Shown here one piece after another: positions 1-64,000 of a stretch of 64,000 bases of DNA. The DNA is from an uncultured Acidobacteriota bacterium (lineage in GTDB: Bacteria; Acidobacteriota; Vicinamibacteria; Vicinamibacterales; 2-12-FULL-66-21). Location: assembly GCA_963695655.1 (NCBI GenBank), contig CAVOHG010000008.1, positions 909,380 to 973,379 on the forward strand, given 5' to 3'. The position numbers and the translations under genes are program-made. The notes under the pieces were generated by a model. That model was not told the DNA's origin. It was given only the letters and a program-made list of their open reading frames with translations, and did no database searches. How positions within the stretch are numbered: position 1 is the first letter of the stretch; each line of letters starts with the position of its first letter.

Positions 1-1057
1 GCGCAGCCGGGCCGTGACGACGCGTTCGGCGTTCTTGGCAATTACCCGCTCGTCGGCCGGACGCGTGTTCACAATCGCCAGAAACGCTTCCCTCAGCTCG
101 CCGCCGTCGGTGACGACGGGAAAGTAGTGCTGGTGATGAACGAGCGTGGTGGTCAGGACTTCCTGCGGCAGCGCGAGGAAGCCGCGGTCGAAGAACCCGG
201 CGACGACGCCGGGATATTCGACCAGGTCGGCGACCTCTTCGAGCAACGCCGCGTGCTGCTTCAACTGGACGCGGCCGCCGAGGCGCCGCGCGTGCGCCTC
301 GAGATCGCGCGCGATGCGATCGCGCCGTTCGGTGTGCTCGAGGACGACGAAGTGTTCGGCGAGCCGGGCCCGGTACTCGTCGAAGCTGCGAACCTTGATC
401 GACCGCCCCGCACGCCCGCTCGTCGCCAGCACCCGATGCCCATACGTCAGGGCGCCGGTCTCGACATCGAGGACCTGGGCCCCGGCTGCTCCCGGCGTGC
501 GCCCGATCGTGAACGGCACGACGCGCCCGCCATACAGGAACAGCAGCCAGCGGATCGGCCGGCCGAACAGCAGTTCTCCGCGGCCGTCGTCGAGCTTCGC
601 GTCCCAGTGCATCTGCTTGGGGAACGCGAGATCCCGCAGCACGCCCCCGAGCAGTTCCGGAAGCGTGTCGACCGCGCTCTTGCCGCGGTGCCGCTTGTGA
701 TACGCGAGGTACTCGCCCTTCGGCGGTCGTGACGCGGGTCAGCTCTTCGAACGCCACGCCCTGCTTCTTCGCGAACCCGAGCGCCGCCGGGGTCGGCGTG
801 CCGTCGGCACCAAACGCCGCGGACACGGGAGGCCCGCTGATGGTCTCGTCGAGATCCTCCTGGCGCTCGGCGATCTTGCCGACGCGAGCGGTGAGCCGGC
901 GCGGGGTGCTGAAGCTTTCGATCGGCACACCGGGCGAGGCGATCCGGAGCGCGGTCAGCCGCGCGCCGACATGCTCGGCCAACTGCCTCGTGAGCGTGGG
1001 CATCCAGCCGGCCGGCAGCTCCTCGACGCCGATTTCAATCAGGAGTTCTCTATCCAT
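1..1057 (-). CDS. glyS: glycine--tRNA ligase beta subunit, N-terminal part (3' end beyond window); frame broken once near 715-722
   Basis: Manual minus-strand translation from ATG at 1057 gives [20 protein letters not shown]...[13 protein letters not shown]. After a 1-nt shift it continues [38 protein letters not shown]...HHQHYFPV. The start overlaps the glyQ stop (ATGGATAG), as in the glyQS operon. Confidence 0.85.
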
Positions 1058-1937
1058 TCGAGGGCCGTAACTGCGGCGGCTCCTCGCCGACCCAGAATTT
1101 CGCAATCGCCACGGCCATCTGCCGGACGCGGAGGATGTACGCGGTCCGCTCCGTGACGCCGATCCCGCCGCTCGCGTCGAGCAGGTTGAACATGTGGGAA
1201 CACTTGAGGCAGTAGTCGAGGGCGGGCAGCGCCAGCCCGCTCCGGAGGAGGGTCTGCGACAAACCGTAATACTGATCGAAGAGGTTCCGGTGAAGCGCGT
1301 GCAGCTCCGCGGCCGGCATGTCGATCTGCCCGAACGCGTACTTCGACTGTTCGACTTCGTCCCGATGCCGCACTTCACGGTAGGTCACGCCCGGAGCCCA
1401 CTCGAGATCGAACACGTTGTCGACGTCCTGGAGCGCCATGGCGAAGCGCTCGAGTCCGTAGGTCAGCTCGACCGAAATCGGGGCGAGGTCGACGCCGCCG
1501 GCCTGCTGAAAATAGGTGAACTGCGTGATCTCCTGGCCGTCGAACAGCACCTGCCAGCCGATCCCCCAGGCGCCGAGCGTCGGCGACTCCCAGTTGTCCT
1601 CCTCGAAGCGCACGTCGTGGGCGCGAAGATCGATGCCGCAGGCTTCAAGGCTTTGCAGATAGAGGTGCTGCACTTCGTCAGGCGCGGGCTTCAAGATGAC
1701 CTGGAACTGCTGGTGCTTGAACAGCCGGTTGGGATTCTCGCCGAAACGGCCATCGGCCGGACGCCGCGACGGCTGCACGTAGGCGACGTTCCAGTGCGAC
1801 GGGCCGAGCACGCGGAGAAATGTCTCGGGATGCATCGTGCCGGCGCCCATCTCGATGTCGAGCGGCTGCTGCAGCAGGCAGCCTCGCGAAGCCCAGAACT
1901 CGGACAATTTGAAGATGAGCTGTTGCAGTGTGACCAT
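1050..1937 (-). CDS. glyQ: glycine--tRNA ligase alpha subunit
   Basis: Intact 295-aa [23 protein letters not shown]...[11 protein letters not shown]...[12 protein letters not shown] is the highly conserved GlyQ sequence. Confidence 0.97.
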
Positions 1938-1950
1938 TCAATATCAAACG

Positions 1951-2021
1951 TTTCCAGTTACCGGTCGCCAGTCGCCAGTGAGTCAGGATTGCCTTTCCTG
2001 GCAACTGGAAACTGGTAACTG
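1951..2021. repeat. heptanucleotide repeat element, CCAGTNN family, two inverted arms
   Basis: Left arm is ccagtta ccggtcg ccagtcg ccagtga. Right arm is ctggcaa ctggaaa ctggtaa in opposite orientation. Lies between the recO stop and the glyQ start. Confidence 0.8.
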
Positions 2022-2032
2022 CCCGCTGGCCG

Positions 2033-2786
2033 CTACCGGTCTGAACCCCGCATCTCTCGCAGCACCCGCGCGGACTTCAAATCCTTGTCCAGGTGCACGG
2101 TCAGCAGCCGCCTGTGCACGGCTTCGAGTTCGCGTGCCGCTTTCGCCTCCGAGCAGCAACGAGTCCAGCGCGTCCGGCGCTGTCGCACTGGCCGCCTTCA
2201 GGAAGCGCAGGGCCTCGACACCAACCGGCGCGCCCCCGCTCGGCGCACACGCCCGGCACACGAACAGCTCGTCCCGGAGCGGCATGACGGCACCACCGGC
2301 CAGAGGTTCGCCGCAACCCGGACACGCACCGAGCGCAGGGTAGACGCCCTGCAGGCGCAGGATCCAGGTACTCGAAATACCTGGCCAGCGCGGTCGACCG
2401 GCACTCCGGTCGCAATCGCGTCCGTCACCGACGAACCAAGCCGGTACAAGCCGTTCGTCGGCATGGGCTTCCGGCGCCCACTCGTCGATGAGCTCGGCGA
2501 AGTACCCGACATGCCCGAGCGCGTCGCCGCTCGCCGCCGACAGCGGCGACCGGGTCAGCTCGACGTAGTTGATCCGGACGAGGTCGCGCTGCTCACGCTC
2601 GTAATACGCCACTCCGGCCCGCGTCATCGGCTCGAGCGCACCGATGAACTTCGACTTTGCCTTGCGCGCTCCCTTCGCGACGCCGCGCTTCTTGCCCCGG
2701 TCGCGCGTCAGGAACACCACGATCCGGTCGGATTCGCCCAGCTTGTAGGTACGAAGGATCAGCGCTTCGGACGTGTAAACGGGCAT
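2033..2786 (-). CDS. recO: DNA repair protein RecO, frame broken about four times (near 2449, 2389, 2366, 2150)
   Basis: N-terminus MPVYTSEALILRTYKLGESDRIVVFLTRDRGKKRGVAKGARK. Continuation is spread over three frames: YRLGSSVTDAIATGVPVDR / ALARYFEY / WILRLQGVYPALGACPGCGEPL (zinc finger) / EAKAARELEAVHRRLLTVHLDKDLKSARVLREM. Length is 3n+1. Confidence 0.8.
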
Positions 2787-2842
2787 TCAGGATGTCAGTC
2801 TTCGTACAGCCTGTGTGAACTCCTGCACTGCAGCCACTCATT

Positions 2843-4246
2843 CTACCCCGGCTGGTGCAGGTACTTCAGCATCACGGTCGCGAGCCCCAGGAACGAGAAA
2901 AAGCCGAACACGTCGGTCAGGGTCGTGATGAACACCGCCGACGCGAGCGCCGGGTCCACCTTCATCGCCCGCAGCGCCAGCGGAATCACCGTCCCGGCGG
3001 TTGCGGCCACGAACATGTTGATGACCATCGCCATCGCCAGGATCGCCGCGAGCACCCGGTCGCCGCTGAAGAGCCAGACGACGACCGCGCCGACGAGCCC
3101 GCACGCGATGCCGTTCCCGACGCCGACCGAGGCTTCCTTGAACAGCGCCTTGCGCGAGTTGCCCCACGTCAGTTCGCCGAGCGCGATCCCGCGCACGATC
3201 ACCGTCAGCGTCTGCGTCGCCGCGTTGCCGCCCATGCCGGCGACGACCGGCATGAACACCGCGAGGGCGACGACTTTGTCGATCGTTCGCGAGAACAGCG
3301 CGACGACGGAGGCGGCCAGGAATGCGGTCGCGAGGTTGACGATCAGCCACGGCAGCCGCTTGCGCAGCGAATCCCACGACGAGGTGAAGACGCGATCGTC
3401 GCCGGCCACACCGGCGAGCCGGTAGACGTCCTCGGTCGCTTCGTCCTTGATGACGTCGATGACGTCGTCGACCGTGATGACGCCGACGAGCTTGTTCTCT
3501 TCGTCGACGACAGGGATCGCGAGCAGGTTGTAGGAGGCCACCTGCCGCGCGACCTCCTCCTGATCCATGTCCGCGCGCACGCTGATCAGATCGGTGGTCA
3601 TGATCCGCTTGAGCGGCGTATCAGGCGCGACGAGCAGGAGCCGGCGGAGGGAGACGACGCCGACGAGATGGCGGCGGACGTCGATCACATAGAGATAGAA
3701 GACGACTTCGACGTCGCGGGAGCCCTGGAGCGCAACGATCGATTCCCCGGCGGTCATGTCCTCGGCCAGCGCGAAGACCTTCGGGTTCATGATGCGCCCG
3801 GCGGTCTGCTCCTTGTACTCGAGCAGTTCACCGACGTCGCCGCCGGTCGGCCGCTTCTGCATCAGCTCGAGCACCGAAGCCGACAGCTCCTCGGGCAGAT
3901 AGTCGATGAGGGCGGCGGCGTCGTCCGACGGCAGGTCCTGCAGCAGCTTGCCGATTTCTTCGGCGGAGCGGTCGGCGAGCAGCGCCGCACCGGCTTCGGG
4001 ACCGAGCTCGCTCAGTCCCTCCATCGCGAGCCGGCTGTTGCGGTCGGCAAGCACCGAGAATGCGGTTTGCCGTTCGCGTTCCGGCAGCTCTGAAAAGAGC
4101 TGCGCGAGATCCGCCGGATGCTGCTTCTGAAGCAGGTTGACCAGGTTGGCCGTCGCCCCCATGCGCATGAGGCGCTTCACGGAGTCGAGCACGACATCGA
4201 GCTTGCGCTGGGGCATAGGAGTATCCGCGCTATGAGTGGGAACCAC
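2843..4246 (-). CDS. mgtE: magnesium transporter MgtE
   Basis: Intact 467-aa ORF with MgtE N-domain, tandem CBS (LVGVVSLRRLL, LVGVITVDDVIDVI) and C-terminal TM domain (GMGGNAATQTLTVIVRGIALGE). True start may be the internal MPQRKL. Confidence 0.95.
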   Translation of the reverse strand: MVPTHSADTPMPQRKLDVVLDSVKRLMRMGATANLVNLLQKQHPADLAQLFSELPERERQTAFSVLADRNSRLAMEGLSELGPEAGAALLADRSAEEIGKLLQDLPSDDAAALIDYLPEELSASVLELMQKRPTGGDVGELLEYKEQTAGRIMNPKVFALAEDMTAGESIVALQGSRDVEVVFYLYVIDVRRHLVGVVSLRRLLLVAPDTPLKRIMTTDLISVRADMDQEEVARQVASYNLLAIPVVDEENKLVGVITVDDVIDVIKDEATEDVYRLAGVAGDDRVFTSSWDSLRKRLPWLIVNLATAFLAASVVALFSRTIDKVVALAVFMPVVAGMGGNAATQTLTVIVRGIALGELTWGNSRKALFKEASVGVGNGIACGLVGAVVVWLFSGDRVLAAILAMAMVINMFVAATAGTVIPLALRAMKVDPALASAVFITTLTDVFGFFSFLGLATVMLKYLHQPG

Positions 4247-4299
4247 TCAATTTAACACATCGACCCGCGCGCGCAGTCGGATGTTCGCCTCCGGAAGTA

Positions 4300-4331
4300 C
4301 AAAAAAACACGGTGGCGATTCGCCACCGTGT
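4300..4331 (-). terminator. rho-independent terminator downstream of the 4374-5290 gene
   Basis: Perfect 11-bp stem acacggtggcg / cgccaccgtgt with a 3-nt loop. On the minus strand it is followed by a run of 7 T (aaaaaaa at 4301-4307 on plus). Confidence 0.8.
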
Positions 4332-4373
4332 TCCGATTCTCCGCGCCGATGACACGCGACCGTCGGTCAGGCG

Positions 4374-5290
4374 CTACTCCGGGCTCTTGATCTCCGACTT
4401 GCGCAGGTTGTGCTCCGCCGGGACGACGAACAGCGACGCGTCCGGTTCCGCCCGCACGATGTTGACCAGCCGATACACCGTCTCGCCAGTTCGCGGATCG
4501 CTGTGCTTCGTGAGGACGAGCACCTTCAGCTCCGGAGAAAACCATTCCTCCGACACGACCTTGATCGGCTGCAGGTTCCCGATCGCACCGGCAGGGATGG
4601 TCGTCGTCGTCAGCGTGCCGGTTGCGGTAACGCCTTCGATCGTCGAGGTGCCCAGGTCTTCATGCGCGACCTGTCCGTTCCGTGACACCGTCCGAGACGG
4701 TGCGCTGGAGCATGAACGTCGGTCCGCGCGTGAGCTTCGGCCTCCGCCTTCGTCTCCCGGCTCGACTCGCTTTTCGAACATGACGTCGCCGCCGCCGAAT
4801 GCCGCGATGTTGCCCTCTGAACTCCACGACGTCCGGAGGGCCGTCGTGTCTCGAGACGATCTTCGTCTCCGGGCCGGCCATGGTTTCGCGCATGTTCTGC
4901 TCGAACACGTAATTCGTGCCCGTCTGCGGGTCGACGATGAACGTGCTTTCGACGGCGCCGCTCTCTGCGATCTGATCGCGACGGGTCCGGCCGTCGCTGT
5001 CGCGATAGACGCGCGTCGTCACTTTGCGATTGATGCGGTTGCCATCCGGCAGCGTCTGCGTCGACTCGGTCACGGCCTCGGCCGAATACGGCGCGCCGGC
5101 TGTCGTCCGCATCTCGACCGGCATTCTCTCCTTCATCCTGCCGACGACTCTCAGTTGCCCCTCGCGCATCACCGACTGGCTCGGCCGGACTGCTTGTCGG
5201 ACCACGTCCTGGCGGATGCGGACTGTCGTCAGACGTCTGCGCGGCGACGGGCGACGCACACCCGACCAGCAGCACTAACGGCGATCGCAT
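4374..5290 (-). CDS. putative lipoprotein of unknown function, frame broken at least 3 times
   Basis: Start MRSPLVLLVGCASPVAAQ (lipobox LVGC). The body is recovered from three frames: PYSAEAVTESTQTLPDGNRINRKVTTRVYRDSDGRTRRDQI...; VMFEKRVEPGDEGGG; STIEGVTATGTLTTTTIPAGAIGNLQPIKVVSEEWFSPELKVLVLTKHSDPRTGETVYRLVNI. Confidence 0.5.
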
Positions 5291-5294
5291 GATT

Positions 5295-5912
5295 TTTCAT
5301 TGTCTGCTCCGTGAAGATGATGACGAATTCCGAGGAACTGGTGACGACCCGGATGGCGCGAGGTTCGCCGTCCTGGCCGACGAGCACATCTGCCTGGACC
5401 GGACTTCTTCCTGCCGGCGGCTGAGATGTCCACTCCGAATGCGACAAGCGCGGAGAGCTCGAGATCCATGCGGACGATCGAGCCACTCTCGAACGTCGGG
5501 AGACTCGCGGCTCCCGGGAGCGCGATGAACGCGGCCGGCTTGACCGCCGGCGCATCCTGCCGACCCGAACGAACAGCCGGTCGAGACGGCTTCGGCCGTA
5601 TGCCGCCGCTTACGTGCGAAGCGTCGCGGCGCCGCACTCGCGTCAGCCACCCCGGTGCGCTGGAGACCGACGCGATGTTCTCGACTGCCTGCGAAGCCGT
5701 GGGAGGCGCCTCCGTCACAACCTGCGACGGTCGAGGAACGACGTGCAGGCTTCGCCACGTCGCACCGGCTGCAGCGGCAGGATCGCGAGCGCCGCAGCAA
5801 TGCCGATCCATCGTGCCCGGTGGCGCCGGACCGGGCCGGCCTGGTGGTGATGCTGTGAAAAGGCGTCCAGCAGCCGCCGCTCCATGTGGGCCACGGCTTC
5901 CGGACTCATCAC
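5295..5912 (-). CDS. putative anti-sigma factor, fragmented; 3' end uncertain
   Basis: MMSPEAVAHMERRLLDAF followed by a TM segment (WIGIAAALAILPL), immediately downstream of the ECF sigma gene. C-terminal pieces (LPGAASLPTFESGSIVRMDLELSALVAFGVDI, PVQADVLVGQDGEPRAIRVV) lie in other frames. Confidence 0.45.
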
Positions 5913-5957
5913 TTCGCCAGCATCTGCGAGAGGGTACGGAACGTCGATTCGGCGCGG

Positions 5958-6567
5958 TCATGCGATGCACCTCTTTCCTGGCGTGCCGGCGCTGTCGGCA
6001 CGCAACTTTGCCGCGAGCAATGCACGCCCGCGGTGGAGCCTCGAGCGCACGGTCCCGACGGCACACTCGAGGGCGGCGGCCGCATCCGCGTAGTTCAGCT
6101 CCTGGAGGTCACAGAGGGCGACGACTTCCCTGTAGTGCAGCGGCAGGGTCATCAACGCGCTGCGCAGATCGCGGAACTGCTCCGCCCGAGCGAGCGCCTC
6201 GAGCGGATGCGGGGTGTCGTTCTCCACCTCGATGTCCGGCTCACCGTCGTCTGTCTCGACCAGCGCGACCAGCCTGCTGTCGCGCGCCAGCCGTCTCCGC
6301 GCGTGATTCCGGGCGATGCCGCACAGCCACGGCAAAGACACCCGAGCGGCCCGGCACGTATCGATCGGCCTCCCGGATCAGCGTCATGAAGGCGTCCTGC
6401 GTGACGTCCTCTGCCATGGCCGGCGACCCGGTGAGGTGAAGAGCGAACCTGTAAACCTGCGGTTGCCGTCGCCGGAAGAGCGCCGTGAACGCGGCGGCGT
6501 CGCCCGCCGCCATCTTCTCCAGCAGCTCGTCGTCGGCAGGTTCGCCGGCGAAGGGTTCGCAGGTCAT
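5958..6567 (-). CDS. ECF-type RNA polymerase sigma-70 family factor, one frameshift near 6335
   Basis: Region 2 is in ORF 6241-6567 (AAFTALFRRRQPQVYRFALHLTGSPAMAEDVTQDAFMTLIR). Region 4 is in ORF 5958-6341 (LPLHYREVVALCDLQELNYADAAAALECAVGTVRSRLHRGRALL). Length is 3n+1. Confidence 0.8.
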
Positions 6568-6640
6568 ACGGTGCTGGATTCGACGCCCACACCGGGTATT
6601 CAGTTTGAGGGGCGGGAAAGTTCCCGGAAGTTGAAGGAGG

Positions 6641-7608
6641 CTACGATCGAGATCGGCTGGGCCGGCCGGCGCGCGGCTTCCTCGAGCCCCGTGGCTGGTG
6701 GGACGTGCGTGCCTTGCCCTCTGATTTCGGCACGCCGATGTCGTCGAGCGCGCGGTCGTTGTCTCTCCACGCGGCGTTCACCTTCACGCGCAGGTCGAGG
6801 AAGACCTTGGTGCCGAAGAATTGTTCGAGATCGTGTCGGGCTTCGGTCCCGATCCGCTTGATCATCTCACCGGCGCGCCCGATCACGATCGGCTTCTGTG
6901 AATCGGTTTCGACGTAAATGGTGCAATACAGTCGAAGAATGCGATCGCGGTCCGCCTCGTCGAACTGATCGACGACGACCGCGGTCGAAAACGGCAGTTC
7001 GGCACGCGTGTTCTGGAGCACCTTCTCGCGCACGGTCTCGGCGACAATCGTCCGTTCGGGCTGGTCGGTCAGGTAGTCGGCCGGGAACCCGGGCTCGCCT
7101 TCCGGCATCTGCTCGAGCATCAGACGTTCGAGGCGTTCGACGCCGTCCCCGGTGGCGGCAGACACCGGCACGATCGCGGCGAACTCGTGCCACTTCTGCA
7201 CCTCCTCCATGAGCGGCAGCAACCGCGCCTTCGCGACCAGGTCGATCTTGTTGAGGACGAGCACGACCGGGATGGTCACGTTCTTGAGAAGGTTCGACAC
7301 GTACTCGTCCCCGTGGCCCGGGACGGGTCGCGGCATCGAACACGAGCACGACGAGGTCCACCTCGCGGAGCGTCTCGACCGCCGCGTCAACCATCCTGCA
7401 CGTTCAGGCGGTGGAGCGGACGATGGATGCCGGGCGTGTCGACGAACACGACCTGCCCGTCCTCGTAGGTCTTGACCGCGAGGATGCGGTGCCGGGTCGT
7501 CTGCGGCTTGTCGGAGACAATGGCGACCTTGGTGCCGATGATCCGGTTGAGCAGCGTGGATTTGCCCGCATTCGGGCGGCCGATGAACGAGACGTACCCG
7601 GTCTTCAT
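6641..7608 (-). CDS. era: GTPase Era, two frameshifts (near 7395 and 7325)
   Basis: [42 protein letters not shown] (G1 motif), then [21 protein letters not shown], then [10 protein letters not shown] ... a KH domain ([23 protein letters not shown]), in three frames. Confidence 0.9.
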
Positions 7609-7614
7609 TCCGGC

Positions 7615-8891
7615 TCAGCGCTCGACTTCCGCGGCGGCCGGCGTCGCCGCCAGGCGCACGCGTACCTTGTGGATGCGGCGGCGCTCGGCCTCGAGGACTT
7701 CGACCTGGAGTCCGTCGAGCTCGAACGATTCGCCGACGGCCGGGACGCGGCCGACGCGCGTCAGCACGTAGCCGCCCACGGTCTCGAAGCCGTCCGGGTC
7801 GATCTCGACGCCAAGCCGATCGCGAACTTCGTCGATGTTCACCTTCGCGCTGAACACGAACGACCCATGTGCCCTCGTCGACGATCGGCTCGCTTTCGAC
7901 GTCGTACTCGTCGCGGATCTCGCCGACGATCTCCTCGAGCAGATCCTCGATCGTCACCAGCCCGGCGGTGCCGCCGTATTCGTCGACGACGATCGCGATC
8001 TGCACCTGCTTGCGCTGGAACTCCTTCAGCATCTCCGGAACGCGCTTGGTTTCGGGCACGAACGTCGCCGGCCGGACCAGCCGCTGCAGATCCCGATCGA
8101 GCCGCATCGTCCCGGTTTCGGCGCCGGTGAGACGAATCAGGTCCTTCACGAACACCATGCCGGCGATGTTGTCGAGATTCTCGGTGTAGACGGGGATGCG
8201 GGAATACTCCTGCTCGCGAAACAGCGCGCGGAGATCGTCGAGCGTGGCGTCGGCCCGAATCGCCACCATGTCCGGCCGCGGCGTCATCACTTCGCGGACG
8301 AGCGTGTCGCCGAAATCGACGATCGACTGGAGCAGCTTGCGCCGATCGCCCTCGATCAGGCCCTGGTCGTCGACCGGGTCCGTCTCCTCCGGGGCAATCC
8401 CCGAATCGGTGGCAGTCGGGGCATTGTTGACAGGAGGATCGGTGCGCTCGCGCCTGCCCTCCGCGGTGATGAGCTTCACCAGCGGTCCGGTCAGCGGGTG
8501 GAGGAATCTGGCGACGACATCGAACGGCGGCAGGAGCACCTCGAGCACGCGCTCCGGATTGCGGCGCACGATCAGCAGCGGCAGCACGTGCGCACAGACG
8601 AGTATGAACAAGGCGAGGAAGACAAGCAGCAGGCCGATCGACTTGCAGCCCGGCGCGCCCGGTGAGGAGCACGATGAACATCGTGGACAGCGAGAAAATG
8701 ATCCCGAGGAGCAGCCGTGCGGGGAGGAACAGCTGTATCGGGTCGTCGAGATAGAACCCGAGGCGGTCGGCACGGCCGCCGCGTTCCGCCATCAGGCGGA
8801 GCGAGAGGCGCATGAGGGCGCTGAAGGCCGTCTCGATGATGCCGACGTAGACAGCGGCAATCGCGAGCAGGAACAGGAGAAGCGGGCTCAC
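7615..8891 (-). CDS. corC: HlyC/CorC family transporter (DUF21-CBS pair-CorC_HlyC), two frameshifts (near 8645 and 7862)
   Basis: GTG start overlaps the ybeY stop (GTGA). TM N-terminus SPLLLFLLAIAAVYVGIIETAFSAL, CBS region VREVMTPRPDMVAI...IPVY...AIVVDEYGGTAGLVTIEDLLEEIVGEIRDEYD, C-terminal domain in ORF 7615-7857. Confidence 0.85.
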
Positions 8892-9356
8892 GGCCGTGAC
8901 CGCTCGATCAGGCCAGCGGCAAGCCCGCCCTTCCGGCGCAGGCGCGCCTCGAGCCGTGCCATCCGGCCATTGTCCTTCGTGTCGTGATGGTCGAAGCCAA
9001 GCAGGTGGAGCAGGCCGTGCAGCGCCAGCACGCGCAGTTCGGTGTTGTACGTGTGGCCCGCTTCGCGCGCCTGGCGTCTGGCGACGCCGGTCGCGATGAC
9101 GATGTCGCCGAGTTCCGGCACGGCGGAGCCGAGCCCGGCCGCCTCCGGAACCTGGAAACGAGAGCACGTCCGTCGCCGCGTCCTTGTGCCGGTACAACCG
9201 ATTGAGTTTCCGGACGTGGGCGTCGGAGACGAGCGCTACCGCCACTTCGCCGCGCACGCGTGGCGGCGCGACGGCGGCAAGCCATCGCGCGAGGCCGCCG
9301 TCCGCGACCGCGCGGCCGCGCCCGTCGGAAATCGCGACCGTGAGCCCGGGGCTCAT
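8888..9356 (-). CDS. ybeY: rRNA maturation endoribonuclease YbeY, one frameshift near 9125
   Basis: N-part MSPGLTVAISDG...LNRLYRHKDAATDVLSFP. C-part has the zinc motif HGLLHLLGFDHH. Length is 3n+1. Confidence 0.85.
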
Positions 9357-9405
9357 CGCTCGGCCACGCTCGCCAGGGCGCCGGAGGCGCCGCGGCGGCT
9401 GACGT

Positions 9406-10355
9406 TTACTGTCGGGATCCACCGTAAGCTTCGTACGCTTTCACGATCTGCTGCACGAGCGGGTGTCGCACCACGTCCTTCTCGTCGAAGTGGTGAAGGA
9501 TATACCTTCGACGTTGCCCACGATCTTCATCGCCTCGACCAGCCCCGATGCCTTGGCGTTCGGCAGGTCGATCTGGGTGATGTCGCCGGTGATCACGGCC
9601 TTCGATCCGAACCCGAGCCGGGTCAGGAACATCTTCATCTGCTCGGACGTGGTGTTCTGCGCTTCGTCGAGAATGACGAACGCATCGTTGAGCGTGCGGC
9701 CGCGCATGAACGCAATCGGCGCCACTTCGATCGTGCCGCGTTCGAGCAGGCGATCGGCCCGCTCGATTTCGAGCATGTCGTAGAGCGCGTCGTACAGCGG
9801 CCGGAGGTAAGGATTGACCTTCTCCTGGAGATCGCCGGGCAGAAAGCCGAGCTTCTCGCCGGCTTCGACCGCAGGCCGCGCCAGGATGATCCGGCTGACC
9901 TTCTTGGCGAGCAGATAGGAGACGGCCTGCGCCATTGCCAGGTAGGTCTTGCCCGTGCCGGCCGGTCCGATGCCGAAGACGATGTCGTGCTTTTCGATCG
10001 CGTCCAGGTAGCGCCGCTGGTTGACGCTCTTGGGCATCACCTGCCGCTTCCCGGACGTGCGGGCGGCACCGCGGAGGAAGTAGTCCGACAACTCGACGGT
10101 CTCGTCCTGCGAGACAAGCTGAGACGCCGTCTTCACGTCACCCTTCCCGAGCTTGTAACCGCCCCGGATCAACCCGGCGAGCTGTTCGAGCACCCGCTCG
10201 GCACGGGCGACGTCCTGGGCTTCTCCCTCGACGATCACTTCGTGACCGTTCGTGCGAATCCGGACGGAGAACTGCCCTTCGAGTTGTTTGAGGTTTTCGT
10301 CGTAGGTTCCGTAGAGTGACTCGGCTCCTTCGTCGGGCACCGAGACCTTGCGCAT
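9406..10355 (-). CDS. phoH: PhoH-like ATPase (YbeZ), one frameshift near 9497
   Basis: Walker [22 protein letters not shown]. The listed ORF ends aberrantly ([12 protein letters not shown]). Shifting one nt restores [25 protein letters not shown] with a stop at 9406. Confidence 0.9.
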
Positions 10356-10451
10356 GACGGTGGCAGGAGGGATAGCGTAACTCCTTGTAAAGACTGCCTG
10401 TTACTACGCTGATTCTACCATTGTTCGCGACCCGGCCTCAGGTACCCGGCC

Positions 10452-12218
<1,767 letters not shown>

Positions 12219-12227
12219 GCTCTCGTT

Positions 12228-12274
12228 CAGGGTTCGGCGGGTTCGGGGTTCAGGGTTCAGGTTCCGGGTTCGCC
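12228..12274. repeat. heptanucleotide repeat array, GGGTTCR family
   Basis: gggttcg gcgggttcg gggttca gggttca ggttccgggttcg. It overlaps the last codons of hisS. Confidence 0.75.
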
Positions 12275-13595
12275 AGACGACAGGCGGGTCACGACATCGC
12301 GCACCTGTGTCCGCGGCATGGACACCTGCTCACCGGTGCTCAGGTTCTTGATCGCCACCTCGCCACGGGCGATCTCGTCGGCGCCGAGGATCGCCGCGAA
12401 CGGTATCGATCTGGTCGCCGCATACTTCATCTGCTTTCCGAGCTTGTCGGGCTCGGGGTAGACCTCGACGCGCACGCCGTCGTGACGCAGTTCGGCCGCA
12501 AGCGCAAGCGCATCGGGGATCGTCGCTTCGTCGAAGAGCGATACGAGCAGATCCGCCGAGGCGCCGTCGATCGACGGCGGGAACATCGCCGCGCTCCCCC
12601 ATGACGACGAGGATCCGCTCCAGCCCGAGCGAAAACCCGCAGGCCGGGACCTCTTCGCCGAGGAACATGCCAATCAATCCGTCATACCGCCCACCACCGC
12701 CGAGGCTGCCGGCAAGGTCGGGCACGGCCACTTCCATGATCGCGCCGGTGTAGTACGACAGGCCACGCGCGAGGCTGACATCGAGCTCCACATGGGAGGC
12801 GGCGCTGCCGCGCGAGCAGAGGTGCATGATCTCTTCGAGCTCCGCAGCCCCCCGGACCGCCGCCGGATCGGCAGCGACGATCTCCGCCACGCGCGTGAGC
12901 GGCAGACGCGCCTTGAACGTGTCCACCACCCCTCGCGCCGCCGTCGCCACGAGGCCACGCTCGACGAGCTCCCGCTCGACGCCGTCGGCGCCGATCTTGT
13001 CGAGTTTGTCGATGGCGACGAGCGCCGACCCATGGAGCGCAGGAGGAACACCCGCCGCCGACAGCAGACCCGTCAGCAGCGCGCGGTGATTGAGCCGGAT
13101 CTTGAAATCGCGGAAACCAAGCGCGTGCAGCACGTCGCTGACCGCCGCACACAGCTCCGCTTCGACCACCATGGACCGCGAACCGATCGCGTCGACGTCG
13201 CACTGGAAGAACTCGCGGAAGCGGCCCCTCGCCGGCCGGTCCGCACGCCACACCGGCTGGATCTGATACCGCTTGAAAAACTTCGGCAGCTTGCCGCGAT
13301 ATTCCGCGACGACGCGCGCGAGCGGGACGGTGAGATCGTAGCGAAGCGCCAGGTCGGTCTCGCCGGAGGATTCGCGCTCACCGCGGCGAAGCACCTTGAA
13401 GATCAGCTGGCTGCCTTCTTCGCCGTACTTGCCCGTCAGCGTCTCGATGTTCTCGAGCGCCGGCGTCTCGAGCGGCTCGAATCCATAACGCCGGTACACA
13501 GCCGAGATGACGCCGATGACGTAATCGCGCCGGCGCACGTCCTCGGGCAGGAAGTCGCGCATGCCGCGCGCCGGCCTCGTCTGCTGCGACGCCAT
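12257..13595 (-). CDS. hisS: histidine--tRNA ligase, one frameshift near 12600
   Basis: [51 protein letters not shown]. The anticodon-binding domain continues in ORF 12257-12673 ([32 protein letters not shown]). Length is 3n+1. Confidence 0.92.
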
Positions 13596-14140
13596 CAGCG
13601 CCCGGGAGCGGCGTCGGTTCCGCCCATGTAATCGAGGCGATAGCCAACGTACCGCTCGGCGTAGTCGCGAATCGACGCGACGTCGTCGTCGGTCAGCTCG
13701 CGGCGCACTTTTCCCGGACTGCCCATGACCAGCGAACGGGGTGGAATCTGCGCGTTCTCGGTCAGGAGTGTGCCGGCAGCGACGATGCAGTCGTGGCCGA
13801 CGTCGACGCCGTTCAACAGGATGGCGCCCATCCCGACCAGGATCCGGTCCCCCAGGGTGCAGCCGTGCACGATCACCCCGTGCCCAATCGTGACATCGTC
13901 GCCAATGGTCGTGGCGTGCGTCCCGCGCATGACGTGCACGATCGTGCCATCCTGAACGTTGCTCCGGCGCCCGATGCGGATGCGGTGCACGTCGCCGCGG
14001 ATCACGACATTCATCCAGACGCTGCTCGCCTCGCCAATCTCGACATCGCCGATGACCTGGGCGCTCTCGTCCACGTACGCCGTCTGATGCACCACCGGAA
14101 GGCGCCCCTTATAGCTCCGAAGCATCTCTAGATGATACAC
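13595..14140 (-). CDS. gamma carbonic anhydrase family / left-handed beta-helix (hexapeptide) protein
   Basis: Intact 181-aa ORF with hexapeptide repeats and YrdA/PaaY-like sequence (SVWMNVVIRGDVHRIRIGRRSNVQDGTIVHV...IGHGVIVHGCTL). Confidence 0.85.
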   Translation of the reverse strand: MYHLEMLRSYKGRLPVVHQTAYVDESAQVIGDVEIGEASSVWMNVVIRGDVHRIRIGRRSNVQDGTIVHVMRGTHATTIGDDVTIGHGVIVHGCTLGDRILVGMGAILLNGVDVGHDCIVAAGTLLTENAQIPPRSLVMGSPGKVRRELTDDDVASIRDYAERYVGYRLDYMGGTDAAPGR

Positions 14141-14158
14141 GGGGGGACGAGGGTTTCA

Positions 14159-14227
14159 CTTACCAGTTACCAGTTCCCAGTGCACCACTGGGACTGGAAA
14201 CTACTGGAAACTGGAGACTGGAGACTC
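14159..14227. repeat. heptanucleotide repeat element, CCAGTNN family, inverted arms
   Basis: ccagtta ccagttc ccagtgc followed by the inverted gactgga aactactgga aactgga gactgga gactc. Lies in the divergent region between the gamma-CA-like gene and moaA. Confidence 0.8.
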
Positions 14228-14290
14228 GCCATTGCTGGAACTTTTCCGCGTTGGAACGTACTGAGTTGGAACTGTCATAATCAGAGAGTG

Positions 14291-15313
14291 ATGCCCCTCG
14301 TCGATCGCTTCGCGCGGCCGCTGCGCAGCCTTCGGATCTCCGTCACCGATCGCTGCAACCTGCGTTGCCAGTACTGCATGCCCGAGCCGGAGTACGTGTG
14401 GCTGCCGCGCGAGAGCCTGTTGACCTTCGAGGAAACGGCCGACATCGTCGACGCGTTCACGCCGCTCGGCGTCGATCGGGTACGGATCACCGGCGGCGAG
14501 CCGCTGCTCCGGCGCGATCTTCCGGTCCTGGTCGAATCACTGGCGGCGCGCGGCGCGATTACCGATCTCGCGCTCACGACCAACGGCGTCCTGCTCGCCG
14601 GCCAGGCGCAGGCGCTGCGGGCGGCGGGCCTTCACCGCATCACCGTCAGCCTCGACACGCTGCAGCGCAATCGCTTCCAGTCGCTGACACGAATGGACGA
14701 CCTCGATGCCGTGCTCGCCGGAATCGATGCGGCCGCCAGCGCGGGATTCGCGGGACTCAAGCTCGACACCGTCGTGATCCGCGGAGTGAACGATGACGAG
14801 CTCGTCGCCCTGCTCGAGTACGGCCGCCGCATGGGAGCGGAGGTCCGCTTCATCGAGTACATGGATGTGGGCGGCGCGACCCGCTGGACGCGCGAGGCGG
14901 TTGTGCCCCGTCGCGAGATCCTCGCGCGCGTCGAAGCCCATTACGGTGCGGTGATGCCGATCGACGAGCAATCGTCCGCGCCAGCCGCCCGCTTTCTGCT
15001 GCCCGATGGAACGAGTTTCGGGATCATCTCGTCGACGACCGAACCGTTCTGCGCTTCGTGCGACCGCAGCCGCCTTACCGCGGACGGCGTCTGGCTGTTG
15101 TGTCTGTATGCGGCGACCGGCACCGATCTGCGGCGCCCGCTCCGCGCCGGCGCGACAGCGGCCGATCTGCAGCGGCTCGTGGCCGCGGTGTGGTCCGTGC
15201 GTGCCGATCGGGGGGCCGAGGAACGCCTCGAGGTGGACCGTGAGACGACGCTCATCCCGGTCCGCACGCTCAAGCGCGATGCGCACCTCGAGATGCACAC
15301 TCGCGGCGGATAG
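14291..15313 (+). CDS. moaA: GTP 3',8-cyclase MoaA (radical SAM)
   Basis: MPLVDRFARPLRSLRISVTDRCNLRCQYCMP (CX3CX2C) and C-terminal cluster CASCDRSRLTADG. ATG at 14291 is preferred over the upstream in-frame ATG at 14132. Confidence 0.93.
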   Translation: MPLVDRFARPLRSLRISVTDRCNLRCQYCMPEPEYVWLPRESLLTFEETADIVDAFTPLGVDRVRITGGEPLLRRDLPVLVESLAARGAITDLALTTNGVLLAGQAQALRAAGLHRITVSLDTLQRNRFQSLTRMDDLDAVLAGIDAAASAGFAGLKLDTVVIRGVNDDELVALLEYGRRMGAEVRFIEYMDVGGATRWTREAVVPRREILARVEAHYGAVMPIDEQSSAPAARFLLPDGTSFGIISSTTEPFCASCDRSRLTADGVWLLCLYAATGTDLRRPLRAGATAADLQRLVAAVWSVRADRGAEERLEVDRETTLIPVRTLKRDAHLEMHTRGG

Positions 15314-15317
15314 AGCT

Positions 15318-15760
15318 TCGCGGGATTCGGGATTGGGGATTGGGGATTTGGGATTGAGGATTGAGCGAGTTCGACTATCCGGTTTCCAGTACCCAGTACC
15401 TCGGTTTCTTCCGCCTGAAGGCGGAAGCTACAACGACGATGCGCCACCCGAATCCCGAGTCGAACCCGAGTCCCGAGCCCGAATCTCGAGTCCGAACCCC
15501 GAGTCCCGAATCCCGAGTCCAGAACCCCCGAGTCCCGAGTCCCGAGCCCCGAGTCCGAACCCCGAGTCCGAACCCCGAGTCCCGCCGAGGCCCGAGTCCC
15601 GAGGCCCGAATCCCGAATCGCGAGCCCCGACCCCCGTGTCCCGTGTCCGTGCCCCGAACCCGAACCCGAACCCGAACCCGAACCAGAACCCGAACCCCGA
15701 GTCCCGAACCCCGAACCCCGCGTCCCTGATCCCCGATCCCCGATCCCTAATCCCGAGTGC
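15318..15760. repeat. large compound heptanucleotide repeat region (GGGATTG arm, then about 320 bp of the inverse CCGARTC/CCGAACC type)
   Basis: gggattc gggattg gggattg gggattt gggattg aggattg at 15318-15365. ccgaatc ccgagtc gaacccgagtc ccgagcc ... cccgaac ccgaac ccgaac ... gatcccc gatcccc gatccct aatcccg at about 15440-15760. Also contains the palindrome at 15408-15427. Confidence 0.85.
15408..15427. repeat. 20-nt perfect palindromic hairpin element, copy 1 (cttccgcc tgaa ggcggaag)
   Basis: 8-bp GC-rich stem with a 4-nt loop. The same sequence recurs at 17631, 28154 and 40687. Confidence 0.85.
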
Positions 15761-16073
15761 GTCGCCCCTGCCTGGTGACGCCCAAATCGTGGAGCTGCTT
15801 CGGAGTGGCGCTGGCGGGCAGATCGCCGATCCGAATGGGTAGGACGTAGTCGGCCCCGAGCAGGACGCCTCGGACCCGGGGGTCGACAGGCTTCACCCGA
15901 TCGAGCCATTCCAACCGCAGTGCGAACGGCCCTTCAGGGCGGGCCAGGATCAGGCCATCGCTCCCCTCCTGCACGATGCCGGTCAGCACGGCCCAGTCAT
16001 CCTCTTCGTCATCGTCCTCGCCCATGATCAGGAGGGACAGCTGCATGCCGATCAGATCTGATAAGTCCACCAT
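15747..16073 (-). CDS. hypothetical small acidic protein
   Basis: 108-aa ORF (MVDLSDLIGMQLSLLIMGEDDDEEDDWAVLTGIVQEG...). No recognisable family. Its 3' end runs into the repeat region. Confidence 0.4.
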   Translation of the reverse strand: MVDLSDLIGMQLSLLIMGEDDDEEDDWAVLTGIVQEGSDGLILARPEGPFALRLEWLDRVKPVDPRVRGVLLGADYVLPIRIGDLPASATPKQLHDLGVTRQGRRTRD

Positions 16074-16096
16074 GGCACCAGTTCGGAAAATCGCCG

Positions 16097-17524
16097 CTAC
16101 GGTTCGACCCTGAAGGCCAGATACATGAGCGTACTCTCGCGCTCGATCAGGAGGACCGCCGCGCTCCCCGGCTTCAGGGCGGCGGCCGCGACCTTCAGAT
16201 CCTCGACGCCGCCGATCGGCTTCGCGTTACACGCATAGATCACATCGCCAGCTTCGAGCTTTCCCTGCTGCGAATACGGGGTGTCTGGCAGAACACGGGC
16301 CACGACCGCTCCCCTGGCGCGCCGGAGCTGCGGCAGGAGCTGCGCGACGGGAGGCGTGAGATCAAGCGCCACGACAGCCAGGACCGGAACGGATTGCTGC
16401 GCCCCGATCAGCGCCTCGAGCTGACCGGTGTCGTTCACACGCTCCGCCACCGGCACCCGCATCGTCAGCGATCGGCTGCCCCGGCGGACCTCGATCGCGA
16501 CCTGCTCGCCGATGCCGCGGGTGTAGACGTTGATCCTGAACTGCCGGCCGTTCTCCATCGGCTTCCCGTCGAGGGAGAGGACGATGTCGCCGGGTTCGAG
16601 GCCCGCCTTCGCCGCCGGGCCACCCGGCGTCACGTCGGAGAGCATGACGCCGGCGTCGAATGTCATGCCGAGCGCTTCCGCCATCAGCGGTGTGATCGTC
16701 TGCGTGCTCACACCGATTTCGCCGCGACGCACGCGCCCGTACTTTCGAATCTGGGCGAAGACGTTGCGCACGATGTTGCTGGGCGCGGCAAATCCGATCC
16801 CTTCACTCCCGCCGGACTGACTGTAGATGAGCGTATTGACGCCGACCAGCCGCCCTTCGGTATCGACCAGGGCGCCGCCGCTGTTACCCGGATTGATGGG
16901 GGCGTCGGTCTGGATGTAGATCATCGGATCTTCAGGCGTCAGTTGCCGGGCGACGGCGCTGACGACACCCATCGTCACCGACGAGTCGAGGCCGAGCGGG
17001 CTCCCGAACGCCAACACCAGCTCTCCCGGGCGCAGCGCATCGGAATCGCCGAACGGCAGCGCCGGCAGGCCGCGCGCGTCAACCTTGACGACCGCGATGT
17101 CGGTCTCCTGATCGATCGCCACGACCCGCGCCCCCGCGATCCGGCCGCGGCGCTTGAGGATCGAACGTCCCGGCGCACCACCGGTCGCATCGAACGGGAG
17201 CTCCACTTCGACCCGCGTCGCGTTTTCGACGACGTGGGCGTTGGTGACGATGAAGCCTTCGGGATCGACGATCACACCGGAGCCGCTGCTGCGTTCGAGC
17301 TGCGGCTCGCCGGTCGCGACCCGGTTCTCCTCATCCGGCGCCGCGTAGCCGGTGACAAAGATCTGCACGACCGTCGGGCTGACCCTGGCGGACAGCTCCT
17401 GGAGCGATCGCGACAGATCCGCCAGCGGTGGAGCGGCGGTGTGGACAGTGGCCGCCTGGGCCGACGCGCGACAGGTCGGCAGCACGCAAAAGCACACGAC
17501 AAGGAGGGTCCGCAGAATCGGCAT
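16097..17524 (-). CDS. periplasmic serine endoprotease, HtrA/DegP/DegQ family with two PDZ domains
   Basis: Signal peptide, trypsin-like domain with TNAHVV, DIAVVKV and the catalytic GNSGGALVD, then two PDZ-like segments. Confidence 0.93.
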   Translation of the reverse strand: MPILRTLLVVCFCVLPTCRASAQAATVHTAAPPLADLSRSLQELSARVSPTVVQIFVTGYAAPDEENRVATGEPQLERSSGSGVIVDPEGFIVTNAHVVENATRVEVELPFDATGGAPGRSILKRRGRIAGARVVAIDQETDIAVVKVDARGLPALPFGDSDALRPGELVLAFGSPLGLDSSVTMGVVSAVARQLTPEDPMIYIQTDAPINPGNSGGALVDTEGRLVGVNTLIYSQSGGSEGIGFAAPSNIVRNVFAQIRKYGRVRRGEIGVSTQTITPLMAEALGMTFDAGVMLSDVTPGGPAAKAGLEPGDIVLSLDGKPMENGRQFRINVYTRGIGEQVAIEVRRGSRSLTMRVPVAERVNDTGQLEALIGAQQSVPVLAVVALDLTPPVAQLLPQLRRARGAVVARVLPDTPYSQQGKLEAGDVIYACNAKPIGGVEDLKVAAAALKPGSAAVLLIERESTLMYLAFRVEP

Positions 17525-17540
17525 GTCGATGCTGATCGTA

Positions 17541-17607
17541 TCAGTTCACAGCTATCAGCTATCAGCTGTCAGCAGTTAGTAATCAGCTTCAGCTTCAGCT
17601 GTCAGCG
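17541..17607. repeat. heptanucleotide repeat array, CAGCTRT family
   Basis: cagctat cagctat cagctgt cagcagt tagtaat cagcttc agcttc agctgt cagcg. Lies in the divergent region between the HtrA gene and the propeller gene. Confidence 0.8.
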
Positions 17608-17630
17608 TCCGGCTTCCGGCCTTCAGGTAT

Positions 17631-17650
17631 CTTCCGCCTGAAGGCGGAAG
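17631..17650. repeat. 20-nt palindromic hairpin element, copy 2, followed by two tandem 19-nt units
   Basis: cttccgcctgaaggcggaag, then aagctacgggtaaagacgc twice (17648-17685). Confidence 0.85.
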
Positions 17651-17802
17651 CTACGGGTAAAGACGCAAGCTACGGGTAAAGACGCCAAGCGACACCTAGC
17701 GGTCTACAACCGAGCGAACCCCGAACCCCCCGCCTACGCCGCGAAGCGGCGACGGCGCGGCCCGTGTTGACACCGCGTGGCAGATGCAGTGCAATCCGCG
17801 CC

Positions 17803-18810
17803 ATGCGGATTCTCACGTTCGTCGCGCTGGCGCTTGCCGTCGCGTGGAGTTCTCCCCAGGGCACCCGCGACGGCAGCCCCGAGGACAATCTGCCACCCGG
17901 CATGACGCGGCTCTCGCACTTCGGCGAACGGGCGTCGTGGTCGCCCGACGGGACGCGCATCGCGTTCATGGAGAAGAGCTTCGGCGACGCGTACGAAGTG
18001 GACCTCGCGACGCGGAACATCCGGTTGCTGACGCATTACGCACACCCGGGATTTCTGCGAGTGCAGTTCCTGCCGAACGGCGACTACTTCCTGATCGGCG
18101 CACGCACGTTCACCGACATCAGCACGACGCGGTCGCGCGACCAGGAGATGTGGATCCTGAAGGCGGATGGAAAGCCCGGCGATCACGCGGTGCCGCTCGA
18201 CCACAAGATTTCTGAAGGGGTGGCGATCTCGAGGACGACGATGAAGATCGCCTGGTCCAACACCCGTGGGCAATACCCCGACGAGTTCAAGCCGAACGAA
18301 TCCGTCATCTACACGGCGGACGTCGTGTACGAAGGGGGCCAGCCCCGGCTTGCGAACAAGAAGGAAGTCATTCGCGCGATGGCGCCGGAGTGCACGCTCG
18401 AGGCGCAGGACTTCCGGCACAACGACACCGAGCTGATTTACACCTGCTATCGGACGCCGTACGCGGACGTGCTCGGGGTCGACCTGAAGACCGGCGCGAC
18501 GACGGTCTATCGCAAGGAAGCCACCGAGTACAACGAGGTCGAGGGGATTTTTCCCAATGGCGAGTACACGCTGGTCGAATCGAGCCGCGACCAGCTCGAA
18601 CAGAACTCGAATTACATCGACATCTGGAAGCTGAAGCTCGAACCGAACAGCCGGGACTTCACCCGCGTGACGCACTGGGGTGAGTACCGCGGCTTCAAGG
18701 CCTCGAATCCGGTCGTGAGCGGCGACGGCCGCCGCATCGCGTTTCAGTCGGCACGCAGCAAGGATCCGGCGGGCGTGGGTTACGGCATCTTCGTGCTCGA
18801 GACCCGCTGA
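17803..18810 (+). CDS. secreted TolB-like / PD40-type beta-propeller protein
   Basis: Signal peptide MRILTFVALALAVAWS. Repeated SWSPDG.RIAF-type motifs (ASWSPDGTRIAFMEK, SGDGRRIAFQSAR). Confidence 0.7.
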   Translation: MRILTFVALALAVAWSSPQGTRDGSPEDNLPPGMTRLSHFGERASWSPDGTRIAFMEKSFGDAYEVDLATRNIRLLTHYAHPGFLRVQFLPNGDYFLIGARTFTDISTTRSRDQEMWILKADGKPGDHAVPLDHKISEGVAISRTTMKIAWSNTRGQYPDEFKPNESVIYTADVVYEGGQPRLANKKEVIRAMAPECTLEAQDFRHNDTELIYTCYRTPYADVLGVDLKTGATTVYRKEATEYNEVEGIFPNGEYTLVESSRDQLEQNSNYIDIWKLKLEPNSRDFTRVTHWGEYRGFKASNPVVSGDGRRIAFQSARSKDPAGVGYGIFVLETR

Positions 18811-18825
18811 CAGACAAGAGCATTC

Positions 18826-19951
18826 ATGACCATGCATCGCAGGGAGTTTCTCGAAACGGCGGCGATGGCGGCCGGCGGACTGCTGGCGAGCACCGTACCG
18901 ATCGGCGCCCGCACGGGCGCGAGCGGGCGATTCCTGTACGTCGCCACACCGGGGATCCGCAACTACCTCGAGTACGGCGGGATCGGGATCCTCGTCTACG
19001 ACATCGACCACGATCACCGGCTGGTGCGTCGCATTCCGACGTTTGCCATTCCGGCCGGCGAGGCGCCGGAGAACGTCAAGGGGATCGCGGCCAGTGCGAA
19101 GACGCGTCGTGTCTACGTGACGACACACAAGCGACTGGCGTGCTTCGACCTCGAGACCGACAGGATGGTGTGGAGCCGCGAGTATCCCGGCGGCTGCGAC
19201 CGGCTGGCGATCGCCCCTGACGGCCACCTTCTCTATGTGCCGTCGTTCGAGGGACCGCACTGGCATGTGCTGAAGGCCGCCACCGGTGAGGTGGTTACGA
19301 CCGTCGTCACCAACTCCGGGGCGCACAATACGATCTACGGGCCGGATGGCCGGCATGTCTATCTGGCGGGGCTGAAGTCGCCGATGCTGATGGTGGCCGA
19401 CAGCCACACTCACAAGGTCGTGCGATCGATCGGGCCTTTCGGCAACATGATCCGCCCGTTCACCATCAACGCCGAGCAGACCTTGTGCTTCGTCAACGTC
19501 AACGAACTGCTCGGGTTCGAGGTCGGGGACGTCGAAGAGCGGACGGATGCTGCACCGGGTCCAGGTCACGGGCTACGAAAACGGGCCGGTCAAACGGCAC
19601 GGCTGCCCCAGCCACGGCGTCGGTCTCACGCCTGACGAGAAGGAGCTCTGGCTGTCGGACGGTCCGAACAGCCGGCTGCACATCTTCGATGCGACCGTCA
19701 TGCCGCCCCGGCAGGTCGCCACGATCGCGCTTCGCGATCAACCCGGCTGGGTGACGTTCAGTGTCGATGGCAAGTACGCCTACCCGTCGACCGGCGAGAT
19801 CATCGACACATCGACACGACAGGTGGTCACGACGCTCAGCGACGAAAAGGGCGGCCAGGTGCAGAGCGAAAAAGTCGTCGAGGTGGCGATGGCGGGCGGA
19901 CGCCCGACGGGCACCGGCGATCAGTTCGGCATCGGGCGGCACGCGCGGTAA
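18826..19951 (+). CDS. Tat-signal beta-propeller protein (YncE-like), one frameshift near 19540
   Basis: MHRREFLETAAMAAGGLLAS (twin-arginine-like). Repeated propeller strands (RFLYVATPG, RRVYVTTHK, APDGHLLYVPS, GPDGRHVYLAG). Continuation is in ORF 19547-19951 (GLTPDEKELWLSDGPNSRLHIFD). Length is 3n+1. Confidence 0.65.
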
Positions 19952-19967
19952 CATCGTCCGGGTGCGG

Positions 19968-21134
19968 ATGCGAGCTCCACGGCGGCTCACGCCTGCGCTG
20001 CTTCTCGTCTTGTCAACGCTGTCCCCGGCGCTCGCGGCGCAGCAGGTCCGAGCGGCTGCCGGGCAGACTGAGGGCGCGTCCGGGCGGGACGCGTATGCAC
20101 GGGCGATTGGGCTCGAGCGACAGGGAAATGACTCGGCCGCGCTGGCGCTCCTCTGGTATGCCTCCGGCGCCGCGCCCCACGATGCCGATATCCAGAACGC
20201 GCTCGGCGAAGCACTCGTCCGAATCGGCGCGCTCGACGCCGCGATTGACGCTTTCCGCCACGCACTCGCCGAACGCGCGCCATTTCAAAAAGCCGCGAAC
20301 AACCTGATCCTGACGCTGGTCAAGGCTGGCCACGGCGAGGAGGCGGTGATGCGGGCGAAGGCCCTCGTCGCCGAAGCGCCGCGCGACGCGGACCGCTACT
20401 TCACGCTTGGGCTTGCCGAGTCAGAACAGGACGTCGACGCTGCCATCGCGACGTTCCGCCGCGTGCTCGAACTCGACCCCGGCCATACGCTGGCACGCTA
20501 CAACCTGGCGCTGGTTCTCAAGCGCGCCGATCGGCTGCCTGAGGCGGTCGAGACTCTGACGCGCGCGATCGAGATCGAGCCGCGGCCGGAGGCGTTCTAT
20601 ACGCTGGGCGTGATCTACTGGCAACAGGGAGACTCTGACGGCGCGACGCGCGTGCTGCGACGGGCGACCGCGATGGATCCGCGCTACGCCGACGCGTATT
20701 ACACGCTTGGTGCGGTCCTTGCCGCGCGGAAGGATTGGAACGGTGCATCGGATGCGCTCCGCCGCGCGATTGCGATCAGGCCGGAGATGCCCGGCGCACA
20801 CGACACGCTGGCGCGCGTGCTTCAGCAGTCCGGCGATGCGGCCGGCGGCACGGCCGAATTCGCCGAAGCTCAACGGCTCCGCACGCGAGCTGCCCTCGAG
20901 CAGGAGGCAGGCGTGTGGACGGCGGTCGGGAGCCGGACCGCCGAAAGCGGAAACCTGGTCGGCGCGCTGGACCAGTTCCGCCGCGCCACCGCCGTGTTCG
21001 AAGGATATGCCCCGGCGCACTACCAGATCGGCCTGGTGCTCCAGCGGCTCGGCGAACCGGACGCGGCGCGGGCGGCATTCGCCAGGGCCGCTCAGCTCAA
21101 CCCCGGCCTCGTCCCTCCGACGCCGTCCCGCTAA
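19968..21134 (+). CDS. secreted tetratricopeptide (TPR) repeat protein
   Basis: Signal peptide MRAPRRLTPALLLVLSTLSPALAAQ, then 8 or more TPR units (e.g. YYTLGAVLAARKDWNGASDALRRAIAIRPEMPGAH). Confidence 0.85.
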   Translation: MRAPRRLTPALLLVLSTLSPALAAQQVRAAAGQTEGASGRDAYARAIGLERQGNDSAALALLWYASGAAPHDADIQNALGEALVRIGALDAAIDAFRHALAERAPFQKAANNLILTLVKAGHGEEAVMRAKALVAEAPRDADRYFTLGLAESEQDVDAAIATFRRVLELDPGHTLARYNLALVLKRADRLPEAVETLTRAIEIEPRPEAFYTLGVIYWQQGDSDGATRVLRRATAMDPRYADAYYTLGAVLAARKDWNGASDALRRAIAIRPEMPGAHDTLARVLQQSGDAAGGTAEFAEAQRLRTRAALEQEAGVWTAVGSRTAESGNLVGALDQFRRATAVFEGYAPAHYQIGLVLQRLGEPDAARAAFARAAQLNPGLVPPTPSR

Positions 21135-21171
21135 GAGTCCCATTTTTCGGCGTTTGCCCCGTGTTTGCTCC

Positions 21172-21200
21172 TTGTGTCTGCACGAGACCGGTTGTATAAC
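21172..21200 (+). promoter_or_regulatory. candidate sigma-70-type promoter for the TonB-dependent receptor gene
   Basis: TTGTGT-N17-TATAAC, about 95 nt upstream of the ATG at 21295. Pattern match only. Confidence 0.3.
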
Positions 21201-21294
21201 CTTAGCCGTCACGGACAGGAGTGGTGGCCATACCCTTCTCCTGCCGTGTTCGTGGTTACCCGCAAGGTTCACAGTCCGCGTTCGGAGGAGATCG

Positions 21295-24200
21295 ATGAAA
21301 ACGATTCGTGCGTGTCACAGCGTCTTGTGCATCGCGCTGCTGCTGGCTTTTGCCAGCGCTACAACGGCCCAGGAGTTCCGGGCCACCGTGAAGGGCCAGG
21401 TCGTCGATTCGAGCCAGGCGGCCCTGCCTGGTGCGACGATCACCGTCCGTAATCAGGACACCGGCGAGCTCGGCACCGCCACGTCGAACGGCGAAGGCAA
21501 CTACACCGTCCCGTTTCTCCGTCCCGGCCTGTACAGCGTGACGGTGGAAATGGAAGGGTTCCAGAAATACACGCGGAGCGACATGCGGCTCGAAGTGAGC
21601 CAGGTCGCGGTCATCAATGCGCAGCTCGGCGTCGGTGGCCTGGCCGAGAGCGTCAATGTTTCCGCCGAAGCGCCGCTGCTCGAGACGAGCAACGCGAACC
21701 GCGGCACCGTCATCGACCAGGCCCGCATCGCCGAGCTGCCGCTGCAGTCGCGCAGCCCGATGGCGCTCGCGACCCTCGTGGCCGGCGTCAACTACAACGC
21801 CCAGGCGGTCTACCTCCGTCCCTTCGACAACGGCGCGCTCGCCGACTGGTCCATGAACGGCGGGCAGAACCGCAACAACGAGTTTCTCCTCGACGGCGCG
21901 CCGAACAACGCCAACCAGGGCGGCAACAACATCGCCTACGTGCCGCCCGCCGAAGCCGTGCAGGAGTTCAAAGTCTCAACCAACTCTTATGACGCGCAGT
22001 ACGGCCGGACGGCCGGCGGCGTCATCAACATGTCGCTGAAGTCGGGAACGAACAACTTCCACGGCGTCGGCTACGACTTCATGCGGCGCAAGGGCCTCGC
22101 GGCCAACTCGTTTCTCCTCAACTCGCGCAGCGCACCGAAGACCGACCAGTACATCGATCAGTACGGCTTCAGCGTCGACGGCCCGATCATCAAGAACAAG
22201 ACGTTCTTCCTGTTCACCGGGGAGAAGTACCGGGAGGGCACGCCCAACCCCTTGTTCAGCACGGTGCCGACGCCGGCGATGAAGAACGGCGACTTCAGCG
22301 GCCTGGTCGATGCCTCGGGGCGTCTCATCACCATCTACGACCCGGCGACCGGCCGCGACGTGAACGGCTTGTGGGTCCGCGATCCGTTCCCGGGCAACCG
22401 AATCCCGGCGAATCGCATCTCGCCGACAGCGCAGATACTGTCGCAGTACTTCCCGGACCCCAACGGCACCACCACGGGCGTCGCGCCGTGGCAGCAGAAC
22501 CTCCAGTACCCCGACCACTTCAACAAGGACATCTTCTGGAACTGGGTCGGTAAGGTTGACCACAACTTCAGCGCGAACGACCGCGTGTTCTTCCGGTGGG
22601 GAGAGAACAAGCGTAACGAGATTCGCAACACCAGCGCGATCAAGGACGGCGTCGCGCAGGACGGGCAGCTTCCCCTGTGGCGCGCCAACCGCGCCCTGGT
22701 CGGCGACTGGGTGCACGTGTTCGGCGCCGGGACGGTGTTCAACCTGCGCAGCAGCTACACCTATTTCCTGGAGTGGAGCTACTCCACCGACGGGCTCGGT
22801 TTCGATGCGACGCAGTTCTGGCCGGCGAATCTCGTCAACCAACTGCCGAGCAAGCAGATCGGGGGGATCTTCCCGCGCATCGAGTTCACCAATAATGGCA
22901 ACAATGAGTTCGTGAACCTGTCGCGCGGCTCGGCCCCGAACCGGAACAAGATCTATACGCTCCAGCCGAACGTCTCGCTGAACCGCGGCGCCCACAACAT
23001 CCGCAGCGGCCTCGACGTGCGGTGGACGAACGTCTTCGCCGAGAACTACAACAATTCGGGCGGTCTCGTGCAGTTCACCCCAAACTTCACGCGCAGCACG
23101 CTCAACAGCACGAGCGTGCTCGAAGGCAACTCCTTCGCGTCGTTCCTGCTGGGCGCGCCAGCCAGCGGCCAGGTCGATGTCAACCCCATTTCGCACTACC
23201 AGTGGTTCTTCGCCGCCCCCTGGATCCAGGACGACTGGCGGGTCAACAACAAGCTGACCGTGAACCTCGGCTTCCGCTGGGACTTCAACGGCGCGGTGCA
23301 GGAAGCGGACAACAAACTGAATTACGCGTTCGACCCGACCATCGTCAACCCGGTCTCGGCGCTGGTCGGAAAGCAGGTACTGGGCGGGATCAGGTTCGCC
23401 GGGGTGAACGGCGCTCCGACCCAGCCGTGGAAGTACGACAAGAACAACTACCAGTTCCGCACCGGCATGGCCTATTCACTCAACAGCAAGACCGTGTTCC
23501 GTGCCGGATGGGGGAAGTACTTCCTCAATCCGACCAGCCAGTCGTTCAACGCCGGGTTCGCGATCCAGAATCAGATCGTTGCCTCGAACGACGGCGGCCG
23601 CACGCCGACCTACGTGCTGGGGAACCCCTGGCCGAACGGCATCCAGGATCCTCCGGGAAGCTCTCTCGGCCCGCTCACCTTCCTTGGGCGCAATCCGAGC
23701 TTCTCGAATCCTGACTTCATCGTGCCGAACGTCCACCAGTTCTCGATCGGCATCGAGCGCGAGCTGCCGGCGCGGATCTCACTCGACGTGACCTACGCAG
23801 GCAGCCGGAGCCACGACATCGAGGGGAACTTTGGCGGTTACAACGAGCCGTCCGCGGCCTACCAGGCGCAGTGCGACGTGACCAAAGGCGGCAGCCGCAC
23901 CCTCTGCGACCAGCAGGTGACGAACCCGTTCTTCCAGGTTCCCGGCTTCGAGGGCACGAACCGGTTCACGAGTCCGACGCTCTCCGCGTTCGAGCTCGCC
24001 CGGCCGTTCCCTGCGTTCACGAGCTTCAACATGAACCAGCAGAACCTGGGCAGGATGACCTACGACTCGATGCAGTTCGTGGCGAACAAGCGCTGGGCGA
24101 AGGGCGTCACCATCAACGCCGGCTATACCTGGGTGCCGCGGTGGACTGAAACCGGAGCGAACACGACCACCGGCATCGGTAACGCCTACGTCGACGAAGT

Positions 24201-24843
24201 CTCGCTGCTGCAGAACAGCGCCCCGTACTTCTCGCAGCGAAAGCACCGCATCACCGCCTCGGGGGTGTGGGAACTGCCATGGTTCCGCAACGAGCGCAGC
24301 GTCGCCGGTTACCTGCTCGGCGGGTGGTCGATCGCGCCAGCGTTCGTCTACCAGTCGGGACAGCCGTGGGATATGCCCGGTAACGTCGATCTCGCGCCGG
24401 GCGTCGATCCCAAGGACATTGCCGTGCCGGCCGATAAGCAGGGGCGGTATATCTACGGCGTGAAGCCGTGCATTGGCCAGCGGAACGCGGCGACGGGCAA
24501 TTACGACCTGCTGTCCGTGTCGACGGCGTACGGCTGCACCCAGCCCGACTTCCTGATCCGTGAGACCTACCAGCGCCGCACGGCGATGTTCCGCTACGAC
24601 GAGTTCCGGCGGCCATCGTATTGGCAGCTCGACATGAACTTCGCCAAGAGCACGCGCGTCACCGAACATACCCGGATGCAGATCCGCCTCGAAGCGTTCA
24701 ACGTGTTCAACAGCCCGATGTACGACGAGCGCAACTACAACCAGACCACGAGCTCCGCGGACTTCGGCCGGATCGACCGCAACACGGTTGCCCAGTCGAA
24801 CTTCCAACGATTCGTGCAGCTGGGATTCCGCTTCGTGTTCTGA
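21295..24843 (+). CDS. TonB-dependent receptor-like outer membrane protein with N-terminal carboxypeptidase-regulatory-like domain
   Basis: GGAGG Shine-Dalgarno. Signal peptide MKTIRACHSVLCIALLLAFASATTAQE. CarboxypepD_reg (GQVVDSSQAALPGATITVRNQDTGELGTATSNGEGNYTVPFLRPGLYSVTVEMEGF), plug-like region, and a long barrel ending in the terminal F (LGFRFVF). Confidence 0.85.
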   Translation: MKTIRACHSVLCIALLLAFASATTAQEFRATVKGQVVDSSQAALPGATITVRNQDTGELGTATSNGEGNYTVPFLRPGLYSVTVEMEGFQKYTRSDMRLEVSQVAVINAQLGVGGLAESVNVSAEAPLLETSNANRGTVIDQARIAELPLQSRSPMALATLVAGVNYNAQAVYLRPFDNGALADWSMNGGQNRNNEFLLDGAPNNANQGGNNIAYVPPAEAVQEFKVSTNSYDAQYGRTAGGVINMSLKSGTNNFHGVGYDFMRRKGLAANSFLLNSRSAPKTDQYIDQYGFSVDGPIIKNKTFFLFTGEKYREGTPNPLFSTVPTPAMKNGDFSGLVDASGRLITIYDPATGRDVNGLWVRDPFPGNRIPANRISPTAQILSQYFPDPNGTTTGVAPWQQNLQYPDHFNKDIFWNWVGKVDHNFSANDRVFFRWGENKRNEIRNTSAIKDGVAQDGQLPLWRANRALVGDWVHVFGAGTVFNLRSSYTYFLEWSYSTDGLGFDATQFWPANLVNQLPSKQIGGIFPRIEFTNNGNNEFVNLSRGSAPNRNKIYTLQPNVSLNRGAHNIRSGLDVRWTNVFAENYNNSGGLVQFTPNFTRSTLNSTSVLEGNSFASFLLGAPASGQVDVNPISHYQWFFAAPWIQDDWRVNNKLTVNLGFRWDFNGAVQEADNKLNYAFDPTIVNPVSALVGKQVLGGIRFAGVNGAPTQPWKYDKNNYQFRTGMAYSLNSKTVFRAGWGKYFLNPTSQSFNAGFAIQNQIVASNDGGRTPTYVLGNPWPNGIQDPPGSSLGPLTFLGRNPSFSNPDFIVPNVHQFSIGIERELPARISLDVTYAGSRSHDIEGNFGGYNEPSAAYQAQCDVTKGGSRTLCDQQVTNPFFQVPGFEGTNRFTSPTLSAFELARPFPAFTSFNMNQQNLGRMTYDSMQFVANKRWAKGVTINAGYTWVPRWTETGANTTTGIGNAYVDEVSLLQNSAPYFSQRKHRITASGVWELPWFRNERSVAGYLLGGWSIAPAFVYQSGQPWDMPGNVDLAPGVDPKDIAVPADKQGRYIYGVKPCIGQRNAATGNYDLLSVSTAYGCTQPDFLIRETYQRRTAMFRYDEFRRPSYWQLDMNFAKSTRVTEHTRMQIRLEAFNVFNSPMYDERNYNQTTSSADFGRIDRNTVAQSNFQRFVQLGFRFVF

Positions 24844-24894
24844 CGGTTTCCCGCTTTCGGGTCTCAGGGATCCGAGGCATCGACGACCATGTTC

Positions 24895-24934
24895 GGGGCT
24901 CCAGGTTTTCGGACCTGGGGCCCCGAATTCTTTT
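24895..24934 (+). terminator. candidate intrinsic terminator after the receptor gene
   Basis: 12-bp stem ggggctccaggt / acctggggcccc (1 mismatch), 6-nt loop, followed by gaattctttt. Confidence 0.55.
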
Positions 24935-24982
24935 CGGTCAGCCGAACCCTGATCTCACCGGTTCTTCCCTCAGAATAGGCAG

Positions 24983-26371
24983 ATGCCTGTACTGGCCCTG
25001 GCCGCGGCGCTCGGACTTGCCGCCGGACTTCTCGCTGACTCTCCTGAAGCGGCATCAAGAACGATTGCATGGGCCGATCTTGCACCGCTGCAGACCACGC
25101 TCGAGGCGCACGGCGTAACCGCCGCCTCCTTCGGCGCGTTCGTCGAGAAGACGCACGCTGACAGCCTGCGCCGCGTGCGCGAGGGCGACCTCGACCATCT
25201 GGTCTTCTACGCGCTGCAGTCGACACACTTCACCAGCCTGGCCCCCATCGAGCCGGCGCTCAGTGCCAAGGCCCTGGTCGACAACCTCGATGCCGTCGGT
25301 CGAGACGCATTCCTCAAGGGACGTCCTGACATCGAGCCGCCCATTCCACAACCCGTCCGCCAGCGGGTAGCGGCACTGTTGCGCGCGCTCGATTCACCCG
25401 GGAGCGATTCGCGGCTCACCTACTTCCAATCGCTCGTGCAAACGACATTTACCGATCGTCAGAAACGTCAGGCTGGCGTCCTTCGCGAGTACCTGCGGGC
25501 GATGCGCTTCATCTACCAGAAGGAGTTCGTTGCGCAGCGTGCCGGCGCGGACGCGGTCGCCGCGCTCTATCGCACCCGTGGCCTGAGCACGGACACCGCC
25601 GTCGAAGCCGGCTACGTCGTCTACAACGGCCTCGGTATCGTTCGCGCGCTCGATCCGGAACGGCGGATTCGCCGGGTGCTGATCGTCGGCCCCGGGTTGG
25701 ACCTTGCGCCGAGAACAGGACTGCTCGAAGCCGGTCCGCCAGAGAGCTATCAACCCTGGGCGGTCATCGACGCTTTGCTCGCGCTCGGGCTTTCACGCGC
25801 AGATGACTTACAGGTGGTGGGTGCCGACATCAATATCCGGGTCGTGCAGCATCTCGCGCGTTCGCACGCGGCGCCTCCGGTGCTGACGCTGGTCAGCGAA
25901 ATCGCCGAGAGCGATACGGTCAAGCTCTCTGCCGAGTATCGCGATTATTTTGCCCAGCTGGGCGGCGCGATCGGCACCATCACCCAAGCCCGGACCGAGA
26001 GCACGAAAACCTCCGGGCGTCTAATCAAGACTGTGCAGGTCGGTGCCAGGTCGGCCTCGGCCCTCAGCGCGGCCACCGTCGACATCGTCACCGAGCACCT
26101 CGAGGCACCGGCATTCGACCTGATCATTGCGACCAACATCCTGCCGTATTTCGACGACCTGCAGTTGATGCTGGCGATCGGCAACGTCAGCCGGATGCTT
26201 ACGCCCGGGGGTGTGTTCCTTCACAACGAAGCCCGTCCGATACTCGGGGAAATCACCGGGGCACTTGGACTGGAGTTCGAGCAGTCGCGTCAGGTCGTCA
26301 TCGCGACCGTCCGCGGAGCGGCGCCGCTCGCGGACAGGGTGTGGATTCATCAGAGGGCGACGGGGAAATAG
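24983..26371 (+). CDS. hypothetical secreted protein with C-terminal Rossmann/SAM-methyltransferase-like region
   Basis: Intact 462-aa ORF. RRVLIVGPGLDLAP ... FDLIIATNILPYFDDLQLMLAIGNVSRMLTPGGVFLHNE resembles class I methyltransferase motifs I and post-II. The N-terminal 230 aa are unassigned. Confidence 0.45.
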   Translation: MPVLALAAALGLAAGLLADSPEAASRTIAWADLAPLQTTLEAHGVTAASFGAFVEKTHADSLRRVREGDLDHLVFYALQSTHFTSLAPIEPALSAKALVDNLDAVGRDAFLKGRPDIEPPIPQPVRQRVAALLRALDSPGSDSRLTYFQSLVQTTFTDRQKRQAGVLREYLRAMRFIYQKEFVAQRAGADAVAALYRTRGLSTDTAVEAGYVVYNGLGIVRALDPERRIRRVLIVGPGLDLAPRTGLLEAGPPESYQPWAVIDALLALGLSRADDLQVVGADINIRVVQHLARSHAAPPVLTLVSEIAESDTVKLSAEYRDYFAQLGGAIGTITQARTESTKTSGRLIKTVQVGARSASALSAATVDIVTEHLEAPAFDLIIATNILPYFDDLQLMLAIGNVSRMLTPGGVFLHNEARPILGEITGALGLEFEQSRQVVIATVRGAAPLADRVWIHQRATGK

Positions 26372-26430
26372 TTACCAGTTACCAGTTACCAGTCACCAGT
26401 TACCAGGCGCCAGTTGCCAGTCGCCAGACT
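26371..26430. repeat. heptanucleotide tandem array, CCAGTNN family, about 8 direct units
   Basis: gttaccagtta ccagtta ccagtca ccagtta ccaggcg ccagttg ccagtcg ccagact. Confidence 0.85.
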
Positions 26431-26500
26431 GAGACAGCCGAACAGCCGGGAAGCTGACCTGGACCTAACCTTGAAAACCGTACAACGTGAAACCGAGCCT

Positions 26501-26532
26501 TATAACCCTATAACCAAATAACCCTATAACCT
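26501..26532. repeat. four tandem octamers TATAACCN immediately upstream of the oxidoreductase gene
   Basis: tataaccc tataacca aataaccc tataacct, ending 20 nt before the ATG at 26552. Confidence 0.7.
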
Positions 26533-26551
26533 CTGACTCCCCCGATCGAAT

Positions 26552-28141
26552 ATGTCAAAACCTGACGAGATTATGGCGACCGAACCCAAAGCTGTTTCCA
26601 GACGCGACTTCTTTACGACGGCTGCCGGCGTGGGCGCCGCGCTGATGATCGTGCCCCGCCGTGTCCTCGGGCGCGGATTCCAGGCGCCAAGCGATACGGT
26701 CAACGTGGCTGTCGTCGGCATCAACGGGATGGGGGCGGTCAACGCGCGGGCGGTCATGAGCCAGAACATCGTCGCCATCTGCGACTGCGACGACAGTCTG
26801 CTCGACGGAAAACTGGCGGAGTGGACGAAAGCCGTGCGATCGCCGGCGCCGCCGAGAGCAGCGGCGCCCCCGAAGCCTGAAACGGCGTGGAAGGACTTCG
26901 GCCCGACCAGGGCGCAGCTCGCCGCGGACGCACGGTGGGCGAAGACGGACGAAAAGGCCACGCTCCAGCGCTTCGTCGACGAGCAGATCCCACGGCTCCA
27001 GCGCCACCGCGACTACAGGCAGATGCTCGCGAAGCAGAAAGACATCGACGCCGTCATCGTCGCCACGCCCGACCACATGCACGCGATCATCGCGTCAGCC
27101 GCGATGGATGTCGGCAAGCACGTGTACGTGCAGAAGCCGCTCTGCTGGTCGGTACACGAAGCCAGGCACCTGGTGAAGAAAGCCGCGGACACGAGAGTCG
27201 TGACGCAGATGGGCAACCAGCGGCACTCACAGGACGACCAGCGCCGCGTCGTCGACTACATCCAGGGCGGCGCCATCGGGGACGTTGCCGAAGTCCATGT
27301 CTGGACAAATCGCCCGTACGGGTTCTGGCCGCAGGGAATCCCCCGGCCTGCACCGGCTCAGGAATCCGCACGACAGGGCTGGGACAACCGGGCGGTCGAT
27401 CAGCGTGTCGCGGCTGCGATGGCGGGCAACTACCCCGTTCCGGGTTCACTCGCCTGGGATCTGTTTCTCGGCGTCGCGCCGGAGGTCCCCTACCATCCGA
27501 TTTACCATCCGTTCAACTGGCGCGGATGGGTCGACTGGGGTGTCGGCGCGCTCGGCGACATGGGCGCGCACCTGATCGACTTTCCGATGTGGGCGCTCGA
27601 GCTCGGGCTGCCGACGATCATCGAGACCGAAGCCACGCCGTTCAACGGCGCAACGTATCCGAGTGCGACGACGACCTACTACCAGTTCGCCGCACGCGGG
27701 AACAAACCCGCGGTGAAACTCACGTGGTACGACGGTGGGCTCATACCCGCGGCGCCGGAAGAACTGAACGGTGACAAGCTGAATCCCGCGGGCGGGGTTC
27801 TGTATGTCGGCAAGAAGGGCAAGCTCCTGCAGGAGAGCGCCTCGCAGGCGCGGCTTCTCCCTGCGTCGCGCCACAACTCGTTCGGCCCGCCGCGCGATCG
27901 CCTCGTGCGCATCCCCCACGAGGAGCACGAGATGAACTGGATACATGCGATCAAAGGCAAGGACACGATCTCCTGCCCGTTCGACTACGCCGCGCGACTC
28001 ACCGAGACGATGCTCCTGGGGATCGCTTCGCTCCGCGCCGGCACCAAGTTGTATTACGACGCTCCCGCCATGCGCGTCACGAACAACGCTTCCGCCAACC
28101 AGTTCCTGACGAGGGAGTACAGGAAGGGGTGGGCACTATAA
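26552..28141 (+). CDS. Gfo/Idh/MocA family oxidoreductase with Tat signal
   Basis: [23 protein letters not shown]-binding [14 protein letters not shown] ... [12 protein letters not shown]. Typical glycoside 3-dehydrogenase-like family layout. Confidence 0.9.
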
Positions 28142-28153
28142 GGGGTGCGGTGG

Positions 28154-28173
28154 CTTCCGCCTTCAGGCGGAAG
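28154..28173. repeat. 20-nt palindromic hairpin element, copy 3 (loop inverted: cttccgcc ttca ggcggaag)
   Basis: Same stem as the other copies. Lies between convergent genes. Confidence 0.85.
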
Positions 28174-28200
28174 ATCCACGTGCCGAAACGTGCCACGGAC

Positions 28201-28237
28201 GGCGACTGGTGACTGGCCACTGGTAACTGGTAACTAC
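28201..28237. repeat. heptanucleotide array, CCAGTNN family in reverse orientation
   Basis: gactggt gactggc cactggt aactggt aactac. Confidence 0.8.
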
Positions 28238-28242
28238 TCAGT

Positions 28243-28989
28243 TCACTCCGTCACCTGCGTCAGGAACGGAAGATGATCTGACGCGGCGACGGCCGCCGGA
28301 CCGGTGATGATTTCGCACGCGGGGATGCGGTCGACGTAGGCTCCCGGTACGAACAGGTAATCCAGGCGCACGTGCGGCGCCCAGGTCGGGAACGTGTAAC
28401 CAGGATCGGATCCGTGGAGGCTCCGGTATGCATCGACGTAACCCGCGTCGAGTATCAGCTGGATGGTCCGCCACTGGATGCTCCCTCCACTCAGCCATAC
28501 CAGCGCGCGCAAACGATGAGGCAACTTCCGGAAGTCGAGCAGATCACCGGGCGCGAGAGTGTTGAAATCACCGGTGAGCACGTGGAAGCCCTGCTGGTGA
28601 CGACGGATCGAGGCCAGGAGCGCGCGGAGCTCGAACACGCGCCGCTGTTCGGTCCAGGCCGAGTAGAGCGCGCTCAGGTGGAGACCAAAAATTCGAAGCT
28701 CGCCTCGCCCGGGTTCGATTTCAAGGAATGCGTGCCGTGAGAATCGCGGACGGTGCCACTCGTAGTGGCGCACGCGTTCCCGGCTCATGAACGCCAGCGA
28801 CTCTCCGCGGCGCGACGCCCATTGCACCATCCCGGCGTCAGCCGCGAGCCGCTCGACGACGGAGGGGTCGGTGGCCTCCTGAAAGACGACCAGATCCGGG
28901 CGGGCTTGCGCGATGGCGGCGCTGAGATGCGCCTCCTTGCCTCGGCCGCCCCGGCAGATGTTGTAGCTCAGGATCCGCAGCGTGCTCAC
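28243..28989 (-). CDS. endonuclease/exonuclease/phosphatase (EEP) family protein
   Basis: LRILSYNICRG ... DLVVFQE ... VLTGDFNT ... ASDHLPF: canonical EEP catalytic motifs. Confidence 0.85.
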   Translation of the reverse strand: MSTLRILSYNICRGGRGKEAHLSAAIAQARPDLVVFQEATDPSVVERLAADAGMVQWASRRGESLAFMSRERVRHYEWHRPRFSRHAFLEIEPGRGELRIFGLHLSALYSAWTEQRRVFELRALLASIRRHQQGFHVLTGDFNTLAPGDLLDFRKLPHRLRALVWLSGGSIQWRTIQLILDAGYVDAYRSLHGSDPGYTFPTWAPHVRLDYLFVPGAYVDRIPACEIITGPAAVAASDHLPFLTQVTE

Positions 28990-29492
28990 GACTCCGGCGT
29001 CCCGTCATCCTTCTCGATCAACGTCAGGTAGGGCTGGCCCAGGAGCTCGCCGCGAAAGTAGATGACCGCGTCGCGCGATCCCTGGATATTCACCGGGCGG
29101 CGCACCATGTCCATCAGCTGCTTGCGCAGCGGCACGAGCGTTGGCGCGATGTCGGGATCTTCTTCGCTCAAGGGTCTGGAGTGAACGCCGGGAACGAAGA
29201 AACCGGTCAGCTTGTACAACGCCATCACCTCGTCGCCGCCGACGAGCGTGAGATCGAGATCGCTCGTGCCCGGACCATCCGAGTCGAACGGCGCTCCATC
29301 CTTCCAGCGCTGGCCGGTAACGGCGCTCCCGCGCAGGATGACGCCGGTGCCTGGCGGGATCGCCTGGCGGACGATGTCCACGAATCGATCGAACTGCTCC
29401 TGGCTGCCGCCGAACGCCAGCCGGATCACGTTCTCGCGCTTCTGGTCTGTCGTCAGCTCCTCGGCGGCCGAGCTTGGGTCCTGTTTCTCCAC
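28986..29492 (-). CDS. hypothetical protein, possible minimal nucleotidyltransferase (Pol-beta) fold
   Basis: 168-aa ORF. ILRGSAVTGQ...TSDLDLTLVG resembles the hG[GS]...D.D NTase signature, but the spacing is longer than usual. 4-nt overlap (ATGA) with the EEP gene. Confidence 0.4.
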   Translation of the reverse strand: MEKQDPSSAAEELTTDQKRENVIRLAFGGSQEQFDRFVDIVRQAIPPGTGVILRGSAVTGQRWKDGAPFDSDGPGTSDLDLTLVGGDEVMALYKLTGFFVPGVHSRPLSEEDPDIAPTLVPLRKQLMDMVRRPVNIQGSRDAVIYFRGELLGQPYLTLIEKDDGTPES

Positions 29493-29531
29493 TGTCCCCC
29501 CTGCCCTGCCGTCTGCAACCCGTGCGCCGAT

Positions 29532-30851
29532 CTACAACTCGGTCAGCGGTGGTGCCGGACGGGCGACAAACGCGCCCGGGTGCCATTTGTGGGCGAATGC
29601 ATCTGCAGCATCAGCCTGGACGAGAGCCCAGACGCTGCCCCCGAACCCCGCACCGAAGCTGCTCGATGCGAACGCGCCCAGCCGCCGCGCGGATGTGGCC
29701 AGCGCGACTGTTTCCTCGACCTGATTGGCGAGCAGCGCTTCAGCGTCTGCCTGCGAGGCTGCGGACAGATCGCCAAGAGCCGGGATGTCAAGGCTCTTGA
29801 CAGCACCGATTGCGAGAGGTACGCGCGCGTCTTCGCGGACGAAGTGCTCGAGCCGATTCAGCAGCAAGTCTGCCGCCCAGCCGTCGACATTCGAATGCTG
29901 CGCGAGCTCGCGCATCCGGCCGGCCGCGTCCGCAGATGAATTCAGCGCCGCAGCAAGCGACCGAGACGCGGCCCCGGCGGCATTCCATAACCGAAGCAAC
30001 ACCTGTGCTCCGTCCGAGAGCCTGTTGTATGGGCCCTTCGCCCCGCCGGTCTTGTCCGCGGCCACACCCGAAGGAGTCAGGACAAAACGCCAGTCGTCCG
30101 GCAGTCTCACATCCAGAATGTGGCGCATTGGTACGAACGTGAAGGCGGACAGTGAGCCCGCGTTTCCAGTGACGATGGCGGCGTGATCCTCACTGCCGCC
30201 ATGTGTGCCCACGCCCGAGTCACCCGCCAGCGTCCCAAACGACAACCCGTTCTCGATGCATGCATAGTACGAGGCCGCATCGAGAGGACTGCGAATGTTC
30301 TCACGCCACTCTGTTCGATGCTGCAGGCGCGCCACGCGTCCGAGGGCGGCAGCCACGCCGACCATCAGGGCGCTCGAACTGCTCATGCCGGATGCTCTCG
30401 GAAGATCGCTTGCGATCACCAGCTCCGCTGCCATACTCGCTGCCGGAAAATTGCGAGACAGGCGGTTGATGACCGTGTGCACGTAGTGGCGCCAGCCTGC
30501 CGACGCTGCCTTCACTTCTCCGGCTCGGCCCGCGGGCGGGGGGTTGATCTCGAACGAGGCGCTTTGGGACCGTCCCGCATCGAAGACGTTGATCTTCGTG
30601 CCGGGACGGCCACTGGCGGCGATGACAAAGCCGCGCGGAACGGCAGCCACGAGCGTGCGTCCGCCCGCGTAGTCCGTGTGCTTTCCAAACACTTCGAGAC
30701 GCCCCGGCACCCAGAACACATGCTCGGGCGGGCCCACACCGAGCGTGTGGAAACGTGACAGCACGAGGTCAAAGAGCGTCCGCCTGGACTCGAGGTCGCG
30801 GCTGTCCAGACCGAGTTGGCCAAGCCTCTCGGCGGCGTCGGCAGGAGTCAT
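29532..30851 (-). CDS. GHMP family sugar kinase, galactokinase-like
   Basis: Galactokinase signature PGRLEVFGKHTDYAGG. GHMP motif LPRASGMSSSSALMVGV. Confidence 0.85.
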   Translation of the reverse strand: MTPADAAERLGQLGLDSRDLESRRTLFDLVLSRFHTLGVGPPEHVFWVPGRLEVFGKHTDYAGGRTLVAAVPRGFVIAASGRPGTKINVFDAGRSQSASFEINPPPAGRAGEVKAASAGWRHYVHTVINRLSRNFPAASMAAELVIASDLPRASGMSSSSALMVGVAAALGRVARLQHRTEWRENIRSPLDAASYYACIENGLSFGTLAGDSGVGTHGGSEDHAAIVTGNAGSLSAFTFVPMRHILDVRLPDDWRFVLTPSGVAADKTGGAKGPYNRLSDGAQVLLRLWNAAGAASRSLAAALNSSADAAGRMRELAQHSNVDGWAADLLLNRLEHFVREDARVPLAIGAVKSLDIPALGDLSAASQADAEALLANQVEETVALATSARRLGAFASSSFGAGFGGSVWALVQADAADAFAHKWHPGAFVARPAPPLTEL

Positions 30852-30903
30852 GCGGCGGTGAGATACCTGATTCGCATTCGCTTAGGGATCACCCAGTCTC
30901 TCG

Positions 30904-31743
30904 TCACAGGCGCACGACGACATCGGCGAGCCTGCGGGACACTTCGATCGCGTCCCCTCGCTTCGACAGATCAAGTACTCCGCCTGAGGCGCGCAGCACA
31001 CGAAACGGCACGCCTCGATCCACCGCGAGCCCCACCGCCTCCGGCAGCTCGAACTCGCCCCGCGCCGACCGGGCGACATCACGACATGCCGCAAAGATTC
31101 GGGCATCGAAGGACCAGCAGTTCATGCTGATCAGATCATCGTCTCTCCACCGCCTGGCGAAGGTCTCAGCGCCGTGACCGGGCTTTTCGACAATGCCGGT
31201 GAGCACGCCGTGACCGTTGACCCGGAGAATCGCAAAGGCGTTGATCCGCTCGACCGGGATGTTGCCTGAGTTCACCAGGTCGGCGGGTTCGAAGGCGGCG
31301 AGGCCTGGCTCCCCCAGCCGCGCCAGATCCAGCAGTGCCTGACGAGGATACAGATTGTCGGCGTTCATGGTCAGGAACGACTCACCGCCGGTCCACTGCT
31401 CTGCCGCAAGAACAGCATTGGCCGTGCCGAGCGCCTCCGGCTGCACGACAAAGCTCAGCGCAAAACGCGACGGCCGCACCTCCACCGAGTACCTATCCAG
31501 CAGTGACTCATGGTCGGGCGCGACAACGAGCGCCACGTGGGTGACACCGGCATCCGCCAGCCCGCTCAACACGTAGTCGAGAAACGGGCGGCCGTTGATC
31601 GGCATCATCGTCTTGAGACCACGGTCGGCTGCCTGCTCCTGCGCCTCGGTCAGCCGCGCGTCCGGATCGGCGGCCTTCATCCGGGAACCAAGCCCGCGTG
31701 CGAGCACGACAGCGCGGGTCGTCGCCAGCCTGCTGTCCGCCAC
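30904..31743 (-). CDS. sugar-1-phosphate nucleotidylyltransferase (NTP_transferase family)
   Basis: AVVLARGLGSRMK ... KTMMPINGRPFLDYVLSGLADAGVTHVALVV: typical N-terminal pyrophosphorylase motifs. Confidence 0.85.
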   Translation of the reverse strand: MADSRLATTRAVVLARGLGSRMKAADPDARLTEAQEQAADRGLKTMMPINGRPFLDYVLSGLADAGVTHVALVVAPDHESLLDRYSVEVRPSRFALSFVVQPEALGTANAVLAAEQWTGGESFLTMNADNLYPRQALLDLARLGEPGLAAFEPADLVNSGNIPVERINAFAILRVNGHGVLTGIVEKPGHGAETFARRWRDDDLISMNCWSFDARIFAACRDVARSARGEFELPEAVGLAVDRGVPFRVLRASGGVLDLSKRGDAIEVSRRLADVVVRL

Positions 31744-31744
31744 C

Positions 31745-32554
31745 CTAGCTCACACTTTCCGCGCTGTAGCGCGCGATGAGGCCGGTGCGAACGGCACTGC
31801 GGTAGACCCGTGCGAACAGCACGCATGCCCCCAGCAGGTAGCACACTGCGAGCGTCGCCCCAATGGCCAGCGGCAGCGCCGACGCGCGCCCTCCCAGTAC
31901 GATGCCGCGCATCCCTTCGAACACGTACGACGGCGGCAGGGCCCGCGACACGATTTGCATCCAGGGTGGGAGCGTCGACAGCGGGTAGAAGACACCGACA
32001 AACGGCGACAGCATGCTTGGAATCGGCCACACGAACCACTCGGCCGACGGACCCAGCCGCAGGACGAGCGCGCATCCGACGATGCCGAGTGCGATGCCGA
32101 AGATAAACAATACCAGCACGAACAGCGCGAGTGGAGCTCCATATCCAAGGAGCGACAATCCGAACACAGAAGTGGACAGCAGCAGCATCACGCTCAAGCC
32201 GATCGTGCTCGTCGCGATGCTCGAAAGCACGAGCCCCGCCAGGTACTCGGGGATCGACAGCGGTGACGCAAAGATGTTCAGGAAGTTGCGCGACCAGACG
32301 TCCTCGAAGAAGGCCATCGTCACGCCCTGCATCACGCGGGTGAAGAAGTCCCACATCAGGACGGCCCCGAGGAGGACCGGCACGAAGTTGAATCCCGGTG
32401 ACGTTACCGTGTTCAGGTATCTCGTGATGAACCCCCACAGCACGATGTCGACCGCCACCCAGGCGAACATCGGCAGCACCCGCGACATGCTGCCTCGGAC
32501 CAGGTAGACCTGGCGAAGTGCGATCGCAAGTGCGCGCCGCGGCTGCATCGTCAT
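31745..32554 (-). CDS. ABC-2 type transporter permease
   Basis: 269 aa with six predicted TM segments. 4-nt overlap with the upstream ATPase gene. Confidence 0.85.
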   Translation of the reverse strand: MTMQPRRALAIALRQVYLVRGSMSRVLPMFAWVAVDIVLWGFITRYLNTVTSPGFNFVPVLLGAVLMWDFFTRVMQGVTMAFFEDVWSRNFLNIFASPLSIPEYLAGLVLSSIATSTIGLSVMLLLSTSVFGLSLLGYGAPLALFVLVLFIFGIALGIVGCALVLRLGPSAEWFVWPIPSMLSPFVGVFYPLSTLPPWMQIVSRALPPSYVFEGMRGIVLGGRASALPLAIGATLAVCYLLGACVLFARVYRSAVRTGLIARYSAESVS

Positions 32555-33288
32555 CGTTCGAGTGAGAGCGGTTCACGGGCAACGGCGATGAAGAGATCCT
32601 CGAGCGACTCCTTGCCGTGCTCGCGGGGGAGCGTCTTCGGGTCTCCTTCGAGCAACATCTGCCCCCGTGCCATGAAGAGCACGCGGTCGCAGACGTCTTC
32701 CACCTCGTACATGTTGTGCGAGGTCCACAGCACGCCGCACTGACCCGAGGTCACGAAGGCACGAATCGTTGCACGGATGTCCTGCGCCGTTGCCGGATCG
32801 AGCGACGCTGTCGGTTCGTCGAGGAGCAGCAGAACGGGCTGGTTCAGCATCGCCTTCGCAACCGACACGCGTGTCTGCTCGCCGGAGGACAGCACGCCGC
32901 ATCTGGTGTTTCGGAATCGAGCCAGGTCGAACTGCTGGACGAGCGTGTCGATGCGGGCGGTGAGGTCGCGGACGCCGTAGAGCATGCCGAAGAAGCGCAG
33001 GTTTTCGCTGACGGTCAGGTTCCCAGGCAGCGGCGCATAGACCGCGGCAAAGTTCGTCCGCATCAACGCGGCGGCACGATTGGTGGCGAGGTTCTGGCCG
33101 TCAATTCGAATCGAGCCGGCACTTGGCTCGAGGACGCCGAGGAGCATGTTGATGGTAGTCGTTTTCCCGGCACCATTCGGTCCGAGCAGCCCGAGGATCT
33201 CCCCTCGCGCAACCTCGAACGACAGCCGGTCGACGGCGGCCGTCGCGCCGTACGACTTGGACAAATCCGACACCGCAAGCACGGTCAC
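32551..33288 (-). CDS. ABC transporter ATP-binding protein (DrrA/CcmA-like)
   Basis: Walker A GPNGAGKTT, signature LSSGEQTRV, Walker B LLLLDEP. Confidence 0.93.
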   Translation of the reverse strand: MTVLAVSDLSKSYGATAAVDRLSFEVARGEILGLLGPNGAGKTTTINMLLGVLEPSAGSIRIDGQNLATNRAAALMRTNFAAVYAPLPGNLTVSENLRFFGMLYGVRDLTARIDTLVQQFDLARFRNTRCGVLSSGEQTRVSVAKAMLNQPVLLLLDEPTASLDPATAQDIRATIRAFVTSGQCGVLWTSHNMYEVEDVCDRVLFMARGQMLLEGDPKTLPREHGKESLEDLFIAVAREPLSLER

Positions 33289-35357
33289 AGCGTCGATTCC
33301 GCACCGTCCGAGCCGGGCTTGCGGCCGAGCAGCGACGCGATCGTGTTCAGGCTGTCGACCATCAAATCGGTCTCATCACGCACCAGGTCGTTGGTCGCGG
33401 CGTTCAACGCCAGCTGCGTCTGCCGCAGCGGCGGAAGCGGCGGCGGAACGGTCCCGGACCGCAGCGCGGCACCGAGGACGACGAGGCTCTCAGCCATCTG
33501 ACGCGACAGCTGTTCGATGCCCTGGACCGGCTGTGCGACCCCACCCTCGAGGCCGGCGTGCAGTGCCAGACCGGCAAGTGCGTAGCGCCTGATGGCTGCG
33601 AGCAAACCGAGCGCCACCGGCGACCGGATCGCATGTTTCGCAGCCGGCTCGGCCAGCATACGCTCGACGATGGCTTCAGCGTTCGAACGGGTCAGGCGGC
33701 CGGCGGCACGATTCTCCGCCAGCGCCTGCAAGTCGGCGTGGGGCGGGTCGGCATAGGCCGCAAGCAGCGCTTCGACATAGCGGCTGTGCGCCTCGAGCAG
33801 CGCGGCAAGCGCCGGCCGCACTTCGGTCGCGGTCCACGTCGGCCACAGCCAGTAAAACCACAGTGCGAGCAGCCCTCCCGCCGCCGTGTATTCGACGCGG
33901 TAGGTGACCGCGGTCAGCTCCGGCACGCCGGCCAGCATCAGCAGAAACACGACGTAACCGGTGATGCAAATCGTGAACAGCGCGTAACTCGTGCGAACGA
34001 GCGCATAACCCGACCATACACAACAGAGCACCAGCGCTGCCAGTCCATGCGGACCCGGCGCGACGCTGTACGTAATCAGGGTCGCAACCCCGCCGCCGAG
34101 CAGCGTGCCGGCGATTCGCGAAATGCCGCGGGCAAACGTGTCGTGGAACTCCGGCTTGAGAACCAGGACTGCCGTGAGCGGGAGCCAGTATCCGCGCGGG
34201 AGGTCAGGGATCCGGTAGAGCGCGGTCGCCACCGCCAGTGTCACGCCCAGTCGAAGCCCATGCCGGAATGCGGTCGAGTCACGGGTGAGGTTCGCCCGCA
34301 GCGTAAGGACGGCATCGCGCACCGGTGGCCGGCGCCGGAGCGGCAGGACCCGCGTCACGCGCGGCACCGCAATGTCCCGCGGCGATGACGCAAGGACGCC
34401 CGTCGTCCGCCACGCCGCCCGCAACTGCCCCAGGAGGGGCTGAATCATGGTCAGTGCCGACAGCTGCGTCGCACACGTGTCGAGCGCTTGCCAGAGTTCG
34501 GGCGGCTCCACAGGATCGCGCGCCTCGGCCAGGGCGTTCGCAATTTGAGTGAGCGCCAGGCTCAGCATCCTTGCCATCGTCAGCGCGCAGGCGCGGTCAC
34601 TTTCGTTCAGCCGGCGCTGCTGCGTCGCGAGGCTCGCCAGGCTGGCGCGGATGCGCTCCGCCTCGTCGAGGAGGGCCTGGAACACCAGCACGTCGCTGGA
34701 TTTTGCAAACGGCTGTGGATCGTTCAGCGGCGAGGCCGTGCCGGCGAAGGTGTGAGGCTCCGGGGCGGTCGAGACCGGTTCGGGGATCGACGCGGCGTAG
34801 CCGGCCAGGCTGCGGAACGCGGCGGCGAGACTTCGGCGTTCCGCCGAGAAGCGGCGGAGCGGCCAGACGATGACGACGAGGACGGTCTGGACCAGCCCGC
34901 CAGCGAAGACGAGTGCCGCGCGCATTGCCGCGCCGCGGAGATCGGACGGGTATCCTCCGGCGAGCACGATCGCAACAATCGATTGCAACCCGACGAAGGA
35001 CGCCGAGGGCCCGAGCGCGACAATCAAGCCACCGCCGAAACCCCACGCGGCCGCCACACCGATGGCCGCGAGGTTCCCCTGCCCTGCCAGGGATCCGCAG
35101 AAGATCGAAACCGACATGCCCAGGGCGGCAAACAGCATCACCGCCGCCCGGCTGCGATACGCGCCCTGAAACGATCCGAACCCGACGGACACGGCGCCAA
35201 AGGCGCCGAAGACCGCGACTGCAGGCTGGTGGAGAACGAGCCCGACGACGAGCGGAACCGCAACGCCCAGCGTGCACCTCAGCGCGGCAACGCCCTCGAA
35301 CTGGCTCCAGTCCACGAGTATCGCGGAGCTGAGAATCCGCCCGAAGGTGCCGCTCAT
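33285..35357 (-). CDS. FUSC (fusaric acid resistance / aromatic acid exporter-like) family membrane protein
   Basis: 690 aa. Two blocks of multiple TM helices separated and followed by long helical cytoplasmic regions, the layout typical of YccS/FUSC. 4-nt overlap with the ABC ATPase gene. Confidence 0.75.
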   Translation of the reverse strand: MSGTFGRILSSAILVDWSQFEGVAALRCTLGVAVPLVVGLVLHQPAVAVFGAFGAVSVGFGSFQGAYRSRAAVMLFAALGMSVSIFCGSLAGQGNLAAIGVAAAWGFGGGLIVALGPSASFVGLQSIVAIVLAGGYPSDLRGAAMRAALVFAGGLVQTVLVVIVWPLRRFSAERRSLAAAFRSLAGYAASIPEPVSTAPEPHTFAGTASPLNDPQPFAKSSDVLVFQALLDEAERIRASLASLATQQRRLNESDRACALTMARMLSLALTQIANALAEARDPVEPPELWQALDTCATQLSALTMIQPLLGQLRAAWRTTGVLASSPRDIAVPRVTRVLPLRRRPPVRDAVLTLRANLTRDSTAFRHGLRLGVTLAVATALYRIPDLPRGYWLPLTAVLVLKPEFHDTFARGISRIAGTLLGGGVATLITYSVAPGPHGLAALVLCCVWSGYALVRTSYALFTICITGYVVFLLMLAGVPELTAVTYRVEYTAAGGLLALWFYWLWPTWTATEVRPALAALLEAHSRYVEALLAAYADPPHADLQALAENRAAGRLTRSNAEAIVERMLAEPAAKHAIRSPVALGLLAAIRRYALAGLALHAGLEGGVAQPVQGIEQLSRQMAESLVVLGAALRSGTVPPPLPPLRQTQLALNAATNDLVRDETDLMVDSLNTIASLLGRKPGSDGAESTL

Positions 35358-35376
35358 GATCGCGGACGCGTGCGCC

Positions 35377-37083
35377 TCAGTATGTAAGGGTCAACAGCGA
35401 GACGCCCTGGCGAGGGAGGGAAAATGCCAGCGAAAGGCGTCCGCCAACGATGCGCGAACGGGATGGCGCGCCGAGTACCTCCAGCCGTCCAGCGCGCTCG
35501 AGTGCCTTGTATTCCGCGGGGGCGGGGGGCTGCGGCGACCCTGCGTTCTTCCACTTTTCGTACGCATTGCTGTGAGCAGCATCGACACGATAATGGGTGA
35601 CGAGCGGGCGGCCGTCCGGCAGACCCTCGAGCGTCAGCTCCACGTGTGCATCGGGCGCCGGGACATCGTCATCATGATAGTTCCAGACCAGCACGGATAC
35701 CGTTCCTGCGTCCTGTGCCGCGAGCGCATGGATGTCAGGCGCGACACGCACGCCCTCGTCGCGAATCTGCTGAACCGGCGAGGCGCTGGAACTTTCCACG
35801 TGCAGGCGCTGGCCGTGCATCATCCCGAGCATGCGAAACACGTTCAGCACCGGCTTGTCGATGCCGTTCGTCGCCAGGTCGCGAAACCCGGCGAAATAGG
35901 GCTGGTCCTCGAACTCGAATGCCCACGTGACCGTCCCCCGCAGACTGATTTTGTGCAGGTCCGCCAGCTCGTAGGTGCGGGCTATCTGTGCCGCCGTGTA
36001 ACTCGAGTACACCGTCCCGTTTCGATACGCGTTCTCGGGATTAGTACGAACCGAACACGCAGCGCACCCCTCCGGGTCGGACTCACCGATGATGATGGGG
36101 GTGTCGCGGAGCTCCGGGAACGACGCCACAATCTCGAAGCCGTTTGAAATCGCCTTCAGCTGGTTGCTGATCGCCATCCGGACGTGGCCGTCGACCACCC
36201 GTGGGGCGCCTTTTGCGTGGAAGCTGATGTAGTCGAGCGGAGCACCAGTCCTGCCGGTCGCAAAGTTGGTCCCGCGCAGGCAGTGCTCGAGAAAGTTCCG
36301 AAGTATCTGCTGCGTGCGAACACCGTTCGGTCCCGTCACCGTGGGCCCGCCGATGCGTGCCGCCGGGATTGCCCGCTTCAGACCGTCAGCAGCGAAGTCG
36401 TACAGCTTCTGATAATCCTCTGGCGTACCATGCCAGTAGCCGATGTCCGGCTCGTTCCAGACCTCCCAGTACCAGCTCTCGACCTCACGTGCGCCGTACC
36501 GCTCGGCGGAGTGGCGCGCCCATTGGAATACGAGCTCCCGCCACTTGTCGTAATCCTTCGGCGGGTAGGACCATCCGGTGTAAATCCGGTTGTAGTCGAC
36601 GCCCGGCGCCCAGTCGTGTTTGTACGGAATCGGTGTCGTCGAGAGCGCCTGCGGCATGAAGCCAATCTCGACGATTGGTTTCATCCGGCGTTCGACAAAT
36701 GTGTCGAAGATGCGATCGACGATTCGCCAGTCGTACTGTGGACGTCCGTCGGAAGTTTCGGTGTACGCGTTAGTGGACCCCCACTTCAGCGCGGGCGTGC
36801 CGTCGCCCGTCGTCAACAGGTTGTGGGTCCGGACGAACACCGGAGCGGAGCTGAGTGCCGCCAGCTCCGACAGGAGCTTGCGGCCATCCTTCATGTATGT
36901 GTAGTTCGGCTCGTCGTACCCGAAGAACGCCCACGCCGGGGTCATCGCGCCGACGGCGCGGCGTGCATCGACGCGAATCGCGACAACTGGATCCTGCGCA
37001 CCGAGCGGCAACACCAGCGCCGCGGCGGCAACCAGCGCCACCAGCACGATTCGCCGCGAGTGTCGTTCAGATTCCACGAGCAT
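35377..37083 (-). CDS. glycoside hydrolase family 39-like (beta-xylosidase / alpha-L-iduronidase type)
   Basis: Signal peptide. WYWEVWNEPD (acid/base NEP) and IIIGESD (nucleophile region), as in GH39. Confidence 0.8.
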   Translation of the reverse strand: MLVESERHSRRIVLVALVAAAALVLPLGAQDPVVAIRVDARRAVGAMTPAWAFFGYDEPNYTYMKDGRKLLSELAALSSAPVFVRTHNLLTTGDGTPALKWGSTNAYTETSDGRPQYDWRIVDRIFDTFVERRMKPIVEIGFMPQALSTTPIPYKHDWAPGVDYNRIYTGWSYPPKDYDKWRELVFQWARHSAERYGAREVESWYWEVWNEPDIGYWHGTPEDYQKLYDFAADGLKRAIPAARIGGPTVTGPNGVRTQQILRNFLEHCLRGTNFATGRTGAPLDYISFHAKGAPRVVDGHVRMAISNQLKAISNGFEIVASFPELRDTPIIIGESDPEGCAACSVRTNPENAYRNGTVYSSYTAAQIARTYELADLHKISLRGTVTWAFEFEDQPYFAGFRDLATNGIDKPVLNVFRMLGMMHGQRLHVESSSASPVQQIRDEGVRVAPDIHALAAQDAGTVSVLVWNYHDDDVPAPDAHVELTLEGLPDGRPLVTHYRVDAAHSNAYEKWKNAGSPQPPAPAEYKALERAGRLEVLGAPSRSRIVGGRLSLAFSLPRQGVSLLTLTY

Positions 37084-38245
37084 TCTGGGTGCCGAACGTG
37101 AACACGGTCTGCGACGAGTACGTCTGCCCCGGCTTCAGTATCGTCGTCGGAAACGCCGGGTGATTCGGGGAGTCAGGGAAGTGCTGTGTCTCGAGACAGA
37201 AGCCACTGCGGATGGCGTATACGGTCGTGTTTTTGCCCTTGAGAGTGCCGTCGAGAAAATTGCCCGAATAGAACTGCACGCCGGGCTCGGTGGTTGCGAC
37301 TTCGAGCGTGCGACCAGTCGAAGGCTCGACGACACGGGCCGCCGGCTCCAGCCCCGCACCGGTTCGATTCAGCACCCAGTTGTGATCGTAACCATTTCCG
37401 TTCTTCAACTGGGAATTCGCCTGCGCGATGCGGGCGCCGATTACCGTCGGCTTCCGGAAGTCGAACGGCGTGGCGTCCACCGGTGCGAGTTCGCCGGTGG
37501 GAATGAGCGTGGGGTCCACCGGTGTGTAACGGTCCGCATTCAGCATCAACTCGTGCTGGAGGATGTCGCCCTTCCCCGCGAGATTGAAGTACGAATGCTG
37601 CGTCAGGTTCACGGGAGTGGACTTGTCGCTCGTCGCTTCGTACTTCACGACCAGCTCATTCTTGTCGGTCAGAGTGTAGGTGACGGTCGCGTTCAGATTA
37701 CCCGGATAGCCCTCCTCGCCGTCCGGGCTCAACCGTGTGAATGCCACGCCTACACCGGCCGGCCCATCGAGCGGGCGGGCGGTCCAGACGTTCTTGTCGA
37801 ATCCCTTGACCCCGCCGTGCAGGTGGTTCGGCGGATTGTTCACCGCGAGCTTGTACGTCCGCCCGTCAAGCACGAACTGCCCTTTGGCAATCCGGTTTCC
37901 GTAGCGTCCGACGACAGCACCAAAATACGGCGAGTCCTTGAGATAGCCCGCCAGCGTGTCGAACCCGAGGACGATGTCGCCGATCGCACCGTTGCGATCG
38001 GGCACGCGTATGCTCGTGATGATCGCGCCATACGTCATCGCCCTGACCTCGACACCGTTTCGGTTCGTCAGTGTATACAGCTCGACGGCTGTCCCATCCC
38101 CGGTCTGACCGAACGCCGAATGCGACACGCCTCGCTTCGAGCCCGGTGGTCCGGGCACCTGGCCGCCATCCGCACCGGCGACGACCTGCGCGACGACAGC
38201 CGCGCCCAGGAGGAACAATGACCCTGACACCATTCTGATTCCCAT
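37067..38245 (-). CDS. galM: aldose 1-epimerase (galactose mutarotase), secreted
   Basis: GAIITSIRVPDRNG...DIVLGFD...YFGAVVGRYGNRIA...NHLHGG...LETQHFPDSPN: canonical mutarotase motifs. Confidence 0.92.
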   Translation of the reverse strand: MGIRMVSGSLFLLGAAVVAQVVAGADGGQVPGPPGSKRGVSHSAFGQTGDGTAVELYTLTNRNGVEVRAMTYGAIITSIRVPDRNGAIGDIVLGFDTLAGYLKDSPYFGAVVGRYGNRIAKGQFVLDGRTYKLAVNNPPNHLHGGVKGFDKNVWTARPLDGPAGVGVAFTRLSPDGEEGYPGNLNATVTYTLTDKNELVVKYEATSDKSTPVNLTQHSYFNLAGKGDILQHELMLNADRYTPVDPTLIPTGELAPVDATPFDFRKPTVIGARIAQANSQLKNGNGYDHNWVLNRTGAGLEPAARVVEPSTGRTLEVATTEPGVQFYSGNFLDGTLKGKNTTVYAIRSGFCLETQHFPDSPNHPAFPTTILKPGQTYSSQTVFTFGTQNARGI

Positions 38246-38262
38246 CAGGTCTCCACGAAGCT

Positions 38263-38339
38263 AACAGCTGTCAGCTATCAGTACAGTTCCAAGACTAACC
38301 TGAGCTGATAGCTGAATGCTGATAGCTGATAGCCGAGAG
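38263..38339. repeat. heptanucleotide repeat element, CAGCTRT family, inverted arms
   Basis: acagctgt cagctat cagtaca ... then the inverted gagctga tagctga atgctga tagctga tagccga. Confidence 0.8.
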
Positions 38340-40565
38340 CTATTTCCCCTTCTCGATCACTTCGACGATTCCGGCGTCGATGAACTGGCCGCCTCGCACC
38401 TGTTTTGTATGGATGGCGAGCACGTTGGATGCGCCGTGATGCAGCTGCGCGGCGGCGGCGGCGTCCAGGGGAATGTAGGCGTACCCGCCAACCGCGCCGG
38501 GCAGAGTGCTTACGAGCGTCCCATTCACAAACACCTCGGCGTCGTCGTCGTGATAAATGCGCAGGTGCGGATTGATCAACGCCCGGGACGGCATGTCGAA
38601 GGTCCGACGGATCCAGATATCCGGCGTCAGCCACGGCGTCCCGACGCGTGCACGCGGGGTATCAGGCTTGCCGAATCCCCCGTTGCCCCTCTGCCATCCT
38701 CCGTCATCGAACGCGGCTGTCGACCAGGTCGGCGGCGGAGCAGTGGTCGTGTATCGCCACTGCTGGGCGGAGCGATCCGATGAGAGAACGACGTCGCGGA
38801 CGACCGGCGGCGAGGCGAGCGCGGCATGAAGGGCGAGCGCGTCCTGGGGAAGCTTCACGACGGCACGGTCGTAGGTCATCATTCCATTGACCTCGATCTC
38901 GACATCGGTTGTCTGCGTGTATATCGCGGCAGCGAGGCCTTCCCCGACCATGATGCGCAGCTGATACATGAGATCCCGGTACGCCTGCCCGAGTTCGTCG
39001 GTGTTCTTGTAGGTCCGGTATCCCCAGTTCCCCTTGTCGATCCACGTGTGGCCCTCGAGCGGCAGCCCCAGGCCGCCGAATTCTCCGAGAACGGCGGCGC
39101 GCTTCTCTTCGAGCAGCGGCATCGCCGGGCCAGGGTACGAGTGCACGTCAGAGACGTCGCCGACGCCTGTGTCGGTCCACCCGCTCGTGTTGTTGACCAG
39201 GCGGCTCGGGTCGCGCTGTTTCAGCCACGCGACGTACTTCTCGGTTTCATGCTGCCCCCAGCCTTCGTTGAAGGGCACCCACATGACGATCGACGTGTAA
39301 CTCTTCAACGCGTCCACGACGTGCTCGAGCTCCGGTGCGAACGCGGCGCGGTTCTCCGCCGGCTTGTCCGGGCCGCTCGGCATGTCCTGCCACACCAGCA
39401 TGCCGAGGCGGTCACAGTGGTAGTACCAGCGCGCCGGTTCGACCTTCACATGTTTGCGTATGAGGTTGAACCCGAGCGCTTTCGATCGTTCGATATCCGA
39501 TCGCAGTGCTTCGTCCGTCGGCGCAGTATAGAGGCCGTCGGGCCACCATCCCTGGTCGAGCAGTCCGTATTGAAAGAGCGGCTTGCCGTTCAGGAACAGG
39601 CGATTGACGCCGGCTGCATCGCGCGCGACTGCAACCGTGCGAATCCCGACATAGCTGCGGACCTCGTCACGTCCGAGCCGCACCCGCAGCGCGTACAAGA
39701 AAGGACTCTCGGGCGACCAGAGTTTCGCGGCCGGGATGCGCAGGACGAGCGGCTCTCCCGCCGTGCCACTGATCTCGGCCACGACGCGGGAACCCTCGAG
39801 CGCTGACACCCGGGCGACACCTGCCCCGGCAGTCGACGGGACGACACGGACTGACACCGTACCCTTCGCCGCATCCGGAACGAGTTCCAGGCTGCTGATG
39901 TATGCCGCAGGGACGGGTTCGAGCCAGACCGTCTGCCAGATGCCGGTGACCGCCGTGTACCAGATGCTCTTCGGTTCGAGCACCTGCTTGCCTCGAGGCT
40001 GCGTGCCGCGATCGGTCGGGTCAGTCACTCCGACGACGAGCACCTGGTCGCCGGACGGCTTCAGGAACTCGGTAATGTCGAACGAGAACGGATCGTAGCC
40101 GCCGGTGTGGGTGCCGACACGCCGGCCGTTCACCATCACCTGCGTTTCCCAATCCACGGCGCCAAAGTGCAGCAGCAGTCGTGACCCCCGCGCCAGGGCT
40201 GGTGCGCGGAACGTTCGTCTGTACCAGAGTCGCTGCGTGTCGCTGACCGCCGCTCCCACGCCGCTCAACTGCGACTGGATCGCAAAAGGCACGAGGATGC
40301 GCCCTGCAAACGCCTGTGGCTCGGGTGCGGCGGCATCGAGCACGGCGTAGTCCCACTCGCCGTTCAGGTTCTGCCACGCGGAGCGCACCATCTGCGGTCG
40401 TGGATACTCCGGCAGCGCCCGGGCGGGCGTTACATCGGCGGCCCACCGGGTTCGAAGCTTCGTCGCGCCCGGCTGCGCAGATGCCGAGGTGAACGCGCCG
40501 CTCGCCAGGAGGACGAGAACCGCCGCGGCCAGGCGCCGGACCGGAGGAATCGATGAATGGATCAT
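38340..40565 (-). CDS. glycoside hydrolase family 2 protein (beta-galactosidase/beta-glucuronidase-like) with extra C-terminal domain
   Basis: Signal peptide MIHSSIPPVRRLAAAVLVLLASGAFTSASA. GH2 sugar-binding and TIM-barrel regions (LHFGAVDWETQVMVNGRRVGTHTGGYDPFSFDIT; NLIRKHVKVE; VMWVPFNEGWG). Confidence 0.85.
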   Translation of the reverse strand: MIHSSIPPVRRLAAAVLVLLASGAFTSASAQPGATKLRTRWAADVTPARALPEYPRPQMVRSAWQNLNGEWDYAVLDAAAPEPQAFAGRILVPFAIQSQLSGVGAAVSDTQRLWYRRTFRAPALARGSRLLLHFGAVDWETQVMVNGRRVGTHTGGYDPFSFDITEFLKPSGDQVLVVGVTDPTDRGTQPRGKQVLEPKSIWYTAVTGIWQTVWLEPVPAAYISSLELVPDAAKGTVSVRVVPSTAGAGVARVSALEGSRVVAEISGTAGEPLVLRIPAAKLWSPESPFLYALRVRLGRDEVRSYVGIRTVAVARDAAGVNRLFLNGKPLFQYGLLDQGWWPDGLYTAPTDEALRSDIERSKALGFNLIRKHVKVEPARWYYHCDRLGMLVWQDMPSGPDKPAENRAAFAPELEHVVDALKSYTSIVMWVPFNEGWGQHETEKYVAWLKQRDPSRLVNNTSGWTDTGVGDVSDVHSYPGPAMPLLEEKRAAVLGEFGGLGLPLEGHTWIDKGNWGYRTYKNTDELGQAYRDLMYQLRIMVGEGLAAAIYTQTTDVEIEVNGMMTYDRAVVKLPQDALALHAALASPPVVRDVVLSSDRSAQQWRYTTTAPPPTWSTAAFDDGGWQRGNGGFGKPDTPRARVGTPWLTPDIWIRRTFDMPSRALINPHLRIYHDDDAEVFVNGTLVSTLPGAVGGYAYIPLDAAAAAQLHHGASNVLAIHTKQVRGGQFIDAGIVEVIEKGK

Positions 40566-40641
40566 GCCCGCGGATTGTAAGCGAAAAAGAAAACGGCCGC
40601 GCGGGGTACCGCACGGCCGTCGTCGCATTCAGTTTGGGGTC

Positions 40642-40708
40642 GCTTCCGCCTCAAACCTCTGTAGCTTCCGCCTCAAACCTGTGTAGCTTCCGCCTTCAGG
40701 CGGAAGCC

Positions 40709-40721
<13 letters not shown>
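40642..40721. repeat. 22-nt tandem repeat (x2), then a third unit split by palindromic hairpin copy 4 (40687-40706)
   Basis: gcttccgcctcaaacctctgta / gcttccgcctcaaacctgtgta / gcttccgcc-ttcaggcggaag-cctcaaacctgtgta. The stop codon of the radical SAM gene lies inside the third unit. Confidence 0.85.
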
Positions 40722-42820
<2,099 letters not shown>

Positions 42821-43007
42821 ATGCCTCCGCAACACTCTTCTCGACGACGTGCGCGGGTGCCCGTGCGGCCCGCACACCAATCCAGCAAAAGAATATCGGG
42901 GGCCCCGTTCTCCCGTGCGCAAATTCAGCCAAATGGGCGATTTGTGGGGTGAACGGGCGGTATGCGGCGCGGGCGGGCGCAATCCGGAGCGGCAAGGCGA
43001 TCGAAAA

Positions 43008-43613
43008 TCAGGCTTTAACGTGCTGAGTCCTTACGGACTTAGCGGATCGCAGCTGCCATGCGAGGCGAAAACCCAGCAGGAGCGCCACGGCGGTTGCGTA
43101 GTAGACCGGCGGACCGATCACGAGCTTCACCTTCCAGACGTAATGAATCGATGCGGTAATGGCACTTATATAAATCAGCCGATGGAGCATCTGCCAGCGA
43201 CGGCCGAGGCGCCGAATCCAGCCTTTGGTCGACGTCAGGGCGAGGGGGATCATGAGGACGAACGCGATGAAGCCCATCGTGATGAACGGCCGCTTCGCCA
43301 CATCGGCCATCATCTGGTCGAAGGCAAAGGAGAGATCGAGCACGAGGTAGGTCAGGAAGTGAACGAACGCGTAGAAGAACGCGTACAGACCGAGCATCCG
43401 GCGATACTGCACGACGCGATTCCAGCCCGTGAGCCGTCGCAGGGGGGTAACCGCCAGCGTCGCGACCAGGAACCGCAAAGCCCACGTGCCGGTCTCGAGT
43501 TGCAGCGTTTCGGCCGGATTGACGCCCAGGTTGTTGGTGAAGCCAAGGTAGACCAGGTACAGGGCCGGCGCCAGGGAGAGCGCGAACACCAGCCGCTTGA
43601 TCGCCCTCTGCAT
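43008..43613 (-). CDS. msrQ: protein-methionine-sulfoxide reductase heme-binding subunit MsrQ
   Basis: MQRAIKRLVFALSLAPALYLVY...LRFLVATLAVTPLRRL...LGLYAFFYAFVHFLTY...HRLIYISAITASIHY: YedZ family with conserved His residues. Confidence 0.9.
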   Translation of the reverse strand: MQRAIKRLVFALSLAPALYLVYLGFTNNLGVNPAETLQLETGTWALRFLVATLAVTPLRRLTGWNRVVQYRRMLGLYAFFYAFVHFLTYLVLDLSFAFDQMMADVAKRPFITMGFIAFVLMIPLALTSTKGWIRRLGRRWQMLHRLIYISAITASIHYVWKVKLVIGPPVYYATAVALLLGFRLAWQLRSAKSVRTQHVKA

Positions 43614-43620
43614 CGCGGCG

Positions 43621-44613
43621 TCAGTAGTTCTTGCGCAGATCCATGCCGGTGTACAGTGACGCGACCTGGTCGCCGTAACCATTGAACATCAGGGTCTTGT
43701 GGTTCTTGAAGTAGCCGGGGATGCGTCGTTCCGTGGCCTGGCTCCAGCGCGGATGATCGACCTGCGGGTTCACGTTCGAATAGAACCCGTACTCTTCCGG
43801 GTTCGACACCTGCCAGGCGGTCTTCGGCTGCCGGTCGACAAACCGGATCCGCACGATCGACTTGATGTTCTTGAAACCGTATTTCCACGGCACGACCAGC
43901 CGGATCGGAGCACCCTGCTGGTTGGTCAGGGTTTTCCCGTACATGCCCACGGCGAGGATGGTCAGCGGGTGCATCGCTTCGTCGAGGCGCAACCCCTCTG
44001 TATAGGGCCAGTCGAGACTCGGCGTCTGCTGCCCCGGCATCTGCGAGGGGCGCAGCAGAGTCGTGAACTCGACGAACGTGGCCTTGGACGTGGGTTCCGC
44101 ACGCTTGATGACGTCGGCGAGCGGAACGCCAATCCACGGGATCACCATCGACCAGGCTTCGACGCAGCGGAACCGGTAGATGCGCTCTTCGAGCGCACTG
44201 GGCTTGACCAGGTCGTCGACGCTGTACTCGGCCGGCTTGCTGCAGTGGCCGTCGACTTTGATCGTCCAGGGGCTGGTCTTCATCATCCCGGCGTAGCGCT
44301 TGGGATCGCTCTTACCGGTGCCGAATTCGTAGAAATTGTTGTAGCCGGTGATTTCGTCGAACGTGTTCAGTGCCTCGTCAGTGGCAACTGCCCTGGCCTT
44401 GTAACCGGTCAGCGGCGTCTGTGCAGCCGCGAAAGCGCCTCCTCCACTCTGTTCGGCCGCCGAAGACGGGCTCGAACAGCCGGCCAGCCACGGCGCAGCC
44501 GCGGCCGCCATCGCCGCCGCGCCTGCGATCCGCATGAACTCGCGGCGCCGCAGATATATGTGCTCGTCCGTGATTTCAGATGAGGGAATCCGGCCACTTT
44601 TTCTTATCGGCAT
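43621..44613 (-). CDS. msrP: protein-methionine-sulfoxide reductase catalytic subunit MsrP (molybdopterin)
   Basis: Tat signal [58 protein letters not shown]: YedY family. Confidence 0.92.
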
Positions 44614-44755
44614 GATGAACCTTCCCATTCCGCAACGGGCGCGTGCAGGCTCCGGGCGTTGCGCTTGCATTAGCATTGTACCGGGCGGCCACCGCCGACG
44701 CGAGCCGCGGGGCCCTTCCTGGTCGCCCACCTGCTGAAACACCGCAGGACTGCCA

Positions 44756-45493
44756 ATGCTTCCCTCGACACTCTGCGCACCGATATTGGAGAATGCACGA
44801 ATGAGCAGTGAAACTGAGGCCGAGTGGCCACGCCTCCTGCGCCACGCGGCTCACGAGCTGCGCACGCCGCTTGGGGTCGGCCTCGGATACCTCGGGTTCA
44901 TCCTTTCCAGTTCGGACGGGCCGCTGACCGCACGGCAACGACAATTCGTTTCCGAATCGCAGAAAGCGCTCGGACGGCTCAAAGCCATTACTGATGAGAT
45001 GAGCGAATTGGCCAGGCTCGAGGCCGGCGAAGTGAAGATGCGGTCGGAGAAAATCGACATGGATCGCCTGCTGCTCGAAGCCGTGGCTGCGTTGCCCCCG
45101 CTCGAGGATCGGACTGTGGCGATTGATGTCACGACGAGCGGCGACCGCGACGGCGTCCACGGCGATTTCGTCCGGCTCCGGACTGCCTGCACGTGGATTC
45201 TGTACGGCCTGCGCCGCGAGCTGGTGACGAGCAGCACGCTCTATGTGAACGAAAGTCGACGCCTCTACAAGGGACGGTCCGCATCATGGATCACCATCGG
45301 CGACAGCGACCAGGTCGAGCGGCTCGCCGCCGCAGCTCCGGAGACGCTCGCCGCGTTCGATGAATGGCGCGGAGGATGCGGACTCAATCTGGCGATTGCC
45401 CGCCGCATCCTCGAAGCACACGGTGGTGCAGTGTGGTCACCGGCCGAAGGCGTCAGGGCAGGCGCGGCGGTTGTCCTTCCGCACCATCACTGA
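44756..45493 (+). CDS. soluble histidine-kinase-like protein (HisKA plus degenerate HATPase), no sensor or TM domain
   Basis: H-box [17 protein letters not shown]2-like [20 protein letters not shown]-box and G1-box are not recognisable. The start could be the internal MSSETEA at 44801. Confidence 0.6.
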
Positions 45494-45928
45494 TCCCCGC
45501 TAACCCCGCACCCGCAAAGCCCTGACTTATCCCTTGCCCGTCAGCAGTAGCGATACTGACCGGCCGCCCAGATCTCTCGATCATCAGCTCTCCAGAACTT
45601 GAACTGATCCCTCAGCGGGCGCGCAACGCCTCGAGGTCAACAGCCTGTAACACGCAACTTACGTTGTTGTCGCATGCACAGGGCACAAGCAACTGAATCG
45701 GTTTCATACGCGTCAATTTGCGAGATCTACATCTTCGGTCGTTTGGCTAGTGTTTTTCGTGATTCCCAAGCCCTGGTCAATTGGATCCTGTCTGATATTC
45801 ATCCAAAACGTGGGCTCATGGGGACAGAAGTGTAATCCCTGCCACAGAATTGCACACGGGTTCACACAACCATTCCCAGCTCTTCCGCATAAACGGCAGA
45901 GATTCGCCGATTGCCGACTGAACAGTTG

Positions 45929-45944
45929 TGGCACCCCACTTGCC
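45929..45944 (+). promoter_or_regulatory. sigma-54 (-24/-12) promoter for beta-helix paralog P1
   Basis: TGGCACcccacTTGCc, a perfect TGGCAC-N5-TTGC, 120 nt upstream of the ATG at 46064 in a 570-bp lower-GC intergenic region. Confidence 0.75.
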
Positions 45945-46063
45945 CAATCCGGGGCGCCGGCTGGGATGGAACTCTCGACAAGCGCCGGCTTTCTTAAACC
46001 ACCAACTGAATCATCGCGTCGCGGGTAAGAGACCCCGCTCGGCGCGAACCAAGGGAGTCTCCG

Positions 46064-48199
46064 ATGCCGGCAGCCGTGTGTCTTCGCACCGCCGCAGTCG
46101 CGGTACCGAATCCTGGTTTCAGCACCATCTTCCGCATCGGACTTGTCACCCTCCTCACGTTTGCCGCCGTCGTCACGATCTCTCCGACATCCGCTCACGC
46201 CGCCGACGTGGTTCTCGATGCCGCGTCGGGCACGCGGGCGGGCGCCTTCGTCGTCGTCAACGACAGCGCCGCAGCTGGCGGCACCGCGGCCGCGCTGCCG
46301 AACAAGGCACGGGCGAAGGTCGTCACGGCGGTGGCGGCACCTGCTGACTACCTCGAGCTGACGTTCACGGCGGATGCGAATACGCCCTATCACCTGTGGG
46401 TTCGCATGCGCGCCGAAACCAACTCGTACGCGAACGACTCCTTCCACGTCCAGTTCACCAACGTCGTCACCGGGGCCATCGGGACCACCTCGTCACAGGT
46501 GGTCAACCTCGAGGACGCCAGCAAACTGGGCGTGACCGGGTACGGGTGGCAGGACAACGGCTACGGCGCCGGCGTACTCGGCCCTGACATCGTGTTCTCA
46601 CGCGCCGGCACGCAGCGGCTGCGCATTCAGAACCGCGAAGATGGATTCGTCATCGATCAGATCGTGCTTTCGTCGGCTACCTACCTGCGCAAATCGCCGG
46701 GCCTGCTGAAGAACGATCAGACGTGGGTGCAGGACTCGCTGCAGCGGTCGCCGATCATCCAGGTACCAGCCGGGGCCGATCTGCAGGCCGCGCTGAACGG
46801 CGCCCGATCGGGCGACACGCTCGTGCTCGAGTCCGGCGCGCGCTACGTCGCGAATATCGACCTGCCGCCGAATGACGGCCCCGAGTACATCACCATCACT
46901 TCGGACGCCAACGTACCGCCCCCGGGAACGCGTGTGTCGCCGAACCTGCTCGGGCAGCTCGCCACCATCCAGTCGCCGGACGGCTGGCCGGCCGTCGTGG
47001 CGCGAACGGGCGCCAACTACTACAAGTTCGTTGGCGTCGTGTTTCGCGGCGTCGAAGGCGTTGCCAGCGGACTCGACACGACGAGGGACATCGTCAGCGT
47101 CGGCGACGGGACGGAGACGGACTCTGCGCTGCTGCCGTCGCATTTCGTCTTCGATCGTGTTCTCATCCGGGGGGATGCGATTTACGGCGCCAAGCGCGGC
47201 ATCCTCGGCAACGGCCACGACATCACGCTCATGTACAGCGACGTACGGACCATCTTCCGAAATGGCCAGGATACGAGCGGGTTCGGCTGCTACAACTGCG
47301 GCAAGACCTACCGCATCAACCACAACTGGATCGAGGCCGGAACCGAGGTCATCCTGTTTGGCGGCGCCGCATCGCCGGCGCACACGGTGGCTGAGGACAT
47401 CATCATCGAGGACAACGTCCTGACCCGTCCGCTCGCGTGGAAGGCGCTCGCCGGGCCAACCTACAACGTGAAGAACATCCTCGAGCTGAAGGAAGGCATC
47501 GGCGTGACGGTTCGGCGGAACTACCTGGAATACAACTGGCCGCCCTCGCAGCCGGGTTATGCGGTGCTGATCACGGCGAAGGATTCGAAAAAAATCGACC
47601 GCGTCCTCTTCGAAGACAATGTCGTCAAGAGCACGGCCGGGGCGATGAACATGCTCGGCTGGGACTACGCGACGAAGCTGCTTGCACCGACGTCGAACGT
47701 GACCGTCCGGAACAACCTCTTCGTGGTCTCGAAAAAGGACTACGGCGGGACCGGCTACTTTCTGCTGATTGGGTCAGCGCCGCGGAATATCCTCTTCGAC
47801 CACAACACCATCATTCACGACGGGACGACACTGGTGAACGCTTACACCGGCACCTACATCGGAGGGGACGGAAAGACGCATACCGATGGCACGATCGACG
47901 GCTTCGTCTGGACGAACAACCTGTCGCTCAATGGCCAGTACGGGTTCAACAGCTACGGGAGCATGAACGGCGCCGGCCTGCTGGCTGCGTTCCCCGGCAT
48001 CGTGATGCATGACAACGTCCTGGCGGGTTATACCGGCAAGTCGTACCCGGCGAACAACGATTACCCGAGCGCTGCCACGTTCATGTCGTACTTCGCGGAC
48101 TTCGCCGGTGCGGACTACCGCGTCCTGGCTACCGCGCCGCTAGGATCGGACGGCAAGAGGGTGGGCGCGGACGTCTCCCGTCTGCCGTCGAGGAAATAG
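46064..48199 (+). CDS. secreted right-handed beta-helix protein, paralog P1 (N-terminal lectin/CBM-like domain plus beta-helix)
   Basis: Signal peptide ...TISPTSAHA. CBM-like domain about 46205-46708 (YHLWVRMRAETNSYANDSFHVQF...GYGWQDNGYG...RIQNREDGFVIDQIVLSS). Beta-helix with motifs shared with P2-P4 (GADLQAALNGARSGDTLVLESG; AKRGI; WIEAGTEVILFGG; YFLLIGSAPRNILFDHNTI). Confidence 0.75.
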   Translation: MPAAVCLRTAAVAVPNPGFSTIFRIGLVTLLTFAAVVTISPTSAHAADVVLDAASGTRAGAFVVVNDSAAAGGTAAALPNKARAKVVTAVAAPADYLELTFTADANTPYHLWVRMRAETNSYANDSFHVQFTNVVTGAIGTTSSQVVNLEDASKLGVTGYGWQDNGYGAGVLGPDIVFSRAGTQRLRIQNREDGFVIDQIVLSSATYLRKSPGLLKNDQTWVQDSLQRSPIIQVPAGADLQAALNGARSGDTLVLESGARYVANIDLPPNDGPEYITITSDANVPPPGTRVSPNLLGQLATIQSPDGWPAVVARTGANYYKFVGVVFRGVEGVASGLDTTRDIVSVGDGTETDSALLPSHFVFDRVLIRGDAIYGAKRGILGNGHDITLMYSDVRTIFRNGQDTSGFGCYNCGKTYRINHNWIEAGTEVILFGGAASPAHTVAEDIIIEDNVLTRPLAWKALAGPTYNVKNILELKEGIGVTVRRNYLEYNWPPSQPGYAVLITAKDSKKIDRVLFEDNVVKSTAGAMNMLGWDYATKLLAPTSNVTVRNNLFVVSKKDYGGTGYFLLIGSAPRNILFDHNTIIHDGTTLVNAYTGTYIGGDGKTHTDGTIDGFVWTNNLSLNGQYGFNSYGSMNGAGLLAAFPGIVMHDNVLAGYTGKSYPANNDYPSAATFMSYFADFAGADYRVLATAPLGSDGKRVGADVSRLPSRK

Positions 48200-48232
48200 G
48201 GACGTGTCGCGGCTCGAGGAGGGTCGATGGCT

Positions 48233-49276
48233 TCAGGCTGCAACCTCTCCCTTCAGAACCGACGAGTGGAGAAACTGGTGCCATCGGCGGCGGACAAACC
48301 CGCGATAGGCTGGCCGCAGGCTTCCGACATCGCGCTCCGCCAGCTGCGCAATATGGCAGACGGCGTGCTGAAGCAGCATCAGCGCGAAGAGCGGATCAGC
48401 GGCGGAACCTGCCGGATCGAAACTGCGGAGCAGCGCCTGCTGCACGTCGGCCACATGGTCCGGCATCAGTCGCCGCCACGAGAGCCGGTCGAAGTGGAAA
48501 AAGAGGTGAGAGACATCGTGGTGGCGGGCTCCGGACTTGGCCATTGCGAAGTCCAGGATCGTCACGCGGCCGTCGGTGCCCACGATGATGTTGGTCGGGG
48601 TGAGGTCGGCGTGGATCGCGACGAGTGGTGGCGCCGGGAGACTCACACGCGCGGCGAGCTGGTCGAAGACCCGCAGGGCGAGGGCACGATCGCCCGCCGT
48701 CAGCATGCTGTCCGCAAGCTTCACGAGTCGAATGTCCAGGTACTCCCGGCGTTCGTCGAGGGAGAGGTTCCCCTGCACCGCAGTGACCTCCTGATACGTG
48801 CGCACCCATGCGCCGACGCGCTCTGCGGCGGAGACGGCGGCTGCGCGCGGACCCGCCCCCCAGAGGGACTGGCGCAGAACCTGATCAAGGGTGCGCCCCT
48901 GTACCTGTTCGGTGACGATCGTCAGGTGCTCGGGAAGAAGCGCCAGTGGTCGGAGCGCGTTCAATCCGGGCTTGCCGGTGAACGCCTCGTGCAGCTTTCG
49001 GGTTGCTCGATATTCGCGCTCGACGAACCGCCGGAGTTGCGCCAGCTCCTCCGGACCGGACCGACGCGGCTTGAACGTCTTGATAAAGGCGTACGTGTCG
49101 GCGCCCAGCGCCCTCACCCGCACCCGCAGCAGCGCCGAAAACGGCCGCTCGTGCCGCTCGAGCGCGTGGATCGTCGCGCCCCCATCGCCGAAATACTCCT
49201 CCGCGCCTGCCGCAAGCGCGGCCAGCACAGGTTCGAAGCCGGCGACCGCCCCTGTACGGGCCCTCTTGGCGATCAT
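48233..49276 (-). CDS. aminoglycoside phosphotransferase / choline-kinase-like (APH fold) kinase
   Basis: VAIHADLTPTNIIVGTDGRVTILDFAMA: Brenner/catalytic-loop and DFxxx motifs of the APH/ePK-like fold. Confidence 0.75.
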   Translation of the reverse strand: MIAKRARTGAVAGFEPVLAALAAGAEEYFGDGGATIHALERHERPFSALLRVRVRALGADTYAFIKTFKPRRSGPEELAQLRRFVEREYRATRKLHEAFTGKPGLNALRPLALLPEHLTIVTEQVQGRTLDQVLRQSLWGAGPRAAAVSAAERVGAWVRTYQEVTAVQGNLSLDERREYLDIRLVKLADSMLTAGDRALALRVFDQLAARVSLPAPPLVAIHADLTPTNIIVGTDGRVTILDFAMAKSGARHHDVSHLFFHFDRLSWRRLMPDHVADVQQALLRSFDPAGSAADPLFALMLLQHAVCHIAQLAERDVGSLRPAYRGFVRRRWHQFLHSSVLKGEVAA

Positions 49277-49288
49277 GGGCAGACTGCG

Positions 49289-50497
49289 TCAATACGCGTG
49301 GTGAAGCTGGTCAAAGGAAGACGCGGCGTCAGCTGCGGACGCGGAACCGCGCATGCCCGCGGTGTCGGGCTTGCGGCCCACCAGAAGCGGCCGGGCAAAT
49401 CCCGGAAACGCGTGAACTTCTACGTCGGAGTAACCATTGTCGATCATCAGCTGACGCAACTGGGTTGTCTGCGCCGGCAGATTGAATATGGCGTCGTTGG
49501 CCTGCAACACAAGCGACGCACCCATGCCGGCGGCCTTCGCGATGATTCGCGCCATGTCCTCTTGCGGCAGGTAGTACAGCGAACAGAATGCGGTCACGAC
49601 GTCAAACCTGCCGAGGTCGGCCGTCAGGAAGATGCGCATATCCCCGGTCAGTACCTCGATCCGGTAGTTGCGCATGTCGCGCCAGGCGAGGATTTTCGCG
49701 TTGGTGCGCGCGAAGTCGGCGATCGCGGGCGTGAATTCCACGGCGACAACCTCCGCGGCTCCGGCGCGAAGCATCGCGAGCGGCATGGACCCGTTGTTCG
49801 AACCGAGATCGAGCACGCGCCGCCCTTTAATCAGCGGTCCGACGATGCGGCCGTTGAAGAAATCCCAACGACCGGTTCCGCTGTCGGTTGAGGCGAACTG
49901 ACCGATAGCAAGCCCGCCGCCGAAATCGATCGGCGCGTAATCGCGATAGCCTTGCGGGACATTCGCCTTGAGCGATCGCAGCTCAGACCGTGCGTCCGAT
50001 TCAGTGAGCAGAGTGGCGCCGTACCGCGCGTTGTAGGCCCGGCGGTCCGCATCGCGTTCGGCGAAGAAGTACGATCCGCGGTGTTTATGAAAACGGGCGC
50101 CCGACAGATCGCCGAAACGCGCACGTCCGTCCGGGCCGGTGGCAAAACGATGTCCGCCTCGCACTCCGGTGATCCCGGCGCCATGCGCACGGTCCATCAG
50201 AGTGGCGACATCTGCGGGAGACGCGGAACCTGGCGAAGGCGGGGCCTGCGCGTCAGCGAGGAGGTCCGCATGACGAAGCTGCTCGACGGACGCCGGTGGC
50301 GCAGTCACCCGTCCGGCAGCTTCGAATATGCGCCGGGCTGCCGCGGGAGCCGATGGTCCCCAACCGAAACGATACAGCGCCCGGGGGATGGCGAAGCCCG
50401 TCAGCAGATATCGGAAATACCCCACCCCACGGCGTCGTCCGACCGTCACCACCCCGCGCGCATCCGCCAACAAGCCCATCTGCACCTCACCCTTCAC
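49289..50497 (-). CDS. class I SAM-dependent methyltransferase with about 200-aa unassigned N-terminal region
   Basis: RRVLDLGSNNGSMPLAMLRAGAAEVVAVE (motif I) ... FDVVTAFCSLYYLP. Confidence 0.75.
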   Translation of the reverse strand: MKGEVQMGLLADARGVVTVGRRRGVGYFRYLLTGFAIPRALYRFGWGPSAPAAARRIFEAAGRVTAPPASVEQLRHADLLADAQAPPSPGSASPADVATLMDRAHGAGITGVRGGHRFATGPDGRARFGDLSGARFHKHRGSYFFAERDADRRAYNARYGATLLTESDARSELRSLKANVPQGYRDYAPIDFGGGLAIGQFASTDSGTGRWDFFNGRIVGPLIKGRRVLDLGSNNGSMPLAMLRAGAAEVVAVEFTPAIADFARTNAKILAWRDMRNYRIEVLTGDMRIFLTADLGRFDVVTAFCSLYYLPQEDMARIIAKAAGMGASLVLQANDAIFNLPAQTTQLRQLMIDNGYSDVEVHAFPGFARPLLVGRKPDTAGMRGSASAADAASSFDQLHHAY

Positions 50498-50550
50498 GGA
50501 TTGAGGTGCAAGCGGCGCGCCAGAAGCTCAGGCGGGAGACACGGCGGCGG

Positions 50551-52464
50551 TTAGCGCAAAATCCGAACGCTCGACGGCGGACGCGGCACGGGCCCGCTCA
50601 CGATCGGGGGTGGGGCGGCCGGCACCGCTGGCAGCGCCGTGATGTCGACACCGATGTTGGTTCCGTCCGTTGCCGCGCCGGCGAGGATCCCACCGGCCAC
50701 AGCCCTGTAGTCAAATGCGGCAACGTCAACGAAGGCCGAAGGAAAGGTGCCGCTGAACACATTCCCCGACGGGTAGAGCGCCGCGCTCCCACCCTGCAGC
50801 CAGTTGCGCTGAAAGAACACGCCGGGAAAATACCTCGTCAGCGTCGGGTTCCCGTACGACGATGATGCCCCGTTCATGCCGTACTTGTTGTGGCGAAGGG
50901 CATTGTTGGCGAACCGGAAGCCCAGGATCGTCCGTGGGACCGTCGCTGTGCCGCCGTAAACGTACACCGCCGTCGTCCCGTCGAAGTCGATCGTGTTGTG
51001 TTCCACCGTCACGTTGCGCGGCTCGTCGCCAATCAGCAGGAACCAGCCGTTTCCTCCGAGCGCGGTCGTGACGCCGTAGAACAGATTGTGCGCAATGGTC
51101 ACGTCGGTGGTCTGGCGCGTCGGTCGCGACGGGATGTCATACCCCAGGAGGTTGATGCCAGCCGCGACGTTCCGAACAATGTTGAATCGGAACGTCACGT
51201 TGTCCACACCGCACCACGTGCACGCGCCTCCGGAATTTCTCGGCGTGAAGACGATCGCGTAGCCGGCTTGCGCCTGCTGCCAGTGATTCTCGAACACGTT
51301 CTGTTCGACGACCACGTTCCGGGCATTCTTCAATTCGAACACGTTCTTGACGACCCAGTAGGTCTCGCCCGACGTCGGCACCGCTTCGGCGGTCCCCGGC
51401 GAACCCCGGTCTGTGAACTCGGTCCCGGTCACGGTCCAGTACATGGACTCGCTCCCGCTAACGCGTCCGTAGACCCGATACTCCGTCGCGTCGTTCACGC
51501 GCTGCCAGGCGATCCGGATTCCGGCGCCGGTTGCGGCGGACACGGTCGCAACAGTTTCGGCTGACGCCAGCGACCGTCCGGTTGTTCCCTGACCGACCGG
51601 CCGCCGCGCTACCACGCGATAAGCGTACGCCCCGGGCCCCAGTGTCCCTCCGCCGGTCACTGCGGCGGCCGACACTGCGATCGGCGCCGGCACGATCGGA
51701 TCCCTCCAGGCCATCGGACGCGAAAGTTGGTTCTTGCGGAAGGTGATGCCGGTCGGCACCAGGTCGGTAATGGCGGGATCCGATCCGCCGAACATCACGT
51801 TCTCGCCTGCCGCCTCCAGGTAATTGTTTTCGATCGTGAATGGTCCGGGGCCGTTCCATCCGGCAATCGCCTGCGTGTCCATGCCGACACCCTTGCACTC
51901 GGAGACGTACGAGTCCCGAATGGTGACGGAGGCGGCGTTGAGTGCGATGCCGCGCTTCTGTCCGAGGAGCGGATCGCCATGCACGTACAGATGATCGAGG
52001 ATCAAGTCGTGCGGAATCTGATCCGCGGAGTTCTGTGCGCTCGATCCGTCGCCGAGCTGGATGACGTCGCCGCTGCCGTCGACATTGGCCGCGAAGGCGA
52101 GATAGCTGAGACGCCAGTGGTGCGCAGAAGGAGCCGTGCGAATCGCCGCCATGGTGTTCGGCGAGCGGAGTGTCGGCAGCAGTCGCAGGTGTGACGGGCC
52201 GATCCGGGCGCCGTCGGCGGGCAGCTGCGTGTCGGCGGTTGCGGAACGTACTCTGATGAAGCCTGCACCGCTGGTAACCGGCAACACGAAGTTGCCGACA
52301 TATTCGGCTCCCGCGTCGAGCAGAATCACGTCGCCCGGCTTCGCCGCGTCCAGTGCCGCCTGGAGATCCCCCCCCGCGGCAACTCGGACTGTGGCCGCCT
52401 CGGCGCTCACGGTCCAGAGCACGATCCCCGCCACGGCCAGCATCGCACGCGTGCGCGCGGTCAT
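50551..52464 (-). CDS. secreted right-handed beta-helix protein, paralog P2 (with FN3-like insert)
   Basis: Signal peptide MTARTRAMLAVAGIVLWTVSAEA. GGDLQAALDAAKPGDVILLDAG; HGDPLLGQKRGI; DTQAIAGWNGPGPFTIENNYLEAAGENVMFGG. Insert YRVVARRPVG...IRIAWQRVNDATEYRVYG. Confidence 0.75.
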   Translation of the reverse strand: MTARTRAMLAVAGIVLWTVSAEAATVRVAAGGDLQAALDAAKPGDVILLDAGAEYVGNFVLPVTSGAGFIRVRSATADTQLPADGARIGPSHLRLLPTLRSPNTMAAIRTAPSAHHWRLSYLAFAANVDGSGDVIQLGDGSSAQNSADQIPHDLILDHLYVHGDPLLGQKRGIALNAASVTIRDSYVSECKGVGMDTQAIAGWNGPGPFTIENNYLEAAGENVMFGGSDPAITDLVPTGITFRKNQLSRPMAWRDPIVPAPIAVSAAAVTGGGTLGPGAYAYRVVARRPVGQGTTGRSLASAETVATVSAATGAGIRIAWQRVNDATEYRVYGRVSGSESMYWTVTGTEFTDRGSPGTAEAVPTSGETYWVVKNVFELKNARNVVVEQNVFENHWQQAQAGYAIVFTPRNSGGACTWCGVDNVTFRFNIVRNVAAGINLLGYDIPSRPTRQTTDVTIAHNLFYGVTTALGGNGWFLLIGDEPRNVTVEHNTIDFDGTTAVYVYGGTATVPRTILGFRFANNALRHNKYGMNGASSSYGNPTLTRYFPGVFFQRNWLQGGSAALYPSGNVFSGTFPSAFVDVAAFDYRAVAGGILAGAATDGTNIGVDITALPAVPAAPPPIVSGPVPRPPSSVRILR

Positions 52465-52593
52465 GGGACCACCACCAAGTCACACATCCGCCGCAGCGCG
52501 GCGGCCGTCCTTCTGGACATCCACATGCACTTCCCCCGGGGTCCGTGTTGGTTGAAAACCGCAACCGCAAGACGGCAGCGGCAACCGTCGAGG

Positions 52594-52609
52594 CGCAAGG
52601 CCGATGCCT
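52594..52609 (-). promoter_or_regulatory. candidate sigma-54 promoter for P2-methyltransferase-kinase operon
   Basis: Minus strand reads aGGCATcggccTTGCg (GG-N10-GC spacing correct), about 130 nt upstream of the start at 52464. An AT-rich tract with a small hairpin (gcaaaaa ggaa tttttgc) lies just upstream. Confidence 0.6.
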
Positions 52610-52858
52610 TGGCGGGGCGAGAAGCAAAAAGGAATTTTTGCTGGTCTTTTTGCGCGTTTAGCCGGTGTGTGGCGTAGGAAAAGGCGGGATGTTATTACAG
52701 ATTTGTCGAGGGGTTCACTGAACTGCCCTCGCGACGTGCGCTGGAATCAACGAACCGGCGGGGCCCTGTGGAGGACCCGCGAGCCAAAAGGGCTCGCCGG
52801 TCGGAATGGTCTGTTCGACTCGGCGATCGGTGGCGCGGAGTTCGGGACGTGTCTCTGA

Positions 52859-54439
52859 CTATTGCCGCCGTCGCGATGTATCGCCGGTGGACTCGCTCGA
52901 TGCCGGCCGCTGCCGGCCACCTGGAGCGGCGGCCGAAATGTCGGCACCGAGGTCGTGGCGGTCGATGCCGCCGAGCCGATAGGGGGTGCTCGAAGCGAGC
53001 CGGTAATCCTGATCGGCAAAGTTGACGAACTGGCGCGCGAACTCTGCTTCGCTCGGGAACTCGTTACCCGGCGGGTACCGCGTCGCGCGGCCGCCGGCGA
53101 TCACATTGCGTGTGAAGACGGCATCGGGAAAGAACGTATCGAGCGTGTCCTGCCCGATCGCGCGACCCTGCCCATGGACGCCGTTGGCGTTGTGGAGCGT
53201 GAGATTGTTCGTGAAAGTGAAGTCCTCGATCGGCGTCGGGTTGCTGCCCGACCCTCCATACGCGCTGATGATGTCGCCCCTCTGGATGATCGTGTTATGG
53301 TCCACGACGATGTGCATCGGTCCGTTGCCGATCAGCAGGAAGAAGCCGTTCCCTCCCCAGCGCGCCTGATCGAAACTGTAAAACTGGTTGTTCAATATCC
53401 GGATCCGCTGCGCCAGCCCGCTCGGACCTGCGTCGTCGTGGCCGGAGATATTGATCGCGGCCGCAATGTTACGGACCACGTTGAATTGGAAGGTCACATC
53501 CTCGACCACCGCCCAGGACGCCTTCCCCCGTTCACCGCGCGGTGTGAGGACGATGGCGTAGCCCGCCTGCGCACCGGCCCAGTGGTGCTCGAAAACATTT
53601 CGTTCAATCAGGACGCGGCGCGCATTCTTCAGTTCGAGCAGATTCTTGACGTCCCAGCGCTCCTGGCGCCAGGATTCAGGTCGCGTGACATTGTTGCCGC
53701 GAAAGACGACGTCGGAGGGCACGATCCCCGAGATCCCGGGCTCCGCGCCGCCGAGCATGAAGTTCTCTCCCGCAGCTTCCAGGTAGTTGTTCTCGATCGT
53801 GAACGGCCCGGGACCATTCCAGCCGGCAATCGCCTGAGAGTCCTGGGACGCCGATTTGATGTCGGAGATGTACGACCCCCGAACGGTCGTCGACGCACTG
53901 TTCAAGCCGATTCCGCGCTTCTGCCCGTTGTCGGGATCCCCGTGGATGTAGCAGCGGTCGACCGTCAGGTCGTGGGGGACGTCGGACAGTGAATTCTGGC
54001 TCAGGGAGCCGTCGCCCAGATCGATGATCGTCCCGTTGCCTCCCTGGTTGGCCTGAAACTCGAGAAACAGCAGGCGCCAATGATGCGCCCGGGGTTCGGT
54101 GCGCATCGCTGGCTGCCCGTTGGAGGAATGCACCTTGGCGAGCGGCGCCGCGAGCTCGGGCGTCATCCGCCCGCTGCTCGAAACAGGATCTGTGGCGGTG
54201 GCGGTGCGGACGGTGATGACCTGACTGCCCGCTTTCGCCCGCAGGACGAAATTCCCGACGAATGTGGCTCCGGGCGGGAGGGTAATCGTGTCTCCTGGCT
54301 GCGCGCTATCGAGCGCCGCCTGTAAGTCTCCTCCGGCTCGGACCGGGATTGTGTCGGCGAACGCCCCGGGGGCGACGCCGAGACTGAGACTCGCCGCGAC
54401 AAAACAAACTCTGACGGCGGCGAAATGCTGATCAATCAC
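52859..54439 (-). CDS. secreted right-handed beta-helix protein, paralog P3 (minimal architecture)
   Basis: GTG start. GGDLQAALDSAQPGDTITLPPG; HGDPDNGQKRGI; DSQAIAGWNGPGPFTIENNYLEAAGENFMLGG; FFLLIGNGPMHIVVDHNTI. Confidence 0.75.
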   Translation of the reverse strand: MIDQHFAAVRVCFVAASLSLGVAPGAFADTIPVRAGGDLQAALDSAQPGDTITLPPGATFVGNFVLRAKAGSQVITVRTATATDPVSSSGRMTPELAAPLAKVHSSNGQPAMRTEPRAHHWRLLFLEFQANQGGNGTIIDLGDGSLSQNSLSDVPHDLTVDRCYIHGDPDNGQKRGIGLNSASTTVRGSYISDIKSASQDSQAIAGWNGPGPFTIENNYLEAAGENFMLGGAEPGISGIVPSDVVFRGNNVTRPESWRQERWDVKNLLELKNARRVLIERNVFEHHWAGAQAGYAIVLTPRGERGKASWAVVEDVTFQFNVVRNIAAAINISGHDDAGPSGLAQRIRILNNQFYSFDQARWGGNGFFLLIGNGPMHIVVDHNTIIQRGDIISAYGGSGSNPTPIEDFTFTNNLTLHNANGVHGQGRAIGQDTLDTFFPDAVFTRNVIAGGRATRYPPGNEFPSEAEFARQFVNFADQDYRLASSTPYRLGGIDRHDLGADISAAAPGGRQRPASSESTGDTSRRRQ

Positions 54440-54456
54440 TTATTGCTCACTTCGGG

Positions 54457-57429
54457 TTATCCAAATGCTGTGCCAGCGAGAGATGCGCGCGGTGACATAT
54501 ACCAGGGGTCATCCGGCAGCACTAACAGATTAAATCGAGGCGCGCTGGTTGATATCGCGCCCGGAGGTCCGCCGAGTGACCTCCGGGGGGCCGTAGACAA
54601 ATGGGTGCGGTCGAGCGCGAGTGGGTCCGCGACGTCTGGACTGATGTAAGGACCTGAAGCTGGCGCGACCAGGCTCGACGACGCGCCGCCAACCGTCGCG
54701 GTCGTCTGCCCGGTGTTCGACAACCCCTCATCATCGGTCACGGTCAGAAGCACTGGGTAGGTTCCGGGCCGCGCGTAATGATGAGAGGTGCTTGCGCCGG
54801 GCGCCGTGCCGATCGACGCCGGCACGACTGTCGTGTCGTTGCGGGTGGCGCCCGGTGCGGACTGGTAGTACTCGCTCGAGCTGAGGATCAACTGATCCCA
54901 GGCGATCCCGTCTTCGCGCGCCTGGATCCGAATGGTCTGGAAGCCTGACGCCGCGAAATAGATTGGCGGGGCGAGGCTGCCGTACGCGCCGTCATTCCAA
55001 CCCCAGCCCGAGACGCCGACGCCCTGGGCGTCCTCGAGGACGACCGCCATGCCCGACGTCGTACCGATACGCGCCAGGGGTGCTCCGGACTGATCGATCG
55101 CGCCGCTGAACTGCACGTACAGCGAGTCGTTCGAGTAGGAGTTCCCGGCTGCCTGCATCCGCATCCACAGCCGATACGGTACTCCGGCGGCAACCGCAAC
55201 TCGGAACTCCACGAAACTGCTGGGAGCGGCGAGCGCCGTCGTCAGTTTCGCCGCACCGCGATCCGGATTGCGCAGAGCCGTCCCCCCGGCGGCGCCGGCG
55301 ACCGATTCTTTCACCCACGCGGTCCCGTGGACGGCCGCCGCGGGCAGACTGGCCGCACGCACCAGCAGTTCGTCGCCCCATTGCCAGGTGAAATCCACGA
55401 TCGAGCCGTCGGGATCCGATGATGCCGTTCCGCTTACCGGCAGAGCCACACCGGCGAGGCCGGTGTAGGGACCGCCCGGACGTGCAACGGGCGCCTGGTT
55501 GGACGGGTCGGTCGGCGGCGGCGGGGGCGGTGGCGGTGGCGCATCCGTCGAACCCGGGACCCCCGCCATCGCTGCCGACAAGGCGGTAAAATCCACGCCC
55601 GGTGTGCGGCCCGAACAACCAGCGGACGCCACGGCGCTGCCGGCACGGAGCCGGTAGTCCTCGGCCGCGGGATTCTGAAATGACGCGGTCCACTCTGCCG
55701 TCGTGGGGAACGCGTTGGGCTTCGGATAGAGCGATGCCGAGCCTCCGGCCAGCACGTTACAGGAAACCGTTGAACTGGGGAAATAACGGGTGATCGTCGG
55801 TATGCCGGTGGTGGAACCGTCCCCCATTATCCCGTATTTATTGTGGAGCGAGATGTTGTCCGTGTAGACGAAGGAGGGAATCGTCCGCGTGCCGTATGCG
55901 TAAACGACCGAGCTGTTCGTATGCACGAGCGTGTTGTTGTCGATCGTGACCTCGGATGGGCCGTCGCCGATGAGGAACGCCTTGGCCAACCCGCCATACG
56001 TCGTGTTGTTGATGTCGTACATGAGGTTGTTGCGGACGGTGATGCGTTCGGTCCGCAGGGTGACGCCAGTGTCGTCGAACCCTGACAGATTCAGCACCCC
56101 GGCGGCGCGGCGGATCGTGTTGTTCTGGATGACGATGTCGCGTACGCGTGACCACGGCGCAGTATTGGCCGCGTTGCGGGGAGTCAGCACGATGGCGTAA
56201 CCATACTGGCCGGCCGACCAGATGTTTTCGAGGACATTGCCCTCGACCCGCACCCGTTCCGCGTTCTTCATTTCGAGGATGTTCTTCACCACCCACTTCG
56301 TGCCGGAACTGGCGGGTGTCCCGGACAGCTCGGACGCGCCGGTATATGTAAAGCTTGTCGCCGAGGACGGCGTATCGACATACACATTTTCCGCGCCCGG
56401 CGTCGTCGACCGGTAGATTCTGTACCGATCCGCCCCCGTCGTACCCGACCAGCTCAGTGTGACGGCGCGGCCGGCGGGCACTGACAAAGAGACTTCGGTC
56501 GAGGGCGCGGATAGCGCCACTCGAGTGCCCGTCGTCATCACTGCAACGACGCGGAAATAGTGGGTCGCGGCCTTGAGCACTCCCGTACCCGCGAGAGCGA
56601 CTTTGGCAGATCCGGGTGTGGCGAGGATGGCGTTTCGCCACGCGAACGGCTTGGTCAACGTGTTGCGACGCACCGAGATATCGGAGGGGACGAGACCCGT
56701 GATCGCCGGATCGGCGCCGCCAAACAGAATGTTCTCCGCCGCGGCTTCGATGTAGTTGTTGTCGATCGTCAGGGGCCCCGCGCCGTTGTAGCCGACGATG
56801 CCCTGGGAGTCGGCGTTCACCGCCTTGATATCGGAGATATAGCTGCCGAGGACAGAGAGTCGGACGCCATTGAGCGTCAGGCCGCGTTTCTGCCCCTTGT
56901 AGCGATGCCCGTGGACGTAAACGCGGTCGAGCACGACGTCGCTCGGCGGCGCGACCGACGTATCTTCACCGAGTTGAATCAGCGTCTCGTATCCGACGTG
57001 CTCGACACCGTCGAACTCGAGAAACCGCAGCCGGTATCCATGCGCGCCCGGCTCCGCGCGTAACAGGGGCGCCGTCTTGTAGGCGCCGCCTTTGCCGATG
57101 ATTCGAGCGAGCAGCGTTCGCGAGGTATTCGAGGCGGGCCGGTCGTTCGGCACCAGGCGGACACCCGCGGCGGGGAACACCGAATCGGCTGCATCCGACC
57201 GGATATCGATCCAACCCGTTCCGCTCTTCGCCCGGAGCACGAGATGGACGACGAAGGTTTCGCCGGCGCGCAGGAGCACAGTGTCTCCATAGTGGGCCGC
57301 ATCGACGGCCGCCTGCGGACTTGTATAGGTGCACCCGGACGCGCACACGCTAAGGGTGGCCCCCCGCACGGGAGCAACGCAGATGCCCAGAATGCCGAGG
57401 GCAAGCGGAAGCAGCAACCGATGTCTCAT
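54457..57429 (-). CDS. secreted right-handed beta-helix protein, paralog P4 (beta-helix with FN3-like insert, poly-Pro linker, PKD domain carrying a nested lectin/CBM-like domain)
   Basis: 990-aa ORF. Signal peptide MRHRLLLPLALGILGICVAPVRG. DSQGIVGYNGAGPLTIDNNYIEAAAENILFGG. PPPPPPPPP at 55513-55539. PKD halves SSDPDGSIVDFTWQWGD and HHYARPGTYPVLLTVTDDEG flank a copy of the P1 CBM-like domain. Confidence 0.75.
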   Translation of the reverse strand: MRHRLLLPLALGILGICVAPVRGATLSVCASGCTYTSPQAAVDAAHYGDTVLLRAGETFVVHLVLRAKSGTGWIDIRSDAADSVFPAAGVRLVPNDRPASNTSRTLLARIIGKGGAYKTAPLLRAEPGAHGYRLRFLEFDGVEHVGYETLIQLGEDTSVAPPSDVVLDRVYVHGHRYKGQKRGLTLNGVRLSVLGSYISDIKAVNADSQGIVGYNGAGPLTIDNNYIEAAAENILFGGADPAITGLVPSDISVRRNTLTKPFAWRNAILATPGSAKVALAGTGVLKAATHYFRVVAVMTTGTRVALSAPSTEVSLSVPAGRAVTLSWSGTTGADRYRIYRSTTPGAENVYVDTPSSATSFTYTGASELSGTPASSGTKWVVKNILEMKNAERVRVEGNVLENIWSAGQYGYAIVLTPRNAANTAPWSRVRDIVIQNNTIRRAAGVLNLSGFDDTGVTLRTERITVRNNLMYDINNTTYGGLAKAFLIGDGPSEVTIDNNTLVHTNSSVVYAYGTRTIPSFVYTDNISLHNKYGIMGDGSTTGIPTITRYFPSSTVSCNVLAGGSASLYPKPNAFPTTAEWTASFQNPAAEDYRLRAGSAVASAGCSGRTPGVDFTALSAAMAGVPGSTDAPPPPPPPPPTDPSNQAPVARPGGPYTGLAGVALPVSGTASSDPDGSIVDFTWQWGDELLVRAASLPAAAVHGTAWVKESVAGAAGGTALRNPDRGAAKLTTALAAPSSFVEFRVAVAAGVPYRLWMRMQAAGNSYSNDSLYVQFSGAIDQSGAPLARIGTTSGMAVVLEDAQGVGVSGWGWNDGAYGSLAPPIYFAASGFQTIRIQAREDGIAWDQLILSSSEYYQSAPGATRNDTTVVPASIGTAPGASTSHHYARPGTYPVLLTVTDDEGLSNTGQTTATVGGASSSLVAPASGPYISPDVADPLALDRTHLSTAPRRSLGGPPGAISTSAPRFNLLVLPDDPWYMSPRASLAGTAFG

Positions 57430-57470
57430 CGTACTCCTGAAGAAGAGTCTGAACTTGAGACAGCGCTTGG

Positions 57471-57486
57471 TGCATCGGATGTGCCT
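57471..57486 (-). promoter_or_regulatory. candidate sigma-54 promoter for P4-P3 operon
   Basis: Minus strand reads aGGCACatccgaTGCA (GGCAC-N6-TGCA, GG-N10-GC spacing correct), about 45 nt upstream of the ATG at 57429. Confidence 0.6.
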
Positions 57487-57634
57487 GCCGTCGTAAAAGC
57501 ATTACTTACAATGCTTTACTGAAGTCGCGCTGATCTGGCTCGAGGGCTGCGTCCGGTAACGCAACTGAGCCTTATGTAGTACTTACCTCGCCGGGAGAAA
57601 AAGGCAGGACCGCGACGATATACCGATGCGCGAA

Positions 57635-57865
57635 TTAAGCGGCGCGCCGCACAGCCGCCGCGAGACCGATCAGCGCGGTGCCTACGAGCACCATCGCGGC
57701 CTCGTCACGCATTCCGGTGGCAGGAATCCCTACGCGCTGGACGGCTACCGGTGCCGCCGCATTCTCGCGCGGCTCAGCAGCCGCCCCGCGGCCGGCGGCC
57801 GCGACCGAAACGACCGCTGCCGCGGCCAGCACTGCAAACAAGACAACCACGAACTGCCTACGCAT
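57635..57865 (-). CDS. small secreted protein with C-terminal sorting-signal-like tail
   Basis: 76 aa from an internal ATG: MRRQFVVVLFAVLAAAAVVSVAAAG (signal peptide), a short Ala/Pro-rich core, then GIPATG-MRDEAAMVLVGTALIGLAAAV-RRAA. Confidence 0.45.
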   Translation of the reverse strand: MRRQFVVVLFAVLAAAAVVSVAAAGRGAAAEPRENAAAPVAVQRVGIPATGMRDEAAMVLVGTALIGLAAAVRRAA

Positions 57866-57976
57866 GACCCTGTGACCTCTGTCGTTCTCTGAATCGGCCG
57901 CCGGATATTTCCGCGACGCGCGGTGAGGCGACCTCATCGGTAATGCATGCGCTCACGCATCACCAACGTTCGACGC

Positions 57977-57992
57977 TACAAGCGACGTGCCA
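57977..57992 (-). promoter_or_regulatory. weak sigma-54-like site upstream of the small gene
   Basis: Minus strand reads TGGCACgtcgcTTGTa: perfect -24 element, but -12 is TTGT instead of TTGC. About 110 nt upstream of 57865. Confidence 0.3.
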
Positions 57993-58205
57993 GTCACAAC
58001 ACGAACATTAAGGCGCTATCGTGAATCTTGCGCTCCGCGGGCAGTGAGGACGTGGAATACTTTTTCCCAAGTTCGCCCAATCAGAGGATTCCAGGCTGTT
58101 GAGGTACGCTTTTTGAATACAAGTCGTATCCGAGTTGAGACTGTGTTACCTGAACTACCCATCGGCTGGGTCGTACACCCACCATATTTCCCTGCAGGGA
58201 GTTAG

Positions 58206-59720
58206 ATGAAGAACCCCTACGTCGCCATTGTGGACGACGACTCGTCGTTTGCGAACTACTTGCGGACGTTCCTTTCGCTGCGTGGTTACGAAGCTCGGTG
58301 CTACACGCGCGGCGACGAACTGCTCGCATCGATGAAGCAGACCGAGGCGCCAGACGTGATCCTGCTCGACGTCATGATGCCCGGTCTCGACGGCCTCGCT
58401 ACGCTGCGGGCTCTCAAAGCCTCCCGCCCCGAGGCGCAGGTCATCATGCTCTCGGGCCGGAACCAGGCCTCGACGATCGTGGAAGCGGTCCGCCTCGGAG
58501 CGGCTGACTACGTCGTCAAGCCGGACGATCCTGAAGGTCTCGGCGAGATTGCGCTCGACGTGGCGATCAAGAATGCGATCGAGAAGAACCGCCTCGTGAC
58601 CGAGCTCCTCGACCTCCGGCAGCAGCTGAGCGACGACGAGGATCGCGCGGTCTGGGGTAACTCCGAGAAGATGCGGGGGATCGCCACGGTGATCGAGCAG
58701 GTCGCGGATAGCGACGTCACCGTCCTCATCCGTGGAGAGAGCGGCGTGGGCAAGGAGCTGGTGTCGCGCGCCATTCACCAGCGGTCGACGCGACGCAACC
58801 GCCCGTTCGTCAAGGTCAACTGCGCCGCGCTTCCGGCCGAGCTGCTCGAAAGCGAGCTCTTCGGCCACGAACGGGGAGCGTTCACCGGCGCCGCCACGAC
58901 CCGAATCGGAAAGTTCGAACAGGCCGACACCGGCACGCTGATGCTCGACGAAATCGGCGAGATGAAGCCGGCGCTGCAAGCCAAGCTGCTCCACGTTCTG
59001 CAGGACGCCGAGTTCACCAAGCTTGGCAGCAACAAGCGGATCCAGGTCGACGTCCGCATCGTCGCCGCCACCAACCGTGACCTCGAGAAGATGATGCTGA
59101 GCGGCGATTTCCGGGAGGATCTCTATTACCGGCTCAAGGTCATCGAGCTGACCGTTCCGTCGCTGCGCGAGCGCCCTGACGAGGTCCCGACGCTCACCGA
59201 TTTTTTTGTCGCCCGATACTCACGCAAATACAACCGCCCGCTGCGGCCGATCTCGGATGAGCTTCGGCAGCTCTTTCTCCAGTACGACTGGCCGGGGAAC
59301 ATCCGCGAGCTCGAGAACATGATCAAGCGCGTCGTAATCCTCCAGGACGAGCATCTGGTCGTTCACGAGATCCAGCGGAACCTTCAGCGCCACGCGGCCA
59401 TGCAGGTCGCGGCAGTCGCACCCGTGACGATGGCGGCGGCCGTCGGCATCCCGGTCGCGGCAGGCGTTGGTGCGATGCCAGGCTCTTTCGGTCCGCCTGA
59501 GCTCGACACGGAATCGACCGACGAGCCGGAGTCGATTGAAGAAGGGAATGGATCGCTCGCTTCAGTCGCGAAGGCCGCATCGATGAAGGCTGAGCGCGCG
59601 GCGATCGAACAGACGCTCGGGCAAGTGCACTGGAACCGACGCAAGGCGGCTCAGATTCTGGGTGTGAGCTACAAGACGCTGCTCAATAAAATCAAGGAGT
59701 GTGGCATCAGCCGCGCCTGA
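58206..59720 (+). CDS. sigma-54-dependent response regulator (REC-AAA+-Fis HTH), NtrC/PrsR-like
   Basis: REC with DVILLDVMMPGLDG. AAA+ GESGVGKE. GAFTGA loop (ERGAFTGA). HTH NRRKAAQILGVSYKTLLNKIKECGI. An unusual ~70-aa Ala/Val/Pro-rich linker precedes the HTH. Confidence 0.93.
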   Translation: MKNPYVAIVDDDSSFANYLRTFLSLRGYEARCYTRGDELLASMKQTEAPDVILLDVMMPGLDGLATLRALKASRPEAQVIMLSGRNQASTIVEAVRLGAADYVVKPDDPEGLGEIALDVAIKNAIEKNRLVTELLDLRQQLSDDEDRAVWGNSEKMRGIATVIEQVADSDVTVLIRGESGVGKELVSRAIHQRSTRRNRPFVKVNCAALPAELLESELFGHERGAFTGAATTRIGKFEQADTGTLMLDEIGEMKPALQAKLLHVLQDAEFTKLGSNKRIQVDVRIVAATNRDLEKMMLSGDFREDLYYRLKVIELTVPSLRERPDEVPTLTDFFVARYSRKYNRPLRPISDELRQLFLQYDWPGNIRELENMIKRVVILQDEHLVVHEIQRNLQRHAAMQVAAVAPVTMAAAVGIPVAAGVGAMPGSFGPPELDTESTDEPESIEEGNGSLASVAKAASMKAERAAIEQTLGQVHWNRRKAAQILGVSYKTLLNKIKECGISRA

Positions 59721-59733
59721 GCCGTATCGCGAA

Positions 59734-59763
59734 GAGGGAATGATCGTTCGCGATCATTCCCTC
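59734..59763 (+). terminator. hairpin terminator between the two bEBP genes
   Basis: Perfect 13-bp stem gagggaatgatcg / cgatcattccctc closed by a TTCG loop, followed by a moderately T-rich tract (ctgttcttcc). Confidence 0.6.
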
Positions 59764-59894
59764 CTGTTCTTCCCTCTCGTCTACCTACAGTAAGCACCCA
59801 GCTTCCACATTCACTCCCGCTCACCTCCCCGACCACGTCAGTTAGCAGTCGCAACGCCGAGCGTTTTCCATACAACGCGAAACATTTTCTCTCG

Positions 59895-59910
59895 TGGCAC
59901 CCACCTTGCT
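59895..59910 (+). promoter_or_regulatory. sigma-54 (-24/-12) promoter for the second bEBP / EPS export operon
   Basis: TGGCACccaccTTGCt, a perfect TGGCAC-N5-TTGC, 60 nt upstream of the ATG at 59970. Confidence 0.8.
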
Positions 59911-59969
59911 GAACGACGAGCTGTGTACTTTCCCACGTCGACGCGTCGATTCTCCTGGAGCGGCATCCG

Positions 59970-61094
59970 ATGAACGATCGCGACAAGGCCGGCCGCGGCG
60001 AACCTGACGTGCCGGAGGGCGGCGAGCGCCGCCACGGCCGTCCCACGCGTGTCATCGGCGAGCTCCTGGGCACGAGCGACAAGATGCGGGAGGTGCGCGA
60101 TCTCATCGATCGCGTCGCTGACACCGACGTCACCGTGCTGGTGCGTGGCGAGAGCGGCACCGGTAAGGAGCTCGTTGCGCGCGCCATCCACGCCAGCTCG
60201 CCGAGGAAGAACCGCACGTTCGTGAAGGTGAATTGCGCGGCGTTGCCGTCCGAACTCCTCGAATCCGAGCTCTTCGGTTTCGAGCGTGGCGCATTCACCG
60301 GCGCGATTCAGCAGAAACCGGGAAAGTTCGAATTCGCGCACGAAGGGACGATGTTTCTCGACGAGATCAGCGAGATGCATCCGCCGCTTCAATCCAAGCT
60401 GCTGCAGGTGCTTCAGGACGGCGAGTTCGCGCGACTTGGCGGCCGCGAAGATGTCCACGTCGATGTTCGCATCGTCGCCGCCACCAACCGCGATCTCGAG
60501 GTCGCGGTCGCTGACGGCCACTTTCGCGAGGACCTGTTCTTCCGGTTGAACGTGGTCTGCATCACGCTGCCGCCGCTGCGTCAGCGGCGCGACGAGATCC
60601 CCGTGCTGACCGAACGCTTCCTGCGCCAGTACGCGGAGCACTACAACAAGCCCCCGATCACGCTGGCCGCCGAGACGATGCGGCTGTTCGGGGTCTACGA
60701 CTGGCCCGGCAACGTGCGGGAGCTCGAGAACCTGCTGAAGCGGGCGGTCGTTCTTGGTTCCGACGAATCGATCCGTCGTGAGCTTGCGGAAAACATCGCC
60801 GGACGGACGCCCGTGCCGGGAACGATCCCGGCGCTGCAGTCGCGAGCAGAGGTGGACGTCGCGGTCGCGCCGGCGGTGATCGCCGGGGCCGAGGGAGTGG
60901 CGCTGCCTCCCGCGCTCTCGGGGTCGCTCAAGGACATCGCGCGCCATGCCGCGCGCGAAGCCGAGCGCGAACTGATCTATCGCACGCTGCAGCAGACGCG
61001 CTGGAACCGCCGGGAAGCAGCGGAAATCCTGGGCGTCAGCTACAAGGCGCTGCTCTACAAAATCAAGGAAGCGGAGCTCGACAAGGCATCGTGA
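59970..61094 (+). CDS. sigma-54-dependent transcriptional activator lacking a receiver or sensory domain (AAA+-Fis HTH only)
   Basis: Only about 35 aa precede the AAA+ core (GESGTGKE, ERGAFTGA). HTH NRREAAEILGVSYKALLYKIKEAEL. Confidence 0.9.
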   Translation: MNDRDKAGRGEPDVPEGGERRHGRPTRVIGELLGTSDKMREVRDLIDRVADTDVTVLVRGESGTGKELVARAIHASSPRKNRTFVKVNCAALPSELLESELFGFERGAFTGAIQQKPGKFEFAHEGTMFLDEISEMHPPLQSKLLQVLQDGEFARLGGREDVHVDVRIVAATNRDLEVAVADGHFREDLFFRLNVVCITLPPLRQRRDEIPVLTERFLRQYAEHYNKPPITLAAETMRLFGVYDWPGNVRELENLLKRAVVLGSDESIRRELAENIAGRTPVPGTIPALQSRAEVDVAVAPAVIAGAEGVALPPALSGSLKDIARHAAREAERELIYRTLQQTRWNRREAAEILGVSYKALLYKIKEAELDKAS

Positions 61095-61570
61095 CTGCTG
61101 ACTCCTTCCTTGACGAGGATTTCCGGGTGCTGACCTCAGAAGCGTTCGACTTCGTGCTGAACAACGAGCTGAAGCGGGCGGTCAGGTCACAGAACTTCCT
61201 GACGCTCGTGCATGTCGAACCAACCGTGCGCGGCGCGCAGAACGGCGGCCACGGCGACCGCGACAAGGCCGTCCGCGAGATTGCCCGACTGATCAGCCGC
61301 GAAGTCCGCGAAACCGATCTCCTGGCGCACACCGCGAACGGCCGGCTGTCGATCGTGCTGCTCGACGCCGACATGCCGAACTCGATGGGGGTCATCGAAC
61401 GCCTGATGTCCCGTCTCGACCACTACGAATTCACGCAGCCGCTCGCCATCGAGGTTGCAGCCGCCTGTTGCCCCACGCACGGCGCCGACGTGGATTCGCT
61501 CCGTCGCGCCGCCGAAGCGCGGCCAGTTCACCCCCGCCGCGACACCCGCGGCAACGCTTCGAACGCCTAA
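61091..61570 (+). CDS. degenerate GGDEF-like domain protein (no GGDEF motif)
   Basis: GTG start overlaps the bEBP stop (GTGA). FDFVLNNELKRAVRSQNFLTLVHVE ... RETDLLAHTANGRLSIVLLDAD follows the GGDEF fold pattern, with ANGRL in place of GGDEF/GGEEF. Confidence 0.5.
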   Translation: MTADSFLDEDFRVLTSEAFDFVLNNELKRAVRSQNFLTLVHVEPTVRGAQNGGHGDRDKAVREIARLISREVRETDLLAHTANGRLSIVLLDADMPNSMGVIERLMSRLDHYEFTQPLAIEVAAACCPTHGADVDSLRRAAEARPVHPRRDTRGNASNA

Positions 61571-61584
61571 CCGAAGGTGAGTGT

Positions 61585-62307
61585 ATGAGGATCACAACCA
61601 CTGCCCCGTTCTCTATCGCGATTCTGCTGAGCATGGCGACCATGGCCGGTGCACAGACGAGCGCGGGGGCCGCGTCTTCGTCCTCGCGACCGGCGCAGCC
61701 GCCGGCCGACACCGCGGCCCCGGTGATGCCGGCCACGCCGGCGACGAACACGCCATCCGCGCCGACGACCGCGCCATCGTTGCCGCCGGCAAAGCCGGAC
61801 AACACCGCGTCAGCGAATACGTCACCCGACTACCGCCTCGTCCCCGGGGACAAGCTTCGCATCGAGGTCTACCGCGATGCGCAGCTGTCGCAGTCGCTCC
61901 AGATCCGGCCGGACGGAAAGATCACGATGCCGCTCATCGGCGACGTGTCCGCCGAGGGCCGGACCGCCACCGAACTGCGCGATTCGCTCGTGACCTCGCT
62001 CAAGGAATACAACACCAACCCGGTTGTGACCGTGATCGTGGTCGAGACCGTTCCGCCGGTGTTCTATGTGATGGGCGAGGTGAATTCGCCCGGGACCTTC
62101 CCGATCAAGGGGCAGGTGTCGGCGGTTCAGGCGCTGGCCATGGCCGGCGGCTTCAAGGACTTCGCAAAGACGAAGGACATCAGCGTGCTGCGTAAACGGG
62201 CCGGTGGTGGTATGCACGAAACCCTGAAGTTCAACTACAAGGACGCGCTCAGAGGTAAGGGAGAGCCGATCTATCTCCAGCCCGGCGACACGATCATTGT
62301 CCCGTAG
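61585..62307 (+). CDS. polysaccharide export protein (Wza/EpsE-like: Poly_export plus SLBB)
   Basis: Signal peptide. YRLVPGDKLRIEVY...IRPDGKITMPLIGDVSAEGRTATEL...VMGEVNSPGTFP...VQALAMAGG...LQPGDTIIVP. Confidence 0.9.
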   Translation: MRITTTAPFSIAILLSMATMAGAQTSAGAASSSSRPAQPPADTAAPVMPATPATNTPSAPTTAPSLPPAKPDNTASANTSPDYRLVPGDKLRIEVYRDAQLSQSLQIRPDGKITMPLIGDVSAEGRTATELRDSLVTSLKEYNTNPVVTVIVVETVPPVFYVMGEVNSPGTFPIKGQVSAVQALAMAGGFKDFAKTKDISVLRKRAGGGMHETLKFNYKDALRGKGEPIYLQPGDTIIVP

Positions 62308-62332
62308 GACCGGAGAGACACCGAGGCAACTC

Positions 62333-63524
62333 ATGCGAACGAACCTCGTCGTCCGAGCTGTTGGAATCGTGATTCTCCTCGCGCCTTGGCCGATTGCCGC
62401 GCAGGAGGTGGAGACCCTGTCCGGGAGCCTGCCGGGCTGGAGCGTCACGCCCGGCATCAGCGTTGGCGCGGGGTATGACTCGAACGTTGCATTGCAGAAT
62501 ACGCCTGCGGACACGGGACAGACGGTCTCCGACGAACTGATTCTCATACAACCCACGGCGCAGCTCGATTTCCTGTCGCCGCGGACCCAGTTCTCCAGCG
62601 GGTACCACGGAAACGTGCGGCGGTACTTCGAGCTGGATCAGCTGAACGGTTTCGACCAGCAGGGGTACGCATCGCTCCGACGGCTGGCATCCAAACGCGT
62701 GACTCTCGCGATGAGTGAGAACTACGCCCGGACTCCGACGACTGACGAACTCGAGCTCTATGGCGTGCCGTTCCTTCGGACGGGTGCGCGGCGTAATACG
62801 TTCGGCGGCGGTGTCGATACGCGACTGACGAAGTTCATGGACCTGTCTGTCGGTGTCGACCACACCTGGGTGGCGTTCGACCGCACGAGCAGCCTGCTGA
62901 CGGGCGGCTGGGTCGCGGGCGGGCGGGTCGCCCTGAGCCGCCGGATGCGCGAGCACCTCTCGGTCGGCGGCGAGTACCGGCTGCGCTTCGCGGAGATGAA
63001 CGAAGACACCCGCAACCTGACATTCCAGGACGCCGGCGCGACGGTTCGGATCGGGCTCGCCCAGCGGACGAGCGTCGGGGCCGCGGTCGGCCTCGCGTTT
63101 TTGAACGATCGGTCACTCGGGGAAAAGCGCCAGGGGCCATACGTACCGAGCCGACGTGACGCGGAACACGGAGCGCGTGACAATCGGCGCCGCATTCGAG
63201 CGGACATTTGTACCGTCGTTCGGCTTCGGGGGCTCGAGTCAGAGCGAAATGGTCCGCGGCTACGTCCGCATGCCGCTCGAACGGAACCGGATGTATGTGG
63301 AGGCAGCCCTGTCCTGGCGCCGCAGCGACCCATTCCTGAACGACGCGTTGGTTCTCCAGACGACCACGCTGCGCTCCGCCGTTGGATACTCGCTGGCGCG
63401 TCACCTGCGGCTCGAAGGCGTTTACGCGCTCAGCCGCCAGGACACGCCGGTCGCTGGCGGTGACGTCAACCGTTCGCGGATAGGTGTCCAGATCGTCGTC
63501 TCCCAACCCATGAGGATCCAGTGA
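62333..63524 (+). CDS. outer-membrane beta-barrel protein of EPS loci (PEP-CTERM-system-associated type), one frameshift near 63145
   Basis: Signal peptide MRTNLVVRAVGIVILLAPWPIAAQE. Alternating beta-strand pattern (GISVGAGYDSNV, TAQLDFLS, VGGEYRLRF). Continuation is in ORF 63156-63524 and ends with barrel-like strands. Length is 3n+1. Confidence 0.6.
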
Positions 63525-64000
63525 TGGAAGAACGTGCCTTTCACCCGCTCGACTACCTGACCGTCGTCAGCCGCCGCAAGTGGTGGCTGATCGTCCCGGT
63601 CGTGCTGGGCGTAATCGCCGGCATCACCCTCGCGCTGATGTGGCCCAAGGAGTACATCTCGGAGGCGAAAATCGGTATCGCCGCCCCGACACTTTCCCCC
63701 GAATTGCTGCGCGGCGTCAGTTCGCTCGACAAGGAGGAGCGGCAGCGCGCGATTTCGCAGCAGCTCCTCAGCCGGCAGGTCCTCGAGCGCGTGGCGCGCG
63801 AGGAGAAGCTCGACCCGAGCAAGCCGGTCGAGGACGTGGCGGGATGGCTGCGCAGCCGTGTGGTGGTGCAGGTCGACCAGCCGATCGGCCGCATGGAGAA
63901 CAAGAACGGTCTGGACAGCTTCGATCTTGGCTACGTCGACTCCGAGCCGAACCGCGCCCAGCGCATCACGAATCGCCTCGCGTATGTGTTCGTCGAGGAG
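63524..64000 (+). CDS. polysaccharide chain-length determinant (Wzz/EpsF-like), N-terminal part, continues beyond window
   Basis: ATG overlaps the preceding stop (TGATG). Open to the window end. Manual translation: MEERAFHPLDYLTVVSRRKWWLIVPVVLGVIAGITLALMWPKEYISEAKIGI...LLSRQVLERVAREEKL, a typical Wzz N-terminus. Confidence 0.8.
   Translation, partial: MEERAFHPLDYLTVVSRRKWWLIVPVVLGVIAGITLALMWPKEYISEAKIGIAAPTLSPELLRGVSSLDKEERQRAISQQLLSRQVLERVAREEKLDPSKPVEDVAGWLRSRVVVQVDQPIGRMENKNGLDSFDLGYVDSEPNRAQRITNRLAYVFVEE

Follow-up and report, generated by a model that had tools for sequence, protein, structure and literature searches.

Among the long simple repeats of bacteria, heptameric ones are, to our knowledge, the most common, and their function has stayed obscure after more than 30 years. 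The short tandemly repeated repetitive (STRR) sequences of cyanobacteria are heptanucleotides of this kind, with CCCCAGT as one unit and two others beside it. REP, BIME and REPIN elements are intergenic, palindromic and abundant, often lie past stop codons in operons and may form hairpins in mRNA, and REP doublets have a fixed polarity.

According to the accessible part of PMC4692102, the GGGAATC repeats of Xanthomonas are mostly transcribed and form 70-75 array pairs "in convergent orientation", the GGGGA(C/T)T repeats of Nostoc include "only a few paired repeats", and no function was found for the heptamers of either genus. The accessible part of PMC4679880 reports TAACTGA direct repeats in marine Beggiatoaceae, Cyanobacteria and Bacteroidetes. 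It also summarises the long SSRs (LSSRs) of Mrazek et al. (2007), whose units span 5-11 nt with heptanucleotides the most abundant, which are scattered over phyla, and for which polymerase slippage favouring heptamers was proposed as the cause.

Here we analysed a 64-kb stretch of DNA (the window) from a soil Acidobacteriota bacterium with a Vicinamibacterales-type genome of 6.2 Mb and 65% GC, in which an earlier note had described an STRR-like heptanucleotide family. Our data support this description and extend it to the whole genome: the CCAGTNN arrays bring a new lineage and a new word to the heptameric repeats already described (STRR, LSSR, Xanthomonas GGGAATC, TAACTGA). Like STRR and the Nostoc repeats, they are tandem heptamers dispersed between genes with a non-coding bias, and inverted pairs are common in the host genome, unlike among the Nostoc repeats (PMC4692102, accessible part). 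One form of the unit, CCAGTCC (complement GGGGACT), is a rotation of the STRR unit CCCCAGT. The host belongs, by the relatives of its GlyQ, to the Acidobacteriota (Vicinamibacterales) and is not a heterocystous cyanobacterium, and this rotation (NN = CC) is a minority, with 41 of 1092 units, which together rule out a strict cyanobacterial STRR.

The likeness to Xanthomonas GGGAATC, as far as the accessible text of PMC4692102 goes, extends to over-representation in non-coding DNA, under-representation between divergent ORFs, a location upstream of ORFs or no more than approximately 50 bp from stop codons, and extensive variation in length and sequence at shared loci among related species. However, the word and the phylum differ, CCAGTNN lacks G4 potential, and the genome studied here has two free positions in the unit, several word families together and a genus-level switch of word. 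TAACTGG, a frequent unit here, is one base off TAACTGA, and in both families arrays in the ACTG sense shortly precede start codons, also within ribosomal-protein operons, and the phylogenetic distribution is sporadic (PMC4679880, accessible part). In the same portion of that paper related heptamers are rarely repeated, with one "indirect repeat" and almost no inverted repeats, whereas the last two bases of CCAGTNN are free and half of its arrays stand in inverted pairs. The host arrays also resemble the long SSRs of Mrazek in that heptanucleotides are the most abundant class, their distribution over phyla is scattered and slippage is the proposed cause (as summarised in PMC4679880).

The CCAGTNN pairs share with REP, BIME and REPIN elements that they are intergenic, palindromic, abundant, often placed past stop codons in operons, capable of forming hairpins and fixed in polarity, but where those elements have one conserved sequence of 20-40 nt, the arms here are heptamer arrays of slippage type and variable length. 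In addition, the genome has 379 copies of a distinct REP-like family, CTTCCGSC-N3-6-GSCGGAAG, and three of them flank the sole Y1_Tnp match (32.8 bits; contig C7, 407071-407574), a RAYT-like gene. REP/REPIN identity was rejected for the heptamers, since the RAYT-like gene goes with this different hairpin and no heptamer array lies within approximately 4 kb of it. The earlier note was aware of no equivalent description for such a genome. This stands for Acidobacteriota and Vicinamibacteria, for which our literature searches found no description of heptamer repeats, but not more widely, given the precedents in Xanthomonas, Beggiatoaceae and Bacteroidetes (accessible parts of PMC4692102 and PMC4679880).

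Arrays in the window and across the genome

The earlier note placed tandem CCAGTNN units at four sites in four differing gene contexts. The sequence and TRF, which gives period-7 rows at all four, bear out the units, ORFs and Pfam confirm the contexts, and a fifth, short array was added (Table 1). Two descriptions were adjusted: of the "8 direct units" given for 26371-26430, six are perfect and two are one base off, and the reverse array given as 28201-28237 is present but starts approximately 6 bases earlier. The pattern CCAGTNNCCAGTNNCCAGT, with at most one mismatch, matched 16 times in the window against 0.01 expected, and at least 16 matches occurred in 0 of 100 dinucleotide shuffles.

Table 1. 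Heptamer arrays in the window (coordinates are window positions; gene contexts of sites 1-4 from ORFs and Pfam)
Feature	Position	Strand	Cores and termini	Gene context	Evidence
Site 1 left arm, CCAGTTA CCGGTCG CCAGTCG CCAGT	1954..1979	+	CCAGT/CCGGT at 1954, 1961, 1968, 1975 (+ strand)	recO-glyQ spacer; both genes on - strand, tandem	sequence, TRF, pattern search
Site 1 facing NNACTGG arm	1997..2022	-	CCTGG/ACTGG/ACTGG/ACTG at 1997, 2004, 2011, 2018 (+ strand reading)	as above	sequence, pattern search
Other heptamer family, GTTCAGG x6.6	12225..12271				TRF
Site 2 left arm, CCAGTTA CCAGTTC CCAGTGC	14163..14183	+	CCAGT at 14163, 14170, 14177	hexapeptide transferase (-) / MoaA (+), divergent	sequence, TRF, pattern search
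Site 2 right arm, five ACTGG cores and terminal ACT	14187..14226	-	ACTGG at 14187, 14193, 14203, 14210, 14217; ACT at 14224	as above	sequence, folding, pattern search
Other heptamer families, facing arrays	15322..15758				TRF
Fifth, short array, CCGGTTT CCAGTAC CCAGT	15379..15397	+			TRF, pattern search
CAGCTAT x8.6 array (CAGCT family)	17549..17606				TRF
Site 3 unpaired direct array, AGTTA then CCAGTNN units	26370..26428	+	CCAGT (n = 6) at 26375, 26382, 26389, 26396, 26410, 26417; one-off (n = 2), CCAGG at 26403 and CCAGA at 26424	methyltransferase-like gene to GFO/IDH/MocA oxidoreductase, both +, co-directional	sequence, TRF, pattern search
Site 4 unpaired NNACTGG array, four cores and terminal ACT	28193..28225	-	ACTGG at 28195, 28202, 28209, 28216; ACT at 28223	oxidoreductase (+) / Exo_endo_phos (-), convergent spacer	sequence, TRF, pattern search
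AGCTATC x3.3 and AGCTGAT x5.6 arrays (CAGCT family)	38259..38341				TRF

On the sense (-) strand of recO and glyQ, the left arm of site 1 is a start-proximal ACTGG arm that ends 16 nt ahead of the glyQ ATG (1935-1937), and the facing arm is a stop-proximal CCAGT arm that comes after the conserved recO stop (TAG, 2032-2034, - strand). The ACTGG cores of site 2 are spaced 6, 10, 7 and 7, so that the first two are out of phase; folded together, the two arms reach -27.1 kcal/mol (z = -5.0). Site 3 begins within the stop codon of the gene before it, its terminal AGT sharing bases with that TAG (26369-26371), and the array at site 4 sits 20 nt past a REP-like hairpin (28154-28173). An Rfam scan of the whole window at gathering thresholds returned 0 families, and the sites are therefore not covered by a known RNA, including a Moco riboswitch before moaA.

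CCAGTNN arrays, counted where at least three CCAGT cores were consistent in phase, number 265, lie on all 9 contigs and fall outside crude gene calls in 249 cases. Among 60 permutations of CCAGT, 38 gave at most five arrays and 23 of these gave none, and the reversed-pattern control had 0 matches in this genome. Period 7 dominates more generally: TRF lists 1317 rows of period 7 against 444 of period 6 and 402 of period 8, and merged period-7 arrays number 1355, approximately 1% of the DNA, of which 1050 (and 336 of the 369 that are at least 50 nt long) lie in the 25% of the genome that the crude gene map leaves non-coding. Other heptamer families coexist with CCAGTNN, with 223 canonical units in TRF. 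In this genome the CCAGTNN arrays are tandem beyond chance, dispersed and mainly non-coding, as heptameric long SSRs and STRR-type repeats are.

The earlier note raised two possibilities that would have told against such a family, that the repeats are restricted to the window or that they are assembly artefacts. The genome-wide count answers the former, and an independent contig that carries the 14159-14227 repeat answers the latter. This contig of 593 bases, from one sequencing run, covers 14004-14596 without gaps; it differs by 20 substitutions, of which none is listed within 14008-14309. A 151-base contig from a run of another study matches 14135-14285 without difference, with only 24 bases left of the repeat. 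At this one locus, no 7-nt indel or difference in copy number was seen in the sequencing runs checked, among which the sole RNA run had no contig over 14108-14311.

Unit, inverted pairs and gene boundaries

The CCAGTNN unit consists of five fixed bases and two free ones. Within arrays (119 arrays, 560 units), positions 1-5 vary by 2.1-2.7% and positions 6-7 by 25-33%, a pattern that is alike in 91 paired and 54 unpaired arrays. Adjacent units are identical in 234 of 776 cases, compared to 10.6% expected. Since the units carry at most GG, on the complementary strand, a G-quadruplex is not expected, and a quadruplex-forming heptamer of the GGGNATC type was ruled out by the lack of any G-tract of three or more.

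We found that 122 of the 265 arrays are paired, forming 61 inverted pairs, while 143 are unpaired. The CCAGT arm precedes the ACTGG arm in all 61 pairs, 5'-(CCAGTNN)n ... (NNACTGG)n-3', with the reverse order in 0, and polarity is uniform within each of 30 unit types (66 TRF-defined pairs). No composition rule for the 5' arm (pyrimidine-rich, T-rich or G+T-rich) was valid across families. That facing arms can form imperfect hairpins, as had been suggested from sites 1 and 2, agrees with folding of all pairs, for which the median MFE is -41.8 kcal/mol against -22.7 kcal/mol for shuffles and z is below -2 in 60 of 61. These predicted hairpins are long and imperfect, with 5-bp helices split by 2x2 mismatches. 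The free NN of opposing arms are complementary in 7 of 197 cases, rarer than the 18.7 +/- 4.0 given by chance, which indicates that the hairpins are, deliberately or accidentally, imperfect. Arm lengths and NN vary in every copy, and the inter-arm segment, 0-72 nt long, has no conserved sequence. A terminal half unit is kept, with ACT at 98, 95 and 92 of 122 flanks and GG not kept, so that array termini recur as AGT...ACT.

On a home-made, rough gene map that covers 75% of the genome and in which start codons are unreliable, the 122 paired arms comprise 89 in tandem, 24 in convergent and 2 in divergent contexts, with 7 in called coding sequence. Few pairs lie between divergent genes. Pairs begin a few bases past a stop codon, and in tandem spacers it is the stop of the preceding gene that they adjoin (distance quartiles 10/47/73 nt). 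Pair density is highest between the cistrons of ribosomal-protein operons: the str/S10/spc/alpha cluster holds 10 pairs, and of the 20 spacers in it that reach 15 nt, 15 contain a period-7 array. The link to codon adaptation is weak (median CAI 0.61 vs 0.577, p = 0.005). Unpaired arrays take their orientation from the closer gene boundary, whichever way that gene runs: in 90 of 134 the CCAGT strand points away from the closer gene (Fisher p = 1e-4), and the trend goes the same way in spacers of all three kinds (tandem, convergent and divergent).

Relatives and change of word

We read the ribosomal-protein spacers of relatives directly, leaving out seven "odd" genome-spacer combinations. Orthologous spacers in four genomes (G431, G432, G008 and G017) hold arrays with other words, for example AGCTG types. 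Across the genus, the CCAGT share of CCAGT plus CAGCT matches is bimodal, with 8 genomes at 0.71-0.95 and 12, including the unpublished G022, at 0-0.27. A genome from a distant family (G055) contains 150 CCAGTNN matches with the polarity of the host genome. In another Acidobacteriota (G086) it is the reversed control word, TGACCNN, that reaches 568 matches, and a further one (G180) has 38 matches, with CCAGTCC the only unit among the 9 matches listed.

Possible origin and role of the arrays

Our data point, with chances that we consider about even, to a lineage-specific heptameric family that is driven by slippage, transcribed, selected for its core, and active as intercistronic and 3' mRNA structures that are not terminators. 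Judging from array structure, slipped-strand mispairing would grow, shrink and homogenise the arrays, and the core word would be held by selection since something reads it. The reader could be the opposite arm in pairs, and because unpaired arrays keep the core equally well, a trans-acting nucleic-acid binder of the core word is probable. Their position inside operons suggests that the arrays are transcribed within mRNAs, where they would not serve as intrinsic terminators and might, like REP/BIME elements, influence how stable the mRNA is, how it is processed or how translation is coupled. The site 2 pair counts against this explanation, as it occupies a divergent spacer, a context otherwise almost without pairs. 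HutP, which reads NAG-N4 repeats, was looked for as a reader of the heptamers and not found, PF09021 having 0 matches in the genome under study (95% complete) and a positive Bacillus subtilis control.

Somewhat unlikely, in our judgement, is that the arrays are functionless, slippage-prone DNA tolerated in spacers, in which the replication machinery favours 7-nt slips and the dominant word is set by drift. The presence of many unrelated heptamer words together, the blooms of other words in other Acidobacteriota such as G086, and the turnover of words among species in shared spacers all fit such an origin, as do the polymerase-favoured slippage proposed by Mrazek (summary in PMC4679880) and the Xanthomonas and Nostoc repeats, for which the accessible part of PMC4692102 gives no function. 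However, neutral decay should strike the seven positions alike, while NN varies 10 times as much as the core, unpaired arrays included; drift would not predict the 61:0 polarity of pairs or the conserved terminal half unit; and array density peaks in the most constrained operons. It is improbable, in turn, that the arrays act as double-stranded or cruciform DNA, whether as supercoil-absorbing cruciforms at gene boundaries or as binding sites phased at 7 bp, with 3 units making 2 helical turns, for a DNA-binding or nucleoid protein particular to the lineage. Retention of the core in unpaired arrays, the resemblance of the words to species-specific dialects and the boundary rule of unpaired arrays would agree with this, but the boundary rule is equally expected if unpaired arrays are half-decayed pairs. 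Moreover, pairs are tied to stop codons and not to promoters, divergent (promoter) spacers are avoided, and a candidate protein was not found.

We give little credence to a mobile origin, in which the pairs descend from a small palindromic element of MITE or REPIN type, slippage later varied the arms, and new words reached the same permissive spacers by transposition. Polarity fixed in every unit type, defined AGT...ACT termini, repeated occupation of shared spacers and word-specific blooms in some species and in the distant family of G055 are what such an element would leave. Yet the inter-arm segment is unconserved, arms and NN differ per copy, an unsystematic look showed no target-site duplication, no dedicated transposase was seen, and the sole Y1 gene is flanked by the other hairpin family and has no heptamer array within approximately 4 kb. 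That the inverted pairs are intrinsic (Rho-independent) terminators is very unlikely, even though stable hairpins lie immediately past stop codons and period-7 arrays are enriched in convergent spacers (28%, vs 15% of tandem and 11% of divergent ones). A run of at least four T within 15 nt occurs at only 3 of 122 arm flanks, more than half of the arrays are unpaired, and termination at the 10 pairs between ribosomal-protein cistrons would silence downstream essential genes. The view of the earlier note that not every copy can be explained by a simple terminator role is upheld: the arms lack U-tracts and occur inside ribosomal-protein operons. A telomere-like origin, in which repeats are added to the 3' ends of a break that is then rejoined as inverted pairs, was also considered and agrees with the pair polarity. 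Chi-like, DNA-uptake-signal and primase-site roles of CTGG/CTG are further conceivable readings, which we do not advance.

With this genome, heptameric repeats gain a new host group, a soil phylum with few cultures, and several natural experiments: a unit with two free positions whose other five stay constrained even without pairing, absolute pair polarity, ribosomal-protein operons near saturation, and a genus that keeps arrays in orthologous spacers while the word changes. They raise the testable question of whether something reads the word. If the arrays are tolerated slippage products only, the finding is ordinary. A bolder proposal, which we regard as speculative and improbable, is that heptamer words are species-specific dialects of a cistron-boundary punctuation code, read by a co-evolving trans-acting RNA- or DNA-binding factor. 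If so, a 5-nt word in 7-nt phase would mark boundaries, with CCAGU in the arm near the stop and ACUGG in the arm near the start. At hundreds of spacers, among them those of ribosomal-protein operons, the factor would control how mRNA is processed, how stable it is or whether translation re-initiates. On this view, part of the genus would have moved from AGCTG-type to ACTGG-type words as the specificity of the factor changed, and the recurrence of heptamers with CAGT across cyanobacteria, Beggiatoaceae and Acidobacteriota would suggest a reader common to all three.

Heptamer families that bear G-tracts, CGGGATT and GGGGATT, also occur in the genome. In the window, an array of GGGATTG x6 (15322-15363) faces a 312-nt CCCGAGT/CCCGAAT array of 46 copies (15447-15758), with a REP-like hairpin between them at 15408.

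Heptanucleotide arrays across the host genome

The CCAGTNN arrays are a genome-wide, lineage-specific heptamer family with a constrained 5-nt word, and they belong to an already known kind of repeat. The host assembly (6.218 Mb, nine contigs, 65-67% G+C) contains 111 forward and 126 reverse perfect runs of at least three CCAGTNN units, and chaining of phase-consistent cores gave 265 arrays of 3 to 18 cores each across the whole genome, so the family is not confined to the window, a restriction the earlier note had considered. Among 60 permutations of the CCAGT letters, CCAGT ranks top; 38 yield at most five arrays and 23 yield none. CCAGTNN is one of several heptamer families in this genome. 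TRF returned 6249 rows, including 1317 of period 7 (52.7 kb), 444 of period 6 and 402 of period 8, and the most frequent canonical period-7 units are AATCCCG, AGCTATC, ACTCGGG, ACTGGCG, AACCCGG and AAACTGG. Merged period-7-type arrays number 1355 and total 60.1 kb, about 1% of the genome. Every context figure here (coding or spacer class, stop distance) rests on a rough, home-made gene map from codon and dicodon statistics, which covers 75% of the genome and has unreliable start codons. On this rough map, the uncalled quarter of the genome holds 1050 of the 1355 arrays (336 of the 369 of at least 50 nt), and 607 of the 3731 spacers of at least 30 nt contain an array of at least 21 nt, the share being 28% for convergent, 15% for tandem and 11% for divergent spacers.

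Within the window, sequence reading and TRF, which gives period-7 rows at every site, confirmed the four sites of the earlier note. The facing arms described at the first two were seen on reading, and the four gene contexts, obtained from ORFs and Pfam, had been named correctly; the "8 direct units" of the third site include two one-off units, and the fourth array starts a few bases before the coordinate first reported. In the third array, the first half unit (AGT) shares bases with the TAG stop codon of the gene before it. When one mismatch at most is allowed, CCAGTNNCCAGTNNCCAGT matches the window 16 times where 0.01 matches are expected, a count that none of 100 shuffles reached. At 14159-14227, a 593-base contig from public soil run X1 spans 14004-14596 without gaps and a 151-base contig from a second study is identical to the window over 14135-14285; since contigs from two studies carry the repeat at this locus, it is no artefact of the present assembly, a concern raised earlier. 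The X1 contig differs from the window at 20 positions; among those listed, one lies at 14007, the next at 14310 and none in 14008-14309, and most sit deeper in moaA. This stretch, in which no difference is listed, takes in the hexapeptide-transferase 5' end, the repeat-bearing spacer of 165 nt and the very start of moaA; it could be a conserved stretch or mark a recombination border.

Repeat features of the window
Coordinates	Feature	Context	Basis
1954-1979 (+), 1997-2022	CCAGTNN arm facing NNACTGG arm	recO to glyQ spacer	sequence reading
14163-14183 (+), 14187-14226	CCAGTNN arm facing NNACTGG arm	hexapeptide transferase/MoaA divergent spacer	sequence reading
15322-15758	GGGATTG x6 facing 312-nt CCCGAGT/CCCGAAT/CCCGAAC array, 46 copies (largest repeat in the window)		
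15379-15397	fifth, short array		one-mismatch pattern search of the window
15408-15427, 17631-17650, 28154-28173, 40687-40706	REP-like hairpins (4)		
17648-17690	19-nt repeat AAGCTACGGGTAAAGACGCC x2.2	adjoins a REP-like hairpin	
26370-26428	direct array, six perfect CCAGT cores and two one-off units	methyltransferase-like gene to GFO/IDH/MocA oxidoreductase	
26501-26531	period-8 repeat TATAACCC x3.9	directly upstream of GFO/IDH/MocA oxidoreductase gene, about 70 nt past the CCAGTNN array	
28193-28225	NNACTGG array, four ACTGG cores and terminal ACT	GFO/IDH/MocA oxidoreductase convergent with Exo_endo_phos gene	
40642-40695	22-nt tandem repeat GCTTCCGCCTCAAACCTCTGTA x2.5	runs into a REP-like hairpin	

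Variation was counted as differences from each array's own majority unit, which does not presuppose the core, in 119 indel-free TRF arrays (560 units) with at least four copies and a consensus containing CCAGT. Across these units, the rate of variation is 2.1-2.7% at positions 1-5, 25% at position 6 and 33% at position 7. All 16 dinucleotides are well represented at NN except rare AC (5 units), with CG, AA, TC, TT, AG and CA as favourites. This 5+2 pattern does not differ between arrays that have a facing arm (91) and those that lack the opposite motif within 120 nt (54), and therefore arm pairing cannot be the sole cause of core retention. Other heptamer families also show position-specific variation; the CAGCT family keeps xCAG and varies in the next three bases.

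Inverted pairs and their placement

The pairs have a fixed polarity and occupy stop-proximal and intercistronic places. Approximately half of the arrays (122 of 265) form 61 pairs with arms at most 80 nt apart, and the arm order is CCAGT then ACTGG in all 61, the reverse order occurring in none. Since an element of this kind reads alike on either strand, its polarity is defined with respect to its centre. A family-blind search with TRF units and their complements gave 66 pairs, and polarity is uniform in each of 30 unit types (for example, CAGCTAT 6:0, CAGCTGT 5:0, AGGTTTT 4:0 and ACGTGCN 8:0); no composition rule predicting the leading arm was found across families. RNA folding of the 61 pairs gave a median MFE of -41.8 kcal/mol compared to -22.7 kcal/mol for shuffles (median z -6; z < -2 in 60 of 61), with 5-bp helices separated by 2x2 internal loops as the predicted structure. 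With the register counted from inner ends by assumption, complementary NN in mirrored units are rarer than chance (7 of 197 versus 18.7 +/- 4.0), and therefore long perfect palindromes are not the thing retained. The half unit beyond the last full unit is kept (ACT at 98, 95 and 92 of 122 flanks); the two G completing it are not conserved at these flanks.

On the rough gene map, the 122 paired arms divide into 89 in tandem, 24 in convergent and 2 in divergent spacers, with the other 7 inside called coding sequence, and the pair between the hexapeptide transferase and MoaA genes is the only divergent pair in the genome. Arms in tandem spacers lie at quartile distances of 10, 47 and 73 nt from the upstream stop, 60 being closer to the stop versus 29 closer to the start. 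In unpaired arrays, CCAGT reads away from the nearer gene in 90 of 134 regardless of gene direction (Fisher p = 1e-4), with one sign in all three spacer classes, a bias that would also be expected from half-decayed pairs. The array-densest region of the genome, C9:209.5-228.2 kb (24 arrays in one 25-kb bin versus 8 in the runner-up), is the str/S10/spc/alpha cluster, with Pfam genes S7, EF-G, S10, L3, L4, L23, L2, S3, L16, L14, L5, S8, L6, L18, S5, SecY, methionine aminopeptidase, S13, S11 and S4. The gaps between its cistrons contain ten CCAGT pairs, and of the 20 spacers in the cluster that reach 15 nt or more, 15 carry a period-7 array. With this cluster excluded, codon adaptation is slightly higher in genes preceding a pair (median 0.61 versus 0.577, p = 0.005).

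Turnover of the repeat word among relatives

The words turn over fast between species. The nearest GlyQ relatives are MAGs labelled Acidobacteriota, Vicinamibacterales or Vicinamibacteraceae, and the relatives compared are MAGs whose completeness is uneven. Of 24 further genomes from the genus, 18 contain the four-unit CCAGT pattern (0 to 334 matches across the 24), as does 1 of 16 from other families within the same order (6 matches), with 0-1 matches for a reversed control word in the genus and order genomes tested. A phylum sample of 401 genomes, including the host, was matched in 22; besides the host only G055 (150, another family), G180 (38) and G400 (24) have at least 20 matches. G055 (60% G+C) contains inverted pairs with the host's polarity plus other AGT-containing units. 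Among the nine listed of the 38 matches in G180, all units are CCAGTCC, a rotation of the cyanobacterial STRR unit. In G086, from another Acidobacteriota family, the reversed control (TGACCNN)x3+TGACC has 221 + 347 = 568 matches, a bloom of another heptamer word in the phylum. The CAGCT four-unit pattern occurs in 23 of 24 genus genomes. Among the 20 genus genomes with at least 20 summed matches, which are kin so that counts are not independent, the CCAGT share of CCAGT+CAGCT matches is bimodal, with 8 genomes at 0.71-0.95 and 12, one of them unpublished (G022), at 0-0.27.

The two closest long-contig relatives, G431 and G432, share only about 80% coding DNA identity with the host and are therefore other species. 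Between conserved recO and glyQ flanks, the host has its CCAGT pair, the spacer being occupied by a (CTTCCAG)n...(GGAAGCT)n pair in G431 and by arrays of GCTGATA in L001 and of GGAAGCT in G432; in more distant relatives the recO stop lies 4-12 nt ahead of the glyQ ATG. The hexapeptide transferase-MoaA spacer holds a (TCAGCNN)3-(NNGCTGA)3 pair in G431 and about 40 CAGCTTC units facing 8 GGAAGCG-type units in G432. Over the first 45 kb of the window, which is syntenic, arrays also occupy 7 of the 8 array-bearing host spacers in G431 and 3 of 8 in G432, with a different unit in nearly every shared spacer. Ribosomal-protein spacers carry ACTGGNN in the host, AGAGCTG in G431, AGCTGAN and AAGCTGG (one base from AAACTGG) in G017, and GGAAGCT and GCTGATT in G008; those of G055 and G025 are short or contain plain hairpins. 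Both arms of pairs changed in concert, core complementarity being retained through word turnover. The G431 spacer matching 15322-15758 holds the complementary unit in 22.7 copies.

Known heptamer repeats and possible roles

Rehm et al. 2015 (PMC4692102) describe heptamer repeats of Xanthomonas (GGGAATC) and Nostoc (GGGGA(C/T)T) that are biased to non-coding DNA, under-represented between divergent ORFs and placed within 50 bp of stops or starts, with 70-75 convergent inverted pairs in Xanthomonas; most are transcribed, the same loci vary between related species, and no function was identified for them. The CCAGTNN arrays are alike in non-coding bias, scarcity between divergent ORFs and placement near stops. 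MacGregor 2015 (PMC4679880) reports TAACTGA repeats directly upstream of start codons, ribosomal-protein operons included, proposes an RNA-binding reader, and cites Mrazek for heptanucleotides as the commonest long SSR class, with slippage proposed. A full-text search, with most subscription journals outside its reach, found no literature on such repeats in Acidobacteria or Vicinamibacteria, in agreement with the earlier note. Four features are of interest in their own right: unpaired arrays keep the 5+2 unit, polarity is absolute, ribosomal-protein operons are crowded with arrays, and the word switches at genus level.

Identical neighbouring units (234 of 776 versus 10.6% expected) exceed expectation, the mark of local duplication. 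We propose that slipped-strand mispairing creates the arrays and alters their length, since identical neighbours run together and the arrays belong to this repeat class, and that the 5-nt word may be under selection. The arrays would be transcribed along with their operons and may serve, as intercistronic or 3'-end RNA structures, in stability, processing or translational coupling and not in termination. As judged from sequence, we give this combination of slippage origin, selected word and transcribed non-terminator structure roughly even chances; that the arrays are functionless slippage DNA is possible, if doubtful. A DNA-level binding or cruciform role seems unlikely, and a mobile palindromic element improbable. 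That the pairs are terminators is very improbable: a T-run of at least four lies within 15 nt outside the arm at 3 of 122 flanks, and operons that have to be transcribed through contain hairpins lacking U-tracts, such as the ten ribosomal-protein pairs, which argues against terminators and for mRNA-borne elements. The earlier view that a simple terminator role does not fit all copies is thus borne out.

A second repeat family in the genome is a REP-like hairpin, CTTCCGSC-N3-6-GSCGGAAG (379 copies, 141 preceded by GTAG). The genome's only Y1 (RAYT-like) transposase gene is flanked by three tandem ~58-nt REP-like copies (G000:C7:406900-407574). A heptamer array occurs no more than 100 nt away from 155 of the 379 hairpins, compared to 32.5 +/- 5.3 for random non-coding positions, and many spacers are therefore mosaics of both repeat kinds. 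Finally, the recO 3' end (2032-2160, - strand) contains an apparent frameshift: the conserved C-terminus (...LREMRGSDR, stop TAG 2032-2034) is out of frame with the ORF 1983-2786 that holds RecO_N and RecO_C, which could reflect either a genuine frameshift or an indel error from long reads somewhere around 2110-2156.

Follow-up and report, generated by a model that had tools for sequence, protein, structure and literature searches.

A putative sigma-54-controlled island of secreted beta-helix proteins in the regulatory head of an acidobacterial EPS locus

Introduction

Single-gene PEP-CTERM operons that lie beside EPS loci under RpoN/PrsR control have been described (PMC1569441, PMC9850573) and provide a precedent for the locus reported here. 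It has been proposed that loci of the PEP-CTERM type serve to decorate the EPS with proteins (PMC1569441). In other EPS systems, PslG, AlgL, AlgG and RbmB trim, modify or release the polymer, and the same role is proposed below for four beta-helix proteins, P1 to P4.

The locus lies in a 64-kb window (the whole stretch of DNA analysed) from a soil acidobacterium. All genes listed in a first-pass annotation of the sequence were present as described, at the coordinates given below. The locus is read, with about even confidence, as the regulatory head of an EPS locus of the Wzx/Wzy type, associated with XrtA/PEP-CTERM, in a Vicinamibacterales-type acidobacterium, into which an accessory island of putative glycan-cleaving or glycan-modifying beta-helix enzymes has been inserted. 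This is a testable lead, and no new kind of system is claimed.

The accessory island

P1 (46064 to 48199, forward strand; 711 aa) consists of a signal peptide, an N-terminal CBM-like beta-sandwich (approximately aa 60-220) and a beta-helix core. The other three genes are on the reverse strand. P2 (50551 to 52464; 637 aa) has a signal peptide and a core with an insertion of about 110 aa (approximately aa 260-370), for which a PDB sequence search returned no match. P3 (52859 to 54439; 526 aa) has a signal peptide and core only, and was chosen as the type member for modelling. P4 (54457 to 57429; 990 aa) carries a signal peptide, a core with an insertion, a poly-Pro linker and a PKD domain (Pfam PKD_4, E 7.9e-15) that is split by a P1-like CBM-like domain. 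P2, P4 and P1 are 49%, 40% and 34% identical to P3 respectively, and the four are true paralogs (34-49% identity), as was proposed from the first reading, with shared invariant residues. Signal peptides had also been assigned to all four, in agreement with the Sec-type N-termini ending in an AxA-like site that were seen by eye in each translation (4/4).

The N-terminal domain of P1 has a weak Pfam match to GH115_C and is 47% identical to aa 704-869 of P4. With the N-terminus of an EEP-domain protein in a related locus (L094) it shares 50% identity; that protein is secreted and is encoded at the distal end of an EPS cluster of the same type.

The AF2 model of P3 (pLDDT 90.7) is a right-handed beta-helix. 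Its top PDB and viral Foldseek matches are all carbohydrate-active beta-helices, among them GH136 LnbX, PL31, PL6, AlgE4, the HK620 and Det7 tailspikes and RbmB. Identity to these is only 9-15%, and P3 therefore falls in no characterised family. Pfam assigned nothing beyond the generic PF13229 to the cores (P2 scored 33.2 bits against Beta_helix, cut-off 25.9), and PDB sequence matches of the family to PL31 and PL6 were confined to the N- and C-terminal caps. The earlier impression that this family has no characterised member thus held. The family comprises 7,902 clusters at 50% identity, and P3 has more than 6,400 homologs, all of them unnamed; fusions to CBM6, CBM35, BACON and GH115_C-like domains occur among the relatives.

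Among 154 members, a set of mostly polar residues is conserved in at least 85-93%: R91, D161, R175, D200, Q202, N217, N218, E221, E225, N249, K265, N266, E269, K271, N281, E284, W287 and Q291. The whole set is intact in P1 to P4 except for Q202S and N217H, both in P1. The invariant Asp, Glu, Lys, Arg and Asn residues span about five consecutive coils and lie in the core, not in the accessory domains. P1 to P4 are most likely catalytically active, as hydrolases, beta-eliminating lyases or C5-epimerases.

Two further genes on the reverse strand complete the island. An APH-fold kinase (48233 to 49276; 347 aa, cytoplasmic; Pfam APH, E 4.6e-11) has as its best PDB match only corramycin phosphotransferase (E 0.0016). 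The kinase gene recurs in the close relative L001, in a second JGI contig and in L002 and L026; the beta-helix clusters of L003 and L004 lack it in the part that is visible. The class I SAM methyltransferase (49289 to 50497; Methyltransf_25, E 4.9e-10, also Methyltransf_11/12 in Pfam) has an N-terminal extension of about 200 aa and generic PDB matches. Translation probably begins at the ATG at 50479; the L001 ortholog is 395 aa long.

EPS export genes and the downstream cluster

Three export genes occupy the end of the window, all on the forward strand. The first encodes a short outer-membrane polysaccharide export protein (OPX; 61585 to 62307) with Poly_export and one SLBB domain (Pfam), which scores 123.9 bits against TIGR03027 (cut-off 180) and 114.6 bits against EpsY NF041843. 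The second encodes its partner outer-membrane beta-barrel (62297 to 63524; TIGR03016, a weak 19 bits). The barrel gene noted at first reading is present, but comparison with a close relative's intact gene shows that one inserted nucleotide near 63145 breaks its frame; in L001 and L007 the gene is intact and encodes 396-401 aa. The third (63524 to 64000), cut by the window end, encodes the N-terminal 159 aa of a Wzz-type chain-length determinant; the fragment scores 69.5 bits against TIGR03007, and a full-length relative scores 210 bits, below the cut-off of 278.85.

The best NCBIfam matches of all three are XrtA/PEP-CTERM-associated models (TIGR03027, TIGR03016, TIGR03007), each below cut-off. 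Syntenic relatives continue into a cluster of about 20 kb, with a priming transferase, tyrosine kinase, flippase and glycosyltransferases directly past the window end. There, the priming transferase and an ATPase pass the curated XrtA/PEP-CTERM cut-offs (TIGR03013, 498 against 393; TIGR03015, 345 against 324). These sequence matches support the PEP-CTERM/exosortase-type assignment first given to the export genes. Exosortase, priming transferase and tyrosine kinase genes had been named as genes to look for downstream; in relatives the latter two were found, but no exosortase within about 20 kb of the OPX gene. More than 20 contigs share the downstream cluster, which includes a nucleotide-sugar dehydrogenase (TIGR03026, 443 bits), which makes uronic acid in the polymer plausible.

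Regulators and putative sigma-54-type promoters

Both sigma-54 enhancer-binding proteins recognised at first reading have an AAA+ domain with GAFTGA. EBP1 (58206 to 59720, forward strand) is an NtrC-type response regulator with REC, Sigma54_activat and Fis-type HTH (HTH_8) domains in Pfam, the GAFTGA motif being read from the translation; it scores 372 bits against PrsR (TIGR02915), below the cut-off of 502.6. The gene is followed by a terminator-like hairpin with a 13-bp stem (59734 to 59763, forward). EBP2 (59970 to 61094, forward) is a sigma-54 activator without a receiver domain that retains the HTH. Its stop overlaps the start of a GGDEF-fold protein (61091 to 61570, forward; 159 aa), correctly called degenerate: it scores 31 bits against TIGR00254 (cut-off 37.4) and has ANGRL in place of GGDEF, with RETD (RxxD) 5 aa upstream. 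VR[ED]TD and xxGRL are conserved in this protein across 38 loci. Outside the range first annotated lies a soluble HisKA-type histidine kinase-like protein (44756 to 45493, forward; 245 aa, with NCBIfam histidine-kinase matches), the probable partner of EBP1; a homolog lies directly upstream of EBP1 in nine related loci.

The window was scanned for TGGCACN5TTGCW at no more than one mismatch and compared with 100 shuffles. Six sites were found, against 1.41 +/- 1.04 in the shuffles, and six was reached in 0/100. Five of the six are in this region of about 18 kb; all five are intergenic or at gene ends, and each precedes a gene in the same orientation. TGGCACCCCACTTGCC (45929 to 45944, forward) is 120 nt upstream of P1, and the P1 ortholog in L001 has the same -24/-12 site 111 nt upstream. 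TGGCGCGCCGCTTGCA (50507 to 50522, reverse), before the methyltransferase-kinase pair, is likewise conserved in L001. TGGCACAGCATTTGGA (54460 to 54475, reverse), upstream of P3 and within the last codons of P4, has a non-canonical -12 element and is conserved only in L001. TGGCACGTCGCTTGTA (57977 to 57992, reverse) lies 111 nt upstream of a 76-aa ORF and is divergent from EBP1; most related loci have TGGCAC-N5-TTG(T/A)A in this position, among them loci that lack beta-helix genes. The perfect site TGGCACCCACCTTGCT (59895 to 59910, forward; 0 mismatches) precedes EBP2 by 60 nt and probably serves as the promoter of an EBP2-GGDEF-OPX-barrel-Wzz operon; almost all related loci have TGGCAY-N5-TTGCT at the equivalent position.

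Weaker sites precede the remaining genes. AGGCATCGGCCTTGCG (52594 to 52609, reverse), about 130 nt upstream of P2, has three mismatches and keeps the GG and GC; YGGMAY-N5-CTTGCS occurs about 70 nt upstream of P2-type genes in seven related loci. AGGCACATCCGATGCA (57471 to 57486, reverse; two mismatches) is 42 nt upstream of P4, and a GG-N10-GC site is found 40-76 nt upstream of P4-type genes in six loci. An AGGTAC-N5-TTGAA block (58102 to 58117, forward), 89 nt upstream of EBP1, is conserved in an alignment of 22 EBP1 upstream regions; it is non-canonical, failing the GC rule for the -12 element, and could represent either a weak promoter of the -24/-12-like type or some other regulatory site. 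The first-pass annotation had placed a -24/-12 promoter before each transcription unit. The five sites at no more than one mismatch agree with this, but the claim is slightly overstated because the P2 and P4 sites are weak and EBP1 has the non-canonical block only. Among P-family genes of relatives, 11 of 51 have an upstream site at two mismatches or fewer, against 4% of control positions, and about half have none at three or fewer. No sigma-70-like promoter was found in 18.6 kb, where 2.7 were expected, and no rpoN was seen in the window.

Conservation of the neighbourhood

The gene neighbourhood is conserved. In 20 of 28 informative Vicinamibacterales-type loci, the 2.5 kb upstream of EBP1 contain a beta-helix family member, and P3-type genes are EBP1's most conserved neighbour; the other eight loci have no beta-helix genes within the 3-8 kb of upstream sequence covered. 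Family members retain the position directly beside EBP1 and the 76-aa gene in loci whose EBP1 identity spans 71-99%. The histidine kinase-EBP1 pair brackets the island, with beta-helix genes between the two in this locus, L020 and L030. In Terriglobales and Bryobacterales, homologs of the EBP-OPX block have no beta-helix genes within 10 kb.

Proposed function of the island and alternatives

P1 to P4 are best read as sigma-54-controlled secreted glycanases, lyases or epimerases that would act on the locus's own EPS; the first reading of them as EPS-modifying enzymes or matrix proteins was likewise tentative. The island would comprise four Sec-exported beta-helix paralogs with a cytoplasmic kinase and a methyltransferase, set into the EPS regulatory head. 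The soluble histidine kinase would phosphorylate EBP1, which together with the receiver-less EBP2 would open sigma-54 promoters before three gene sets: the gene for the tail-anchored 76-aa protein, those for the beta-helix proteins, and the EBP2-GGDEF-OPX-barrel-Wzz operon. The degenerate-GGDEF protein, which is co-translated with EBP2 and retains the RxxD site, may modulate EBP2. Since the beta-helix genes and the EPS operon would both have sigma-54 promoters, the enzymes are proposed to be made together with the polymer, which they would trim, modify or release in the periplasm or matrix. Counting against this reading are the weak or non-canonical sites of P2, P3 and P4, the variable order and copy number (1 to 4) of the beta-helix genes, and the restriction of the kinase and methyltransferase to few loci, the same methyltransferase being seen only in L001 and the second JGI contig. 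The identity of at most 15% to any characterised enzyme, the eight loci and the Terriglobales and Bryobacterales homologs without nearby beta-helix genes, the great size of the family and the failure to see rpoN in the window also weigh on that side.

Acidobacteria are known polysaccharide degraders, and CBM6 and CBM35 are typical of plant-polysaccharide degraders. P1 to P4 could be secreted foraging enzymes that depolymerise polysaccharides from outside the cell (of plants or fungi, or the EPS of other bacteria) and leave its own polymer alone, placed beside EPS regulators only through island insertion or shared sigma-54 nutrient-type control. The very large, diversified family with its CBM6, CBM35 or BACON members, and the GH2, GH39, aldose epimerase and TonB-type receptor genes upstream in the window, keep this in play, as do the differences in paralog number and order and the eight loci without beta-helix genes. 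It is nevertheless rather unlikely: the position beside EBP1 and the 76-aa gene is conserved, the genes separate a histidine kinase from its response regulator, their promoter-like sites match the EPS operon's in type, and the CBM-like domain recurs in a protein encoded at the opposite end of the EPS cluster; no transporter, SusC/D-like or sugar-catabolic gene is found inside the island. Less probable still is a purely regulatory association, in which the conserved sigma-54 regulon comprises the EPS operon and the 76-aa protein, expression of the island is independent, and the sites before P1-P4 and the methyltransferase are chance or decayed matches. Conservation in nearly all loci is indeed confined to the EBP2 and 76-aa ORF sites, those of P3 and P4 are non-canonical or mismatched, and roughly half of the relatives' P-family genes lack a site at three mismatches or fewer; the clustering in 18 kb of five of the window's six sites at no more than one mismatch, all five correctly oriented, the fixed distances at which P2-type and P4-type sites recur in several loci, and the lack of sigma-70-like alternatives in 18.6 kb argue otherwise.

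Of the alternatives, the one given least weight, and improbable, is that P1 to P4 have no catalytic activity and are matrix or surface proteins, that they bind EPS and organise it as adhesins or lectin-like scaffolds of beta-helix fold, and that they are similar in function to matrix proteins such as RbmC/Bap1. Secretion, the multi-domain build with PKD and CBM-like modules, and the proposed protein decoration of EPS by PEP-CTERM-type loci would fit such a role, which the first-pass annotation had raised. However, the dense invariant polar set over about five coils is typical of active-site grooves rather than scaffolds, P3's nearest structural neighbours are all enzymes, and no repeat expansion, sorting tail, autotransporter or TPS signature was found in P1 to P4 (translations, Pfam).

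The 76-aa protein

The 76-aa ORF (57635 to 57865, reverse strand) encodes an N-terminal signal or transmembrane segment, a short linker and a conserved C-terminal tail, [R/P][D/E]EAAMVLVG[T/S]ALIGLAAAVRRAA. It is conserved in 21 loci, with a codon-position variability of 10/3/23; of the codon differences, 1365 are synonymous and 209 non-synonymous, and the protein represents a conserved, selected small-protein family. The tail, first noted as sorting-signal-like, is collinear with PEP-CTERM and lacks the PEP motif. The protein looks like the locus's PEP-CTERM-like element, although it fails the PEP-CTERM model. There are 979 homologs, with lengths of 62-108 aa among the 120 matches listed. The tail of this family has been mislabelled as LPXTG.

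Gene content of the locus

The gene map was drawn from an ORF listing, a GC3 filter and family scans (Pfam, NCBIfam), and all genes listed in the first-pass annotation were recovered in the window, the G+C content of which is 61–68%. A histidine kinase-like gene (44756–45493, +) is followed by the first of four paralogous secreted beta-helix proteins, P1 (46064–48199, +). The APH-fold kinase (48233–49276, −), the SAM methyltransferase (49289–50497, −), P2 (50551–52464, −), P3 (52859–54439, −) and P4 (54457–57429, −) are encoded on the opposite strand, as is a 76-aa ORF (57635–57865, −). Two sigma-54 enhancer-binding proteins, EBP1 with a receiver domain (58206–59720, +) and EBP2 without one (59970–61094, +), are followed by a degenerate GGDEF protein of 159 aa (61091–61570, +), a short outer-membrane polysaccharide export protein (OPX; 61585–62307, +) and an outer-membrane barrel (62297–63524, +). 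The first 159 residues of a Wzz-like protein extend up to the window end.

The EpsY/EpsX type of Myxococcus is a composite OPX/beta-barrel outer-membrane translocon. The arrangement here is similar, in that the short OPX has one SLBB domain and no C-terminal helix and is followed by the gene for a beta-barrel of about 400 aa. Among the matches of the OPX, the EpsY model NF041843 ranks second, but its score of 114.6 is far under the equivalog cut-off of 320. Unlike in EpsY/EpsX, the barrel gene is frameshifted: compared with L001, a 91%-identical relative in which the gene is intact (396 aa), a 1-nt insertion near 63145 (GTACC versus GT-CC) splits the frame into 62297 to about 63145 and about 63145 to 63524. 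This reflects either an assembly error or a pseudogene. EBP1 matches were likewise fragmented in several long-read MAG loci (L007, L013, L027 and L037).

The beta-helix protein family

P3 is 49% identical to P2, 40% to P4 and 34% to P1, and the proposed paralogy of the four proteins therefore holds. Pfam returned only the generic Beta_helix model (above threshold in P2, below it in P4), besides PKD in P4 and a weak GH115_C-like match in P1, and the NCBIfam scan of P1–P4 gave no match. PDB searches with sequences and profiles gave matches to PL31 and PL6 alginate lyases only at the N-terminal cap and, weakly, at the C-terminal one. The N-terminal GGDLQAAL..A.PGD and the C-terminal DYRL...DLGA blocks aligned with PL31 6kfn and PL6 7dmk; the catalytic coils of these lyases had no sequence match to P1–P4 in the same searches.

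An AlphaFold model of P3, a member of the core-only type, built from 52 sequences (pLDDT 90.7, pTM 0.89) is an all-beta helix, and the predicted fold class, a right-handed parallel beta-helix, is clear. Foldseek matched the model exclusively to carbohydrate-active beta-helices, many with probability 1.0, including GH136 lacto-N-biosidase, PL31, many PL6 enzymes, the AlgE4 and AlgE6 epimerases, phage tailspikes, GH87, GH91 and RbmB; in the viral library, tailspike or depolymerase-like proteins ranked first. Identities were 9–15% and query-normalised TM-scores at most 0.55; the best CAZy structural matches (PL6, PL31, GH136) gave 0.36–0.55 with E values of 1e-7 to 1e-5. Since only a generic Pfam model matches, P1–P4 are not placed in PL6, PL31 or GH136 on present evidence, and membership in a characterised CAZy beta-helix family (PL6, PL31, PL9, GH28, GH136 and others) is not supported by the Pfam, NCBIfam and PDB searches. 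With PDB matches confined to the caps and no Foldseek identity above 15%, the earlier view of an uncharacterised family stands. A literature search returned no description of the family or of the locus in Acidobacteria.

The family has many members. Among at most 8,000 candidates, more than 6,400 proteins matched at E<=1e-5, every named one being 'hypothetical', and one named P3 homolog originates from a Vicinamibacterales MAG. Clustering at 50% identity gave 7,902 clusters (E<=1e-3), 3,246 of them at E<=1e-30. Longer members bear CBM6, CBM35, BACON, PKD, He_PIG, FG-GAP and GH115_C-like modules. Across 154 members, the polar residues R91, D161, R175, D200, Q202, N217, N218, E221, E225, N249, K265, N266, E269, K271, N281, E284, W287 and Q291, together with an Asn ladder, are kept in at least 85–93%, and P1–P4 retain this set except for two substitutions in P1. 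The conserved acidic, basic and Asn residues fall on successive coils at a spacing of about one coil, which fits a substrate groove and argues that P1–P4 would all be active enzymes.

The CBM-like domain at the N-terminus of P1 shares 47% identity with a domain that interrupts the PKD region of P4. It shares 50% with the N-terminal part of a secreted protein with an EEP domain, encoded at the distal end of the EPS cluster in a related locus (L094). An AF2 model of this domain from a two-sequence alignment was of low confidence (pLDDT 47.7). The insertion domain of P2 had no match in a PDB sequence search.

Conservation of the neighbourhood

A JGI contig with a 91%-identical P3 keeps the entire 18-kb arrangement. 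A locus with a 58%-identical P3 has the same regulators and export genes, with the four beta-helix genes reordered; it also has an APH kinase, and its methyltransferase is a different one. The OPX protein, searched against GTDB genomes, yielded 80 loci. The block EBP1-EBP2-GGDEF-like-OPX-barrel-Wzz is kept in 39 loci labelled Acidobacteriota or Vicinamibacterales (37 from the OPX scan, plus L001 and L002). Twenty-eight loci include the N-terminus of EBP1 and 3 kb or more of sequence upstream of it; in 20 of these a family member is encoded no more than 2.5 kb from EBP1. A histidine kinase is encoded directly upstream of EBP1 in nine, and in four of the nine a beta-helix gene lies just beyond the kinase. 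Loci of Terriglobales and Bryobacterales keep the EBP-OPX pair, with no beta-helix gene within 10 kb. The expected conservation of the neighbourhood was thus borne out: the association of beta-helix genes with EBP1 is common and position-specific within the order, although not universal, and paralog content varies.

The EPS cluster beyond the window

The gene order past the window end was judged from three related loci (L004, L007 and L010) and more than 20 metagenome contigs. Wzz is followed by genes for a tyrosine autokinase, a priming transferase, a flippase, a nucleotidyltransferase, a YvcK-like protein and an XrtA-associated ATPase, and then a nucleotide-sugar dehydrogenase, a GT2 glycosyltransferase, an O-antigen-ligase/Wzy-like protein and two or three large genes. 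In the syntenic locus L007, the priming transferase scored 498.5 bits with TIGR03013 (cut-off 393.35) and the ATPase 345.3 bits with TIGR03015 (cut-off 324.5); the XrtA-associated markers that pass curated cut-offs are these genes beyond the window end. Scores were below cut-off for the tyrosine autokinase (TIGR03018, 173 bits, under 231), the O-antigen-ligase/Wzy-like protein (TIGR03097, 81 bits, under 188), the full-length Wzz relative (TIGR03007, 210 bits, under 279) and the markers in the window itself (TIGR03027, 123.9 versus 180; TIGR03016, 19 versus 91).

The two passing markers uphold the likening of the export genes to PEP-CTERM/exosortase-type EPS loci. Of the genes anticipated in the 20 kb downstream, the priming transferase and the tyrosine kinase were found in the syntenic relatives, but an exosortase was not: none was detected by Pfam among 30 window ORFs, and none was called within about 20 kb downstream of OPX in L007 and L094, the downstream gene order of which is common to more than 20 contigs.

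A uronate-containing polymer is plausible given the nucleotide-sugar dehydrogenase of the conserved cluster. Lyase or epimerase activity is thus reasonable to propose for P1–P4, and hydrolase activity equally so. The large distal genes have only marginal matches of the TarF type (teichoic-acid glycerol-phosphate transferase), and one is fused to a GT2 domain. Next to such genes, at the distal end of the cluster, two related loci (L094:18887–20296, −; L146:20149–20811, −) encode a secreted protein composed of the CBM-like domain of P1 and P4, a poly-Pro linker and an endonuclease/exonuclease/phosphatase domain. This neighbourhood hints that the polymer may contain phosphodiester links.

Sigma-54-type promoters and regulators

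The consensus TGGCACN5TTGCW with at most one mismatch occurs six times in the window against 1.41 expected, and no shuffle reached six. Five of the sites lie in the region, co-oriented with and upstream of P1, the methyltransferase, P3, the 76-aa ORF and EBP2. The sixth (33601–33616, −) falls within the coding sequence of a FUSC-family membrane protein, probably by chance. The claim that each transcription unit is preceded by a -24/-12-type promoter is borne out for those five, but P2 and P4 have weaker GG-N10-GC sites and EBP1 is preceded only by a conserved AGGTAC-N5-TTGAA block. Nearly all related loci have the EBP2 site (TGGCAY-N5-TTGCT), and most have the small-ORF site (TGGCAC-N5-TTG[T/A]A, with a non-canonical -12), including those without beta-helix genes. 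Of 51 P-family genes in relatives, 22% are preceded by a site with at most two mismatches, compared with 4% of random positions, and P2-type and P4-type genes there have sites at fixed distances. Both EBPs match Sigma54_activat (Pfam; E 3e-72 and 8.5e-71) and have GAFTGA in their translations. Co-oriented GG-N10-GC sites and EBPs with the AAA+ domain and GAFTGA, the features of a sigma-54-dependent unit, thus occur together, and use of the promoters is predicted.

No sigma-70-like promoter was found in the region, and inspection by eye revealed no activator site common to the seven promoter regions. A strong hairpin lies between EBP1 and the EBP2 promoter. In the region upstream of EBP1 (58044–58125 and aligned loci), two blocks are conserved, GTGGAAnAnTTTTGCTCAAGTT and CTGTTGAGGTACGnnTCTTGAATGCA; they may bind an activator or serve as promoter elements for the divergent small-ORF/EBP1 region. 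Between the 76-aa ORF and the P4 site, a perfect 8-bp inverted repeat (57496–57517; AAAGCATT-N6-AATGCTTT), AT-rich in a GC-rich genome, could be a terminator of the small gene or a protein-binding site. A third apparent conserved sigma-54 site in relatives, TGGCACGACCTCTGCT, about 7.5 kb downstream of OPX, lies inside the nucleotidyltransferase coding sequence; it is therefore attributed to coding conservation and was rejected as a promoter.

The regulators differ from the PrsK/PrsR/PrsT system. EBP1 scored 372.5 with the PrsR equivalog TIGR02915, under the cut-off of 502.6; the histidine kinase is small (245 aa) and soluble, with no PrsK match in NCBIfam; and PrsT is absent, no TPR protein being found in the region by translation and Pfam.

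The start of the GGDEF-like gene overlaps the stop codon of EBP2. An active diguanylate cyclase was rejected, as the motif is absent and TIGR00254 scored 31, under 37.4. ANGRL or a variant replaces GGDEF in 38 loci, and RETD (RxxD) is kept five residues upstream, with the register set by eye. This layout is that of c-di-GMP-binding I-sites, from which we infer that binding is possible, and the protein may provide a c-di-GMP input to EBP2. PelD is the type of a degenerate-GGDEF c-di-GMP receptor, and FleQ is a c-di-GMP-responsive EBP. As with these, a GGDEF fold that has lost the motif but keeps RxxD is encoded alongside EPS genes, and its translation is coupled to that of a sigma-54 activator. 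Unlike these, it is a stand-alone protein with putative c-di-GMP binding, and homology extends no further than the domain class.

The 76-aa protein

Orthologs of the 76-aa protein were found in 21 loci, with a nearly invariant tail, [R/P][D/E]EAAMVLVG[T/S]ALIGLAAAVRRAA. Variable columns are distributed 10/3/23 over the codon positions, the third being the most variable, and codon differences comprise 1365 synonymous and 209 non-synonymous changes; the ORF is therefore a real, constrained gene. The LPXTG anchor model TIGR01167 scored 17.2, over the 15.9 cut-off by 1.3 bits, and JGI names some members 'LPXTG-motif cell wall-anchored protein'. Despite this pass, a sortase substrate was rejected, as the pentapeptide IPATG is replaced by LTPMI, LPWPG, GQASG or MPDSG in orthologs, while constraint sits on RDEAAM, the transmembrane segment and RR. 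The label appears to be a mis-annotation from a marginal match to a transmembrane-plus-RR tail.

The PEP-CTERM model TIGR02595 did not match the window protein at E<=10 or four orthologs at E<=1. Aligned by eye, the tail runs collinear at every residue with canonical PEPSSILLIGTGLLGVFGYGRRR tails encoded beside the homologous EBP-OPX block in Terriglobales, and some orthologs read PEEA. The protein has 979 homologs, and the 120 listed are all of 62–108 aa, which suggests a dedicated family of small proteins and not a tail common to many cargo proteins.

In seven Terriglobales loci (L040, L041, L046, L048, L049, L064 and L073), canonical PEP-CTERM proteins are encoded near the homologous EBP-OPX pair (about 4.0–4.9 kb). 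Their tails read ...PEPSS[IL]LLIGTGLLGV.GYGRRRLG; six are of about 240–300 aa, and that of L048 is a 72-codon ORF. These genes had no upstream -24/-12 site with two or fewer mismatches.

Comparison with known systems and interpretation

PEP-CTERM genes beside EPS loci have been described as single genes with a long upstream region, a -24/-12 site and an NtrC-type EBP (Haft et al., 2006; PMC1569441), and pepA of Aquincola is a PEP-CTERM case under sigma-54 control (PMC9850573). The setting of the 76-aa gene matches both: it forms an operon by itself, has a long upstream region and a -24/-12 site, and lies next to an NtrC-type EBP in an EPS locus; its product is small with a motif-transmembrane-Arg tail. 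The short OPX, the Wzz-like protein, the tyrosine kinase and the passing TIGR03013 and TIGR03015 matches in relatives add to the likeness to XrtA/PEP-CTERM loci. The locus differs from these in that no exosortase was seen in the stretches scanned, in that the tail lacks the PEP motif and fails TIGR02595, and in that beta-helix proteins are no described component of such loci.

For the latter, a precedent is provided by the AlgG/AlgE C5-epimerases, AlgL, PslG and the RbmB lyase of the Vibrio cholerae VPS locus, which are secreted or periplasmic, encoded with biosynthesis and export genes, and trim, modify or release the polymer of the cell itself. Right-handed beta-helices among them are AlgG, AlgE and RbmB, and Foldseek matched P3 to AlgE4 and RbmB, with only the fold in common (11–14% identity). 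In contrast to these single enzymes, there are four paralogs here with variable accessory domains, each apparently with its own sigma-54-type promoter. By analogy, the locus would operate in the manner of XrtA/PEP-CTERM-type EPS loci that are subject to PrsR-like control, aided by accessory enzymes like AlgG, RbmB and PslG.

P1–P4 are read here as sigma-54-co-regulated secreted enzymes that process the EPS of their own locus, a reading given even chances. They might instead be foraging depolymerases placed beside the EPS genes by island insertion. Set against the recurrent position next to EBP1, insertion of a foraging island is unlikely, though it is the foremost competitor. It is more doubtful again that the island is expressed independently and that its promoter-like matches are due to chance. 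Non-catalytic matrix proteins are the least probable, the conserved polar residues arguing for activity.

In a bolder reading, P1–P4 would be a new CAZy-level family of lyases, hydrolases or epimerases specific for an XrtA-type EPS that possibly contains uronate and phosphodiester groups. The PEP-less, PEP-CTERM-collinear tail would be a new processing signal of exosortase or other type, and the 76-aa protein a dedicated protein primer or anchor of the polymer, while a degenerate-GGDEF c-di-GMP receptor would control a receiver-less sigma-54 activator in trans. That all of this forms one matrix-remodelling module of dominant soil Acidobacteriota, combining a new enzyme family, a new processing signal and a trans-controlled receiver-less EBP, is improbable as a whole. 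Sigma-54 control of PEP-CTERM-type loci is already established, as is the presence of enzyme genes in EPS loci, and no current view is overturned.

Vicinamibacterales-type Acidobacteriota are abundant in soils, nearly all relatives found are from soil metagenomes, and the matrix polymers of these bacteria are relevant to carbon retention and to the aggregation of soil. With its roughly 7,900 clusters (50% identity), the unnamed beta-helix family is an expressible candidate for a new glycan-active enzyme family. The compact, putative sigma-54 regulon with position-conserved sites could be used to predict genes co-regulated with EPS in uncultured lineages, and the 76-aa protein is a small, strongly selected, tail-anchored protein mislabelled as LPXTG by current pipelines.

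Other genes of the window

The APH-fold kinase and the methyltransferase were considered as a WbdD-like chain terminator, a reading that found no support: the PDB matches were generic, with no WbdD, and the pair occurs in only a few related loci. The methyltransferase has an unassigned N-terminal extension of about 200 aa (49900–50497, −), in which the segment HGAGITGVRGGHRFATGPDGRARFGDLSGARF is loosely reminiscent of the catalytic loop and DFG region of a degenerate kinase, a motif-level impression. Upstream genes unrelated to the finding (35380–43030 and 20614–24840) encode a GH39 protein, an aldose 1-epimerase, a GH2-like protein, a large radical-SAM protein with an HMPTM-type zinc ribbon and a 1,409-aa outer-membrane barrel of the CarboxypepD_reg/TonB type. 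The upstream part of the window also has ABC-2 transporter genes and MsrPQ-like genes.

Follow-up and report, generated by a model that had tools for sequence, protein, structure and literature searches.

The window analysed here, a 64-kb stretch of DNA, carries at 45.9-64 kb a locus of the extracellular-polysaccharide type from a Vicinamibacterales (Acidobacteriota) soil acidobacterium. Its transcription units are set apart by terminator-like hairpins, and its features are the following, with promoter assignments predicted from the sequence:

44756-45493 (+): small cytoplasmic histidine-kinase-like protein (HisKA with H-box, degenerate ATPase part)
45831-45846 (+): TGTAAT-N7-ACA dyad (TGT-N10-ACA) in a conserved block of alignment A1, about 99 nt upstream of the P1 -24 GG
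45880-45901 (+): inverted repeat CTCTnCCG-N6-CGGCAGAG, conserved (alignment A1, columns 188-216), 30-50 nt upstream of the P1 -24 element
45929-45944 (+): predicted sigma-54 promoter of P1, TGGCACcccacTTGCC, perfect consensus, with 120 nt between its -12 C and the P1 ATG at 46064
46064-48199 (+): P1, secreted protein in which a CBM6/35-like domain precedes a right-handed beta-helix
48233-50497 (-): two-gene unit, methyltransferase (49289-50497; Pfam Methyltransf_25) and APH-type kinase-like protein (48233-49276; Pfam APH)
50507-50522 (-): predicted sigma-54 promoter before the methyltransferase, TGGCGCgccgcTTGCA, matrix score 13.8, 28 nt before ATG 50479
50551-52464 (-): P2, secreted beta-helix paralogue (Pfam Beta_helix)
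52594-52609 (-): probable weak sigma-54 promoter of P2, AGGCATcggccTTGCG, score 8.7
52859-54439 (-): P3, secreted beta-helix paralogue (BLASTP against P1, P2 and P4)
54460-54475 (-): doubtful site before P3, TGGCACagcatTTGGA, within the final P4 codons, 21 nt ahead of the P3 start
54457-57429 (-): P4, secreted beta-helix and PKD-domain paralogue (Pfam PKD_4 and Beta_helix; BLASTP)
57471-57486 (-): probable sigma-54 promoter of P4, AGGCACatccgATGCA, score 12.4, 42 nt before the ATG
57493-57519 (-): terminator-like hairpin 3' of the small ORF, directly upstream of the putative P4 promoter
57635-57865 (-): gene for a 76-aa protein with a signal peptide, a short variable part and a nearly invariant C-terminus
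57977-57992 (-): predicted sigma-54-type promoter of the 76-aa gene, TGGCACgtcgcTTGTA, with a non-canonical -12 (TTGT)
58102-58117 (+): candidate promoter of bEBP1, AGGTACgctttTTGAA, 89 nt before the ATG, matrix score only 9.7
58206-59720 (+): bEBP1, NtrC-type activator (receiver, AAA+ and HTH_8 domains; Pfam)
59734-59763 (+): intrinsic-terminator-like hairpin of 13 bp, 3' of bEBP1, conserved in alignment A4
59895-59910 (+): predicted sigma-54 promoter of bEBP2 and its operon, TGGCACccaccTTGCT, perfect consensus, best matrix score (16.2), 60 nt to the ATG
59970-61094 (+): bEBP2, activator with AAA+ and HTH_8 only, without a sensory domain; ATG (59970) conserved
61091-61570 (+): degenerate GGDEF-like protein without a GGDEF motif, its start overlapping the bEBP2 stop
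61468-63463 (+): polysaccharide export protein (Poly_export/SLBB) and putative outer-membrane protein (Pfam); start of the export protein uncertain

The AlphaFold2 model of P1 (pLDDT 81.6) retrieved GH87 glucanases, PL6 alginate lyases, AlgG/AlgE epimerases and phage depolymerases in Foldseek searches, and P1 is paralogous to P2-P4 by BLASTP, with P2 matching P3 and P4 at 1e-84 to 1e-128. The methyltransferase-kinase unit is also backed by GC3 frame analysis; the methyltransferase probably starts at ATG 50479, while the start of the 76-aa gene is fixed at ATG 57865 by a conserved leader and ATG. The 76-aa protein belongs to a family of at least 978 metagenome proteins, ends in ...PATGxRDEAAMVLVGTALIGLAAAVRRAA (alignment A8) and reaches 17.2 bits on the LPXTG_anchor model (cut-off 15.9). 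Both activators retain an intact GAFTGA loop, as the preliminary description had noted, at residue 224 in bEBP1 and residue 107 in bEBP2; the best NCBIfam matches of bEBP1 (AtoC, NtrC and PrsR) each stay below cut-off, and the Sigma54_activat domain of bEBP2 begins at residue 33. The HisKA protein (Pfam HisKA 3.7e-12, partial kinase matches in NCBIfam) is encoded in synteny with the cluster in the relatives L001, L003, L005 and L006, and the degenerate GGDEF-like gene (NCBIfam GGDEF, 31 bits, under cut-off) in L002, L005 and L006. The export genes match TIGR03027 (123.9 bits) and, weakly, TIGR03016. A search for rpoN in the 64-kb window found none there.

Exactly two matches to TGGCAC-N5-TTGC occur in the 64 kb, before P1 and before bEBP2, where the preliminary description had placed them; its judgement by eye that the window holds no further perfect match agrees with the pattern count. 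Only 0.14 are expected, none of 100 dinucleotide shuffles contained two or more, and unrelated loci totalling 1.03 Mb show a background of 0.12 per 64 kb. When one mismatch is tolerated, the window shows no enrichment of the plain pattern (6 matches versus 3.95 expected). A -24/-12 weight matrix, built from the published consensus and applied with thresholds chosen post hoc, after the data had been seen, yielded seven matches of at least 12 bits versus 2.8 expected, a count reached by 3% of shuffles; six of the seven best matches fall within 14 kb (45.9-59.9 kb), which was reproduced in none of 300 shuffles. A 12.7-bit match lies within a gene at 33601, so that chance matches of such strength do occur. 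The four weaker sites of the preliminary description, all on the minus strand and before P2, P3, P4 and the 76-aa gene, are present as written, and all six of its sites face the next downstream gene; the list nevertheless missed 50507-50522 (-) and the candidate at 58102-58117 (+), and the gene that follows the site at 57977 had to be corrected to the 76-aa ORF. The sites sit 21-130 nt before the next start codon, each facing that codon. Base composition by itself lends modest support to reading them as promoters; conservation across relatives, rather than composition, appears to settle that reading.

Phylogenetic footprints were drawn from up to 12 related Vicinamibacterales loci (L-numbered relatives). 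At the P1, 76-aa-gene, second-activator and methyltransferase sites, the -24 and -12 blocks are invariant in orthologous loci, while the 5-nt spacer and the flanks diverge freely. Thus, GGCAC-N5-TTGC before P1 is invariant in seven lineages with differing spacers (CCCAC, CAGCC, TTGCC, CCCAT), and TGGCA[CT]-N5-TTGCT before bEBP2 in 12 lineages, with everything around it diverging. The methyltransferase site is kept in three further loci (L003, L004 and L008) with varying spacers, and a near-identical motif also occurs in L024, as a motif match alone, the gene context lying outside the comparison. TGGCA[CT]-N5-TTG[T/A]A precedes the 76-aa gene in at least 10 lineages in which both flanks are unalignable. 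Footprinting, the only strong test at hand, supports the reported cluster of -24/-12 promoters with two adjoining activators, and these four sites are well supported as sigma-54 promoters on comparative grounds. The sites before P2 and P4, both weak matches, are only partly supported as such. Both are kept in L003 and L004, the P2 site with a spacer change, and other clades carry CGGAAC-N5-TTGCG 65-74 nt before P2 and TGGCCG-N5-TTGCG 39-41 nt before P4. The hairpin beside the P4 site differs in its arms between the window and L003/L004, with complementarity retained in each (alignment A5). Near bEBP1 orthologues of 67-70% identity (L016-L020), no such sites were found.

Could all of these motifs be functionless chance matches in G+C-rich DNA? 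The unremarkable one-mismatch count and the intragenic match at 33601 would fit such a reading, which is nevertheless extremely improbable in view of the two perfect sites, their clustering and, above all, half-sites that stay selectively invariant amid varying spacers and flanks in up to 12 lineages; the conservation data already contradict it. A restricted version, in which only the strong sites (P1, methyltransferase, small ORF and bEBP2) are promoters, whereas those of P2, P4, P3 and the bEBP1 candidate are look-alikes arisen by chance and their genes are transcribed by read-through or from sigma-70-type promoters that escaped recognition, is unlikely. The scores of the P2 site and the bEBP1 candidate are near background, and the P2 and P4 site sequences vary between clades. 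The P3 site, with a perfect TGGCAC but GG at -12, is intragenic and missing in L001 and L006, in which P3 comes after the small ORF; its retention is confined to the close relatives L003 and L004 and equally explained by coding constraint, since the site overlaps P4, and its role as P3 promoter is doubtful. The bEBP1 candidate core, GTTGAGGTAC-N5-TTG[A/T]AT, is kept in eight of the nine lineages aligning there, the ninth (L029) having a 1-nt insertion in the spacer. Against this restricted version, GG-N10-GC with TTGC or ATGC precedes P2 and P4 at a comparable distance in every clade, even though the surrounding sequence has been replaced. Moreover, upstream regions of beta-helix paralogues score above those of control genes (median 8.7 vs 4.2 bits; Mann-Whitney p = 9e-7, the orthologues being non-independent samples), with a match of at least 7 bits in 81% of the paralogues vs 17% of the controls, and a search for sigma-70-consensus promoters in 45.4-61.2 kb found none where 1.9 are expected.

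The two elements lacking the -12 C, TGGCAC-N5-TTGT/TTGA before the 76-aa gene and AGGTAC-N5-TTGAA before bEBP1, might instead be binding sites of another regulator, or regulatory sites at which sigma-54 holoenzyme binds non-productively. Sigma-54 promoters with T at -12 do exist in nature, for example that of E. coli pspA. The -24 half is a perfect TGGCAC, the spacing from GG to G(-13) is exact in all lineages but one, and the orientation and the distance to the conserved start of the 76-aa gene (111-115 nt in the four closest loci) suit a promoter. This non-promoter reading is therefore highly unlikely, although the missing C is part of the defining GC and is absent from both elements in all lineages examined, the two stand back to back within a single divergent intergenic region that also contains a nearly invariant block of about 130 nt, and for E. 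coli, sigma-54 binding at non-canonical or intragenic positions is reported to be widespread (PMC4591121).

Taken as a sigma-54 system, the promoters of the locus look real and conserved, and we infer that they are used by sigma-54. The region at 45.9-64 kb is thus quite probably a sigma-54-dependent regulon of an extracellular-polysaccharide locus, in which sigma-54 very probably switches on a block of secreted sugar-polymer enzymes together with a tiny anchored peptide and an operon for polysaccharide export. The regulated set very probably comprises the four secreted beta-helix paralogues, which resemble glycanases or lyases, the 76-aa peptide and the bEBP2-led operon running into export genes of the XrtA/PEP-CTERM type. 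In the mechanism we propose, sigma-54 RNA polymerase would bind the -24/-12 promoters of at least four units (P1, the methyltransferase-kinase pair, the 76-aa peptide, and bEBP2 with the export operon), probably also those before P2 and before P4-P3, and possibly that of bEBP1. The closed complexes would remain silent until remodelled by one of the two locally encoded AAA+ activators. As a response regulator, bEBP1 should need phosphorylation, and the syntenic small HisKA protein is a candidate partner and phosphoryl donor. Lacking a sensory domain, bEBP2 would be controlled mainly via its own sigma-54 promoter, perhaps also by the translationally coupled degenerate GGDEF-like protein, and its position behind such a promoter may create a two-tier cascade or a positive loop. 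As output, secreted beta-helix glycan-active enzymes, the small anchored peptide and the polysaccharide export machinery would be produced in a co-ordinated manner under tight off/on control. The preliminary description had proposed a search for a shared upstream activator site; no motif common to the promoters was found, which leaves the wiring of activators to promoters conjectural. One candidate for an activator-binding site is the TGT-N10-ACA dyad; it occurs in exact form before P1 in the window and in L003, L004, L006 and L008 and was not detected at the remaining promoters.

Regulation of this kind is ordinary; it is met here in a little-studied phylum. The perfect sites and the GG-N10-GC spacing match canonical sigma-54 promoters (NtrC/glnAp2, NifA/nifH, PspF/pspA), and both activators share the GAFTGA loop and Fis-type HTH of canonical bEBPs, bEBP1 being NtrC-like as a response regulator and bEBP2 PspF/HrpS-like in lacking a regulatory domain. 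NifA-dependent promoters carry an upstream TGT-N10-ACA dyad, which the one before P1 resembles. Unlike in the canonical systems, the regulated functions differ, two promoters have a conserved -12 without C, the activator devoid of a sensory domain itself lies behind a putative sigma-54 promoter, and both activators fall short of the cut-off for every named NCBIfam equivalog. A survey describes sigma-54 as having general control over the bacterial exterior (Francke et al. 2011, PMC3162934), and its very theme, the genetic linkage of sigma-54 promoters and activators to genes for exopolysaccharide transport and biosynthesis, recurs here; the word 'Acidobacteria' is absent from its text, and apparently neither the beta-helix paralogue family nor the 76-aa peptide is among the targets it describes.

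The closest precedent is the proteobacterial PrsR/PEP-CTERM sigma-54 regulon, in which sigma-54 motifs precede PEP-CTERM genes beside polysaccharide loci, such DNA motifs having been found only in Proteobacteria (Haft et al. 2006, PMC1569441). Unlike in that PrsK/PrsR system, the host is an acidobacterium, bEBP1 attains 372.5 bits on the PrsR model (cut-off 502.6), no PrsK-type transmembrane kinase lies beside it, and a second activator, devoid of a sensory domain, is also encoded. Beta-helix enzymes lacking PEP-CTERM tails make up the main targets, the 76-aa anchored peptide does not match the PEP-CTERM model, and the shared upstream 'motif 1' was looked for here and not found. In both cases, however, long intergenic regions carry -24/-12 motifs ahead of units, mostly of one gene each, for secreted or anchored proteins, these units adjoin polysaccharide export and biosynthesis genes, and an NtrC-type response-regulator activator is encoded locally (PMC1569441). 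The distance from motif to start (21-130 nt) is within or just below the 23-221 nt reported for that regulon. The export operon runs past the end of the window; in the relative L029 it continues with an XrtA-type chain-length determinant, a tyrosine kinase and, as in XrtA/PEP-CTERM systems, a TIGR03013 glycosyltransferase scoring above cut-off.

The genes around the proposed promoters were ordered by GC3 frame analysis combined with Pfam and NCBIfam matches, which gives the following map:

44756-45493, plus strand: small HisKA protein
46064-48199, plus strand: P1, first of four beta-helix paralogues (P1-P4)
48233-49276, minus strand: APH-type kinase-like protein
49289-50497, minus strand: methyltransferase
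50551-52464, minus strand: P2
52859-54439, minus strand: P3
54457-57429, minus strand: P4
57635-57865, minus strand: small ORF encoding a 76-aa protein
58206-59720, plus strand: bEBP1, a bacterial enhancer-binding protein with receiver, AAA+ and HTH_8 domains
59970-61094, plus strand: bEBP2, with AAA+ and HTH_8 domains only
61091-61570, plus strand: degenerate GGDEF-like protein
61468-62307, plus strand: Poly_export/SLBB export protein, start uncertain
62297-63463, plus strand: putative outer-membrane protein

The first 45 kb of the window are occupied by genes for housekeeping and sugar catabolism; Pfam/NCBIfam annotation found no rpoN there or elsewhere in the 64 kb. A 554-aa ORF at 48227-49891 (plus strand) was rejected as an antisense shadow of the kinase-like and methyltransferase genes (high GC1, lower GC3); gene calls in relatives likewise show these two genes, which in the window lie on the minus strand at 48233-50497.

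The preliminary description had proposed six sigma-54 promoter sites of the -24/-12 type in this cluster. The two perfect TGGCAC-N5-TTGC sites, at 45929 (before P1) and 59895 (before bEBP2), are indeed the sole exact matches in 64 kb, both on the plus strand, against 0.14 expected; none of 100 dinucleotide-preserving shuffles gave two, and the background in 1.03 Mb of unrelated loci is two matches, or 0.12 per 64 kb. The four weaker sites, all on the minus strand, are also present as written, at 52594-52609 (P2), 57471-57486 (P4), 57977-57992 (small ORF) and 54460-54475 (P3). Since the plain pattern with one mismatch is not enriched in the 64-kb window (6 matches versus 3.95 expected), these weak sites cannot rest on statistics alone. 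With an approximate 16-position -24/-12 weight matrix based on the published consensus, seven matches of at least 12 bits were obtained versus 2.8 expected; six of them fall within 45.9-59.9 kb, a clustering reached in none of 300 shuffles, and the seventh, at 33601, is intragenic. Two sites missed in the preliminary description complete the set, the first of them found by the matrix scan:

50507-50522, minus strand: methyltransferase promoter, TGGCGCgccgcTTGCA, within the short stretch that separates P2 from the methyltransferase gene
58102-58117, plus strand: candidate bEBP1 promoter, AGGTACgctttTTGAA, 89 nt before bEBP1

All sites point toward the downstream gene, as had been claimed for the first six, at 21-130 nt from its start, and all are non-coding except that of P3, which falls on the end of the P4 coding sequence. 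The GG-N10-GC spacing within TGGCAC-N5-TTGCW is found at the P1 and bEBP2 sites (both perfect) and at the methyltransferase, P2 and P4 sites, while the -12 GC gives way to GT at the small-ORF site (to GA in other clades), to GA at the bEBP1 candidate and to GG at the P3 site. No sigma-70-consensus promoter was found in 45.4-61.2 kb. Over all loci compared, the median upstream matrix score is 8.7 bits for genes of the beta-helix paralogues versus 4.2 bits for other genes, and 81% versus 17% have an upstream match of at least 7 bits (Mann-Whitney p = 9e-7 for the scores, with orthologues counting as non-independent samples).

Related loci for comparison were collected via P1 homologues (eight) and via bEBP1 (about twenty). 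Close homologues of P1 come from Acidobacteriota, and the bEBP1 orthologues, at 56-94% identity, from Vicinamibacterales, 'gp6' and Luteitalea MAGs; one Luteitalea MAG, L016, is without the promoter sites. An exact-sequence look-up of bEBP1 returned no record. The order of the cluster differs by clade, with L001 and L006/L009 on one side and the window and L003/L004 on the other. One arrangement, other than that of the window, has P4 divergent beside P1 with a common intergenic region, P2 inverted and P3 directly after the small ORF; in the window, the small ORF and P3 are separated by an inserted P4. The promoter-like elements travel with the genes in both arrangements.

The decisive evidence for the predicted sigma-54-type promoters is a set of footprints, namely purifying selection on the half-sites without constraint on the spacer, seen in three alignments of orthologous intergenic regions (A1, A3 and A4) and in a 12-lineage alignment. 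Upstream of P1, GGCAC-N5-TTGC is invariant in seven lineages with the spacers CCCAC, CAGCC, TTGCC and CCCAT, in surroundings much of which are only ~60% identical. Upstream of bEBP2, TGGCA[C/T]-N5-TTGCT is the sole invariant block across 12 lineages, with at least seven different spacers, in an intergenic region that is otherwise almost unalignable. The small-ORF promoter occurs in at least ten lineages, with variable sequence on either side, as TGGCA[C/T]-N5-TTGTA in the window's clade and with TTGAA in more distant clades. Its -12 element had been described as defective; the canonical C is indeed absent, and since it is absent from every lineage that has the site, this is a conserved feature. 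Promoters with T or A at this position are unusual but have precedent, for example at E. coli pspA. The methyltransferase promoter, TGGCG[C/T]-N5-TTGCA, is kept with varying spacers in L003, L004 and L008, and a near-identical motif occurs in L024.

The remaining sites carry less weight. The window forms at P2 (AGGCAT-N5-TTGC) and P4 (AGGCAC-N5-ATGC) are common to the close relatives L003 and L004 only, and other clades have CGGAAC-N5-TTGCG and TGGCCG-N5-TTGCG, respectively, at equivalent positions with the right spacing; this looks like promoter turnover with the predicted function retained, and is weaker evidence than the other footprints. The candidate bEBP1 core, GTTGAGGTAC-N5-TTG[A/T]AT, is kept in eight of the nine lineages that align there; in L029, one base is inserted in the spacer. 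A promoter role for the P3 site, TGGCAC-N5-TTGG, is doubtful: it sits in the P4 codons for LAGTAFG-stop, its sole change in relatives is synonymous, and no such site is present where P3 comes after the small ORF, as it does in L001 and L006. Taken together, the proposal of a sigma-54 promoter cluster is probably correct, with at least four promoters of this type, probably six to eight, forming one locus-wide regulon that probably extends past the 64 kb.

The shared upstream activator site that had been expected did not emerge, as no motif is common to the promoters. The number of 12-mers common to five promoter regions with up to two mismatches is 38 versus 33.7 in shuffles, no 7- to 10-mer occurs in at least four of the five, and TGT-N10-ACA is found before P1 only. 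Conserved blocks are individual to each promoter: the corresponding TGTAAT-N7-ACA dyad and an inverted repeat at P1, and short blocks at bEBP2. Between the small-ORF promoter and the start of bEBP1, a block of ~130 nt (58052-58191) shows almost 100% identity in relatives in which P1 itself is just 79-83% identical to the protein of the window; the block holds the candidate bEBP1 promoter and a TGGAA-N7-TCCCA dyad. An RNA structure in this block was rejected, with folding no better than shuffles (z = 0.08) and no Rfam match. The 5' leader of P1 (45950-46063, plus strand) is likewise strongly conserved in sequence, and contains the stretch CGCGGGTAAGAGACCCCGC as well as a GCCGGC...GCCGGC hairpin after which comes TTTCTT; as an RNA element it was also rejected (z = -0.65, no covarying pair, no Rfam match). 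The Rfam search of 44-64 kb at E <= 1 returned one spurious CRISPR-repeat match (E = 0.57).

P1-P4 are paralogous (BLASTP 1e-25 to 1e-128) with signal-peptide-like N-termini. The AlphaFold2 model of P1 (pLDDT 81.6) consists of a CBM6/35-like domain followed by a right-handed beta-helix. In structural comparison the model comes closest to GH87 alpha-1,3-glucanases, PL6 alginate lyases, the mannuronan epimerases AlgE/AlgG, GH110, and capsule depolymerases or phage tailspikes. Sequence searches of P1 and P2 against the PDB gave nothing significant, so that fold comparison alone is informative; on this basis P1-P4 are probably secreted enzymes that cleave or alter a polysaccharide. Residues ~45-230 of P1 (46064-46750), its N-terminal CBM6/35-like domain, share 45% identity with an internal domain of P4 (residues 691-877). 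A portion amounting to about a quarter of P1 reappears, at 50-60% identity, in numerous other secreted enzymes of acidobacteria; these include phospholipase D-like proteins, metallophosphatases, subtilisins and members of the endonuclease/phosphatase family. The C-termini of P1-P4 carry no PEP-CTERM-type tail.

With 978 matches, the metagenomic family of the 76-aa protein is large; it is uncharacterised, and the C-terminal half of its members, VAVQRVxxPATGLRDEAAMVLVGTALIGLAAAVRRAA-COOH, is nearly invariant. This motif, transmembrane helix and basic tail are laid out like a sorting signal. Despite the helix and the RR tail, PEP-CTERM (TIGR02595) gave no match at E <= 10, and the short LPXTG_anchor model is passed marginally at 17.2 bits. 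We considered whether the protein may be a true LPXTG sortase substrate; PATG is kept in the close family but missing from the more distant orthologues in L013, L015 and L028. Oddly, given that an acidobacterium is diderm, some family members bear the JGI label 'LPXTG-motif cell wall-anchored'.

The operon behind bEBP2 runs on into polysaccharide export genes. Its order in L029 is an export protein, an XrtA-type chain-length determinant, a tyrosine autokinase and a TIGR03013 XrtA/PEP-CTERM-system glycosyltransferase; the latter scores 469 bits, above the cut-off of 393, while matches to TIGR03027, TIGR03007 and TIGR03018 stay below theirs, as does TIGR03027 in the window (123.9 bits versus 180).

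Both activators carry PF00158 (3e-72 and 8.5e-71) and HTH_8, and the GAFTGA loops reported as intact were recovered at residues 224 (bEBP1) and 107 (bEBP2); the presence of two such activators indirectly supports an rpoN gene in the genome. The receiver pocket of bEBP1, read from its sequence, is complete (DD10-12, D55, K105), and bEBP1 should therefore be switched by phosphorylation. bEBP2, which is without a regulatory domain, is preceded by the best-scoring promoter of the set; this suggests that its amount depends on sigma-54 and an activator, in a cascade, a positive loop or both. A 450-aa, N-terminally extended bEBP2 called in one relative was rejected as an over-extension: the 374-aa form has a conserved ATG and is preceded by the conserved promoter, and upstream of that promoter lies a predicted terminator of the bEBP1 transcript, a 13-bp hairpin, itself conserved, that leads into a T/C-rich run. 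The start of the 159-aa GGDEF-like protein, which has ANGRL in place of the GGDEF/GGEEF motif, overlaps the bEBP2 stop codon, a pairing conserved in relatives.

In the mechanism that we propose, sigma-54 holoenzyme would wait in closed complexes on the promoters of the locus and the two local AAA+ activators would open them. bEBP1 would be switched via phosphorylation, with the syntenic, sensor-less HisKA protein as candidate donor, and the level of bEBP2 would be set through sigma-54, by a bEBP1-driven cascade, a positive loop or a combination of the two. Speculatively, and in analogy to PspA/PspF and to c-di-GMP-responsive activators, the translationally coupled GGDEF-like protein could modulate bEBP2.

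Among described systems, the PrsK/PrsR regulon (Haft et al. 2006, PMC1569441) comes closest. Its PEP-CTERM genes lie next to EpsH/XrtA polysaccharide loci, for the most part as units of one gene with long regions upstream. These regions combine a 17-nt activator motif, motif 1, which ends in TTTACA and lies ~63 nt upstream of the sigma-54 motif, with the sigma-54 motif itself 23-221 nt before the start codon, and the DNA motifs were found in Proteobacteria only (PMC1569441). The window locus resembles this system in its predicted working but falls outside it: against PrsR (TIGR02915), bEBP1 reaches 372.5 bits, below the cut-off of 502.6, and bEBP2, without receiver domain, 328.7 bits; no PrsK-type transmembrane kinase is adjacent, just the small soluble HisKA protein being syntenic; no counterpart of motif 1 is common to the promoters; and the regulated proteins lack PEP-CTERM tails. 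The locus also fits the theme of the survey by Francke et al. (2011, PMC3162934), which linked sigma-54 to polysaccharide and cell-exterior genes.

Our literature search found nothing specific on sigma-54 in Acidobacteria or Vicinamibacteria. Few soil bacteria are more abundant than the Vicinamibacterales (Acidobacteria subdivision 6), and to our knowledge there is almost no experimental study of their gene regulation. The locus offers a concrete regulon, with a handful of conserved promoters, two activators and a candidate kinase. Its targets probably serve to build up or reshape a matrix of extracellular polysaccharide, of a kind that is important in soil aggregation and cell persistence. 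The link of sigma-54 to polysaccharide and sorting-signal loci thereby reaches beyond the Proteobacteria, where it was described. The regulatory principle itself is textbook, here in an under-studied phylum. Modest surprises are a small anchored peptide, an activator without sensory domain that stands behind a sigma-54 promoter of its own, and promoters without -12 C, of which the locus supplies natural, conserved examples. That Vicinamibacterales possess an acidobacterial counterpart of PrsR/PEP-CTERM wired entirely via sigma-54 and with three unusual features appears, as a joint claim, rather unlikely to us. Within it, both activators, including the sensor-less one, may lie behind -24/-12 promoters; promoters without -12 C (TGGCAC-N5-TTGA/TTGT) may form a conserved class; and the tightest-conserved target may be the 76-aa peptide, whose C-terminus would carry a three-part sorting signal not described before (PATG-RDEAA, transmembrane helix, RRAA-COOH) that may be abundant in soil metagenomes.

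Further conserved sigma-54-like sites, TGGCACgaNNNNTGCT, occur in relatives on the plus strand (L009:21040, L028:21335, L013:14604 and L029:19659), 8-9.8 kb downstream of bEBP1, at a distance past the window's end; that of L029 lies after polysaccharide genes and before a CofD/YvcK-like gene. In L007, a perfect TGGCACctcgtTTGCT at 3043-3058 (plus strand) lies 124 nt before a Polysacc_synt_3 (flippase-type) gene, which heads a glycosyltransferase cluster adjoining homologues of P2 and P1.
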